A stretch of 64,000 bases of DNA from Selaginella moellendorffii (GCF_000143415.4 NW_003314263.1:870165-934164), one strand, 5' to 3'; positions 1 to 64,000 are shown, counted from the stretch's first letter. Translations and numbers: made by a program. The notes: a model not told the origin generated them from the letters alone.

Positions 1-1151
1 ACGCTCGCTTCCTTATCTCGCAAGGAACGGCGGCGGCGGGTGTGGGACACGCCGCGGCGTTAAATGCCCCACTTTGGCATTTGCCCCCGTCGTGGATCGT
101 GTGATCAGCTCAAAGCTCTGCCCAATCCACGAACTCTCCAAGATTCTATCAAATCGATCCATGGAAGAATAGGGTTTTTAATCTTCTCTAGAGAACATGC
201 TCTACGCAAAGATCAAGCAGTCAGGCGTGTCGGGAATGCCCAGACAAGCGCCAGACAAAAAAGCTAGGGCTTGTCTCCAATCCCCCAGTAGCTAGAATAT
301 TCTTGCACTGGAATATCCCCCAGTTACAAGAATATTCTCGTGGTCACTGGACTGAAGCCGCTAACGACAAACGAGACGAAACAAACCTCTCCCAAAACGA
401 AGAAGAAGAAGACGAAGACGAAAAAATCTTCCTTCTCGGCGGCGAGTACCTCTTCTTTTTTTTCTTTTCTTCCTTTTGTCCCGACTCCTTCCTCGAGAAC
501 TTCCAAACGAGAAACGCTCCAATTGCTTGGCTTGCTTGCTTTGATTTGCTTCCTTGGCTGGCTTTGCTCCTGTCGATCGATCTAGGTAGCGGCGGCGCCA
601 AGGGTCGGGTTTCCCGGTCTTGGGAGAGCTTTTCCTTTTCTTCTTTTGCTTCGAATCTCTTCACTGTTCCAAAGTCAATCTCTTGTCCCACAAGAAACGC
701 AGCCGTGGTATAGCTAGTGGCGTGGAACACGCCGTTTCTTCAATGACTAGCTAGCTTTGCGTGTATCCTGTGAGAAAGACCCGTCTCTCCACTGCGCTAT
801 GCCACCACCAAGTTCCACGAACTCTTCGTCTTCATCTTCTTCTCTTCCTCCTCTCCTTCCCAAATCCAAATCCCAATCCTGTGTGTCTCGTCTATCCATC
901 TATATCTGTTGTTTCTCCGCTGTTTGTTTGTTGTGGTGTAAAGATCCCAATGCTTGTGAAAACTGTGAGAAGACACATCCCACTCCTCGGGGATTCCTTC
1001 CAAAATACTCCTGTTTTTTTCCTCCTCCTGCCTTGTTCCCTGTATCTTGCTAAAGAAAAACGGTGCCAGACCAGAGTTTGACCCGTTCGTCCGTCTGGTT
1101 CTTCTTTGTCGGCGCCACAACGAACTCCTCCTTGTTTTCTGTCCTTTCTGA

Positions 1152-2156
1152 CTAGTCGTTGCTGTTGCTGCTGCTGTTGCTCGAGTGGCTGTCGTTGGCA
1201 GTGTTGCTGGTCGCAGCAGCGGCCGTGGCCGGAAGAGATGGCGGCCTCTTTGTCTGCCTGGTGTTGAAAGAGCCGCAACCGGGGCACTTAAGCGCGAAAA
1301 TATGAAACGGTACCTCGTCTTTGTGATTGCAATCGTTGCACAGCATCCACACCGTCTTCCCCCTCAGGGCCTCCGGCATGGGAGTGGCAGCAATCTCCTT
1401 GTCTAGAGTTTGCCAGTACTCGGACAAATCCAGCACCGACCTGGAGCACATAGGACAAGTGTACCTCGAGTGCAACCGCATCTCATTGAAGCAGTCGGCG
1501 TGCATGGTGTGGCCGCACTGGAGCACGGTTATCTGCTTCACGGAGTCGAAGAGGAACTCAAAGCACACCGGGCAGTTGTGGTGCATTGCTCGCTCCACAC
1601 AGACGTGCTTGCCTTGGAGAGCCACCGAGTAGCAGCAGCCACAACGGTCGCAGTGGAAGAAGTTGTCCGCTCCTCCAACGCGACAAATGCCGCATGAGTC
1701 ACAGTGGTACTGGTGCTTGTCCGTGTCGTCGTCGAAAAGGTTGCACTTTGAGCAAAAGTAGCTCCCCATGCACACTCCACAGCCTTCGCAAACTTGCTGC
1801 ACGTCTTGCTCCGTGTCGCACAACAAGCAAATGACCCGCCTTATAGACTCGCGACGGATTTGGTGCCTCTCGCGAGGGTCAGCCTCCTCGCCCTTTGCTT
1901 CGTTGTGGCAATGCCGGCAACCAAAAACCTCGTTGCAACACGGAGCTCTGATACGGCACCGCCGCCTGTAGTGCGGACAACCATACTTCCTGCGACCCCT
2001 CTCGTTTTGTTCTTCTTCCCTCTCATCTTCTACCTGCTCCCCATCCTCCTGCTGTTCCATCCCCGTTCTAGAAACTAAGGCCTCAGTTCCATTGCTCGTT
2101 CCAGATTCCACCGAGCAACTGAGATCCCAGGGGACACGCCTGTCCAGCTCCTCCAT
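1152..2156 (-). CDS. CHY zinc-finger / CTCHY / RING-H2 E3 ubiquitin ligase (RCHY1/Pirh2; plant CHYR/MIEL1/RZFP34 family), intronless
   Basis: Motifs YGCPHYRRRCRIRAPCCNEVFGCRHCH (CHY), YFCSKCNLFDDD..QYHCDSCGICRVGG, CPVCFEFLFDS..CGHTMHADC..CPMC (RING) and LCNDC..CPGCGSFNTRQ (zinc ribbon). First in-frame ATG at 2156; alternative start near 2060. Confidence 0.93.
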   Translation of the reverse strand: MEELDRRVPWDLSCSVESGTSNGTEALVSRTGMEQQEDGEQVEDEREEEQNERGRRKYGCPHYRRRCRIRAPCCNEVFGCRHCHNEAKGEEADPRERHQIRRESIRRVICLLCDTEQDVQQVCEGCGVCMGSYFCSKCNLFDDDTDKHQYHCDSCGICRVGGADNFFHCDRCGCCYSVALQGKHVCVERAMHHNCPVCFEFLFDSVKQITVLQCGHTMHADCFNEMRLHSRYTCPMCSRSVLDLSEYWQTLDKEIAATPMPEALRGKTVWMLCNDCNHKDEVPFHIFALKCPGCGSFNTRQTKRPPSLPATAAAATSNTANDSHSSNSSSNSND

Positions 2157-2594
2157 TCCACCCGGCGAAGAAGCAGAAAACTTCAGTGTTGGCGACGCAA
2201 GTTCCCAGTGCGGCTGAAAAGAAAAGAAGAAACGAATCACTCCCAAGGAAGCAAGAGCGGCAGAACTTGCAAGCACGCAAAAAATCTTACTCAAAGGCTT
2301 GCTTGCCTGTCCGTATCCAAGGGCCAGGATTCTTACTCGTAGCGGTCGACCGACACTGCTCTGACACGTCAAAAGATAAAGACGCTACGTTGACAATAGA
2401 GAAAACGTGAACGCGCGCTCTCCACCACGGAACAAAGGAATAAGATAGAGAGAGGAAACGTTGTACATTTGAAGGCCATAAAATACAAAGGATGGATGAC
2501 ACGGTTCCAACTCCTGAAAACACACATCCACCGGATAAAAACCATCACGATGCCACCTAACTTAAGCTCTAGCCTTACCTAATTTCCACGAGTC

Positions 2595-3910
2595 TCAGCC
2601 ATCATCCTCACCCTCAGAATCTGTAATGTTTCCACCAGTTGATGAAAACGGAGAAAAGAACGATCCTAGAAAAGAAAAACTGTACTCTACCTGAGCGAAC
2701 ATCGTCTCCGATGACTCCAGCCCGTATCTGCTTGACGATCATTCGGTAAATAAGTACCCACCAGTAGATGTGAAGTACAAAAAGACTGATGAGTAAGGTA
2801 TTCGTTACGTAGTAGTAAATTGGCCCGTAACCTCTATGTAGATGAATGTTGATGGCTTTGATGGACAAGTAGCTGTCGTGGATGACACGGAAACACCAGT
2901 GAAAAGCTTGAACAACTAGGAAAGATCAGATACTGCTTACCTTGTCCCCCAAATAACCCAGACTGGGAAGTAAATAAGCCGCAAGAGCACCCACGAAAGA
3001 GCAAACAGGCCAAACAGGACATCTGGAACAACACGGACTCCCGCATATTTTGACATCTTGGCCAGCTCCAAGAAAACATCACTCGCATCATGTAGTGCGA
3101 GCACGACGCATCCTATCCGAGCAAATCTGCTTGCACCAAAATAAAGCACCACGAACTTGACAGGCTCCACGAGAATATTAAAAGAACCAACCTGGTCCAA
3201 TACGAAAACGAAATCAAGCCAAAGGTTGCAACATGGTGGGTCATGCTCACTCCGAAATCCTTTCTTCGCGTTTCCCAAAAGATAAGAGCAAATATGCTGT
3301 AGGCATAGAATCCCGCCGCAAAAGCATACAGGAGCTTGAGCTTCACCCTGGAAAAAAAGAAACAAAAATGAAGATCAGTACGAGAAACACTGTTCCAACT
3401 AGAAACTAGTTAAAGATCAAAGAACAAAACTCTAGAACTTGTTCCAGAAAAATCAAAGAACTCGAAAAACTTGGAAGGAAAAGAAAACCTCTTACTTGAT
3501 GGTTTGATTCGGCCACGTTTGATCCCCGGGTCCGACCCAAATGCTGTAGCTATCGGTCAGCCAAGTCTCGTTATAAGTCACATATAGCGCAAAGATCTCC
3601 GCGGTGGTGTAATAAACGCATTTCCAGCCCGACTCTTTGAATTTAGTCTGTGTCTTCCTCAGCGCGTCCCTATCAGCGTCGCTCAGCTTCCTCAACTTGG
3701 ACTCGTGCGTGCCAAACACCGATTTCCTGCTCAATTTCTACGCGAGCGAGCTCAAATCTGCCAGAAATTCACATTGCCGCTTACCTCGAGCACGAATCGA
3801 TCCAAGAAGAAGCGGCAAACCGGGAATCCTATCGCGAATATCGGCGCCAGCGTCACAAGATCCCAAAAGGAGGGATCGATCTCCCTGTTGAGCTGCCGGG
3901 CGAGCTCCAT
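2595..3910 (-). CDS. LAG1: Ceramide synthase, LAG1/LOH (TLC domain) family, multi-exon
   Basis: Exons read [17 protein letters not shown]..., [41 protein letters not shown] (Lag1 motif), [12 protein letters not shown] and the terminal GDDVRS|DSEGEDDG*. Introns are GT-AG. Confidence 0.93.
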
Positions 3911-4100
3911 CGCCGCGATTCTCTGGGAGAGAAAGATTAGGGCGGCACAACGGTGTCAAAATATTTCTTTTATCGCGAGTCCGTTAGAATCTTAAAGGCA
4001 GGATCGTACAGCGTGCATACATTTTCGGTACACTCGTACGGCCGCGCCTTATATGACACAAAAAAGCTCGTTCGTGTAGTTCTTCCTTCTTCGCGTTTTC

Positions 4101-7100
4101 TTACTTCCATTTCTCTCGGAGCTCCTTTCTTTGCGACAGCACCATGCTCACGGCGATGGCCACCACCAGAACCACGATCGTGATGAGCAGCAAAGCGTAG
4201 CTAAAGTCCTCGGTGAGCGAGTCGTAAGTTCGCGATGGCGCTGTTCTCGTGAAGAACAAATCGATCCCGTAGGCGAATACCAAGCACGTCGATTCTAGCC
4301 GAGCAGGGACGCTGATGATCCCCCGGAGTTCCTCCACTCGAGCCGCGTGTGTGAGATACGACTGCCAAGAACACGGCATTTAGAACAGTCCCGAAAAGCA
4401 AACGACGCAAACCTGTGGAAAAAGTGGGAGACCCTCGGAGAGAGGAATCACACCTTCCTCCCTTTCCATGGGAGTCGGATCCGCGGACCTGCGTGGATCC
4501 AAAAACCGCTTGTCCAGAGCGATTACCTGCGGGAAAACGATCTAAAGTTCGTCCAAACTCCATCAAAGTTGCTCGCTCACCTGGTTTCCTATAGTACCAA
4601 CGAGTATTTGCTTTCCCGTGATGCCTCTTGCAGTGAACGTAACACTCATTGTCCTGACTGTGGACGGGAAAAAGTAGCTCTGTCCCTTAACTTCCAAGTT
4701 GCGTGGTGAGAACGACGAAAACGGGACGCTGGCGTTGTAGCGTCCCAGCATTAATTGAAGCACATCTTTCCCGTCCTGCGTGCGAAAAGAAAGTCAAGAA
4801 AAAACTCTCCTTTCAAGCTCAACTTACCGCGGATTTGTCATAAACTTCCAACACAGACATCTCGTGACGGTGGTTGCGCACATTGAAGTAGCAATAGACA
4901 ACCCAGTTCTCGCTGAAAACCTGTTGAGAAATCCATCAGCTCTTGGAAGAAAAGAGGAAGGTGATTCTTTCTTTACCACGTGAACGGGACCCTGTGCGTG
5001 TGCATGCGAGACACGATGGAGAATTTGGCCAGTGACACTGTCAATAAGGTACGCAACTAGCCACGTCTCTTCCGGGTTGGCGGCGCCAACTCTAGAATCT
5101 TGAGGTGTCACTGTTGCAACGAAAACCATGTTTTTGTTGAGATATTTGTACCATACGTCACGATTGCCCAGAACTTTAGCTTGCGTGTGCACCATCTGTG
5201 ACGAGAAAATCAGAACCATACCAAGAAAAGAAGATCAAGACCCGAAAGTTACCTCATCTGCTCTTCTCGTTGTGATTGCCGCAATAGTTTCCGAGTCCTT
5301 CGGAAACAGTACAGACCATATCTTTTGCGACTGGAAAACCAGTCCGCCTTCTTCTCCAGCGTCGACCTGCGACTTGATGTTGTATCCTTCTATTTGCCCG
5401 GCTTCTTTATCAGCTATGTAGAAGTAGACGTTCTGCATGTACTTCTCAAAGAGGCTCAAGCTCTCGTCGCTCGTAGGATAAAGATGAGCCTTGTTCTGGT
5501 CGTCAATAAGTAAGTGGAGCCTTCGTTCCGATGAATCTACGACTGGCAGAGCGAGAGCAACCTTGACCGAGTAAGGAAGTGCCAAAGTTTCCTGCACACT
5601 GCCTGTGAGCATGTCTACCCAGGCCGCAAACCCAGTTCCATCGTGGGACGATCCCAATACAAGAGCAACCGCATTCTCGTCGACGTGCTTGTGAGGAATT
5701 CTCCACGGATACAGCTTCAAGGAACCTTTCGTCGACAATTCAGGAATGAAGCGCGACCACACTATGCCACCATTTCCAGTATGAAGAGCGAAAAGCTTTC
5801 CGGAACTTGTGAGGACGACTATGAGCTTCCTAAAACCGTTGTGATCACGCGTCATTTTCGTCTTGTCTGCGTTATTCAGGCGCAAGGCTTGTAAAGCCGT
5901 CTGCTCCTCGGCTGTTGCAAGCATAAGCGTGGATTTCAAGCGCAAAACATGCCCCTGCATAAACAGCCAGTTGACGTCTCAACGATGCAAACATATTTCG
6001 TTACCTTGAGCCACTCGTAGAGATCGTGCTCGACTTCTGCAACAGAAACACCAGCTTTTTCCAACGGAAGCTCAGCAGTCAAAGTATCCACGACGGAAGC
6101 AAGTGCTTCCTCTCTGCTCCACACCACCTTTCCCTGCTGCAGCAAAGCCAAGGAGTGATCCTGTCCGACTATAAGGACCCGGAATCCACGGCTTCTATCT
6201 GTTTTGATGTAAGCGTTCATGAACACTTTCTGTACCCCTCCCTTGTTTGGATCTACCTCCACTGTCTCCTCAGCAGTCTCAATCCATTCCTTGCCACTAA
6301 GCACACGGACGCGAATTTCTTTGGAGTTGATATGCTGAAGAAACGACTGCGCAAAAGTACCGTCGAGAACGATGCTGTTACTGACAACCGGTGGCCCCTG
6401 GATCTGTTGAAGCACTTCCACACCTTTCTTGTCCAATCCCAGAACAAAAATGGAGCCGCCGTCTGTAGAAAGGACGCAACCTCCAGGGATCTTGTCTGGT
6501 AAAAGCTGCGCGCTTGAAACTGGCGAATCGAGAAGTGTAGCAAGACTTGTCTTTTGCAGCTCTACCACTTCGGCTTCCATAAGACCAGTAACAATGTTTC
6601 CCTGAGTATCCAGAGCCGCGAAAACTCCAGAGCTCAAAACGAAGCTAGAAGGATTCAACGGTTCGGTTGTCTTTAGAGTTGTGAAAGCGCCAGTGCTCGC
6701 ATCGATGCGGAAAAGTGCGAGGGATGATCCAGAAAACCCAGCGACGTATATATTCTTGCCTTCAAAGCTCAAGGAGGTCTGAGCCAGCCTGCTACCATCC
6801 AAAAACAAAATCAAACTTTCACCTCGAACATTAGTGGCACATACCTTTCATCCAGCAAATCAGAAGTCCAAAGAAGCCGGCCGTCGGCACTTGACACGAC
6901 ATAAACTATCCCTTGTTTCAGAACAAGTAGATCATCAGACTGCCACACAAGAAACAGTAAATCGTCAGGAGAAATGCAAAAACGAACTCCATACCGGCAG
7001 GAGAAAAAGCTGAGCAGGAGATGGCGAAGTGTATAACGAAGTTTCCCAGATAAGTGAACCGTCAGGAAGATGGAATGATCTCAAGGAGCCTCCTCGAGAC

Positions 7101-7578
7101 AATGAGACCGCATCTAGATCATCCGAGAAAGCATTTTCAAACACAGGAAGAAGAACAAAAAGAAACAAAAAGCTTACATTTGCCAAGAGCTACTTGGAGT
7201 CCATCAATCGGCTCCGACTCCTCTAGAACTTGCCTCCAAACTGGAATCCATCTCGTAAACTCTTTCAAGCCCATAAGAGAACTTACAAATCTCTCCAGAG
7301 CGAAGATTGAGTGATGCGACCACGCTCTTCTCTGTAGCTACAATAACGCGCTTCTTGCCGCTAGCAGTCTGGAACACTGCGTGAGTTACTTTTCCAATGT
7401 ATTCCTGGTGCCTGCAATGGAGAAAACTCGTTTCTAAGCATGGATCCCATCCTTTTGAGCTCAGCATTCTCACTCACCAGTCCCATAGCCCAACCTGATC
7501 CTCGTAAATCGCATCACAAGCTGCGAGCACCACGAGCAGCAGCGCCGGCGCAAGGATCCAGCGCCTCCAGCTCCCCAT
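4101..7578 (-). CDS. EMC1: ER membrane protein complex subunit 1, multi-exon
   Basis: Signal peptide followed by AIYEDQVGLWDW, then WSREEALAS, RDHNGFRKLIVVLTSSGKLFAL and YKYLNKN. C-terminus LESTCLVFAYGIDLFFTRTAPSRTYDSLTEDF, a TM helix and KELREKWK. Confidence 0.95.
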
Positions 7579-7635
7579 TATCCAAGAACCCTAATTAAAA
7601 CTCCAAGGGGGAAATAGTTTTAGGGCTCATCAGCT
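7579..7635. promoter_or_regulatory. 57-bp head-to-head interval between EMC1 and PRCC with telo-box-like motifs
   Basis: ATGs at 7578(-) and 7636(+). Contains aaccctaa and ttttagggc. Confidence 0.55.
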
Positions 7636-8705
7636 ATGGAGTCCCTTCTCGCGTGCTACGCATCCGACGAGGAAGGAGAGGAGGAATTTCGCGCGCCAGT
7701 GACAAGTAAGTCCTCGATTCCTCCATTTCCAGAGCCGCGGATCAGCAATGGCGACCAAGGGAGAGGCGGCAAGAGCATGTTTAGCTTCCTTCCGGCGCCG
7801 AAGAGGAACAAGGGGCTGGATTATCGCCCGCCGATCGACACCTCGGCCCTGGAAGAGGAAGAAGATGCCGGCAATGCGAAGAAGAAGCCGCGATTGGACG
7901 AGAAGGAGATGACCGTGGTGGGGGGATTGGTATTGCCGGCTCCCAAGAACAGTTTGGGGATTGGGGGCGCTTTGGGTGGAGGCCGTGGCCAAGCTCTGGA
8001 TTTTTCTAGCCACGGTTCTTCGTCACTGCCAGAGAGGAATCTAGATCAGGAAGAGATGGTTCCTTCTAGCAGCGAGAATGTGGAGGAGTCGGGATCTCAA
8101 GATGGTCTTTACTACGAAGATCCTTTTCCAGGATATCAGACACAGGGATACGATGGTCTTTCACAGGAAGAAAGCTATCAAGGCCAGGAGAATGGCTATG
8201 AGGGCCTGGAAAGTGGTGCTTTCTACGAGGATCAAGGACAGAATCATCCATACCAATACTACGAGGGAGATGCTGTCTATGATCAAGCTCAAGCCCAAGC
8301 TCCTGTGGAGGAGGATCCGGTTGCGAAGGCTATGAGGCAGGAGAATCGGAAAGGAAGAGTGGAGCCGGTTAAGTTCGTCGAGATCAAGCAGGACGATCTC
8401 ACCGCCAACAGGCCGCGAGAGGATCAGCTCCGGATGACTGGCATCGCGTTTGGCTCGACGTTTAGCTCCGTGCTTGACGTAAGTTTTTGCGATCTTCTTC
8501 TTTGTTCTTCCTTGGTTCTGACCGGTGGTGTTTTGATTTCCAGAAGAAGGATGACGAGGAGAACAAGCCTTCCAAGCTCCACAAGAAGAAGCACCAGATC
8601 GGATCGCTGTACTACGACATGAAGCAAAAGGAGTTTGAGCTCATGGAACGCCGCGCCAGAGGGTTCTTGAGCAAGGCTCAAACTCACGCAAAGTATGGCT
8701 GGTAA
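7636..8705 (+). CDS. PRCC: PRCC-family proline-rich / spliceosome-associated protein, 2 exons (intron ~8479-8543)
   Basis: N-terminus MESLLACYASDEE, repeated LPAPK motifs, and C-terminal KKHQIGSLYYDMKQKEFEL...KAQTHAKYGW (PRCC C-terminal domain). Intron is gtaagt...ttccag. Confidence 0.88.
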
Positions 8706-8806
8706 GAAAACGAGGAAAACAAAACTGGGAAGAAAAAAAGAAGAAAAGACGGAAGAAACGATGTTTAAAAGGCTTTTAAAGACGAAAGGTTTTTAGGGTT
8801 CCTGCA

Positions 8807-9745
8807 ATGTCAGTGCTTGACGCGTATAGCTTCCGCGAGGAGAGAGTGCCAAGGTATGGCTATGGCGGCATCGATCGCGGCATACCAAGGGTGGGCTACA
8901 ATGGTAGCAACGAGAAGGTGGTCATCAAATCGATGAACCAAGATCCCAGGGTCTTCGACATGGATCGCATCGAGGAAGAGTTTGATCTCATGATAGAGTG
9001 CGAGCACAAGAACGTCCTCAAGGCTCTCGACGTGGGCACCGACGAGCACTACTACACTTACATGGTTTTGGAGTATATCGACTGTGATCTCATGGACTTC
9101 TTCGGCCAGGACAAGGTATACTACAGCATCTCCAAGGCGGACAAGATCCGGGAGATCCTGCGCCAGATTCTTTTAGGGCTTGCATGCATGCACGGACGTG
9201 GGGTGGCGCACCAGAACGTCGGCTACTACAGCCTGCTGGTCAAGCGCAATTACGACGAGTTTGTGGTCAAACTGACGGATTTCAGCTGTGCGAGGAGGAT
9301 TACGACGCCGGCGAACCCGGAGATTGCGGGATCACCGGAATACAATGCTCCGGAAGTTCTTCGCATGGAAGCCGAGAGGATGGGAACTACGGCTGATATT
9401 TGGAGTGCCGGTGTTGTTTTTTTGCAGATGCTAATGGGATACAACCCTTTTTACCCTGGGATTAGTCATCAGAAAGAGAGAGAAAAGGTGGTGGACGAGA
9501 TTCATAGATTTCTTGACGAAGATATGTTTAAGTTGATTGAGGACAAGGCTGCAGTGGAATTGTTGAAAGGTATGCTAGCTTGGGATCCAGAGAAGAGATT
9601 TACTGCCGAAGAAGCGTTGGATTCACCATACTTAGCGGTACAAACACCACCGGTTATTAGAGAAAACAAGGTCGTGGTGAAAGTAGAAGATCGCCCCTCT
9701 ACAGGTTTTTGGACAGAGGTTGCCAAGATCTTCTCGCTGGCTTGA
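8807..9745 (+). CDS. Intronless CMGC/CDK-like kinase-fold protein, type A; probable pseudokinase
   Basis: VVIK, EHKNV, HQNVGYYSLL in place of HRDLKPxN, DFS, GSPEYNAPE, DIWSAG and DPEKRFTAEEAL. The Gly-rich loop is degenerate. Confidence 0.85.
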   Translation: MSVLDAYSFREERVPRYGYGGIDRGIPRVGYNGSNEKVVIKSMNQDPRVFDMDRIEEEFDLMIECEHKNVLKALDVGTDEHYYTYMVLEYIDCDLMDFFGQDKVYYSISKADKIREILRQILLGLACMHGRGVAHQNVGYYSLLVKRNYDEFVVKLTDFSCARRITTPANPEIAGSPEYNAPEVLRMEAERMGTTADIWSAGVVFLQMLMGYNPFYPGISHQKEREKVVDEIHRFLDEDMFKLIEDKAAVELLKGMLAWDPEKRFTAEEALDSPYLAVQTPPVIRENKVVVKVEDRPSTGFWTEVAKIFSLA

Positions 9746-9776
9746 TATTGAATTAAATTTCCAGCTTACAAGGTTT

Positions 9777-12700
9777 TTAGTAGGCGGAGTTACTGAGAAA
9801 ACTTACAATGCACCTGTTTTTCTGGAGGAGCTCGTCTAGTCTCTTCCATGTCGAGCTTTGCACTTCACGCAGCGTCTCTGCTTTGTCTCGCAGCTGCGAG
9901 TAAGTGAGAATGCTCTCGCCGTGGATCTGCGGTGAATCGAAAGCGTTAATCGCTTCCAAAAGTGATAGAGAAAAACTTACTCGAAGCACGAGTAGCATTA
10001 CTGCCTGGACAAAGTCGAAATCTCTGTTTAGAGACGTAGCTTTGATGAGAAAGTCGATGAGCGAACCGATATCCCGGATCTGTTCCTCGGGAGCATCCTC
10101 GTCTACTATTTGCAAGAAGCGAATTTCGGCGTCGAGAGATGACGATGTCAAGTTTTTCATGTGCTCCAAAAGCTCCAGACCTTGAGAAAAACAAAAGTTA
10201 GCTGCTTCTAAAGAACCAAAAGAGCTTACATTCTCCGCTTCTGGCAAAGTCGTGAACGAGCTGGATAAACTGCGATGGCGTGTCCGCTCCAGTAGATAAA
10301 GACTGCAAACGGACCGACTTGGTTTTCTGCGAGTCTTGGTCTGGAGAAGCGAACGCAGGGACACCAGAGAGAGAAGGAAGCGTTGGCAAGAAAAACGGAG
10401 CTCTCTCCGGTTTTTTAGGCGCTGCTATCGGTTTGTTGCGAGCCTGGAATTCATCATAGACATTAGAAGTCTTCCTAAAAGAACTTTGCGTACCTTGACT
10501 GTATCAAGATGCACAAGACCTTGCCACTGGTTTTTCGGAAGTAGCGATAAGGTTACCAGCTCTGGAGTGATTTGAGCAGTGCTGGGGAGCTCGGACTTCT
10601 CTTCTAGGCCAGGCAACTCAATATTATCCCGAGAAACTTTTTCTGGATTACTGTCCCCGCCTTCTTCTGGCCGAGATCCGGTCGACGATGGGAGCGCGAC
10701 ATCTTTTACGGCATTTCCGCTTCCAAGTTCAATATCTCCAGCAGAGTACATGTAGCGATTACCCCTGCAAATTTTCAGAATTAAAAAACTAAGAATAAAG
10801 AAAAAAACTAAAAGAGCTCACCAAAGATATATGCCTTTGTGATTTACGTGACATGTAGCCAACATGTCCATGCCTGGTGATAGAGAGAGGGCCGTGATTG
10901 CAGCATTTACACGCATTGCGTCCAGTTGCTTTGCTGCAACCACATCCCATACTCTTACAGTTGCATCCATAGCCGAGGACAAGAGCCATTTCCCATCCTC
11001 ACTGAAAGTGAAATCGGTGATCCGGTCTGTGTGGCCCGAGAAAACTCGAACCAGCCGCACTGCAACCATGTCGTACAATCTTATAACGTGGTCGTCTGAC
11101 GATACCGCAGCGAGGCCTGATAAAAGAAAGGTTTCTCAGCAGAGGGTTACACAAGTTCTTGAAGATGACGTACCGTTCCCACGGTGGTAAGTCATTTTTA
11201 TTATCGGAGAGCCGGGACTAATAGAGGCTTTTAGCTGCAAGGACTTGAAGTTCCACACCTGAAATCGCAAGGTCTGGCAGTGATAACACAGTGTCCTCAG
11301 CCATACCTTGATTAACTTATCGTAGCCAGCGCTGAAAAGGCACGCGTTCGTCGCATCTGAAGCGAGACCATGCACTGCTCCTGTATGTGCGCTTTGATCA
11401 GCCAACGTGCCATCGCGGTATGAACCACGGTGAAGTCCCGACTGCAAGTTAAACCGCTCAATGTGTCCTGACGCAGTACCAAGCGTCACAAAATTTCCGC
11501 AAGCACTGATACTGCAAACCTGTCAAAGGATAACATTTGATCATGACAAAACATGCTAGAGTTCTCACCAACCTTCACAGGGCTAGGCTTCTCAGGGCAA
11601 GGCTTGAGGACATGCTCGCCAATAACAAAGTTCTGTAAACGCCAGGTATATGCAGAGCAATCGTCCAGATGACATGTGACGACATTGCACCAGTCACGCT
11701 CTCGGATTTCGGCTGCAACGCAATGACGTTGTGATTAGTTTTGTTTTCCACTTCACAAAAATTTACCTGCGTCAAAGGCGACGATAGGTGCGAGCTTTAT
11801 TTCTTCTTCCTGAGAAGCTGAACAGCAACGAAGTTAGTACAAGCATGAAATCAACAAACACCGACCTTTAGCTTTAGCCTTTTAGCGCGCTTGGTTACAT
11901 TCCCTTGAGAAAGCTCTCTGCTCTGTTGATCCTGATATATATATGCAAACATGTGCTAAGATAAGATCCAAATTTATAACTCAAGAACTCACTTGAATGG
12001 TCGAAAATAAGCGGAAAGCTCGGTCTTGGCCACCGGACAAGATGCATCGCCCTTCACCGTAGTACCTGCAAAAACTCAAGATAAGCATAGGACCCTAAAA
12101 ACTCTCGAAGACCTTATGCACGTAGGTGGAGCGCTGTGACCACTCCTGTACCGCAGAAGCCTTGCATCACCATCTAATGAATCAAATATCCACATCTGCG
12201 AGAATTGACGCTAAAGTAAGTTGCCGAGGAAAATAGCAGAAAGAGACAGAGGGAAACCAAACCTTCAAAGAATTGTCCTTTGAGTTGCTCATTAATACAG
12301 GTTCGTTAGCTAGAAAATGCAAAGACGCTACTTCTGAGTCGTGAGCGTCGTTGATAACAGTCTGCAGTTTCTTCTTTTCCAAGTCCCAAATACTTATGGC
12401 ACCGGATGATCCTCCGGCAGCCAAGAACGCGTGACCATCTGTAGGATACAGTTCATATACAAGATAAACAAAGATATCTAGCATGCATACCTGTCCTGAA
12501 CGAAAGTGCCGTCACACCCCCTCTGGTAGTATGTGTGAAAGTGGCAATAGTTTCATCGTATCGGATATTGTGCACATGGATTTTCCCATCTCCACACCCG
12601 ATTCCAACGACGTCCAGCGCTGGAGACGATACGCAAGTAAGAACGGGAGAGTTCCATCCTTTGAACTCATGGACCATCTTTCTGGATTTAATATTCCAAA

Positions 12701-13469
12701 GCTGTAATCGGCCATCCTCGAAACCAAAAAGGACCTGTCAAATAAGAGAAACGACAATGGGGACGCACATAAGTTGGCAATGAGCAGTTCGCAATGAGAT
12801 TACTGACCTTGTCAAGGTATGTTTGTGGATGCATCAAGCATGTCACGCCACGACCAAGATGGAGTTCTGCAATCGGCTTACCGTCTTCCTTCGTAGAAAG
12901 AATACCCGTGTCCCACACACAAACGTGTCCTTCAGTGTCGGAACTCAAGATGAAGTGGCCGAATTCCAGTAGATATTTAATTTTGCTCGAGTGAGCTTTC
13001 CACACAGCGATCTGAATCAATCAAGTTTCAATCTTAGCAGAAACTTGCAAGAGCAACCAAACAAAAAAAAAACAGAAAAGGAAAAAAAAAAATCGCACCT
13101 GGTGTGCTCGATCGAAAACCACTACATTATTTCCACTGGCTGCAAACGTAAAGCCTTCATAGCAAGCCAACGCTCTGATGGATTTTTCCAGCTGAGGACC
13201 TGCTTAAAAACAATGAAGTTACTCACCTCTGCTTGCAAAAGAAAACAAAAACCGACCTACAAAAACCAGCAGTAGCTTCGAGCACTGCAACACACAATCC
13301 CGTCAAGAAAGGAAATTCGCGCAAAGAATCTGGCAACACTCACATTGAATCGCTGCCACGCCTTGCCGACGCTCACCGTGACGAGCGTCTCAACGCCGCT
13401 CCGCTGCACTGCGAATGGGACGCCATCGCTGATGTAGCCGATCGCCCGGAAGGCTTCGAAAATGCCCAT
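9777..13469 (-). CDS. UTP21: U3 snoRNA-associated protein 21 (WDR36), multi-exon WD40 protein
   Basis: Starts MGIFEAFRAIGYISDGVPF; continues MHPQTYLDK, SPALDVVGIG, FNLQSGLHRGSY, GHTDRITDFTFSEDGKW, LVTLSLLPKNQWQGLVHLD and a Utp21 C-terminal region (DFDFVQAVMLLVLR). Confidence 0.93.
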
Positions 13470-13471
13470 GC

Positions 13472-13560
13472 CGCCCTAAAACCCTAAACCCAAATTTTCG
13501 ACACTCCCGGGATTCGAACCCCAATCGGTCACCCTTTTCCGATTCGCCTTTACTGCGACT
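13472..13560. promoter_or_regulatory. Divergent UTP21 / kinase-B promoter-leader with telo-box (AAACCCTAA); copied at ~54026-54096 and ~63304-63387
   Basis: The string gccctaaaaccctaaacccaaattttcgacact...gcctttactgcgact occurs three times in the window. Confidence 0.7.
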
Positions 13561-13640
13561 CCATCTTTTTCTTGAAGCTGGGTACCTTTTTCTGCAAAAC
13601 AAATCCTTTAGGTTTTCCTAACCATTCATTTTCTCGAGCG

Positions 13641-14642
13641 ATGGCAGACTATGTGTGGGCGAGTGGCGCGAGGTTGCTAGGCGCTGGAGCGGATGGAGAG
13701 GTGAGGGTTGGGTTCCACCGAAAGACTGGAGACAAAGTAGCCATGAAGAAGATGTACGAGCACGAGTACCTTTACGATGCCATCATCAACGAGTCGGAGA
13801 TCCTGGAAGAGGTAGCGCACGACAACGTTGTCAATCTCCTTGGGTTGACCTGCAACAACCAGGGTACGTTCATGGCGATGGAGCTCATGGACGGGAGTTT
13901 GAGCGATGTGATCTCGTCACGCAAGCTTGGGGAGCACGACATCAGGGCCGTGATGCGCCAGATCCTCGAGGGCCTGGCGTGGATTCACGCGCACAGAATC
14001 GTTCACCAAGACGTCAAGACGAGCAACGTTCTCGTCAAAAGGGATGGAGAGAAGAATAAGTTTGTTGTGAAGCTGGCGGACTTCGCTACTGCGAGGAGGC
14101 TGCGGACACGCCCCTGGTCGAACAAGGTCGGGACCTTAACGTTCAATGCTCCGGAGCTTCTCAAGGGTGCCACCAGCTTTGGCACCGCAATCGACGTGTG
14201 GGGCGCCGGGTGTATATTCGCGGAGATGCTCCTGGGTAGCAATCCCTTTGACGTGCCCGACGAGGAGGATGGGGACTCGCTCGACTATTTTGTGGCTGAT
14301 TTCGCCAAGAAGCTGGACATCGATGGCTGTGGCATGGGCTATCAAGACAGGCGACGAGAGCGAGCACGCGAGAGGATCTTGGAGAAGATGGCATGGTGGA
14401 AAGCCGAGGACGTGAGAAGTGGAATTAAAGACCCCGATGCGGTGGAGCTGCTCAAGAGGATGCTGGCAATTGATCCGGCGAGGAGGATCTCGGCGCAAAA
14501 CGCCTTGAAGATGCCATATTTCCAAGAGAAGGCCGACGACACAGCCAGGCCAGTGCTCCTGACAATCACGACTGCGAGTGGAAATTTTAGACCAGCTTGG
14601 GTTAAAATCAACAATGCAGCCCCATCAATAGCTACAATGTAA
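13641..14642 (+). CDS. Intronless CDK/CMGC-like Ser/Thr kinase type B (non-RD, HQD), copy B1, intact
   Basis: LGAGADGEV, VAMK, HQDVKTSN, DFA, GTLTFNAPE, DVWGAG and DPARRISA. ATG at 13641. Confidence 0.88.
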   Translation: MADYVWASGARLLGAGADGEVRVGFHRKTGDKVAMKKMYEHEYLYDAIINESEILEEVAHDNVVNLLGLTCNNQGTFMAMELMDGSLSDVISSRKLGEHDIRAVMRQILEGLAWIHAHRIVHQDVKTSNVLVKRDGEKNKFVVKLADFATARRLRTRPWSNKVGTLTFNAPELLKGATSFGTAIDVWGAGCIFAEMLLGSNPFDVPDEEDGDSLDYFVADFAKKLDIDGCGMGYQDRRRERARERILEKMAWWKAEDVRSGIKDPDAVELLKRMLAIDPARRISAQNALKMPYFQEKADDTARPVLLTITTASGNFRPAWVKINNAAPSIATM

Positions 14643-14764
14643 ACAATGCTTGTGAAGACTGTGAATGTATACATTCAAAGTTTTGCAAAACATTTTATCT
14701 TTTTCTCTAAGTACATCATGTAAAGAAAAAAATTAAAAAAGAATTATAATTATGTTTCTAATTT

Positions 14765-15323
14765 TGTCTCCTAGAACTCACTGCTCGGACCTGTCACTGG
14801 AAATGGCAACTTAGAAGCGGCAGCGCGGTTCTTCGAGCGTTTTCCCGAGAAGAACGTCGTCTCCTACAACACCATGATCGCAGGGAATGCTCAGACCGGA
14901 GAGTTAAGCTCTTGCTTTGATCTGGTGGCGAAGATGGCAATCGAAGGACTCACTCCCGACGAGCAAGCCTTCAGTGTTCTCGCTGCGTCCAGCCATGGCG
15001 GAAAGCTAGAACAGGGACTCCACCACCTTGTGCTCATGAGCGGCGACTTTGGAATCACATCTTTGAGGGAGCACTACGATTCAGTCACAGACATCCTGGG
15101 ACAGGCCGGGAACCTGGAACTCGCTCGCGAGGTCGTCCAAGCCATGCCATTTCTCCCGGATCTTCTGGCTTGGGGGTCGCTACTCGGTGGCTACCAGATG
15201 CAAAGTGGCCAAGGCTTCACGCAACGAGCAGCCAGGAGCGTTTCCGAGCCGGGCTTGGGGCGAGCAAACAGCCATACCAAGTGGCACACAAATTCACGTT
15301 ATATCATTGATTTTAAAATATGA
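14765..15323 (+). pseudogene. PLS-class PPR gene 3' fragment (P1)
   Basis: FERFPEKNVVSYNTMIAGNAQ and LREHYDSVTDILGQAGNLELAREVVQAMPFLPDLLAWGSLLG (C-terminal PPR and E-like motifs). No 5' part. Confidence 0.8.
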
Positions 15324-15422
15324 TCTGTATGATCAAACTACACCCTGGTTTACATTTATCTCTTCATGTACTAACAGTAAGCGCTCACCAAGTTGGCTGA
15401 TGGAGGCAGGTATTTAACACAC

Positions 15423-16334
15423 TCACGCTGCTCGAACTTTCTTGACAACCAAGTCGCTACTAAAACCGGGAGCACTCCTCTTCACTCCACAGCGCCTCCT
15501 CTTTTGAATCGTCTTACTGCTGCAATTCTCCACGATCCAGGGATGCTCCAGCACACCATCCAGTGTCAACCTCTCGCTCGGCTCCACAGCCAGCATCCCG
15601 CAGATGAGATCCTCCGCCTCGTCTGAGAGAGGACAACCATCCGGGAATTCCCCGGCTCGCAACAACTCGATTTCCCTGGATTGCTTGTAGCCTCTCAGCA
15701 GCTCATATGCGATCACTCCCAGCGCCCACACGTCGATGGCCGCAGTGTAAAAGCTCTGCGACCTTGCGTCACCCTTGCAGCTCGTCACCTCCGGGGCCAT
15801 ATACTTCCCGGTTCCACAGCACTGCGACATCTCCTTGGGGTCGTCCGTGGCCACGCCGAAGTCTCCAATCACCACCTCGTGCACGGCAGTGGCGTCCAGC
15901 TTGACGAAGATGTTCTCCGGCTTGAGATCCCGGTGGACGATGCCGCTGCTATGTATCCCCTTGAGCGCCTCCGCCAGCCTCTGGATGGTCTTGGCGGCCT
16001 CCTCCTCGCCCAGCGGCCCTCCCTTGATCAATCGATGGAACAGGCTAGGACCGCACAGCTCCATCACCATGGTCCCGTAGCAAGCCCCGCCGCTCCTCTC
16101 CTTCACGAAGCCCGCCAAGGAGACCACTCCAGCGCATCCGCGGAGCTTGGACATGAGCCGGAGCTCTCTCCCGGCGTCCCTCCCCGCTCGAAACATCTTC
16201 CCAGCGTAGCTCGTGGCCCCCTTGAGCACGAAAACCTGGCCCTGGCTCCCGCAACCCAGCCTCTCGCCCCTCGTGTAGATCTTGAGGAGCTCGGCACAAT
16301 CGTCGTCCTCAAACTCAACGTCTTGGCGGACCAT
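15423..16334 (-). CDS. Intronless CAMK-like Ser/Thr kinase type C, copy C1, intact
   Basis: LGCGSQGQV, YAGK, HRDLKPEN, DFG, CGTGKYMAPE, DVWALG and EPSERLT..VLEHPW. ATG at 16334. Confidence 0.9.
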   Translation of the reverse strand: MVRQDVEFEDDDCAELLKIYTRGERLGCGSQGQVFVLKGATSYAGKMFRAGRDAGRELRLMSKLRGCAGVVSLAGFVKERSGGACYGTMVMELCGPSLFHRLIKGGPLGEEEAAKTIQRLAEALKGIHSSGIVHRDLKPENIFVKLDATAVHEVVIGDFGVATDDPKEMSQCCGTGKYMAPEVTSCKGDARSQSFYTAAIDVWALGVIAYELLRGYKQSREIELLRAGEFPDGCPLSDEAEDLICGMLAVEPSERLTLDGVLEHPWIVENCSSKTIQKRRRCGVKRSAPGFSSDLVVKKVRAA

Positions 16335-17251
16335 CGCAGAGCTTCTCCTCTCGCGCAAGCTTCCTTGAGATGAGAAATAAAAAGGGTAGAAACCCTAGCT
16401 TCTCATAACGACTATTTGTCGACGGTTGGGATGGCGAGGAAGAACTTTGATGTGTTTGCCGCTCAACACCACGCACAACCCCAAGAACAAGCTTGGGGCG
16501 TCAACTCCCAAGAAGGGTGAATATTCAATAAACAATTAGATTATTCTCGGCTAGATCGCAGCCACATCTCAGCCGACGGCAGAAAGTAGTTCATCCACTT
16601 TGCATGCGTTAGATCGAGGAGTGAAGGTTTGGAAACTTGCCTTTGTATGAGAAACACGCAACTCCTTGAGAAGGAGCACGAGCTCCTCCAGTTTCCAGTT
16701 GATTGCAAGTCGTTTATAATCCTAGAACAAAGCTTGCAAGGTGAATCCTTGTGAAGAACATGAAAGGTTTGTAGAGGAAGCAAACCTTGTAGCTTTGCTC
16801 GTATACAGGACATGCTTGCAGTTCTGGGAGCCTCAGCCGCTCCCTGTGCTTTCAAATCCTCAATGTCTCGCTCACTAGAACTCCTTTTAAAAACCAACAT
16901 GTTAAACTCATTTAGAAACTTGTTTTTTTATTTTTTTAACAAGTTTTTCTTTAATCTCACTTAATGAGTTTTTCTTAATCATTTTAACGTCTATATTTCA
17001 CCATCAATCATTCTGTCTTTGCCGATTTTGATATGTAAGTGCATAAATGTTCTGAGGCAAGCCTTTCACGTGTTGCAGCCAGGTGACTTGGCCTTCCTCT
17101 CTACTTCAAAAACCTGATCAACATAAACATACCAAGCTTCATGAGCAGTCCTTGGTGCTCTCACTTGAAGAATATCATGAGATTTTGGCCATATTGGAAC
17201 AACATCCCCTGATTCAAGAAGTTTACATGGTAGCCTTGAGGATTTTACATC

Positions 17252-20250
17252 CTAAACAATTTGATCTCCACGCCATTTTCCATCTGGGATCAGAACCACA
17301 CATATCTCATGCTCTATGAGCTCAACAGGTTGAATGCAATCAACGCTGAACTTATGCATTGCGCTTGTAAGCAGATGCATACTCGAAAACTCATATTTTT
17401 CTGGATGGCCATTTGTTATTTCATAACGAAAATAATCTACTGCAAAGTAAACCTGCAAGAGAATACAAAATATACATAACATAAAATAAAATAAAATATG
17501 CTTTAACTTGTAGCTTTGTTCAAACTTATGACTAAAAGCATATTTAAACTTCTTAATCCAAGGAAGTTCTTCCCAAGTTCGATTCTTCACTACAATGTGA
17601 ACATTTTAGCCTCCAAAGATATATCCCACTGCGAAAGTAAATTTGAAGTGAATCACCTTGTTATTGGACTATGCATCCTCACTTTTATTGTTGAATCCTG
17701 CAATTGCATTAAGCTCATGAACACCAATAGGTCACTTAACTCCCTTGCCAATAAGAATTCCCTTCTCCTTTATCAGATCGTCCCTGTTAGAGTTTGGAGC
17801 CTCTGCAAATAAAGCTTTAGCTACTGCTTGGCAAAATACTCCAATACATCATGGGGAAAAAGGATTGAAAACATTGCAGAGAAAGAAAGTGTTTGATTAG
17901 CATTGGTGTTTTTAACTTCTTGCAAGCATTTTAAACCAATCCTTCCCAATGGTTTCGAGGAAGAAGATGATCATGATCTTGAAAGTGTAAAGCTTGTACT
18001 CTAGTAAAAAACAACCTGGGAAAACAACAAATTAGAAATGATTTATCCTATTATTATTTGAAGCACCTGCTATGGATCCTAGAGAAAGTAATATGTCCAT
18101 TTGTTTGTGATTTTTCTTCATGTTGTTAATATCACCAAACATTCTTAGCACCATGTTGCATCATGTGGTCCAATATGAAATATATCTTGAACCATATGCC
18201 TAGCTACGATACATGATCTCACTAGAACATTTTACCAATAACACTCCTGATAATAAACAGTCCAAAACTAGCAATGATTCAACATTTAAACCATGGTCTC
18301 ATCCAAAGTCATAAAAAATCATTGCAATAACAGTGTTTAGTTATATAAGTTTAAGATCATCTAGATCCTCTAGAAGTCCTATTGTAAAAACTGATGATGC
18401 TCACATGCTTTCCAAAAAGCTAAGCATTCCAAAGGTCTTTCTAGCGGTCAACCAACTTTCATGCTTGAGGACCTCTTCTACAATATTAGCTGAAGTCCTT
18501 CCTTTGCAATTGCTTCCTTCTTAGCCTCTCAGACTTTCTTCCACATCATATTATTTGTATCTTGCAAAAGCGAAGAAATAGTATGCATAGCATCAAAAAC
18601 AGAATCATGGAGTAAGTCTAGACCATGGTAAACTCTATGTAGAGCAGATTTGCCTCTTGGTCCATAACTCTTTTCTGTAGAGGTATTTCCCATTTGAAGA
18701 TGATTAATAGCTACCTCGACTTCTTCCATCGTTTGACATTGATCTCAGTCTCTTGGTTTTCTGCCAAATATCTCTATAAAGTTTCTACTTTCTAGTATTA
18801 CGAATTGAGCAATATCTACATGGATTTCCTCCCACTGCAGAAGAATAGAAAATATAAAGTGGTTACAAATGATTAAATAGAAGAAAGAACTTACTAAAGC
18901 TCATCTTCAATAGCTCACATGCAGAACTTTTGTTCAAGCCCTAAAATCTAAACTACTGAAAGTTAAATATAGAGTTTATCTATAATGAATATTTAGTTGC
19001 GTGTCCATTCAGGTACAAATCTTCTAACTGTTGCATGATATGATCTAAAAAGACGTCAAGAACATTTGCATTGTCCATATTGTTAGGTAGCTCATCCTTC
19101 TAAATATACAATACTGGCAGAATGAGTTCCTCAACCTCGTGAATGCCTTGTGTCCCTTCGTTGAGCATGACAATATTATGCTTCTCATTTTAGTTGATGT
19201 TACTTGAAAACCATCAGCGTATAGCATTAGTGCTAAATTTTGTGGATCACCATTTGCAAACCTTGGATTGCATGGGACATCACTGCTGCATTCTGGGCAT
19301 GTAGTAAAACTACAACCATGACAATGATTGTACTATTGACTAGAGAACGTTATATGTCTTTGTGGCCAAGTCTGAATCCATCTCTTGCATGACAAGCAGT
19401 GAATTGGAAGCTCAAAAGTTCTACCACTATCGCAGAATGCAAAGTACCTTATCCATTTTGAACTATGCCAAACTTGTTTCATTGTACCCTCCATCTTTGG
19501 ATCACGTTTATGTTGAAGTTCATTGAAGTTGATGGTAGTCAACTTGCACCATAAGTTCAATCTTTCTATGATTAGTTTAGGGTTTAGGGGTTCAAACCAA
19601 TCTGTTCAACGTCACCGTCAACCAAACCAAGAAACTTTAATGAAGGTGCATTATCGTGAAAACAAACAACATGACACTACACAATCCTATGTCTTTGTAA
19701 AGGGTTTGCATTAACTCTGTGGTATCTTGATTCCAACCACCACGAGCACTCAAAAGTTTGGGAAGAGAACCATCAACGTCGTCCTTAAATCAAATCTGTA
19801 AAATATCATCTGTCATATGCTGCAAGCAATGAGGCTTATCCAGCAAGGCCATCATACTCAAAATCTTTTGGAAAGCATTGTCATCACTAGACAAAACCTT
19901 TGTACTAGTGACTGAAGAAACTTAGTAGTTGTGAATCTATAAAAAGTTTATGTTTTGGTGTCATGATATTTATATCTGATAAAAGACATAGAAACTAATC
20001 AATTTTTACATCATTCTATAATCCATACCATCAGTTGCCTTAAAGTTAGTGTAGCTGGAGCTCTCACTTGTAGTAGCATCTAAAAAAAAACAAAAACAAA
20101 AATGATTTAGGATCTAAAATCAAATTCAGTTTTAAAATTACATGAAACACCTTTATCTGATTCTTTGTTTGTAAATATCTTACAAGCTTTATAAACCACA
20201 TTGACTCCAAGAGGATTTCTTAACTTGCATTATGCACATAAGCACCTGAA
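17252..20250 (-). mobile_element. Decayed CACTA/EnSpm-like (Tnp2-family) transposase, copy T1
   Basis: Piecing frames together gives VWHSSKW...FANGDPQNLALMLYADGFQ, LDVFLDHIMQQLEDLYLNG and DSVFDAMHT. These parallel Tnp2 motifs DPRNxxLxLxxDGF, DVFLxPLxxEL and DxMH. Short introns, stops and frameshifts are present. Confidence 0.7.
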
Positions 20251-21218
20251 AACCATGGTATAAATCTAATTAAAACTATATATGTTTTAATACTTATATA
20301 ATCACGTAATAATACATATATTTTAAAACTTATATGATACAAACTCATATTGATTTTACAATTTTTCTTGACTCAAACTTAACATTAAAACTCAGCATAT
20401 TAACTTTTAGTGTTTAGAAGTTTATAAAAAGTACTTGTTTTTGGAGTGTTGATTTCAATTTATAACTATGTTATTTTACCTGTCTAGATATAACACACAC
20501 CAATCTATCAAATTAGAGGCACTTAATTAGACCAATAAAGAATAATAAATAACAAAGTATAAACTTTTCAAGAGTTTCGTTCCAGGAATGCGCCGTCCGT
20601 CTTGGAACTAACTTTTTTTGCTTTCATAGGTTTCATGGATATTATTTTTGTTATTAGACTCTTTCTCTTCATGATATTATTCATAAAAAATTAAAATATT
20701 AAAACTTTCTTGATTGTAGTAGTAAGAAGATAAATTTTTTCTAAATATAATTAATTATATTTTAAACATTTACATGTTACCAGATTTAGTTAGTATTATT
20801 TTCTACTTTATTTTATCAAAAAATTTGATAATTACCTAGTACTATTTAAATATAAACATGATTTCTCTAAAGTATTATTATTTATTACATAAAACGAGTT
20901 AATTTATTTAAGCTAGTTATTCTAAATATAGAGTATTATTTATTTTTAATAATTACAAATATTTTTAATTAATACATTTTCTCTAATACAATAAACTTGT
21001 CAATTTTTCTATTTGTACAACTATTAGTAGTGTTACAACTATATCCGTCACTCACTAATTCAATGGATTTACTTTTCACTCACTATAGCTATTAATTATA
21101 GCTATATTTAAATGTATGTACTTCCTATTGCAATTACTTCCTTTTCCACTCCACCATAGTCACAGAAAATCTTTAAAGTATATGATGATTTAGAAATAAT
21201 TAAAAAAAAAAAATGTTA

Positions 21219-21394
21219 TGTGAGGTCCAAGTGTACAACTACGATGCCGTATAGGAGCGAGTGGTCCAGATTGAAACCAATCCGACGGCTACCAAAATCC
21301 CACTATGCTAATATTAGTATATATAAACTAAGGTTTTTGGGCTAGTTAATATGTACATTTTCTATATTCCCTTTTCATATTCTAAGCACTCACA
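21219..21394 (+). mobile_element. 176-bp LTR (TGTGAG...CTCACA), duplicated copy, followed by PBS at 21396-21412
   Basis: 6-bp terminal inverted repeat. Immediately followed by TGGTGGAGATGAGGGGC. Mirror image of 25425-25600. Confidence 0.75.
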
Positions 21395-22011
21395 TTGGTG
21401 GAGATGAGGGGCATTTTTAATTGTCCTTGAGGAGTGCTTAAATTTTGGATTTTAGTTTAGATCTAGCTTTTATGAAAGCAAAAAAAGTTATATTATTTAT
21501 TTTTAATAATTACAAATATTTTTAATTAATACATTTTCTCTTCCACAAACTTCTATACAGGCACAACCTTTTATTTAACATTAAACATAATGAGATTTAA
21601 GAACTTCACATTATAAGTTATAATTAACCTTGTTTAAATAATAAATAAATTTTTTTTATCTTATTTTATATTTAATTTATTTTTCTAATCTTTCTTATTG
21701 AAAATTTAGTAAAAATCTATTTAATTGAAGAGAAAATAAAGTATTTTTAATAGAAAAGGAAAGTGAAATATTTTCATAGTAAATTTCACATTATTTATTA
21801 GTTATATTAAATATTTTACATTATTGCAAAAAAAACTTCTAAAATAAAATTTGGAAGTGAAGACTAATGGGATTAACTACTAAAAACTACTAAAGCCTAA
21901 TTTATCAAAGTTATTAAGGTTTTTGGTTCTTGTGTTATTTTTTGGATTTTTATTGATGATGTAACCTTTTATTGATGCACTATAACACCACCATAACTTG
22001 AACACACTTTC

Positions 22012-25000
22012 TTTTCCACAAAATAAAGAAGGCTATCTTCAAGGCGATATTGAGAATGTAAATGCCAGAAAGGTAAGTCATCAGCAAGTGATGTAAAATT
22101 CTCAAACCCATCTCGAAGCCTTCGAATCCATGGATTAATCTTTTAAGCCTCGCGAACCTCATCAAGATAAGGTAGATCTTGCTCTACGCCTTGTGGACAT
22201 TGAACGTCAAGTACAGCAACTGCCGATGGCATAGAACCCTCGTCTATAAAATCCACAGAGGCTAGAACAACGTGCTCATCAGAAACATGAGAAGAGAGTG
22301 GAGAAGGAAGAGGAGCTCGAGAAAGGGCATCAGCATCAACCATAAAACTCCTTAGGCGATGAACAACATCAAAATTATATATCTGAAGCTTCAAAGCCTA
22401 TCGAGCAGTACAACCAACCAAGTTCTTCCACTTCAATAATGAAGTAATAACAGTATGATCATCTTCAAGTAACGTCCGAGAACCATGTAGATATGTATGA
22501 AGTTTCTCGAACTAACTACTGCTAAACACTGCTTCTTTATCGTGGAGCAGTTCATCTCTGCTAGTTGTAATGTATGGCTTATATACGCAATGGGATGGTG
22601 CTGACTAGGCACACTCGAGCTCTCTTGCATCAACACACGTCCAAGACCAATGTCAGAAGCATCCACGCGCAAAATAAAAGGTCGAGTGTAGTCAGGATAT
22701 GCTAAAACGGGAGAAGTCGTCAATAGTTCTTTGAGATCCACGAGCACCCGCTCATAATCCAGAGACCAAATGAAAGATCATGTTGATGACTTCAGCAACA
22801 CTCACAACGGTGCAGTGCGATAAAAAAGATGATCCACAAAACGACTGAGGTACTACACCTTGCCCAAGAAATGCTACACATCATTCACACATTTCGGAGT
22901 AGGGAACTTTAAAACAGCTATAAGCTTGTCAGGATCAACTTGCAAACCCTCATGAGAAATACGGTACCCAAGATAAGTTATGTCCTTGGACCCAAACACG
23001 CACTTCGATCGCTTCAACTTTAAACTAATATTGTGTAACCGATCCAACACTTTACAAACATCACGAACGTGCTGTTCCCACATCCCCTCCAAGTGGATCA
23101 AGACATCATTAATGAAGTCAGCAATCACCTTTGGCATATCGCAAAGAACCTCATCCATCATCTGCTAGAAAGTTGCTAGAGCATTGTTCAAACCAAACGG
23201 CATCACCAAGAACTTGTACAAACCAAACAGTATACAAAAAGCAATCTTAGGAATATCTTCTTCGGCCATCGATACTTGCTAGTACCCAGAAGCAAGATCT
23301 AGCTTGGTGAACCAACGACTTCGCCCCAGACAATCCAAGAGATCAGCAGTGTGAGAAAAAGGGTACATATCTGGGATCGTCACTTCGTTTAACGGACGAT
23401 AGTCGATGCAGAAATAAATACTCCCATCAAATTTCGTCACAAGATGAGGTTCATATGCCCAAGGACTCTGCGACTTCCGAATAACACCCTTCTTTAACAT
23501 TTCCTTGACGTTTGCACGTAAAATCTTGATCTCCTTGGGTGATTGACAACGAATAGGAACCTTGATTGGACAAGCATCCCTGGTTGGAATCGGATGACGT
23601 GTGGCAATCTTGGCCCCAGACGATAAGTCAAATTCAAAAGGATCAAAATACTCCTTCATGAGTCGGTCAACCGCTGCAACACAAAGACTGTCGAAGGGAT
23701 TGGAAAAGGAAAGAGCAAAACAAGACAGAAACATAAGAGGAAATAGTGGGGGAACAAAAGTAATGGAAGCAGAGGTAGAAGTAGAAGCATGAGGAGGTAT
23801 GGAAGTGAGAGGAATGAATGACATATAAGGAAGTATGAAATAAGGGGGAGAAGACTCAAAGTCATACTTGGCATGATTGCGCTGCAATCAATCCATACCA
23901 AGAATGAGGTCAAAAGCTTGACTCGACACCACCCATAATGACTGCAACTCAAGCTTGAGATCGCCCACACACACAACTAGGTCTGCCTCATCTTGTGCAC
24001 ATGCATGTGTACGGCCGTTACTATAAAGAATGAAAACTAGTTCCACCACACAATGCAAGTGTAGATGGTAACGTGTGGCAACAAGTTGAGCAATAGAAGA
24101 TAAACTCGAACTTGTATAAACCAACACGGAGAGAATAATAGGAGACCTCTTGCTATAAAAACGAGTTTGGAAAGTAAACACTAGATGAACCAATGCCAAG
24201 TGAACCCCTTGATGATACTCCCGAAAGAAATATGGAGGGGTCACCGACTTATTTGCGCAAGGTCCCTCCGTTACTCGTGCGACTCCTCGTTTCCCAGATG
24301 CATCTCAGTGTCCAAACCTTCCACTACAAAAGCACCAACAGGACGTTGCTGACACCAAAGTCTCCACCCAGGAAATGGAAGTTGCCAATCCAGAAAACGC
24401 TAACAGTGCCAATAAGTATGACCAACTTCATCACACACCCAGTAGCGAACATCATGGCCACGACCACATCCTCACCCTTGGCCTTGGACTTGAGCAATAG
24501 CAACATCAACCTTCATTGGAACAAGACCATCACCCATAGGAAGGGGAGCTAAAGGACGGGCAGCGAGAAGTGGAAGAGGCGACATCTCATAACGTTATGC
24601 CAAACAAAGAGCATCGTCAAGGGTAGCGGGAGCAAGTGCATGCACAAGTCCAACAAGATCTTGACGAAGTGATGGCCACAACATTCTTAGCTTGATCCGC
24701 TCTAACATATTTGGCTCCGCACAAAGCAAAAGACTTCGGAAACGAATGCTAAATTGCATCACTGATTCAGATGGCCCTTGGCGAAGACGATGCAATTGTT
24801 GGAAAGCATCATCACAGTCGTTGGCATGTCCGAAGGTGCATTTGAAGACATCCGAGAAAACACTCCAATCCCCACGAGTGGCTGTGCTCAGACATTGCAA
24901 CGCCGTCCCTTGGAGACATGTGGGAAACTCACGCAAACATTGAGCATCATCCCAAGAATGATATGTGGCAATCACTGTGAAGTGATTGAACCAATGGTAC

Positions 25001-25600
25001 ACATCATCCTAGGATTCCCGCAAAAGAACTCCAGCCAAACACAAGGATTAGCACCAAGAGCAAAAAGAGTTGTACCAAGTGCCGTGAATGCCGCCATCAA
25101 CTGAGTTTGGTTGTTCAATTGCAAGAGTGTAGCATCAAGCAATTGTACCAAGTGCTGCTCCAGAGTCAAAGGAGGAGATTGCTGATCTGCCATAAAGACA
25201 GACGAAGAAAGAGCAAAAGAAGAGAAACGACAAAAAGTGAGAAGGAAATGGGAGATCTAGACAATGCAAAAAGCTAAATCTAAACCAAAATCCTGAAAGG
25301 GAAGAACAAAAGAAAAGAAATAGAAAAAGCTAGATCTAGACAATGGAAAAAGCTAGATCTAAACTAAAATCCCAAATTCAAGCACTCCTCAAGGACAATT
25401 AAAAATGCCCCTCATCTCCACCAATGTGAGTGCTTGGAATATGAAAAGGGAATACAGAAAATGTGCATATTAACTAGCCCAAAAACCCTAGTTTATATAT
25501 AGGAGCGAGTGGTCCAGATTGAAACCAATCCGACGGCTACCAAAATCCCACTATGCTAATATTAGTATACGGCATCGTAGCCGTACACTTGGACCTCACA
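22012..25600 (-). mobile_element. 3'-truncated, decayed Ty3/gypsy LTR retrotransposon: 5' LTR 25425-25600, PBS 25407-25423, gag, protease, RT, RNase H; no integrase or 3' LTR
   Basis: Gag LQGTALQ..LRQGPSESVMQF; protease VLVYTSSS..DLILGMD; RT SPWA..FCIDYRPLN..KLDLASGY and FINDVLI; RNase H PVLAYPDYTRPFILRVDAS and ADALSR. The PR-RT-RH order is gypsy-type. Confidence 0.92.
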
Positions 25601-26569
25601 TAACATTTTTTTTTTTTTAATTATTTCTAAATCATCATATACTTTAAAGATTTTCTGTGACTATGGTGGAGTGGAAAAGGAAGTAATTGCAATAGGAAGT
25701 ACATACATTTAAATATAGCTATAATTAATAGCTATAGTGAGTGAAAAGTAAATCCATTGAATTAGTGAGTGAAGGATATAGTTGTAACACTACTAATAGT
25801 TGTACAAATAGAAAAATTGACAAGTTTATTGTATTAGAGAAAATGTATTAATTAAAAATATTTGTAATTATTAAAAATAAATAATACTCTATATTTAGAA
25901 TAACTAGCTTAAATAAATTAACTCGTTTTATGTAATAAATAATAATACTTTAGAGAAATCATGTTTATATTTAAATAGTACTAGGTAATTATCAAATTTT
26001 TTGATAAAATAAAGTAGAAAATAATACTAACTAAATCTGGTAACATGTAAATGTTTAAAATATAATTAATTATATTTAGAAAAAATTTATCTTCTTACTA
26101 CTACAATCAAGAAAGTTTTAACATTTTAATTTTTTATGAATAATATCATGAAGAGAAAGAGTCTAATAACAAAAATAATATCCATGAAACCTATGAAAGC
26201 AAAAAAAGTTAGTTCCAAGATGGACGGCGCATTCCTGGAACGAAACTCTTGAAAAGTTTATACTTTGTTATTTATTATTCTTTATTGGTCTAATTAAGTG
26301 CCTCTAATTTGATAGATTGGTGTGTGTTATATCTAGACAGGTAAAATAACATAGTTATAAATTGAAATCAACACTCCAAAAACAAGTACTTTTTATAAAC
26401 TTCTAAACACTAAAAGTTAATATGCTGAGTTTTAATGTTAAGTTTGATTCAAGAAAAATTGTAAAATCAATATGAGTTTGTATCATATCAGTTTTAAAAT
26501 ATATGTATTATTACGTGATTATATAAGTATTAAAACATATATAGTTTTAATTAGATTTATACCATGGTT

Positions 26570-29500
26570 TTCAGGTGCTTATGTGCATAATGCAAGTTAA
26601 GAAATCCTCTTGGAGTCAATGTGGTTTATAAAGCTTGTAAGATATTTACAAACAAAGAATCAGATAAAGGTGTTTCATGTAATTTTAAAACTGAATTTGA
26701 TTTTAGATCCTAAATCATTTTTGTTTTTGTTTTTTTTTAGATGCTACTACAAGTGAGGGCTCCAGCTACACTAACTTTAAGGCAACTGATGGTATGGATT
26801 ATAGAATGATGTAAAAATTGATTAGTTTCTATGTCTTTTATCAGATATAAATATCATGACACCAAAACATAAAATTTTTATAGATTCACAACTACTAAGT
26901 TTCTTCAGTCACTAGTACAAAGGTTTTGTCTAGTGATGACAATGCTTTCCAAAAGATTTTGAGTATGATGGCCTTGCTGGATAAGCCTCATTGCTTGCAG
27001 CATATGACAGATGATATTTTACAGATTTGATTTAAGGACGACGTTGATGGTTCTCTTCCCAAACTTTTGAGTGCTCGTGGTGGTTGGAATCAAGATACCA
27101 CAGAGTTAATGCAAACCCTTTACAAAGACATAGGATTGTGTAGTGTCATGTTGTTTGTTTTCACGATAATGCACCTTCATTAAAGTTTCTTGGTTTGGTT
27201 GACGGTGACGTTGAACAGATTGGTTTGAACCCCTAAACCCTAAACTAATCATAGAAAGATTGAACTTATGGTGCAAGTTGACTACCATCAACTTCAATGA
27301 ACTTCAACATAAACGTGATCCAAAGATGGAGGGTACAATGAAACAAGTTTGGCATAGTTCAAAATGGATAAGGTACTTTGCATTCTGCGATAGTGGTAGA
27401 ACTTTTGAGCTTCCAATTCACTGCTTGTCATGCAAGAGATGGATTCAGACTTGGCCACAAAGACATATAACGTTCTCTAGTCAATAGTACAATCATTGTC
27501 ATGGTTGTAGTTTTACTACATGCCCAGAATGCAGCAGTGATGTCCCATGCAATCCAAGGTTTGCAAATGGTGATCCACAAAATTTAGCACTAATGCTATA
27601 CGCTGATGGTTTTCAAGTAACATCAACTAAAATGAGAAGCATAATATTGTCATGCTCAACGAAGGGACACAAGGCATTCACGAGGTTGAGGAACTCATTC
27701 TGCCAGTATTGTATATTTAGAAGGATGAGCTACCTAACAATATGGACAATGCAAATGTTCTTGACGTCTTTTTAGATCATATCATGCAACAGTTAGAAGA
27801 TTTGTACCTGAATGGACACGCAACTAAATATTCATTATAGATAAACTCTATATTTAACTTTCAGTAGTTTAGATTTTAGGGCTTGAACAAAAGTTCTGCA
27901 TGTGAGCTATTGAAGATGAGCTTTAGTAAGTTCTTTCTTCTATTTAATCATTTGTAACCACTTTATATTTTCTATTCTTCTGCAGTGGGAGGAAATCCAT
28001 GTAGATATTGCTCAATTCGTAATACTAGAAAGTAGAAACTTTATAGAGATATTTGGCAGAAAACCAAGAGACTGAGATCAATGTCAAACGATGGAAGAAG
28101 TCGAGGTAGCTATTAATCATCTTCAAATGGGAAATACCTCTACAGAAAAGAGTTATGGACCAAGAGGCAAATCTGCTCTACATAGAGTTTACCATGGTCT
28201 AGACTTACTCCANNNNNNNNNNNNNNNNNNNNNNNNNNNNNNNNNNNNNNNNNNNNNNNNNNNNNNNNNNNNNNNNNNNNNNNNNNNNNNNNNNNNNNNN
28301 NNNNNNNNNNNNTTTGATGCTATGCATACTATTTCTTCGCTTTTGCAAGATACAAATAATATGATGTGGAAGAAAGTCTGAGAGGCTAAGAAGGAAGCAA
28401 TTGCAAAGGAAGGACTTCAGCTAATATTGTAGAAGAGGTCCTCAAGCATGAAAGTTGGTTGACCGCTAGAAAGACCTTTGGAATGCTTAGCTTTTTGGAA
28501 AGCATGTGAGCATCATCAGTTTTTACAATAGGACTTCTAGAGGATCTAGATGATCTTTTTAAACTTATATAACTAAACACTGTTATTGCAATGATTTTTT
28601 ATGACTTTGGATGAGACCATGGTTGAAATGTTGAATCATTGCTAGTTTTGGACTGTTTATTATCAGGAGTGTTATTGGTAAAATGTTCTAGTGAGATCAT
28701 GTATCGTAGCTAGGCATATGGTTCAAGATATATTTCATATTGGACCACATGATGCAACATGGTGCTAAGAATGTTTGGTGATATTAACAACATGAAGACA
28801 AATCACAAACAAATGGACATATTACTTTCTCTAGGATCCATAACAGGTGCTTCAAATAATAATAGGATAAATCATTTCTAATTTGTTGTTTTCCCAGGTT
28901 GTTTTTTACTAGAGTACAAGCTTTACACTTTCAAGATCATGATCATCTTCTTCCTCGAAACCATTGGGAAGGATTGGTTGTAAAATGCTTGCAAGAAGTT
29001 AAAAACACCAATGCAAATCAAACACTTTCTTTCTCTGCAATGTTTTCAATCCTTTTTCCACATGATGTAATGGAGTATTTTGCCAAGCAGTAGCTAAAGC
29101 TTTATTTGCAGAGGCTCCAAACTCTAACAGGGACGATCTGATAAAGGAGAAGGGAATTCTTATTGGCAAGGGAGTTAAGTGACCTATTGGTGTTCATGAG
29201 CTTAATGCAATTGCAGGATTCAACAATAAAAGTGAGGATGCATAGTCCAATAACAAGGTGATTCACTTCAAATTTACTTTCGCAGTGGGATATATCTTTG
29301 GAGGCTAAAATGTTCACATTGTAGTGAAGAATCGAACTTGGGAAGAACTTCCTTGGATTAAGAAGTTTAAATATGCTTTTAGTCATAAGTTTGAACAAAG
29401 CTACAAGTTAAAGCATATTTTATTTTATTTTATGTTATGTATATTTTGTATTCTCTTGCAGGTTTACTTTGCAGTAGATTATTTTCGTTATGAAATAACA

Positions 29501-29662
29501 AATGGCCATCCAGAAAAATATGAGTTTTCGAGTATGCATCTGCTTACAAGCGCAATGCATAAGTTCAGCGTTGATTGCATTCAACCTGTTGAGCTCATAG
29601 AGCATGAGATATGTGTGGTTCTGATCCCAGATGGAAAATGGCGTGGAGATCAAATTGTTTAG
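26570..29662 (+). mobile_element. Decayed CACTA-like transposase, copy T2 (mirror of T1)
   Basis: ORF fragments identical to those of T1 on the opposite strand. Confidence 0.7.
28213..28312. other. Assembly gap (100 N)
   Basis: Run of N. The paralogous arm implies only ~10 bp (tgattctgtt) is missing. Confidence 0.98.
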
Positions 29663-30579
29663 GATGTAAAATCCTCAAGGCTACCATGTAAACTTCTTGA
29701 ATCAGGGGATGTTGTTCCAATATGGCCAAAATCTCATGATATTCTTCAAGTGAGAGCACCAAGGACTGCTCATGAAGCTTGGTATGTTTATGTTGATCAG
29801 GTTTTTGAAGTAGAGAGGAAGGCCAAGTCACCTGGCTGCAACACGTGAAAGGCTTGCCTCAGAACATTTATGCACTTACATATCAAAATCGGCAAAGACA
29901 GAATGATTGATGGTGAAATATAGACGTTAAAATGATTAAGAAAAACTCATTAAGTGAGATTAAAGAAAAACTTGTTAAAAAAATAAAAAAACAAGTTTCT
30001 AAATGAGTTTAACATGTTGGTTTTTAAAAGGAGTTCTAGTGAGCGAGACATTGAGGATTTGAAAGCACAGGGAGCGGCTGAGGCTCCCAGAACTGCAAGC
30101 ATGTCCTGTATACGAGCAAAGCTACAAGGTTTGCTTCCTCTACAAACCTTTCATGTTCTTCACAAGGATTCACCTTGCAAGCTTTGTTCTAGGATTATAA
30201 ACGACTTGCAATCAACTGGAAACTGGAGGAGCTCGTGCTCCTTCTCAAGGAGTTGCGTGTTTCTCATACAAAGGCAAGTTTCCAAACCTTCACTCCTCGA
30301 TCTAACGCATGCAAAGTGGATGAACTACTTTCTGCCGTCGGCTGAGATGTGGCTGCGATCTAGCCGAGAATAATCTAATTGTTTATTGAATATTCACCCT
30401 TCTTGGGAGTTGACGCCCCAAGCTTGTTCTTGGGGTTGTGCGTGGTGTTGAGCGGCAAACACATCAAGGTTCTTCCTCGCCATCCCAACCGTCGACAAAT
30501 AGTCGTTATGAGAAGCTAGGGTTTCTACCCTTTTTATTTCTCATCTCAAGGAAGCTTGCGCGAGAGGAGAAGCTCTGCG

Positions 30580-31491
30580 ATGGTCCGCCAAGACGTTGAG
30601 TTTGAGGACGACGATTGTGCCGAGCTCCTCAAGATCTACACGAGGGGCGAGAGGCTGGGTTGCGGGAGCCAGGGCCAGGTTTTCGTGCTCAAGGGGGCCA
30701 CGAGCTACGCCGGGAAGATGTTTCGAGCGGGGAGGGACGCCGGGAGAGAGCTCCGGCTCATGTCCAAGCTCCGCGGATGCGCTGGAGTGGTCTCCTTGGC
30801 GGGCTTCGTGAAGGAGAGGAGCGGCGGGGCTTGCTACGGGACCATGGTGATGGAGCTGTGCGGTCCTAGCCTGTTCCATCGATTGATCAAGGGAGGGCCG
30901 CTGGGCGAGGAGGAGGCCGCCAAGACCATCCAGAGGCTGGCGGAGGCGCTCAAGGGGATACATAGCAGCGGCATCGTCCACCGGGATCTCAAGCCGGAGA
31001 ACATCTTCGTCAAGCTGGACGCCACTGCCGTGCACGAGGTGGTGATTGGAGACTTCGGCGTGGCCACGGACGACCCCAAGGAGATGTCGCAGTGCTGTGG
31101 AACCGGGAAGTATATGGCCCCGGAGGTGACGAGCTGCAAGGGTGACGCAAGGTCGCAGAGCTTTTACACTGCGGCCATCGACGTGTGGGCGCTGGGAGTG
31201 ATCGCATATGAGCTGCTGAGAGGCTACAAGCAATCCAGGGAAATCGAGTTGTTGCGAGCCGGGGAATTCCCGGATGGTTGTCCTCTCTCAGACGAGGCGG
31301 AGGATCTCATCTGCGGGATGCTGGCTGTGGAGCCGAGCGAGAGGTTGACACTGGATGGTGTGCTGGAGCATCCCTGGATCGTGGAGAATTGCAGCAGTAA
31401 GACGATTCAAAAGAGGAGGCGCTGTGGAGTGAAGAGGAGTGCTCCCGGTTTTAGTAGCGACTTGGTTGTCAAGAAAGTTCGAGCAGCGTGA
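30580..31491 (+). CDS. Kinase type C, copy C2, intact (protein identical to C1)
   Basis: Translation identical to C1 in the ORF track. Confidence 0.9.
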   Translation: MVRQDVEFEDDDCAELLKIYTRGERLGCGSQGQVFVLKGATSYAGKMFRAGRDAGRELRLMSKLRGCAGVVSLAGFVKERSGGACYGTMVMELCGPSLFHRLIKGGPLGEEEAAKTIQRLAEALKGIHSSGIVHRDLKPENIFVKLDATAVHEVVIGDFGVATDDPKEMSQCCGTGKYMAPEVTSCKGDARSQSFYTAAIDVWALGVIAYELLRGYKQSREIELLRAGEFPDGCPLSDEAEDLICGMLAVEPSERLTLDGVLEHPWIVENCSSKTIQKRRRCGVKRSAPGFSSDLVVKKVRAA

Positions 31492-31590
31492 GTGTGTTAA
31501 ATACCTGCCTCCATCAGCCAACTTGGTGAGCGCTTACTGTTAGTACATGAAGAGATAAATGTAAACCAGGGTGTAGTTTGATCATACAGA

Positions 31591-32150
31591 TCATATTTTA
31601 AAATCAATGATATAACGTGAATTTGTGTGCCACTTGGTATGGCTGTTTGCTCGCCCCAAGCCCGGCTCGGAAACGCTCCTGGCTGCTCGTTGCGTGAAGC
31701 CTTGGCCACTTTGCATCTGGTAGCCACCGAGTAGCGACCCCCAAGCCAGAAGATCCGGGAGAAATGGCATGGCTTGGACGACCTCGCGAGCGAGTTCCAG
31801 GTTCCCGGCCTGTCCCAGGATGTCTGTGACTGAATCGTAGTGCTCCCTCAAAGATGTGATTCCAAAGTCGCCGCTCATGAGCACAAGGTGGTGGAGTCCC
31901 TGTTCTAGCTTTCCGCCATGGCTGGACGCAGCGAGAACACTGAAGGCTTGCTCGTCGGGAGTGAGTCCTTCGATTGCCATCTTCGCCACCAGATCAAAGC
32001 AAGAGCTTAACTCTCCGGTCTGAGCATTCCCTGCGATCATGGTGTTGTAGGAGACGACGTTCTTCTCGGGAAAACGCTCGAAGAACCGCGCTGCCGCTTC
32101 TAAGTTGCCATTTCCAGTGACAGGTCCGAGCAGTGAGTTCTAGGAGACAA
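31591..32150 (-). pseudogene. PPR 3' fragment (P2, mirror of P1)
   Basis: Same 149-aa ORF as P1. Confidence 0.8.
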
Positions 32151-32271
32151 AATTAGAAACATAATTATAATTCTTTTTTAATTTTTTTCTTTACATGATG
32201 TACTTAGAGAAAAAGATAAAATGTTTTGCAAAACTTTGAATGTATACATTCACAGTCTTCACAAGCATTCT

Positions 32272-33271
32272 TTACATTGTAGCTATTGATGGGGCTGCGT
32301 TGTTGATTTTAACCCAAGCTGGTCTAAAATTTCCACTTGCAGTTGTCATTGTCGGGAGCACTGGCCTGGCTGTGTCGTCGGCCTTCTCTTGGAAATATGG
32401 CATCTTCAAGGCGTTTTGCGCCGAGATCCTCCTCGCCGGATCAATTGCCAGCATCCTTTTGAGCAGCTCCACCGCATCGGGGTCTTTAATTCCGCTTCTC
32501 ACGTCCTCGGCTTTCCACCACACCATCTTCTCCAAGATCCTCTCGCGTGCTCGCTCTCGGCGCCTGTCTTGATAGCCCATGCCACAGCCATCGATGTCCA
32601 GCTTCTTGGCGAAATCAGCCACAAAATAGTCGAGCGAGTCCCCATCCTCCTCGTCGGGCACGTCAAAGGGATTGCTACCCAGGAGCATCTCCGCGAATAT
32701 ACACCTGGCGCCCCACACGTCGATTGCGGTGCCAAAGCTGGTGGCACCCTTGAGAAGCTCCGGAGCGTTGAACGTTAAGGTCCCGACCTTGTTCGACCAG
32801 GGGCGTGTCCGCAGCCCTCGCAGTAGCGAAGTCCGCCAGCTTCACAACAAACTTATTCTTCTCTCCATCCCTTTTGACGAGAACGTTGCTCGTCTTGACG
32901 TCTTGGTGAACGATTCTGTGCGCGTGAATCCACGCCAGGCCCTCGAGGATCTGGCGCATCACGGCCCTGATGTCGTGCTCCCCAAGCTTGCGTGACGAGA
33001 TCACATCGCTCAAACTCCCGTCCATGAGCTCCATCACCATGAACGTACCCTGGTTGTTGCAGGTCAACCCAAAGAGATTGACAACGTTGTCGTGCGCTAC
33101 CTCTTCCAGGATCTCCGACTCGTTGATGATGGCATCGTAAAGGTACTCGTGCTCGTACATCTTCTTCATGGCTACTTTGTCTCCAGTCTTTCGGTGGAAC
33201 CCAACCCTCACCTCTCCATCCGCTCCAGCGCCTAGCAACCTCGCGCCACTCACCCACACATAGTCTGCCAT
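32272..33271 (-). pseudogene. Kinase type B, copy B2, frameshifted just after the DFA motif
   Basis: 2-bp deletion near 32815 (gcgagggctg versus gcgaggaggctg in B1) splits the ORF. Confidence 0.85.
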
Positions 33272-33826
33272 CGCTCGAGAAAATGAATGGTTAGGAAAAC
33301 TTAAAGGATTTGTTTTGTAGAAAAGGCATCCAGCTTCAAGAAAAAGATGGAGAAAAAGGAGTTTATTTTAATTACAAATGTAAAAAGAAAGGAAAAAAAC
33401 TCTTTAAATCTTGGTCGCTTGCGCTGCGGGCAGCATATTCTCCTTGAGCTTCCTTGATCATGTCCCGTTGGGCGCAGTTGCAGAGGACCTGCCTGGGATC
33501 GTCAAGAGAGCACCACCACTAAAAAGAAAAGAAAAAAGGATCAGAAAGCATAGAAAAAAAAAAAACGTGCCAAGCTTTTTTGTTTACCAGAGTTCCTGAT
33601 CTTCTACAACGTTGAGATTAATCTTGTATTTATAATTATAAACATACTTATAATTTATAAACCTTCCTAAACACCTTTTAGTATAGTTCAGTTTCTTCTA
33701 CCATTCAAATATTATTATTAGTCTATTTTACTTATCTTCTTTTCGTGTCGGACACAACTCATATTTTTACTTAGTGTTGTAATCTATACTTCTTACAATA
33801 TTTTGTATCTAAGATATTCTCATATG

Positions 33827-34594
33827 TTATTGGGTATTGCGATTTAAATACCTGAAAGCTAAAGCTTGCCGGGCAGTAATTGGATCAGACGCTAGCATCG
33901 ATTTGATTAACTCCAGGGCGTCTTTGTCCTTGATCAAATCATCCAAAGCCCGAAGAAATTTTTTGATCGTCTCCAACACCTCTCCTTTAGCCTCTTTCTC
34001 TGGTAGCTCAGGCATTTCCAATGGCAAGAGCATCCCCACTAGCAATATCCCAGCACTCCATATGTCCACCGCAGTTCCCACTTTCAGGGTTGTTTCTGGG
34101 GGATTGTTGCAAAGCCTCCTCGCACAGCTAAAATCGCCCAGCTTCACCTTGAAATCACATCCTTTGACCTTCACCAGGATGTTATCTTTTGTCATGCCCT
34201 AGTGCGCCACCCCACGTTCATGCGGCCATGCAAGCCCTAGAAGGAGCTGGCGCATTATCTCCTTGATCTTCTCTTCCCTGGTGAAAAACCTCGAACCAAG
34301 CTCAGATTCTTTGCCAGCTTTCGAAAGGAGGTACTCCAACACGTTACCATTAGTATGCTCGAATACCATGTAGTAATTCCCGTCCTTGTCTAGCCCCATG
34401 TCAATAACGTCCAAAACGTTTTCGTGTTTGCAATTTACCATGATCTCAAACTCCTTGAGGATTTGCTTGTGAACCTCCTCGCCTTTACCCTTATTTTTTA
34501 TCACTATTCTCTCGCCCAGATCATTGTATCCATGCGCCACCGCAGAGCTTTCGCCATATCCAGACGCATAGTTATATCTGCCCAACACTTTCAT
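33827..34594 (-). pseudogene. Kinase-fold type A' copy with premature stop (CAG>TAG at 34199-34201)
   Basis: MKVLGRYNY..CKHENVLD..GVAH* then GMTKDN..GDFS..DIWSAG in the same frame. Homologous to 8807-9745. Confidence 0.82.
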
Positions 34595-34656
34595 TTCTCA
34601 AGCTATGGAGAAGGGTTTAGGGTTTTAGGCGCGTTTCTCCATAGGGAGCTTAACTG

Positions 34657-34887
34657 TTGGGCAGATATAACTATGCGTCTGCGGATGCGCATGGATGCGA
34701 TCATCTGGGCGAGAGAGTAGTGCTAGGAAATATGGGTAAAGGCGAGGAGGTTCACAAGCAAATCCTCAAGGAGCTTGAGATCATGGTAAATTGCAAACAC
34801 GAAAACGTTTTGGACGTGATTGACATGGGGCTAGACAAGGACGGGAATTACTACATGGTATTCAAGCATACTAATGGTAACGTGTAA
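34657..34887 (+). pseudogene. Inverted partial duplicate of the A' N-lobe (A'')
   Basis: GRYNYAS...CKHENVLDVIDMGLDKDGNYYMVF, head-to-head with A'. Confidence 0.8.
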
Positions 34888-35694
34888 TGCCTACTTTAGA
34901 GTTTGCTCCCTTAAGGGGAGGTTTGTGCAGGTTAGAACTCTGTCAAAGATAAGCTAGAGCACTTGTTTCATGTGAGAGGCAAGATAATACACTCTAGCTT
35001 TGAGTTGGAGGATGTTCACATCTTGTGTAAAGTTACAAATTGAAACTTTGTTGCAATTAAACACTATTTTGGCATTAGAAGTATATTGGTGGTAGAGTGT
35101 TCCGTGGCAAGTCTTATAAATCATGGAGCATGGCATAGGGTAATGTACATATACGTTTATTGATCTCTGCCTCAACTTCCTCTTGTAGGCTTCCATCTGG
35201 GAGTGTATTATTGATGATCAAGTCTTCAATTGGATAATTCCTCACATGCAAAAAATTCACCATCCACTTTACACTTAATTTTGTACATACCACTCCTTAA
35301 TAATGTAAAAATTGTTTACATCACTCTTCATCATCCCTACTTCCCATCCTCTTGTACCAATATGGCCTAGCAAAAAGATTGCACAAAGGCAAATAGATTT
35401 GCAAATGCTGAAATTTGCAAAATCTCATAGATTTCAAAAATACTTTTAAAATAAAAATATATTTCTAGACCTTTAAGTAAAATATAAAATAAACCAGAAA
35501 CTGGCAGGCAGTGATCCTCCCAAAGTAGACCGTGCTGAGAGGGCTTGTGATTCATGGCCAGGACATGAAGATTGCAGAGGACGAGCTGCATGATGCAGTA
35601 GCCTCTTGTCTCCACAACTTTGTGCTGCCTCGCAAACAATCCATCTCTGATCACCTCTGGAACTTCCACAAGCTCATTTGTTACCATCACAATC

Positions 35695-36528
35695 GAGGAC
35701 CTGTTGCGTAAACACTCTCATCTTCGGCTACGCGGAGAGTGGCGAGGCTGGCGGTGGAGCTCGACTCTCTAACTTTCGCCGCGGTGCTCAAAGCCTGTGG
35801 AAGCCTGGGGGATCTGGAAACTGGGAGGAAGATCCACGCCGAGGAGATTGGATCACTCCACAGGGACGATCCCGTTGTTGGGAGCTCGCTCGTCAGCTTC
35901 TATGGCAAGTGCGGGAGTGTGGACGAAGCTCGCCAAGTCTTCCACTCCATGGATCGAGGCAGCAAGATCTGGGGACTTGGAACTCGCTGCTGGAAGCTCA
36001 CAGCCACGCGGGAGACACGAGCAACGTGTTGGATCTCTTCGAGCAAATGCTGCGCTCGGCATGGCCACGGACGACCCCAAGGAGATGTCGCATATGGCCC
36101 TGGAGGTGACGAGCTGCAAGGATGGTCATGGCGACGCTAGGTTGCAGATCTTTTACACTACAGCCATGGACGTGTGGGCGCTGGGAGTGATCGCATATGA
36201 GCTGCTGAGAGACTACAAGCAGTTCAGGGAGATCAAGTTGTTGCGAGCCGGGGAATTCCCGGATGGTTGTCCTCTCTCAGAGGCGGAGGATCTCATCTGC
36301 GGGATGCTGGCTGTGGAGCCGAGCGAGAGGTTGACGCTGGATGGTGTGCTGGAGTGGATCGTTGAGAATTGCAGCAGTAAGATCAAGAAGACGATTCAAA
36401 AGAGGAGGCGCTGTGGAGTGAAGAGGAGTGCTCCCGGTTTTAGTCGCGACTTGGTTGTCAAGAAAGTTCGAGCAGCGTGTGTTAAATACATGCCACCATC
36501 AGCCAACTTGGTGAGCGCCTACTGTTAG
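35695..36528 (+). pseudogene. Chimera: PLS-PPR fragment fused to the C-lobe of kinase C (C'1)
   Basis: TFAAVLKACGSLGDLETGRKIH..SLVSFYGKCGSVDEARQVF..TWNSLLEAH joined at tcggc (~36057) to ATDDPKEMS..DVWALG..KKVRAA. Confidence 0.82.
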
Positions 36529-37078
36529 TACATGAAGAGATAAATGTAAACTAGGGTGTAGTTTTTTCATACGGATCATATTTTAAAAACAATGATATAA
36601 CGTGAATTTGTGTACCACTTGGTATGGTTGTTTGCTCGCCCCAAGCCCAGCTCGAAAACGCTCCTGGCTGCTCGTTGCATGAAGCCTTGGCTGGTAGCCA
36701 CCGAGTAGAAATCCCCAAGCCAGAAGATCCGGGAGAAATGGCATGGCTTGGACGACCTCTCGACATCCCCATTATTAAAATTATGTATTAAAATATTTTA
36801 ATATTACTTATTCTCAATTACTAATACATCTTCCAAAACTATAATAATAATACTTTTTTAACTATATGCTTCAATATTATTATAACTCAATGCTATAGCC
36901 TTTATGCTCCTTTTATGCTCTGATAGTATTGATTTAGCTTAGCTCTGTCATTAACAATTTATATAATCCCAGAAGAATATCCCAGAATAATTAATAATAT
37001 ACTTACTAAACTAAAGAATAAAAATTAAAAATACATAATATCTTAATTAAAAGCGATATCATATAAATTATTATAATT

Positions 37079-37678
37079 ATGTTTCAAAGATATGATCTCT
37101 CTTCGCACTATTTGAATTTTAATTTTGTCTCCTGGAACTCAATGCTCGGATCTGTCACTGGAAACGGCAACTTAGAAGCGACAGTGTGGTTCTTTGAGCG
37201 TTTTCCCGAGAAGAACGTCGTCTCCTACAACACCATGATTGCGGGGAATCCTCAGGCCGGAGAGCTAAGCTCTTGCTTCGATCTGGTGGCGAGGATGGCA
37301 ATCGAGGGACTCACTCCGGACGAGCAATCCTTCTCCAGTGTTCTGGCTGCGTCCAGCCATGGCGGAAAGCTAGAACAGGGACTCCGCCACTTCGTGCTCA
37401 TGAGCGGCGACTTTGAAATCACATCTTTGAGGGAGCACTACGATTCAGTCACAGACATCCTGGGACGGGCCGGGAACCTGGAACTCGCTCGCGAGGTGGT
37501 CCAAGCCATGCCATTTCTCCCGGCTTGGGGATCGCTACTCGGTGGCTATCAGATGCAAAGTGGCCAAGGCTTCACGCAACGAGCAGCCAGGAGCGTTTCC
37601 GAGCTGGGCATGGGGCGGGCAAACAGCCATACCAAGTGGTACACAAATTCACGTTATATCATTGATTTTAAAATATGA
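37079..37678 (+). pseudogene. PPR 3' fragment (P3)
   Basis: VSWNSML..FFERFPEKNVVSYNTMI..HYDSVTDILGRAG. Confidence 0.8.
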
Positions 37679-37777
37679 TCTGTATGATCAAACTACACCC
37701 TGGTTTACATTTATCTCTTCATGTACTAACAGTAAGCGCTCACCAAGTTGGCTGATGGAGGCATGTATTTAACACAC

Positions 37778-38689
37778 TCACGCTGCTCGAACTTTCTTGA
37801 CAACCAAGTCGCTACTAAAACCGGGAGCACTCCTCTTCACTCCACAGCGCCTCCTCTTTTGAATCGTCTTACTGCTGCAATTCTCCACGATCCAGGGATG
37901 CTCCAGCACACCATCCAACGTCAACCTCTCGCTCGGCTCCACAGCCAGCATCCCGCAGATGAGATCCTCCGCCTCGTCTGAGAGAGGACAACCATCCGGG
38001 AATTCCCCGGCTCGCAACAACTCGATTTCCCTGGATTGCTTGTAGCCTCTCAGCAGCTCATATGCGATCACTCCCAGCGCCCACACGTCGATGGCCGCAG
38101 TGTAAAAGCTCTGCGACCTTGCGTCACCCTTGCAGCTCGTCACCTCCGGGGCCATATACTTCCCGGTTCCACAGCACTGCGACATCTCCTTGGGGTCGTC
38201 CGTGGCCACGCCGAAGTCTCCAATCACCACCTCGTGCACGGCAGCAGCGCCCAGCTTGACGAAGACGTTCTCCGGCTTGAGATCCCGGTGGACGATGCCG
38301 CTGCTATGTATCCCCTTGAGCGCCTCCGCCAGCCTCTGGATGGTCTTGGCGGCCTCCTCCTCGCCCAGCGGCCCTCCCTTGATCAATCGATGGAACAGGC
38401 TAGGACCGCACAGCTCCATCACCATGGTCCCGTAGCAAGCCCCGCCGCTCCTCTCCTTCACGAAGCCCGCCAAGGAGACCACTCCAGCGCAGCCGCGGAG
38501 CTTGGACATGAGCCGGAGCTCTCTCCCGGCGTCCCTCCCCGCTCGAAACATCTTTCCGGCGTAGCTCGTGGCCCCCTTGAGCACGAAAACCTGGCCCTGG
38601 CTCCCGCAACCCAGCCTCTGGCCCCTCGTGTAGATCTTGAGGAGCTCGGCACAATCATCGTCCTCAAACTCAACGTCTTGGCGGACCAT
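37778..38689 (-). CDS. Kinase type C, copy C3, intact
   Basis: All catalytic motifs present. Differs from C1/C2 by E>Q, I>V and DAT>GAA. Confidence 0.9.
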   Translation of the reverse strand: MVRQDVEFEDDDCAELLKIYTRGQRLGCGSQGQVFVLKGATSYAGKMFRAGRDAGRELRLMSKLRGCAGVVSLAGFVKERSGGACYGTMVMELCGPSLFHRLIKGGPLGEEEAAKTIQRLAEALKGIHSSGIVHRDLKPENVFVKLGAAAVHEVVIGDFGVATDDPKEMSQCCGTGKYMAPEVTSCKGDARSQSFYTAAIDVWALGVIAYELLRGYKQSREIELLRAGEFPDGCPLSDEAEDLICGMLAVEPSERLTLDGVLEHPWIVENCSSKTIQKRRRCGVKRSAPGFSSDLVVKKVRAA

Positions 38690-39655
38690 CGCAGAGCTTC
38701 TCCTCTCGCGCAAGCTTCCTTGAGATGAGAAATAAAAAGGGTAGAAACCCTAGCTTCTCATAACGACTATTTGTCGACGGTTGGGATGGCGTTCTGCCGT
38801 CGGATGAGATGTGACTGCGATCTAGCCGAGAATAATCTAATTGTTTATTGAATATTCACTATTGACCCGTCACCTTCTTGGGAGTTGACGCCCCAAGCTT
38901 GTTCTTGGGGTTGTGCGTGGTGTTGAGTTGCCAGACCAGCTTTTGCAAGTTCCCCGACCTCCCCGGCAAACACATCAAAGTTCTTCCTAGTAGTTCATCC
39001 ACTTTGCATGCGTTAGATCGAGGAGTGAAGGTTTGGAAACTTGCCTTTGTATGAGAAACACGCAACTCCTTGAGAAGGAGCACGAGCTCCTCCAGTTTCC
39101 AGTTGATTGCAAGTCGTTTATAATCCTAGAACAAAGCTTGCAAGGTGAATCCTTGTGAAGAACATGAAAGGTTTGTAGAGGAAGCAAACCTTGTAGCTTT
39201 GCTCGTATACAGGACATGCTTGCAGTTCTGGGAGCCTCAGCCGCTCCCTGTGCTTTCAAATCCTCAATGTCTCGCTCACTAGAACTCCTTTTAAAAACCA
39301 ACATGTTAAACTCATTTAGAAACTTGTTTTTTTATTTTTTTAACAAGTTTTTCTTTAATCTCACTTAATGAGTTTTTCTTAATCATTTTAACGTCTATAT
39401 TTCACCATCAATCATTCTGTCTTTGCCGATTTTGATATGTAAGTGCATAAATGTTCTGAGGCAAGCCTTTCACGTGTTGCAGCCAGGTGACTTGGCCTTC
39501 CTCTCTACTTCAAAAACCTGATCAACATAAACATACCAAGCTTCATGAGCAGTCCTTGGTGCTCTCACTTGAAGAATATCATGAGATTTTGGCCATATTG
39601 GAACAACATCCCCTGATTCAAGAAGTTTACATGGTAGCCTTGAGGATTTTACATC

Positions 39656-42490
39656 CTAAACAATTTGATCTCCACGCCATTTTCCATCTGGGATCAGAAC
39701 CACACATATCTCATGCTCTATGAGCTCAACAGGTTGAATGCAATCAACGCTGAACTTATGCATTGCGCTTGTAAGCAGATGCATACTCGAAAACTCATAT
39801 TTTTCTGGATGGCCATTTGTTATTTCATAACGAAAATAATCTACTGCAAAGTAAACCTGCAAGAGAATACAAAATATACATAACATAAAATAAAATAAAA
39901 TATGCTTTAACTTGTAGCTTTGTTCAAACTTATGACTAAAAGCATATTTAAACTTCTTAATCCAAGGAAGTTCTTCCCAAGTTCGATTCTTCACTACAAT
40001 GTGAACATTTTAGCCTCCAAAGATATATCCCACTGCGAAAGTAAATTTGAAGTGAATCACCTTGTTATTGGACTATGCATCCTCACTTTTATTGTTGAAT
40101 CCTGCAATTGCATTAAGCTCATGAACACCAATAGGTCACTTAACTCCCTTGCCAATAAGAATTCCCTTCTCCTTTATCAGATCGTCCCTGTTAGAGTTTG
40201 GAGCGTCTGCAAATAAAGCTTTAGCTACTGCTTGGCAAAATACTCCATTACATCATGGGGAAAAAGGATTGAAAACATTGCAGAGAAAGAAAGTGTTTGA
40301 TTAGCATTGGTGTTTTTAACTTCTTGCAAGCATTTTACAAACAATCCTTCCCAATGGTTTCGAGGAAGAAGATGATCATGATCTTGAAAGAGTAAAGCTT
40401 GTACTCTAGTAAAAAACAACCTGGGAAAAAACAAATTAGAAATGATTTATCCTATTATTGTTTGAAGCACCTGTTATGGATCCTAGAGAAAGTAATATGT
40501 CCATTTGTTTGTGATTTGTCTTCATGTTGTTAAATCTCACTAGAACATTTTACCAATAACACTCCTGATAATAAACAGTCCAAAACTAGCAATGACTCAA
40601 CATTTCAACCATGGTCTCATCCAAAGTCATAAAAAATCATTGCAATAACAGTGTTTAGTTATATAAGTTTAAGATCATCTAGATCCTCTAGNNNNNNNNN
40701 NNNNNNNNNNNNNNNNNNNNNNNNNNNNNNNNNNNNNNNNNNNNNNNNNNNNNNNNNNNNNNNNNNNNNNNNNNNNNNNNNNNNNNNNNNNNNNNNNNNN
40801 NNNNNNNNNNNNNNNNNNNNNNNNNNNNNNNNNNNNNNNNNNNNNNNNNNNNNNNNNNNNNNNNNNNNNNNNNNNNNNNNNNNNNNNNNNNNNNNNNNNN
40901 NNNNNNNNNNNNNNNNNNNNNNNNNNNNNNNNNNNNNNNNNNNNNNNNNNNNAATGTAGAGCAGATTTGCCTCTTGGTCCATAACTCTTTTCTGTAGAGG
41001 TATTTCCCATTTGAAGATGATTAATAGCTACCTCGACTTCTTCCATCGTTTGACATTGGTCTCAGTCTCTTGGTTTTCTGCCAAACATCTCTATAAAGTT
41101 TCTACTTTCTAGTATTACGAATTGAGCAATATCTACATGGATTTCCTCCCACTGCAAAGAATAGAAAATATAAAGTGGTTACAAATGATTAAATAGAAAA
41201 AAGAACTTACTAAAGCTCATCTTCAATAGCTCACATGCTGAACTTTTGTTCAAGCCCTAAAATCTAAACTACTGAAAGTTAAATATAAAGTTTATTTATA
41301 ATGAATATTTAGTTGCGTGTCCATTCAGGTACAAATCTTCTAACTGTTGCATGATATGATCTAAAAAGACATCAAGAACATTTGCATTGTCCATATTGTT
41401 AGGTAGCTCATCCTTCTAAATATACAATACTGGCAGAATGAGTTCCTCAACCTCGTGAATGCCTTGTGTCCCTTCGTTGAGCATGACAATATTATGCTTC
41501 TCATTTTAGTTGATGTTACTTGAAAACCATCAGCATATAGCATTAGTGCTAAATTTTGTGGATCACCATTTGCAAACCTTGGATTGCATGGGACATCACT
41601 GCTGCATTCTGGGCATGTAGTAAAACTACAACCATGACAATGATTGTACTATTGACTAGAGAACGTATATGTCTTTGTGGCCAAGTCTGAATCCATCTCT
41701 TGCATGACAAGCAGTGAATTGGAAGCTCAAAAGTTCTACCACTATCGCAGAATGCAAAGTACTTTATCCATTTTGAACTATGCCAAACTTGTTTCATTGT
41801 ACCCTCCATCTTTGGATCACGTTTATGTTAAAGTTCATTGAAGTTGATGGTAGTCATAAGTTCAATCTTTCTATGATTAGTTTAGGGTTTAGGGGTTCAA
41901 ACCAATCTGTTCAATGAACTTTCACCGTCAACCAAACCAAGAAACTTTAATGAAGGTGCATTATCGTGAAAACAAACAGCATGACACTGCACAATCCTAT
42001 GTCTTTGTAAGGGGTTTGCATTAACTCTGTGGTATCGTAATTCCACCACCACGAGCACTCAAAAGTTTGGGAAGAGAACCATCACCGTCATCCTTAAATC
42101 AAATCTGTAATATATCATCCGTCATATGCTGCGAGCAATGAGGCTTATCCAGCAAGGCCATCATACTCAAAATCTTTTGGAAAGCATTGTCATCATTAGA
42201 CAAAACCTTTGTACTAGTGACTGAAGAAACTTAGTAGTTGTGAATCTATAAAAAGTTTATGTTTTGGTGTCATGATATTTATATTTGATAAAAGACATAG
42301 AAACTAATCAATTTTTACACCATTATATAATCCATACCATCAGTTGCCTTAAAGTTAGTGTAGCTGGAGCCCTCACTTGTAGTAGCATCTAAAAAAAAAC
42401 AAAAACAAAAATGATTTAGGATCTAAAATCAAATTCAGTTTTAAAACCAAGAGGATTTCTTAACTTGCATTATGCACATAAGCACCTGAA
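39656..42490 (-). mobile_element. Decayed CACTA-like transposase, copy T3 (extra deletions; spans the gap)
   Basis: Direct repeat of T1, including MLYADGFQ and QVWHSSKW. Confidence 0.68.
40692..40952. other. Assembly gap (261 N)
   Basis: Run of N. Size matches the corresponding ~264-bp stretch of T1. Confidence 0.98.
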
Positions 42491-44399
42491 AACCATGGTA
42501 TAAGTCTAATTAAGCTCTGAACTTATAAATGTAAAACTATATGTGTTTTAATACTTATATAATTATGTAATAATACATATATTTCAAAACTTATATGATA
42601 CAAACTCATATTGATTTTATAATTTTTCTTGACTCAAACTTAACATTAAAACTCAGTAGCTTTTAGTGTTTTAGAAGTTTATAAGAAATACTTGTTTTTG
42701 GAGTGTTGATTTCAATTTATAATTATGTTATTTTACCTGTCTAGAGATAACACACACCAATCTATCAAATTAGAGGCACTTAATTAGACCAATAAAGAAT
42801 AACAAACAAAAAAGTACAAGGATTTAGTTAGTATTATTTTCTACTTTATTTTATCAAAAACTTTGATAATTACCTAGTACTATTTAAATATAAACATGAT
42901 TTTGCTAAAGTATTATTATTTATTACATAAAACTAGTTAATTTATTTAAGCTAGTTATTCTATATATAGAGAGAGAGGGTAAAATGTAAATGTTTAAAAT
43001 ATAAGTAATTATATTTAGAAAAATTTTATCTTCTCACTACTAAAATCAAGAAAGTTTAAACATTTTAATTTTTGATGAATAATATCATGAAGAGAAAGAG
43101 TCTAATGACAAAAAATAATATCCATGAAATTATGAAAGCAAAAAAAATTATATTATTTCTTTTTAATCATTAAAAATATTTTTAATTAATACATTTTCTC
43201 TTTCACAAACTTCTATACAAGCACAACCTTCTATTTAGCATTAAACATAATGAGATTTAGGAACTTCGCATTATAAGTCATAATTGACCTTGTTTAAATA
43301 ATAAATAAATTTTTTATCCTATTTTATATTTAATTTATTTTTTAATCTTTCTTATTGAAAATTTAGTAAAAAATCTATTTGATTGAAGAGAAAATAAAGT
43401 TTTTTTAATAGAAAAGGAAAGTGAAATATTTTCATAGTAAATTTCACATTATTTATTAGTTATGTTAAATATTTTACATCATTGCAAAAAGAACTTCTAA
43501 AATAAAATTTGGAAGTAAAGACTAGTGGGATTAACTATTAAACACTATCGAAGTATGATCTAGCAAAGTTATTAAAGTTTTTGGTTCTTGTATTAATTTT
43601 TTGGTTTTTTATTAATGATGTAACCTTTTATTGATGCACTACAACACCATCATAATTTGAGCACACTCTTTTTTAAATATACTCATCAGTTTTTCTATTT
43701 GTGCAACTATTAGTAGTGTTACAATTATATCCTTCACTCACTAATCTAATGGATTTACTTTTCACTCACTATAGTTATGAATTATAGCCATTTTCAAATG
43801 TATGTACTTCCTATTGCAATTACTTCCTCTTCCACTCCACCATAGTCACAAAAGATCTTTAAAGTACATGATGACTTGGAAATAATTATAAAAATAATGT
43901 CAGAGTTTGAAATAAATAAAATTAATATTTTTCATTTATTAATTTTATAATGCCCATACTATTTGTTATTGAGTTGTTCCTTTTCATGGTATTGCAAATC
44001 AAAAATTAAAAATTTTAAGAATTTCCTTATGAAGGGTTACATTGCTATTTATAACTTTATAAAGGTGTGGTGATGGATTTATTTAATTATTTAAATTTTA
44101 ATAATTTTCATATTTCTCATAAATAATATATTTTTAGGCTTAAAATAAATACACTAATTTATGTAAGAGAAATTATATGTACTAGATAATTATATATAAA
44201 AATATATGATTGATCCTTACCAGTCTCATTAGGTACCCTTATACTTAATAAATTGGTCTGTGTCATCTCTAGAAAAGCAAAACAACATAGTTGTAAATTG
44301 AGATTAACACTCCAAAAAAAAGTGCTTCTTGTGAACCTCTAAACATTTCTAGCTATATAAGCTTCCACAATCTTTTGATCTCGTATTTCTTGGTAGAAA

Positions 44400-44917
44400 G
44401 ATTGAGCAAGACATCCAGGATTTGGAAGCACAGGGAGCAGCACACTAGGGGCTTGTCACAGTACGAGCAAAGCTACAAGGTTTGCTTCCTTTGCAAAGCT
44501 TTCATGTTCTTCACAAGGATTCAACTTGGGAGCTTTTTTCCAGGATTGAAAATGCAGATAAACAACTTGCAATCAACTTGTGACAGGAAACTAGAAGAGC
44601 TCGTGCTCCTTGTCAAGGACTTGAGTGTTTCTCAGGCAAGTTTTCAAGCCTTCACACCTCAATCTAACATGTGCAAAGTGGATGATCTACTACGAAGAAC
44701 TTTGATTCTTTTGCAGGTTTACCTTGCAACAGATTATTTTCGTTATGAAATAACAAATGGCCATCCAGAAAAATATGAGTTTTCGAGTATGCATCTGCTT
44801 ACAAGTGCAATGCATAAGTTCAGCGTTGATTGCATTCAACCTGTTGAGCTCATAGAGCATGAGATATGTGTGGTTCTGATCCCAGATGGAAAATGGCGTG
44901 GAGATCAAATTGTTTAG
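44400..44917 (+). mobile_element. 3' fragment of a divergent paralogue of the transposase-like gene (exon-intron-exon)
   Basis: Reads YEQSYK|gtttgc...ttgcag|VYLATDYFRYEITNG, versus FEQSYK|short intron|VYFAVDYFRY in T1-T3. Confidence 0.5.
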
Positions 44918-45903
44918 GATGTAAAATCCTCAAGGTTACCATGTAAACTTCTTGAATCAGGAGATGTTGTTCCAATATGGCCAAAATCTCATAATATTCT
45001 TCAAGTGAGAGCACCAAGGACATCTCATGAAGCTTGGTATGTTTATGTTGATCAGGGTTTTGAAGTAGAGAGGAAGGCCAAGTCACCTGGCTGCAACACG
45101 TGAAAGGCTTGCCTCAGAACATTTATGCACTTACATATCAAAATCGGCAAAGACTATCTTGGTTAGAATCATTGATGGTGAAATATAGACGTTAAAATGA
45201 TTAAGAAAAACTCATTAAGTGAGATTAAACAAAAACTTGTTAAAAAAATTAAAAAAACAAGCTTAAGTAGTTTCTAAATGAGTTTAACATGTTGGTTTTT
45301 AAAAGGAGTTCTAGTGAGCGAGACATTGAGGATTTGAAAGCACAGGGAGCGGCTGAGGCTCCCAGAACTGCAAGCATATCCTGTATACGAGCAAAGCTAC
45401 AAGGTTTGCTTCCTCTACAAACCTTTCATGTTCTTCACAAGGATTCACCTTGCAAGCTTTGTTCTAGGATTATAAACGACTTGCAATCAACTGGAAACTG
45501 GAGGAGCTCGTGCTCCTTCTCAAGGAGTTGCGTGTTTCTCATACAAAGGCAAGTTTCCAAACCTTCACTCCTCGATCTAACGCATGCAAAGTGGATGAAC
45601 TACTAGGAAGAACTTTGATGTGTTTGCCGGGGAGGTCGGGGAACTTGCAAAAGCTGGTCTGGCAACTCAACACCACGCACAACCCCAAGAACAAGCTTGG
45701 GGCGTCAACTCCCAAGAAGGTGACGGGTCAATAGTGAATATTCAATAAACAATTAGATTATTCTCGGCTAGATCGCAGTCACATCTCATCCGACGGCAGA
45801 ACGCCATCCCAACCGTCGACAAATAGTCGTTATGAGAAGCTAGGGTTTCTACCCTTTTTATTTCTCATCTCAAGGAAGCTTGCGCGAGAGGAGAAGCTCT
45901 GCG

Positions 45904-46815
45904 ATGGTCCGCCAAGACGTTGAGTTTGAGGACGATGATTGTGCCGAGCTCCTCAAGATCTACACGAGGGGCCAGAGGCTGGGTTGCGGGAGCCAGGGCC
46001 AGGTTTTCGTGCTCAAGGGGGCCACGAGCTACGCCGGAAAGATGTTTCGAGCGGGGAGGGACGCCGGGAGAGAGCTCCGGCTCATGTCCAAGCTCCGCGG
46101 CTGCGCTGGAGTGGTCTCCTTGGCGGGCTTCGTGAAGGAGAGGAGCGGCGGGGCTTGCTACGGGACCATGGTGATGGAGCTGTGCGGTCCTAGCCTGTTC
46201 CATCGATTGATCAAGGGAGGGCCGCTGGGCGAGGAGGAGGCCGCCAAGACCATCCAGAGGCTGGCGGAGGCGCTCAAGGGGATACATAGCAGCGGCATCG
46301 TCCACCGGGATCTCAAGCCGGAGAACGTCTTCGTCAAGCTGGGCGCTGCTGCCGTGCACGAGGTGGTGATTGGAGACTTCGGCGTGGCCACGGACGACCC
46401 CAAGGAGATGTCGCAGTGCTGTGGAACCGGGAAGTATATGGCCCCGGAGGTGACGAGCTGCAAGGGTGACGCAAGGTCGCAGAGCTTTTACACTGCGGCC
46501 ATCGACGTGTGGGCGCTGGGAGTGATCGCATATGAGCTGCTGAGAGGCTACAAGCAATCCAGGGAAATCGAGTTGTTGCGAGCCGGGGAATTCCCGGATG
46601 GTTGTCCTCTCTCAGACGAGGCGGAGGATCTCATCTGCGGGATGCTGGCTGTGGAGCCGAGCGAGAGGTTGACGCTGGATGGTGTGCTGGAGCATCCCTG
46701 GATCGTGGAGAATTGCAGCAGTAAGACGATTCAAAAGAGGAGGCGCTGTGGAGTGAAGAGGAGTGCTCCCGGTTTTAGTAGCGACTTGGTTGTCAAGAAA
46801 GTTCGAGCAGCGTGA
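45904..46815 (+). CDS. Kinase type C, copy C4, intact (protein identical to C3)
   Basis: Translation identical to C3. Confidence 0.9.
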   Translation: MVRQDVEFEDDDCAELLKIYTRGQRLGCGSQGQVFVLKGATSYAGKMFRAGRDAGRELRLMSKLRGCAGVVSLAGFVKERSGGACYGTMVMELCGPSLFHRLIKGGPLGEEEAAKTIQRLAEALKGIHSSGIVHRDLKPENVFVKLGAAAVHEVVIGDFGVATDDPKEMSQCCGTGKYMAPEVTSCKGDARSQSFYTAAIDVWALGVIAYELLRGYKQSREIELLRAGEFPDGCPLSDEAEDLICGMLAVEPSERLTLDGVLEHPWIVENCSSKTIQKRRRCGVKRSAPGFSSDLVVKKVRAA

Positions 46816-46914
46816 GTGTGTTAAATACATGCCTCCATCAGCCAACTTGGTGAGCGCTTACTGTTAGTACATGAAGAGATAAATGTAAACCAGGGTGTAG
46901 TTTGATCATACAGA

Positions 46915-47235
46915 TCATATTTTAAAATCAATGATATAACGTGAATTTGTGTACCACTTGGTATGGCTGTTTGCCCGCCCCATGCCCAGCTCGGAAACGC
47001 TCCTGGCTGCTCGTTGCGTGAAGCCTTGGCCACTTTGCATCTGATAGCCACCGAGTAGCGATCCCCAAGCCGGGAGAAATGGCATGGCTTGGACGATCTC
47101 GCGAGCAAGTTCCAGGTTCCCGGCCCGTCCCAGGATGTCTGTGACTTAATCGTAGTGTTCCCTCAAAGCTGTGATTCCAAAGTCGCCGCTCACGAGCTCC
47201 GAGCATTGAGTTCCAGGAGACAAAATTAAAATTCA
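46915..47235 (-). pseudogene. PPR 3' fragment (P4) with an internal deletion of ~250 bp
   Basis: Mirror of P3, but jumps from WNSMLG directly to the SGDFGI region near 47195. Confidence 0.72.
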
Positions 47236-47855
47236 AACAGTGCAAAGAGATATCATATCTTAGAACATAATTATAATAATTTATATGATATCGCTTTTAA
47301 TTAAGATATTATGTATTTTTAATTTTTTTCTTTAGTTTAGTAATTATATTATTAATTATTCTGGGATTATATAAATTTTTAATGACAGAGCTAAGTTAAA
47401 TCAATACTATCAGACCATAAAAGGCTCATAAAGGCTATAGCATTGAGTTATAATATTATTGAAGCATATAGTTAAAAAGTATTATTATTATAGTTTTGGA
47501 ATATGTATTAGTAATTGAGACTAAATAATATTAAAATATTTTAATACATAATTTTAATAATGGGGATGTCGAGAGGTCGTCCAAGCCATGCCATTTCTCC
47601 CGGATCTTCTGGCTTGGAGATTGCTACGCGGTGGCTACCAGCCAAGGCTTCACGCAACGAGCAGCCAGGAGCGTTTTCGAGCTGGGCTTGGGGCGAGCAA
47701 ACAACCATACCAAGTGGTACACAAATTCACGTTATATCATTGTTTTAAAAATATGATCTGTATGAAAAAACTACACCCTGGTTTACATTTATCTCTTCAT
47801 GTACTAACAGTAGGTGCTCACCAAGTTGGCTGATGGTGGCATGTATTTAACACAC

Positions 47856-48640
47856 TCACGCTGCTCGAACTTTCTTGACAACCAAGTCGCTACTAAAACC
47901 GGGAGCACTCCTCTTCACTCCACAGCGCCTCCTCTTTTGAATCGTCTTCTTCATCTTACTGCTGCAATTCTCAACGATCCACTCCAGCACACCATCCAGC
48001 GTCAACCTCTCGCTCGGCTCCACAGCCAGCATCCCGCAGATGAGATCCTCCGCCTCTGAGAGAGGACAACCATCCGGGAATTCCCCGGCTCGCAACAACT
48101 TGATCTCCCTGAACTGCTTGTAGTCTCTCAGCAGCTCATATGCGATCACTCCCAGCGCCCACACGTCCATGGCTGTAGTGTAAAAGCTCTGCAACCTAGC
48201 GTCGCCATGACCATCCTGCAGCTCGTCACCTCCAGGGCCATATGCGACATCTCCTTGGGGTCGTCCGTGGCCATACCGAGCGCAGCATTTGCTCGAAGAG
48301 ATCCAACACGCTGCTCGTGTCTCCCGCGTGGCTGTGAGCTTCCAGCAGCGAGTTCCAAGTCCCCAGATCTTGCTGCCTCGATCCATGGAGCGGAAGACTT
48401 GGCGAGCTTCGTCCACACTCCCGCACTTGCCATAGAAGCTGACGAGCGAGCTCCCAACAACGGGATCGTCCCTGTGGAGTGATCCAATCTCCTCGGCGTG
48501 GATCTTCCTCCCAGTTTCCAGATCCCCCAGGCTTCCACAGGCTTTGAGTACCGCGGCAAAAGTTAGAGAGTCGAGCTCCACCGCCAGCCTCGCCACTCTC
48601 CACATAGCCGAAGATGAGAGTGTTTACGCAACAGGTCCTC
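47856..48640 (-). pseudogene. PPR-kinase C chimera (C'2); a 1-bp deletion joins the PPR frame and the kinase C-lobe in one ORF
   Basis: The 249-aa ORF 47856-48605 starts with PPR L/S motifs and ends DVWALG...KKVRAA. Confidence 0.78.
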
Positions 48641-49639
48641 GATTGTGATGGTAACAAATGAGCTCGTGGAAGTTCCAGAGGTGATCAGAGATGGATTGTT
48701 TGCGAGGCAGCACAAGGTTGTGGAGACAAGAAGCTACTGCATCACGCAGCTCGTCCTCTGCAATCTTCATGTCCTGGCCATGAATCACAAGCCCGGTCTA
48801 CTTTGGGAGGATCACTGCCTGCCAGTTTCTGGTTTATTTTATCTTTTACTTAAAGGTCTAGAAATATATTTTTATTTTAAAATTATTTTTGAAATCTATG
48901 AGATTTTGCAAATTTCAGCATTTGCAAATCTATTTGCCTTTGTGCAATCTTTTTGCTAGGCCATATTGGTACAAGAGGATGGGAAGTAGGGATGATGAAG
49001 AGTGATATAAACAATTTTTACATTATTAAGGAGTGGTATGTACAAAATTAAGTGTAAAGTGGATGGTAAATTTTTTGCATGTGAGGAATTATCCAATTGA
49101 AGGCTTGATCATCAATAACACACTCCCAGATGGAGGCCTACAAGAGGAAGTTGAGGCAGAGATCGATAAACATATATGTACATTACCCCATGCCATGCTC
49201 CATGATTTACAAGACTTGTCATGGAGCACTCTACCACCAATATACTTCTAGTGCCAAAACAGTGTTTAATTGCAACAAAGTTCCAATTTGTAACTCTATG
49301 CGAGGTGTGAACATTTTCCAACTCAAGGCTAGAGTGTATTACCTTGCCTCTCACATGAAACAGTGCACTAACTTATCTTTAACAGAGTTCTAACCTTGTA
49401 ATAGGGAATAAAAAAAAGGCATGAACCTCCTCCTAAGGGAGCAAACTCTAAAGCAAGCATTAGAGAAGGAATGTAGCTGAGGCAGAGATTGAGGCATTGG
49501 CCCATTTCTCAAAGATCATGGATCAAATAATCTTCAAAAGCACAAAACTAAAAAAAAGCAATGGAGCCATGGTACATAAAAGTGAAAGTGCAAAATTAAA
49601 AATAGCAATGGAGCTATAAAATGGAGGTTTTAAGGGATA

Positions 49640-50110
49640 AAGATTACTATCACCTCATTATGGAGCTATGTGCTGCTAAAACAAAAAAGCATAAGGCAGC
49701 AATCATGATTAAGCAAAGTAGTAAAGATAGTGCACAAGATGCACAAGAGGGGCATTACTTATAAGGATATCAAGTTTAAAAACATCCTTTTAGAGTTTTG
49801 GGAGAACTTGCTTGGGAACATAAAGTCAGTAGACTTTTGGAGCATTGTCAAAGTTTTCAAAGAAGAGGTCGCTACCAAGTATGATCAGAGATCTTATCTC
49901 CTGGCCATATTTATGACAAGAGAGGTTGACATGTGGAGCATGGGGATTGTTTTATACAAGATGTTGTCTGGGAAGTGTGCATTTCCAGAGTTGGTGTCAT
50001 GAGAAATTGAGAAGAGATTGGGATGTTTGGAGGATTTGTAATGAACTCTCTTGACTCCAAAATCAAGCAAATGTAGGGAAAATGAGTTTGAAGCTGGTTT
50101 TCTAGCAAAC
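49640..50110 (+). pseudogene. Old, heavily decayed CAMK/CDPK-like kinase remnant (D1)
   Basis: HKRGITYKDIKFKNILL (HRDxKPxN-like), IKSVDF and EVDMWSMGIVLYKMLSGKCAF. Confidence 0.65.
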
Positions 50111-50729
50111 AAAGCCTAGAAAATGGTGTGTGAAAATAAAGTGGGAAGAAAAACAATTGAAAACTATAATCATAAAGCCAAACAAAATTTAGTTACAATG
50201 CATGAATTGTTCACTAAAAAATCACTCATATGCAATTTTGTGACCAAACTATACAGTTATGCATGAAGAAGTAAAGCTTTTGTCAATGACAAAGTTTCTT
50301 TATGGATATGTTAAACTGTATAATCAGATAAAAAGCCAGAATACATTGATATATCACTAAACTCTTTCATGACTGCTACTAGGACGAGCAAAGTAATTTT
50401 ATTATTTCATAAAATGAAATTAAAGTCAGTTTTAGAGCGTCGCCATTCTCATGCTACGGCTTTGAAACGGTTATTGTTCAGTGGCCAATCAACTGACATT
50501 TCAACTGAAGCTGCGGAAAGCTGGTTGCGCCAAATGCCAGGAGTCGGATGAAAGAAAAAATAAAATAAAATGTCAGAGCATCAGCAGCACCAAAATCTCT
50601 CCCCCCACCTCCAAAATCACCACCAAACTCAAAATCACCACCACCACCACCACCACGAGAAGTTGAGCACCACCTCTGCCTGAGCAGCTTGCCGAAACCG
50701 CTGGTGGCGCTGCACGCCCGCCGCAATAC

Positions 50730-51851
50730 ATACGTCGTATGAAAAGCTTCTCCACTTTTTCCATGAGATTAGCGGCCTACTCGGAAATATGCAAACAAAA
50801 AGTTGTAAAACAACAAAGATGGCTCACCTTGTCAGAGCTGCTAAAGTACGAGCCCGCAAATAAATCGGCATTGCTTTCCTGCCAGTCACCTAAAATAAAA
50901 AACTTCAGAGCTTTCCCTCGAGTCCTCACAGATTTTCAAGATCTTTGCGAATGCCACCACGTTCAAAGAGCTGTAATCTGATGGAATAAGCACGAAAGGA
51001 TCTTACACAGACTAATTTGGAGTCCAAGGCCACGATAAAACTCGATGAATGCCAAGCGCAGCACCTTCTCTGCAGAGTGAACCTTTTTCTTGGTCGCGTG
51101 GATGTCCGTCTCTTGAGATATATTTTTCTTGGATTGGTGTATCAATGCTTGCGAGAGGGACGCTATCGTAGTAGTATGGTGCCGGAGATTTCACGTCTTG
51201 TGAACAGAATATAGGCTGCCGCTCAAGCGAATTTCCCATCTCAATGCTACTGTTTCCAGCAGGCATTCCTCGAGACGTATCAGCGCGAGATTTCTAAGAG
51301 AAAGCAAACTACCTGAGAATAACTCCAGCGTTTGGCATTTGCCTGCTCAAAGCCTCGGCTCTTTTGCAGTACTCCTCCTCCTTTGTCCTGTAAAACTTAT
51401 TCACGTTGTTAAGATGGCCATCCAGGCGGGCGAATAACATCTTCTCCTCTTCGACCTGTGAAATCGGTCCGAAGTGTTCTGTCTCATAAAGCTCCTCTGG
51501 GGGCAATTGACGCACCTGGAGAACAAAAACTATCAAAGAAGCTTTCAAAGGAAGAACTTTGACAGTTACGAAGAACTTACTCGAAGGACTTCACTCTGGC
51601 TCCATGTCAAGATCTTCCGCCTGGTGAGACCGCTGAAAGTCCTGAGGGGCGAAGAATCGGCGGGCGAGGGAGAAGAGCCAGCAGCATCAGCAGTAGCAGC
51701 ACCAGCACCCCCACCTGGAGAAAAAATTTGCTTCTTGCGGAAGCACCAGCTTGATCTGCTTGAGATCCTTCTTGAGCTGCCACTAATCGCGGTAGGCCGA
51801 TCGCCACTCGGGAACAAGATGGCCATCGAGCTGCTTGGAGAACTTGACCAT
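50730..51851 (-). pseudogene. PHO1: PHO1-family 5' fragment (SPX domain only, internal stop, no EXS)
   Basis: MVKFSKQLDGHLVPEWRSAYRD*, LYETE..FARLDGHLNNVNKFYRTKEEEY, AEKVLRLAFIEFYRGL, LNVVAFAKIL and SSSDK|..NLMEKVEKLFI. Introns are retained. Confidence 0.85.
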
Positions 51852-52007
51852 GCTGGATGAAAAAGATGATGCATCCCTTTTCTTCTCGTTCTACTTCTAA
51901 ATGAAAGACCAACTCTCACCAAGTAAAGCGGTGCCACTGCCAGTCCACACCCCATTTCCCGTGAATCGATCGAGCGAGCAAAGCTTGCCTGGGGTTTTCT
52001 GCCTGTC

Positions 52008-52580
52008 ATGGCGGGGATTGGGATCTGCCGCTGGAAATGCGAGGCCTGGCCGTGGATTCAAGGCGCTCGCGAAGTCCAGGCTCCAGCATTGCCTCCACAG
52101 AAGCGGCAATGCAGGCGCGGTTCTCAAGCACCCATTTTGTTTTCCTTTTCGTTTCTCTCGCATCGCAGCGCTCTGATATGGATGGATCGAGCGCAGCAAC
52201 AGGTGCGCGGCGTGTATATCGACTGCAAGGGGCTGAATTTCGAGCAAGCCATGGCGCGCTATGGCCGGAAGATGCGACAGGACAAGACGCTCACTGATCT
52301 GCTCAAGAAGGAGTACTACGTGAAGCCGTCGGAGCAGCGGCGCCAGGCGGAGAAGGAGCGTGTCAAGCGAACCAAGAAGAGGCTCTTCCTGGAGAAGCTC
52401 AAGTTCGTCTTGATGCTGCGAGCAAGGTTTGCATTCCTCCTTTTGTTCTTCATCCACCATAGCTGGTTTTCATTTCTTCTTCCTTTCTCTTTCTCCTCGG
52501 AGAAATCCATTCTTTTCCTTTTTGCGAGATGTTGAATCGCTTAGTGATGATCTTCTTCTCGTTTATCCAGAGGGCTGTGA
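52008..52580 (+). CDS. RPS21: Organellar (probably mitochondrial) ribosomal protein S21 (bS21), apparently intact
   Basis: QQVRGVYIDC..NFEQAMARYGRKM..KKEYYVKPSEQRRQAEK. Last intron gtttgc...ttatccag gives ...ARGL*. The 5' exon structure is uncertain. Confidence 0.75.
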
Positions 52581-52667
52581 TCGAACTTTGGTGATCTTCT
52601 TTTAATTTGTTTTCCTCTCTACTTCTGTTTTTATGAACTAACAAGAGCCCTAAGTTTCTTTTCTATC

Positions 52668-53144
52668 ATGGCCTCGGGAGGGCCTCTTCTCGCTCTCGAC
52701 GATCTCATCCATGATCTTAGCAAAGATCCAGCATCACCGAATTTCCCCTGGTTGGATCGCCCATCAGCAACGCAACAAGATGATCATCTCCCTCAGGATC
52801 TCGATCTCGTAGAGGTGCTTTCTCTTTCTTTCAATCCCTCGATCAGTGCTCAGGAATACCACCGTTGCAGGAAATCCAGGAGACCTGCCGCGATCTCAAT
52901 GCCGCATTGGAGCGCCCCGGCTACGCTTGGACCTCGCTCAACCAGAAGGTGGGTCGCCTCCATCGGTCGATTCCTCCCCAATTTCTCATGTGGGTCGTGT
53001 GGGAAATCTCAGCTATGCACGAGCCTGGCCGCGGCAGCCGAGATCGTTCGAATCAGCCACGCGAATTTCGCGCAATTGCTCCAGAAACTCCAGGCCCTGC
53101 GCGCGATTGTTAGCAGGGGAGAAGGAACCCTAAAGATGGTATAA
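52668..53144 (+). CDS. Small 3-exon gene, 118-aa uncharacterised coiled-coil protein (exons 52668-52814, 52871-52948, 53013-53144)
   Basis: Two phase-0 GT-AG introns give a clean frame ...AWTSLNQK|LCTSLAAAAEIVRISHANFAQLLQKLQALRAIVSRGE. Confidence 0.65.
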   Translation: MASGGPLLALDDLIHDLSKDPASPNFPWLDRPSATQQDDHLPQDLDLVEVLSLSFNPSISAQEYHRCRKSRRPAAISMPHWSAPATLGPRSTRRWVASIGRFLPNFSCGSCGKSQLCTSLAAAAEIVRISHANFAQLLQKLQALRAIVSRGEGTLKMV

Positions 53145-53439
53145 ATGCCGAGTATATTCTCTTAGGGTAGGGCGTAACAATTTTGCAGTAAAGTATATCT
53201 TTAGAATATGCTCATTTCAATGCCTAGCCCCTTCTAGATCTATGCGCGACAAATCTCGATTTCGCGCTAGAAATCTTGATTTCTACTGTAGGAATTGCTC
53301 TGGTCGGTGTGTGCTCACCAAGGGAGAATCTGCTGTGTACCCGATTTTTTTCGAGTACCAGAATTAATGGTTTTTTGTTCTTCTCTTTTATATCCAGATC
53401 GAGAGTGTGAGGCTTCTTCCAAGAGGGCAATTGTTCTAG

Positions 53440-53840
53440 AATGTTTGGAGGTGGATACAGGAAAGGCGATGGATTGCCTGCTGTAAGCACTGCGAACATT
53501 TTCTCTGCGCTTAAGCGAAAATCCAGCAAGAAGAAGTCGGACAAGCATGCATTGCAAAGCAGCCAGAGTAGTTTTGGGTGCCAAGTCCGGCTACCGTCAA
53601 GTCTTGGGCCGATGTCGAGGACGACAACGATTACTTTGCGACCACCGCTCTGCTGCCAACCATAACAACAAAGGCCTCGCAGGAATCCTCTGTGAACCCT
53701 GACTTGAATCACTTGGAGGTAACCATCTTTTTTCGTAGCTCTCCTCTTTTTCCTTTTCTGTTCTTCCTGATGGTATGTATGTTAGGATTCGACGATGATG
53801 CCGACAAAGAGGTCGAAGAAGAGAAAAGCGGTGTCGTAAT
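53440..53840 (+). pseudogene. 5' fragment of a conserved uncharacterised plant protein (N[IV]F[SA]AL..KKKKSDK / KSWADxxD motifs)
   Basis: STANIFSALKRKSSKKKSDK and PSPATVKSWADVEDDNDYFATT. Frameshifted, and cut at ~53840 by A''. Confidence 0.6.
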
Positions 53841-53844
53841 TCCA

Positions 53845-54010
53845 TGCCCCATGTCAATCACGTCCAAAACGTTTTCGTGTTTGCAATTTGCCATGATCTC
53901 AAGCTCCTTGAGGATTTGCTTGTGAACCTCCTTATTTCCTAGCACTACTCTCTCGCCCAGATGATCGTATCCATGCGCCACCGCAGACGCATAGTTATAT
54001 CTGCCCAACA
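53845..54010 (-). pseudogene. Inverted partial duplicate of the A' N-lobe (A'')
   Basis: GRYNYASAVAHGYDHLGERVV..CKHENVLDVIDMG. Confidence 0.78.
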
Positions 54011-54141
54011 GTTTATGGAGAAACGCGCCCTAAAACCCTAAACCCAAATTTTCGACACTGAATCGGCCACCCTTTTTCGTCGCCTTTACTGCGACTATAA
54101 AAGAGAGTGTTCCTCCATAGGGTTTCTCCATAGCTTGAGAA

Positions 54142-54919
54142 ATGAAAGTGTTGGGCAGATATAACTATGCGTCTGGATATGGCGAAAGCTCTGCGGTGGC
54201 GCATGGATACGATGATCTGGGCGAGAGAGTCGTGATAAAAAATATGGGTAAAGGCAAGGAGGTTCACAAGCAAATCCTCAAGGAGTTTGAGATCATGGTA
54301 AATTGCAAACATGAAAACGTTTTGGACGTGATTGACATGGGGCTAGACAAGGACGGGAATTACTACATGGTATTCGAGCATACTAATGGTAACGTGTTGG
54401 AGTATCTACAAATGGACCTTTCGAAAGCTGGCAAAGAATCGGAGCTTGGTTCGAGGTTTTTCACCAGGGAAGAGAAGATCAAGGAGATAATGCGCCAGCT
54501 CCTTCTAGGGCTTGCATGGCTGCATGAACGTGGGGTGGCGCACCAGGGCATGACAAAAGATAACGTCCTGGTGAAGGTCAAAAGGATGTGATTTCAAGGT
54601 GAAGCTGGGCGATTTTAGCTGTGCGAGGAGGCTTTGCAACAATCCCCCAGAAACAACCCTGAAAGTGGGAACTGCGGTGGACATATGGAGTGCTGGGATA
54701 TTGCTAGTGGGGATGCTCTTGCCATTGGAAATGCCTGAGCTACCAGAGAAAGAGGCTAAAGGAGAGGTGTTGGAGACGATCAAAAAATTTCTCCAGGCTT
54801 TGGATGATTTAATCAAGGACAAGGACGCCCTGGAGTTAGTCAGATCGATGCTAGCATCTGATCCAGTTACTGCCCGGCAAGCTTTAGCTTTCAGGTATTT
54901 ACATCACAATACCCAATAA
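54142..54919 (+). pseudogene. Kinase-fold type A' copy, frameshifted (+1 A at ~54581)
   Basis: gtcaaaaggatg here versus gtcaaaggatg in the other two copies. Confidence 0.82.
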
Positions 54920-55442
54920 CATATGATATCTTAGATACAAAATATTGTAAAGTAAAAATATGAGTTGTGTCCAACACGAAAAGAAGATAAGTAAAATAGA
55001 CTAATAATAATATTCGAACTAAAAAGTGTTTAGGAAGGTTTATAAATTATAAGTATGTTTATAATTATAAATATAAGATTAATCTCAACGTTGTAGAAGA
55101 TCCCGGACGCTGGTAAAAAAAAAAGCTTGGCACATTTTTTTTTTATGCTTTCTGATCCTTTTTTCTTTTCTTTTGTGTGTGTGACGTTGGGTGTGGTTGC
55201 AGAGGACATGTCTGGGATCGTCAAGAGAGCACCACCACTACAAGGGCTTCACATGATCAAGGAAGCTCAAGGAGAATATGCTGCCCGCAGAGCAGGCGAC
55301 CAAGATTTAAAGAGTTTTTTTCCTTTCTTTTTACATTTGTAATTAAAATAAACTCCTTTTTCTCCATCTTTTTCTTGAAACTGGGTGCTTTTTCTGCAAA
55401 ACAAATCCTTTAGGTTTTCCTAACCATTCATTTTTTCGAGCG

Positions 55443-56363
55443 ATGGCAGACTATGTGTGGGCGAGTGGCGTGGGGTTGCTAGGCGCTGGAGCGGATGGAG
55501 AGGTGAGGGTTGGGTTCCACTGAAAGACTGGAGACAAAGTAGCCATGAAGAAGATGTACGAGCACGAGTACCTTTACGATGCCATCATCAACGGGTCGGA
55601 GATCCTGGAAGAGGTAGCGCACAACAACGTTGTCAATCTCCTTGGGTTGACCTGCAACAACCAGGGTACGTTCATGGTGATGGTGCGCCAGATCCTCGAG
55701 GGCCTGGCGTGGATTCACGCGCACAGAATCGTTCACCAAGACGTCAAGACGAGCAACGTTCTCGTCAAAAGGGATGGAGAGAAGAATAAGTTTGTTGTGA
55801 AGCTGGCGGACTTCGCTACTGTGAGGAGGCTGCGGACGCGCCCCTGGTCGAACAAGGTCGGGACCTTAACGTTCAACGCTCCGGAGCTTCTCACGGGTGC
55901 CACCAGCTTTGGCACCGCAATCGACGTGTGGGGCGCCGGGTGTATATTTGCGGAGATGCTCCTGGGTAGCAATCCCTTTGACGTGCCCGACGAGGAGGAT
56001 GGGGACTCGCTCGACTATTTTGTGGCTGATTTCGCCAAGAAGCTGGACATCGATGGCTGTGGCATGGGCTATCAAGACAGGCGCCGAGAGCGAGCACGCA
56101 AGAGGATCTTGGAGAAGATGGCATGGTGGAAAGCCGAGGACGTGAGAAGCGGAATTAAAGACCCCGATGCGGTGGAGCTGCTCAAAAGGATGCTGGCAAT
56201 TGATCTGGCGAGGAGGATCTCGGCACAAAACGCCTTGAAGATGCCATATTTCCAAGAGAAGGCCGACGACACAGCGCTCCCGAAAATGACGACTGCAAGT
56301 GGAAATTTTAGACCAGTTTGGGTTAAAATCAACAATGCAGCCCCATCAATAGCTATAATGTAA
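55443..56363 (+). pseudogene. Kinase type B, copy B3 (CGA>TGA stop at 55521, ~72-bp in-frame deletion)
   Basis: ttccactgaaag versus ttccaccgaaag in B1. Lacks ELMDGSLSD...IRAV. Confidence 0.85.
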
Positions 56364-56494
56364 ACAATGCTTGTGAAGACTGTGAATGTATACATTTAAA
56401 GTTTTGCAAAACATTTTATCTTTTTCTCTAAGTAGATCATGTAAAGAAAAAAATTAAAATAGTTATTATATTAATAATTATAATTATGTTTTTA

Positions 56495-57023
56495 ATTTTG
56501 TCTCCTGGAACTCGGATCTGTCACTGGAAATGGCAACTTAGAAGCGGCAGCACGGTTCTTCGAGCGTTTTCCCGAGAAGAACGTCGTCTCCTACAATACC
56601 ATGATCGCAGGGAATGCTCAGGCCGGAGAGCTAAGCTCTTGCTTCGATCTGGTGGCGAAGATGGCAATCGAAGGACTCACTCCCGACAAGCAAGCCTTCA
56701 GTGTTCTCGCTGAATCCAGCCATGGCGGAAAGCTAGAACAGGGACTCCACCACTTCGTGCTCATGAGTGGCGACTTTGGAATCACAGCTTTGAGGGAGCA
56801 CTACGATTCAGTCACAGACATCCTGGGACGGGCCGGGAACCTGGAACTCACTCGCGAGGTCGTCCAAGCCATGCCATTTCTCCCGGCTTGGGGATTTCTA
56901 CTCGGTGGCTACCAGCCAAGGCTTCACGCAACGAGCAGCCAGGAGCGTTTTCGAGCTGGGCTTGGGGCGAGCAAACAACCATACCAAGTGGTACACAAAT
57001 TCACGTTATATCATTGTTTTTAA
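56495..57023 (+). pseudogene. PPR 3' fragment (P5)
   Basis: MIAGNAQAGE..HYDSVTDILGRAG. Confidence 0.78.
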
Positions 57024-57077
57024 AATATGATCCGTATGAAAAAACTACACCCTAGTTTACATTTATCTCTTCATGTA

Positions 57078-57910
57078 CTAACAGTAGGCGCTCACCAAGT
57101 TGGCTGATGGTGGCATGTATTTAACACACGCTGCTCGAACTTTCTTGACAACCAAGTCGCGACTAAAACCGGGAGCACTCCTCTTCACTCCACAGCGCCT
57201 CCTCTTTTGAATCGTCTTCTTGATCTTACTGCTGCAATTCTCAACGATCCACTCCAGCACACCATCCAGCGTCAACCTCTCGCTCGGCTCCACAGCCAGC
57301 ATCCCGCAGATGAGATCCTCCGCCTCTGAGAGAGGACAACCATCCGGGAATTCCCCGGCTCGCAACAACTTGATCTCCCTGAACTGCTTGTAGTCTCTCA
57401 GCAGCTCATATGCGATCACTCCCAGCGCCCACACGTCCATGGCTGTAGTGTAAAAGCTCTGCAACCTAGCGTCGCCATGACCATCCTTGCAGCTCGTCAC
57501 CTCCAGGGCCATATGCGACATCTCCTTGGGGTCGTCCGTGGCCATGCCGAGCGCAGCATTTGCTCGAAGAGATCCAACACGTTGCTCGTGTCTCCCGCGT
57601 GGCTGTGAGCTTCCAGCAGCGAGTTCCAAGTCCCCAGATCTTGCTGCCTCGATCCATGGAGTGGAAGACTTGGCGAGCTTCGTCCACACTCCCGCACTTG
57701 CCATAGAAGCTGACGAGCGAGCTCCCAACAACGGGATCGTCCCTGTGGAGTGATCCAATCTCCTCGGCGTGGATCTTCCTCCCAGTTTCCAGATCCCCCA
57801 GGCTTCCACAGGCTTTGAGCACCGCGGCGAAAGTTAGAGAGTCGAGCTCCACCGCCAGCCTCGCCACTCTCCGCGTAGCCGAAGATGAGAGTGTTTACGC
57901 AACAGGTCCT
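57078..57910 (-). pseudogene. PPR-kinase C chimera (C'3), near-identical to C'1
   Basis: Same 243-, 133- and 143-aa ORFs as 35678-36528. Confidence 0.82.
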
Positions 57911-58899
57911 CGATTGTGATGGTAACAAATGAGCTTGTGGAAGTTCCAGAGGTGATCAGAGATGGATTGTTTGCGAGGCAGCACAAAGTTGTGGAGACAA
58001 GAGGCTACTGCATCATGCAGCTCGTCCTCTGCAATCTTCATGTCCTGGCCATGAATCACAAGCCCTCTCAGCACGGTCTACTTTGGGAGGATCACTGCCT
58101 GCCAGTTTCTGGTTTATTTTATATTTTACTTAAAGGTCTAGAAATATATTTTTATTTTAAAAGTATTTTTGAAATCTATGAGATTTTGCAAATTTCAGCA
58201 TTTGCAAATCTATTTGCCTTTGTGCAATCTTTTTTCTAGGCCATATTGGTACAAGAGGATGGGAAGTAGGGATGATGAAGAGTGATATAAACAATTTTTA
58301 CATTATTAAGGAGTGGTATGTACAAAATTAAGTGTAAAGTGGATGGTGAATTTTTTGCATGTGAGGAATTATCCAATTGAAGACTTGATCATCAATAATA
58401 CACTCCCAGATGGAAGCCTACAAGAGGAAGTTGAGGCAGAGATCAATAAACGTATATGTACATTACCCTATGCCATGCTCCATGATTTATAAGACTTGCC
58501 ATGGAACACTCTACCACCAATATACTTCTAATGCCAAAATAGTGTTTAATTGCAACAAAGTTTCAATTTTTAACTTTATGCAAGATGTGAACATCCTCCA
58601 ACTCAAAGCTAGAGTGTATTATCTTGCCTCTCACATGAAACAAGTGCACTAGCTTATCTTTGACAGAGTTCTAACCTTGCAATAATGGGCACAAACCTCC
58701 CCTTAAGGGAGCAAACTCTATTAGAGAAGGAATGTAACTGAGGCAGAGATTGAGGCATTGGCCCATCCCTCAAAGATGCATAAGATCATGGATCAAATAA
58801 TCTTCAAAAGCACAAAACTAAAAAACAGCAATGGAGCCATGGTACATAAAAGTGAAGGCAAAATAGCAATGGAGCTATAGTACATAAGTTTGTGGAGGT

Positions 58900-59350
58900 T
58901 TTAAGGGATAAAAATTATTATCACCTCATTATGGAAATATTTACTTAGGGATGTGCTGCTAAAACAAAAAAGCATAAGGCAACAATCATGATTAAGCAAG
59001 TAGTCAAGATAGTGCACAAGATGCACAAATATCAAGTCTAAAAATATCCTTTTAGAGTTTTGGGAGAACTTGCTTGGGAACATAAAGTTGGTAGACTTTT
59101 GGAGCATCATCAAGGTTTTCAAAGAAGAGGAAGTATGATCAGAGATCTTATCTCCTGGCCATATTTACGACAAGAGAGGTTGACATGTGGAGCATGGGGA
59201 TTGTTTTATACAAGATGTTTTCTGGGAAGTGTGCATTTCCAGAGTTGGTGTCATAAGAAATTGAGAAGAGACTGGGATGTTTGGAAGATTTGCAATGAAC
59301 TCTTTTGACTCCAAAATCAAGCAAATGTAAGGAAGATGAATTTGAAGCTG
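58900..59350 (+). pseudogene. Decayed kinase remnant (D2)
   Basis: Direct copy of D1 with further deletions (gaggttgacatgtggagcatggggattgtt shared). Confidence 0.55.
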
Positions 59351-60004
59351 GTTTTTTAACAGCCGAAGCCTAGAAAATGGTGTGTAAAAATGAAGTGGGA
59401 AGAAAAATAATTGAAAACTATAATCATAAAGCCAAACAAAATTTAGTTACAATGCATGAACTGTTCACTAAAAAATCACTCATATGCAGTTTTATAACCA
59501 AACTGTACAATTATGCATGAAGAAGTAAAGCTTTTATCAATGACAAAGTTTCTTTATGGATATGTTAAATTGTATAGTCAGATAAAAAGCCAGAATACAT
59601 TGATATATCACTAAACTCTTTCATGACTGCTACTAGGACGAGCAAAGTAATTTTATTATTTCATAAAATGAAATTAAAGTCAGTTTTAGAGCGTCGCCAT
59701 TCTCATGCTACGGCTTTGAAACGGTTATTGTTCAGTGGCCAATCAACTGACATTTCAACTGAAGCTGCGGAAAGCTGGTTGCGCCAAATGCCAGGAGTCG
59801 GATGAAAGAAAAAAGAAAAATAAAATGTCAGAGCAGCAGCAGCACCAAAATCTCTCCCCCCACCTCCAAAATCACCACCAAACTCAAAATCACCACCACC
59901 ACCACCACGAGAAGTTGAGCACCACCTCTGCCTGAGCAGCTTGCCGAAACCGCTGGTGGCGCTGCACGCCCGAGTGCCTGTTCGCGCCATACTTCCCGCC
60001 GCAA

Positions 60005-61147
60005 TACATACGTCGTATGAAAAGCTTCTCCACTTTTTCCATGAGATTAGCGGCCTACTCGGAAATATGCAAACAAAAAGTTGTAAAACAACAAAGATGG
60101 CTCACCTTGTCAGAGCTGCTAAAGTACGAGCCCGCAAATAAATCGGCATTGCTTTCCTGCCAGTCACCTAAAATAAAAAACTTCAGAGCTTTCTCTCGAG
60201 TCCTCACAGATTTTCACCGTGACATATTTTTTCAAGATCTTTGCGAATGCCACCACGTTCAAAGAGCTGTAATCAGATGGAATAAGCACGAAAGGATCTT
60301 ACACAGACTAATTTGGAGTCCAAGGCCACGATAAAACTCGATGAATGCCAAGCGCAGCACCTTCTCTGCAGAGTGAACCTTTTTCTTGGTCGCGTGGATG
60401 TCCGTCTCTTGAGATATATTTTTCTTGGATTGGTGTATCAATGCTTGCGAGAGGGACGCTATCGTAGTAGTATGGTGCCGGAGATTTCACGTCTTGTGAA
60501 CAGAATATAGGCTGCCGCTCAAGCGAATTTCCCATCTCAATGCTACTGTTTCCAGCAGGCATTCCTCGAGACGTATCAGCGCGAGATTTCTAAGAGAAAG
60601 CAAACTACCTGAGAATAACTCCAGCGTTTGGCATTTGCCTGCTCAAAGCCTCGGCTCTTTTGCAGTACTCCTCCTCCTTTGTCCTGTAAAACTTATTCAC
60701 GTTGTTAAGATGGCCATCCAGGCGGGCGAATAACATCTTCTCCTCTTCGACCTGTGAAATCGGTCCGAAGTGTTCTGTCTCATAAAGCTCCTCTGGGGGC
60801 AATTGACGCACCTGGAGAACAAAAACTATCAAAGAAGCTTTCAAAGGAAGAACTTTGACAGTTACGAAGAACTTACTCGAAGGACTTCACTCTGGCTCCA
60901 TGTCAAGATCTTCCGCCTGGTGAGACCGCTGAAAGTCCTGAGGGGCGAAGAATCGGCGGGCGAGGGAGAAGAGTCAGCAGCATCAGCAGTAGCAGCACCA
61001 GCACCCCCACCTGGAGAAAAAATTTGCTTCTTGCGGAAGCACCAGCTTGATCTGCTTGAGATCCTTCTTGAACTGCCACTAATCGCGGTAGGCCGATCGC
61101 TTCTCGGGAACAAGATGGCCATCGAGCTGCTTGGAGAACTTGACCAT
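60005..61147 (-). pseudogene. PHO1: PHO1-family SPX fragment, second copy
   Basis: Direct copy of 50730-51851. Confidence 0.83.
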
Positions 61148-61303
61148 GCTGGATGAAAAAGATGATGCATCCCTTTTCTTCTCGTTCTACTTCTAAATGA
61201 AAGACCAACTCTCACCAAGTAAAGCGGTGCCACTGCCAGTCCACACCCCATTTCGCGTGAATCGATCGAGCGAGCAAAGCTTGCCTGCGGTTTTCTGCCT
61301 GTC

Positions 61304-61870
61304 ATGGCGGGGATTGGGATCTGCCGCTGGAAATGCGAGGCCTGGCCGTGGATTCAAGGCGCTCGCGAAGTCCAGGCTCCAGCATTGCCTCCACAGAAGC
61401 GGCAATGCAGGCGCGGTTCTCAAGCACCCATTTTGTTTTCCTTTTCGTTTCTCTCGCATCGCAGCGCTCTGATATGGATGGATCGAGCGCAGCAACAGGT
61501 GCGCGGCGTGTATATCGACTGCAAGGGGCTGAATTTCGAGCAAGCCATGGCGCGCTATGGCCGGAAGTTGCGACAGGACAAGACGCTAAGCTCAATGATC
61601 TAGTACTACGTAAAGCCGTCGGAGCAGCGGCACCAGGCGGAGAAGGAGCGTGTCAAGCGAACCAAGAAGAGGCTCTTCCTGGAGAAGCTCAAGTTCGTCT
61701 TGATGCTGCGAGCAAGGTTTGCATTCCTCCTTTTGTTCTTCATCCACCATAGCTGGTTTTCATTTCTTCTTCCTTTCTCTTTCTCCTCGGAGAAATCCAT
61801 TCTTTTCCTTTTTGCGAGATGTTGAATCGCTTAGTGATGATCTTCTTCTCGTTTATCCAGAGGGCTGTGA
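61304..61870 (+). pseudogene. RPS21: RPS21 second copy, disrupted at ~61586-61603
   Basis: gacgctaagctcaatgatctag replaces gacgctcactgatctgctcaagaaggag and introduces a TAG stop. Confidence 0.75.
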
Positions 61871-61957
61871 TCGAACTTTGGTGATCTTCTTTTAATTTGT
61901 TTTCCTCTCTACTTCTGTTTTTATGAACTAACAAGAGCCCTAAGTTTCTTTTCTATC

Positions 61958-62434
61958 ATGGCCTCGGGAGGGCCTCTTCTCGCTCTCGACGATCTCATCC
62001 ATGATCTTAGCAAAGATCCAGCATCACCGAATTTCCCCTGGTTGGATCGCCCATCAGCAACGCAACAAGATGATCATCTCCCTCAGGATCTCGATCTCGT
62101 AGAGGTGCTTTCTCTTTCTTTCAATCCCTCGATCAGTGCTCAGGAATACCACCGTTGCAGGAAATCCAGGAGACCTGCCGCGATCTCAATGCCGCATTGG
62201 AGCGCCCCGGCTACGCTTGGACCTCGCTCAACCAGAAGGTGGGTCGCCTCCATCGGTCGATTCCTCCCCAATTTCTCATGTGGGTCGTGTGGGAAATCTC
62301 AGCTATGCACGAGCCTGGCCGCGGCAGCCGAGATCGTTCGAATCAGCCACGCGAATTTCGCGCAATTGCTCCAGAAACTCCAGGCCCTGCGCGCGATTGT
62401 TAGCAGGGGAGAAGGAACCCTAAAGATGGTATAA
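61958..62434 (+). CDS. Second copy of the 118-aa coiled-coil gene
   Basis: ORFs identical to 52668-53144. Confidence 0.63.
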   Translation: MASGGPLLALDDLIHDLSKDPASPNFPWLDRPSATQQDDHLPQDLDLVEVLSLSFNPSISAQEYHRCRKSRRPAAISMPHWSAPATLGPRSTRRWVASIGRFLPNFSCGSCGKSQLCTSLAAAAEIVRISHANFAQLLQKLQALRAIVSRGEGTLKMV

Positions 62435-62717
62435 ATGCCGAGTATATTCTCTTAGGGTAGGGCGTAACAATTTTGCTGTAAAGTATATCTTTAGAATATG
62501 CTCATTTCAATCTAGATCTATGCGCGACAAATCTCGATTTCGCGCTAGAAATCTTGATTTCTACTGTAGGAATTGCTCTGGTCGGTGTGTGCTCACCAAG
62601 GGAGAATCTGCTGTGTACCCGATTTTTTTCGAGTACCAGAATTAATGGTTTTTTGTTCTTCTCTTTTATATCCAGATCGAGAGTGTGAGGCTTCTTCCAA
62701 GAGGGCAATTGTTCTAG

Positions 62718-63118
62718 AATGTTTGGAGGTGGATACAGGAAAGGCGATGGATTGCCTGCTGTAAGCACTGCGAACATTTTCTCTGCGCTTAAGCGAAAAT
62801 CCAGCAAGAAGAAGTCGGACAAGCATGCATTGCAAAGCAGCCAGAGTAGTTTTGGGTGCCAAGTCCGGCTACCGTCAAGTCTTGGGCCGATGTCGAGGAC
62901 GACAACGATTACTTTGCGACCACCGCTCTGCTGCCAACCATAACAACAAAGGCCTCGCAGGAATCCTCTGTGAACCCTGACTTGAATCACTTGGAGGTAA
63001 CCATCTTTTTTCGTAGCTCTCCTCTTTTTTCTTTTCTGTTCTTCCTGATGGTATTTATGTTAGGATTCGATGATGATGCCGACAAAGAGGTCGAAGAAGA
63101 GAAAAGCGGTTTCGTAAT
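62718..63118 (+). pseudogene. Second copy of the KSWAD-motif protein 5' fragment
   Basis: Direct copy of 53440-53840. Confidence 0.58.
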
Positions 63119-63122
63119 TCCA

Positions 63123-63288
63123 TGCCCCATGTCAATCACGTCCAAAACGTTTTCGTGTTTGCAATTTACCATGATCTCAAGCTCCTTGAGGATTTGCTTG
63201 TGAACCTCCTTATTTCCTAGCACTACTCTCTCGCCCAGATGATCGTATCCATGCGCCACCGCAGACGCATAGTTATATCTGCCCAACA
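63123..63288 (-). pseudogene. A'' inverted partial duplicate, third copy
   Basis: Direct copy of 53845-54010. Confidence 0.76.
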
Positions 63289-63432
63289 GTTTATGGAGAA
63301 TCGCGCCCTAAAACCCTAAACCCAAATTTTCGACACTCGGATTTGAACCCCAATCGGCCACCCTTTTTCGTCGCCTTTACTGCGACTATAAAAGAGAGTG
63401 TTCCTCCATAGGGTTTCTCCATAGCTTGAGAA

Positions 63433-64000
63433 ATGAAAGTGTTGGGCAGATATAACTATGCGTCTGGATATGGCGAAAGCTCTGTGGTGGCGCATGGATA
63501 CGATGATCTGGGCGAGAGAGTCGTGATAAAAAATATGGGTAAAGGCAAGGAGGTTCACAAGCAAATCCTCAAGGAGTTTGAGATCATGGTAAATTGCAAA
63601 CATGAAAACGTTTTGGACGTGATTGACATGGGGCTAGACAAGGACGGGAATTACTACATGGTATTCGAGCATACTAATGGTAACGTGTTGGAGTATCTAC
63701 AAATGGACCTTTCGAAAGCTGGCAAAGAATCGGAGCTTGGTTCGAGGTTTTTCACCAGGGAAGAGAAGATCAAGGAGATAATGCGCCAGCTCCTTCTAGG
63801 GCTTGCATGGCTGCATGAACGTGGGGTGGCGCACCAGGGCATGACAAAAGATAACGTCCTGGTGAAGGTCAAAGGATGTGATTTCAAGGTGAAGCTGGGC
63901 GATTTTAGCTGTGCGAGGAGGCTTTGCAACAATCCCCCAGAAACAACCCTGAAAGTGGGAACTGCAGTGGACATATGGAGTGCTGGGATATTGCTAGTGG
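63433..64000 (+). CDS. Kinase-fold type A' pseudokinase; frame open to the window end (3'-incomplete; not in the ORF track)
   Basis: ATG at 63433, MKVLGRYNY...GVAHQGMTKDNVLVKVKGCDFKVKLGDFSCARR...VGTAVDIWSAGILLV, without the stop or frameshift seen in the other copies. Confidence 0.75.
   Translation, partial: MKVLGRYNYASGYGESSVVAHGYDDLGERVVIKNMGKGKEVHKQILKEFEIMVNCKHENVLDVIDMGLDKDGNYYMVFEHTNGNVLEYLQMDLSKAGKESELGSRFFTREEKIKEIMRQLLLGLAWLHERGVAHQGMTKDNVLVKVKGCDFKVKLGDFSCARRLCNNPPETTLKVGTAVDIWSAGILLV

Follow-up and report, generated by a model that had tools for sequence, protein, structure and literature searches.

The window analyzed here is a stretch of 64,000 nucleotides from Selaginella moellendorffii (GL377567.1:870165-934164). 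All 19 kinase-derived pieces listed in a first-pass annotation of this DNA were found again at their positions: one A, three A', three A'', three B, four C, three junction pieces of PPR and C sequence, and two D. Intact reading frames make up 7 of the 19 (A, A'3, B1, and C1 to C4). The other 12, whose condition the first-pass annotation did not mention, are either fragmentary or disrupted by stops, frameshifts or deletions. As had been described, each kinase frame is one ORF without interruption in an intron-rich neighborhood; the WD40 gene located between A and B1, for example, is split into many exon-sized frames. The reported lack of signal peptides and transmembrane segments was borne out as well: none of the kinases has a signal-peptide-like N-terminus, and the 19-residue stretch with the highest hydrophobicity is in every case the alpha-F helix common to kinases.

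Gene A (8807-9745, plus strand) is an intact intronless ORF of 312 aa encoding a predicted pseudokinase. It is present as a single copy outside the recent duplications, and no annotated gene product was found for it on look-up. A'1 (34594-33830, minus strand) is broken, with the glutamine of the HQG motif changed to a stop codon and four codons deleted, and A'2 (54142-54916, plus strand) is broken by a frameshift near 54588. A'3 (63433-64000, plus strand) continues past the window end and forms, with the adjoining DNA included, an intact frame of 258 aa for another predicted pseudokinase. The A'' pieces are inverted N-terminal fragments of A', located at 34654-34875 (A''1, plus strand), and, as sister fragments, at 53847-54014 and 63125-63292 (both minus strand).

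B1 (13641-14642, plus strand) is intact and encodes a kinase of 333 aa with the non-RD motif HQD. B2 (33271-32272, minus strand) is frameshifted by a 2-nt deletion, and B3 (55443-56363, plus strand) carries a deletion within the gene and, in the reference frame, a stop. All four C copies in the window are intact: C1 (16334-15423, minus strand; 303 aa, CAMK-like, with HRDLKPEN and DFG), C2 (30580-31491, plus strand), which is 1 nt apart from C1, C3 (38689-37778, minus strand), and C4 (45904-46815, plus strand), which is 1 nt apart from C3. C2 and C3 lie on one contig and differ at 10 nt. Two more copies just past the window end bring the intact, near-identical C copies to six. Decayed kinase relics are found at 49621-50035 (D1, with in-frame stops) and 58880-59316 (D2, with stops), both on the plus strand.

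The PPR element that accompanies the kinases is a truncated relic, which had also gone unmentioned; transcripts of the parent PPR genes continue into dissimilar sequence at 32150. The relic lies between B1 and C1 (14775-15320, plus strand), with copies at 31594-32139 (minus strand), 37067-37675 (plus strand), 46931-47296 (minus strand) and 56496-57020 (plus strand). In the first PPR-C junction piece (35712-36528, plus strand) a PPR fragment is joined at approximately 36055-36092 to the C-terminal third of C, the C-derived part spanning approximately 36092-36479 on the same strand. Copies of this piece are present at 47856-48605 (minus strand, C-derived part 48243-47856) and 57078-57809 (minus strand, C-derived part 57514-57127). 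The Pfam Pkinase match of the junction pieces is to the C-lobe only and falls under the cut-off.

We scored the Gly-rich loop, the VAIK lysine, the catalytic-loop Asp, Lys and Asn, the DFG Asp, and the APE motif. Read from the translations, the previously proposed gradient from HQN/HQG through HQD to HRD is real. A (HQN and DFS) lacks the catalytic Asp as well as the catalytic-loop Lys and Asn, and A' (HQG and DFS) lacks the catalytic Asp and part of its activation segment. B (HQD-VKTSN and DFA) has every catalytic motif checked except the Arg of HRD and the Gly of DFG, and looks catalytically competent by these motifs. C carries the full catalytic motif set by sequence.

Full-domain matches to Pkinase (PF00069), all well past the curated cut-off, were obtained for A (5.5e-41), B (3.6e-56), and C (2.3e-43). 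In the tree, A/A' and B group in a single clade of HQD-type (non-RD) kinases that is confined to Selaginella and lies beside CMGC; within it, A and A' together are sister to B (support 99/99), and the three are related lineages, not unrelated types. This clade lies outside the CDK and MAPK clade, which is itself supported at 99/96. Based on their motifs and position, A and A' are predicted to be degenerate pseudokinase offshoots of the HQD-type clade. C makes up a separate clade with a long stem, restricted to Selaginella, among the CAMK-type references. Among solved structures, B matches CDK9/CDK2 best (E about 1e-35), C matches CaMKI (CaMKI gamma, E 9e-32), and A matches CDPK/DAPK; C is 38-40% identical to plant CDPKs. 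The structure and sequence relatives (CDK, CaMK, CDPK) and the tree agree with the earlier assignment to CMGC/CAMK-like, not RLK/Pelle, kinases.

Word-based searches with A, B, and C, and an exhaustive representative search with A, returned close relatives from S. moellendorffii only, beyond which identity falls to 30-40%, suggesting that both kinase families are Selaginella-only within the databases searched. The top-scoring matches of A were multi-kinase-domain protist proteins of about 30% identity, which we rejected as relatives of interest, as the high score arises only from several domains summing. A foreign or viral origin was also dropped: the closest relatives from elsewhere are plant CDPKs, fungal CDKs, and protist CAMKs, and the window contains a gypsy relic but no viral hallmark gene. 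Literature searches for such a Selaginella kinase family or for the locus tags gave nothing relevant. In RefSeq, relatives carry the names 'cyclin-dependent kinase 2' and 'cell division control protein 2 homolog', and fused database models of 510 aa and 476 aa span broken copies or PPR relics. The families behind these CDK2-like and CaMKI-like labels are not orthologues of those enzymes.

Self-comparison revealed nested duplicated blocks, both inverted and direct, with 91-99.3% nucleotide identity, intergenic DNA included. Palindrome 1 (13559-33352) consists of arms at 13559-21471 and 33352-25348 (99.3% and 98.0% identical) and a 3.9-kb center, which holds a degraded Ty3/gypsy retroelement (gag, RT-RNaseH; 22155-25100, minus strand). 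The differences between its arms are mosaic, with 23 in 1.1 kb over B versus 2 in the 3.2 kb that contain the PPR relic and C. Palindrome 2 (37396-47197; arms 37396-39873 and 47197-44701, 98.2% identical) places C3 and C4 head to head. The segment 47569-64000 (plus strand) is a tandem duplication of a 9.3-kb unit (47569-54710 and 56852-64000, 95.7% identical) that comprises a junction piece, a D relic, an SPX gene, an S21-like exon, A'', A', B and a PPR relic; the same cassette goes on past the window end. These several duplication tiers at 91-99.3% identity, together with the many dead copies, fit the birth-and-death array that had been proposed.

Two assembly gaps fall in non-coding spacer and are crossed by none of the kinase frames. 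Comparison with the collinear copy at 18100-18750 gave estimates of their true sizes. Gap 1 (28213-28312) has 100 N in place of approximately 10 nt, its flanks being collinear with 18590-18615 in the other arm, and gap 2 (40692-40952) has 261 N in place of approximately 264 nt, collinear with 18385-18650 in the first copy.

The overall dN/dS is about 0.1-0.6, indicating moderate constraint (0.06-0.37 for intact C copies, 0.22-0.49 for intact B copies, and 0.33-0.68 for A' copies), and binomial tests on selection were as low as 6e-6 (B) and 0.003-0.005 (C). Taken as a whole, the families represent real genes, with purifying selection of moderate strength acting on them. Expression was assessed on 30500-36499, which covers C2, B2, A'1, A'' and one junction piece and has A outside it; B1, C1, and A'2/A'3 were tested indirectly, being similar enough to C2, B2, and A'1 for their transcripts to register. 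No contigs at least 99% alike were found on this interval in four transcriptome-like runs from four studies, the data being assembled contigs from which rare transcripts are dropped and the RNA nature of the runs an automated guess. The transcripts that were found derive from paralogues and parent PPR genes only, and a few short contig pieces on C2 carry variants absent from all local copies compared (C1-C4 and C6). In the best run, 0.36 of the sampled words of 8700-16400 were present; with the WD40 exon-sized frames estimated at approximately 0.31 of this interval, this would leave little room for A, B1, and C1. Expression of the copies may be condition-specific, for instance pathogen-induced or reproductive. 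Of the signs of passive debris that had been put forward beforehand, two diverge here: no expression was found in the copies tested, but dN/dS lies below 1.

The first-pass annotation also proposed a fixed module of A', B, PPR, and C. The order does recur, but its reading as a functional unit is not supported, as the recurrence results from copying of one ancestral stretch with its intergenic DNA. Elsewhere, B occurs with PPR genes and without C (locus L002), C-like genes occur without B (locus L003), and other A/B-clade genes are single and lie among ordinary genes. A functional lineage-specific signaling or immune module, in which A' would act as decoy or sensor, B as relay and C as executor under birth-and-death selection, is consistent with the recurring order, with the motif gradient, with dN/dS below 1 in all three types and with the intactness of one A', at least one B and all C copies. 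We nevertheless regard it as unlikely, since whole-block copying explains the recurrence, B and C are unlinked at other loci, two of three A' and two of three B are broken in the window, the PPR element and the junction pieces are relics, the local copies tested gave no transcripts in the four runs, and no NLR (NB-ARC) or other immune gene is present in the annotated surroundings examined. Equally unlikely is a Selaginella-only, condition-specific unit of B, the pseudokinase A' and C working together, for example in defense, with C kept intact by gene conversion between the palindrome arms and the amplified genes unexpressed in the tissues sampled, being induced by particular stresses only. 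A selfish toxin-antidote (killer-rescue) cluster would match the general picture only, that of fast-evolving, clustered, lineage-specific genes; with Pkinase, PPR, SPX, S21, and retroelement as the only domains found and none of them toxin-like, with the majority of copies broken and with no expression seen for the local copies tested, it is extremely improbable.

Two further explanations concern the copies themselves. Part of the copy number could be an assembly artefact, with the near-identical arms representing allelic sequence misjoined into one scaffold. Both haplotypes are contained in the published assembly, and their divergence is reportedly of the order seen between the arms, which are 98-99.3% identical. 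Moreover, the two gaps occupy one homologous position within the repeat, indicating that contigs break there. However, the center of palindrome 1 and 2.9 kb of each arm lie in one uninterrupted contig, C2 and C3, with 10 differences between them, are also found together on one contig, the flanks of the copies differ, the divergence tiers range from 91% to 99%, and the cassette repeats past the window end, which makes a contribution of this kind unlikely. That the kinases are transposable-element cargo (Pack-type, CACTA or Helitron-like capture) spread by transposition is quite improbable. The gypsy relic at the center of palindrome 1 would fit such an origin, as would the junction pieces, which unite unrelated gene fragments (PPR and the C tail) as gene-capturing elements do. 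The duplicated units, however, include ordinary genes (SPX, S21-like), no LTRs or other direct repeats of at least 80 nt were found around the palindrome 1 center, and the copies are local, with varying block extents, instead of dispersed units with fixed ends.

We therefore favor, with a probability of about 0.7, a young segmental-duplication cluster that is still rearranging, the outcome of ordinary birth-and-death and not a new immune or selfish system. An ancestral stretch bearing, in this order, an A'-like pseudokinase, a B kinase, a truncated PPR fragment, and a convergently oriented C kinase would have been copied several times, by inverted (palindromic) as well as tandem duplication. 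The sequence patterns suggest that non-allelic recombination or fold-back repair was probably behind the copying, and that the C-containing core was probably homogenized by gene conversion. Most of the local copies are dead or dying, and none of those detectable by the expression test, which leaves A outside, was seen expressed. Against the duplication cluster, the dN/dS values below 1 and the six intact, near-identical C copies could reflect maintenance for function, such as dosage.

The locus resembles the tandem or segmental birth-and-death clusters of lineage-specific kinase genes in plant kinomes in its local amplification, mixed duplicate ages, many pseudogenes and restriction to one lineage, and in the moderate purifying selection on survivors. 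It differs in that its members are soluble, single-domain, intronless CMGC/CAMK-like kinases, not receptor-like kinases, and in that most of the amplification took palindromic form, the C genes making three head-to-head pairs, one of them just beyond the window. CDK2 and CDK9 are the best solved-structure matches of B, but the A/A'/B clade has HQD instead of HRD and DFA/DFS instead of DFG at about 30-35% identity, and in the alignment the helix region of B is not PSTAIRE-like. C shares all catalytic motifs with its best matches, CaMKI and plant CDPKs, but consists only of the kinase domain followed by a basic tail of approximately 30 residues, and Pfam detected in it kinase-type domains alone, with no EF-hand or other regulatory domain. 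As with the ZED1/ZRK and tandem-kinase proteins, predicted active and dead kinase domains are adjacent in a fast-evolving cluster. Those proteins, however, are RLK/Pelle-type, whereas the kinases here are of CMGC/CAMK type. Tandem-kinase proteins moreover combine two domains per chain, here encoded by separate single-domain frames, and ZED1/ZRK pseudokinases work with an NLR, of which the annotated surroundings examined contain none.

A new kind of biology would be at hand only if expression and interaction were shown later. The cluster is a clear, well-delimited case of kinase gene gain and loss in a plant genome, with copying both palindromic and in tandem, likely gene conversion, and fast decay. 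It also highlights two families of intronless, soluble kinases restricted to spikemoss, including an HQD-type clade in which pseudokinases arose repeatedly, and is of use for annotation correction and for studies of kinome evolution.

Using tblastn with three intact proteins and 307 fetched kinases as queries, and by reading the translations, we recovered all 19 kinase-derived pieces of the first-pass annotation where it had implied them. The motif gradient that it had described is likewise present. The pseudokinase-like type A (8807–9745, plus strand) carries HQN and DFS and lacks, in addition, the Lys and Asn of the catalytic loop, and its relative A' combines HQG and DFS with a partly deleted activation segment. 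The non-RD kinase B reads HQD-VKTSN and DFA, and the CAMK-like kinase C reads HRDLKPEN and DFG. Every kinase frame is a single ORF, as had been claimed, in contrast to the many-exon WD40 gene that separates A from B1; none of the kinases starts with anything like a signal peptide or contains a stretch hydrophobic enough for a transmembrane segment. The GC3 of the kinase ORFs at 8807–9745, 13641–14642 and 15423–16334 is 0.62–0.77, vs. 0.41–0.56 in the exons of intron-containing neighbors (1155–13020), a contrast compatible with biased gene conversion or with a separate history.

Reading of the frames showed that the majority of the kinase copies are dead, being damaged or fragmentary. Seven frames are intact: A, A'3 (from 63433, plus strand; 258 aa, its end supplied by adjoining DNA), B1 (13641–14642, plus strand) and C1–C4 (16334–15423, minus; 30580–31491, plus; 38689–37778, minus; 45904–46815, plus). 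A'1 (34594–33830, minus strand) has a stop replacing the Gln of HQG and a four-codon deletion, A'2 (54142–54916, plus) a frameshift, B2 (33271–32272, minus) a 2-nt deletion, and B3 (55443–56363, plus) a stop as well as an internal deletion. Of C, the three PPR-C chimeras retain only the last 120–150 residues; the A'' pieces repeat the A' N-terminus as short, inverted stretches, and the two D pieces are decayed relics with in-frame stops. The PPR element that accompanies the kinases is itself a relic of about 180–200 residues, roughly two PPR motifs. The gene models of 510, 476 and 397 aa in the databases run across broken copies, PPR relics or upstream spacer. The 312-aa intact ORF of A appears to be unannotated, as neither the protein collection nor the gene-position index lists a product for it. 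Antisense to each intact C lies a 230-aa open frame (15681–16373, 30541–31233, 38036–38728, and 45865–46557), which is most likely no gene but a consequence of C's high GC3.

Solved-structure matches, homologue searches and a tree all agree with the proposed CMGC/CAMK-like assignment. The best solved-structure matches of B are CDK9 and CDK2; its close relatives (80–94% identity) are all from S. moellendorffii, followed by fungal CDKs at about 33%. C best matches CaMKI. Its protein is 100% identical to one S. moellendorffii RefSeq protein and belongs to about 19 Selaginella proteins of 44–100% identity on ten or more scaffolds, with plant CDPKs next at 38–40%. A word search for relatives of A returned no close relative and also missed A itself; an exhaustive search found single-domain relatives of 39–45% identity, in S. 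moellendorffii only, which RefSeq names CDK2 or cdc2 homologues. In the tree, A and A' group together (100/99) as sister to B (99/99), in a Selaginella-only clade beside, not within, the CDK and MAPK clade, and C stands among the CAMK sequences as a separate clade on a long stem. The alignment shows HQ[D/N/G] and DF[A/S/T/H/D] to be common to the entire A/B clade. The three types are therefore real as motif types but represent only two lineages, the A/A'/B clade and the C clade. The predicted pseudokinases, A and A', are offshoots of an HQD non-RD family.

Self-comparison revealed nested segmental duplications across the window. The first palindrome pairs 13559–21471 with 33352–25348 (99.3 and 98.0% identity) and has at its center a degraded gypsy element, for which no LTRs were detectable; a direct copy of its PPR-C-spacer part lies at 37117–43674 (92–99%). 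A second palindrome pairs 37396–39873 with 47197–44701 (98.2%). The block of junction pieces, in which a PPR fragment is joined to a C tail, recurs at 34897–36763 and 58720–56852 (98.4%) and at 34929–37153 and 49396–47195 (95.6%), and older A'-B blocks are found at 33031–34612 and 55683–54124 (91%). Finally, a 9.3-kb unit is repeated in tandem (47569–54710 and 56852–64000, 95.7%), which co-duplicated a minus-strand SPX-domain gene and a ribosomal-protein-S21-like exon (about 50600–52535 and 59890–61749). The S21-like frame is continuous in copy 1 (51927–52532) and broken across two frames in copy 2 (61223–61749). The contig that encodes the RefSeq protein identical to C overlaps the window end with 100% identity over 7478 nt, which puts the window at GL377567.1:870165-934164 of assembly GCA_000143415.2. 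The same cassette goes on for at least 13 kb past that end, with the rest of A'3 followed by B, PPR and C and, beyond a gap, one more C.

The order A', B, PPR, C had been read as a fixed module. It does recur, and the identity between duplicates runs uninterrupted through intergenic DNA, so the order was inherited from one ancestral stretch and did not come together independently. The association is also absent elsewhere: on GL377667.1, two intact B genes lie amid PPR-DYW genes at a locus that lacks C, and a GL377629.1 locus with two C-like copies lacks B. More distant A/B-clade members stand singly amid ordinary genes, one such locus being present on two scaffolds with identical neighbors. 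GL377660.1 and GL377571.1 share the gene order HAD hydrolase, UCH, Mpv17, eIF6, EMP70 beside an A/B-clade kinase that is kept in both, and are probably two haplotypes of the assembly.

Both assembly gaps have flanks collinear with a paralogous copy at 18100–18750. Alignment to that copy indicates that the 100 N at 28213–28312 stand in place of about 10 nt, and the 261 N at 40692–40952 in place of about 264 nt. As both fall at one homologous spot of the repeat, the assembler broke at that repeat; the spot is AT-rich non-coding spacer, crossed by no kinase frame. The arms of the first palindrome (13559–18597 and 33352–28313) show 35 differences, distributed very unevenly, as a mosaic: 23 lie in a 1.1-kb section spanning B, 2 in the following 3.2 kb (the PPR relic together with C and the region upstream of it) and 10 in the final 0.75 kb. 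A single nucleotide separates C1 from C2, another C3 from C4, and the first C copy past the window end matches C4 exactly. This pattern suggests homogenization of the C core by gene conversion.

A dN/dS near 1, which the first-pass annotation took as a sign of passive duplication debris, was not seen in the C, B or A' comparisons. Nei-Gojobori estimates were 0.06–0.37 among intact C copies (dS 0.005–0.034), 0.50–0.63 between C and the GL377629.1 copy (dS about 0.10), 0.22–0.49 among intact B copies (dS 0.04–0.11) and 0.33–0.68 among A' copies (dS 0.01–0.06), from small counts and with comparisons to broken copies blending constrained and unconstrained time. Non-synonymous changes fell below the neutral expectation with binomial P down to 6e-6 (B), 0.003–0.005 (C) and about 0.02 (A').

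For expression, about 20 small transcriptome-like runs (13–57 Mb of contigs) each contained no more than 0.36 of the sequence words from 8700–16400. Contigs of four runs from four studies were aligned to 30500–36499, which covers C2, its PPR relic, B2, A'1, A'' and one junction piece. None was at least 99% alike; no transcript was found for any copy within reach, in contigs that lose rare transcripts and runs whose RNA nature is a software guess. C2 attracted only a few pieces of 66–160 nt, which derive from paralogues elsewhere since their variants are absent from C1–C4 and C6, a further C copy. B2 attracted one 187-nt piece of 94% identity, too divergent for B1 also, which is 98.3% identical to B2; A'1 attracted none in the four runs. 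Two spots were well covered, 31605–32150 and 35711–36055, by contigs about 96% alike whose similarity ends precisely where the relics do, at 32150 and 36055, and whose sequence beyond is different; these contigs are therefore transcripts from intact PPR genes at other places, the parents of the relics. Both positions mark borders of fragments copied from such expressed genes.

None of the tests run supports the proposed sensor/decoy-executor or toxin-antidote system. The structural description holds, and the birth-and-death array is borne out by palindromic and tandem amplification with mostly broken copies. The locus holds a genuine and quite striking birth-and-death cluster, in which two intronless, Selaginella-only kinase families were amplified as palindromes and tandem repeats.
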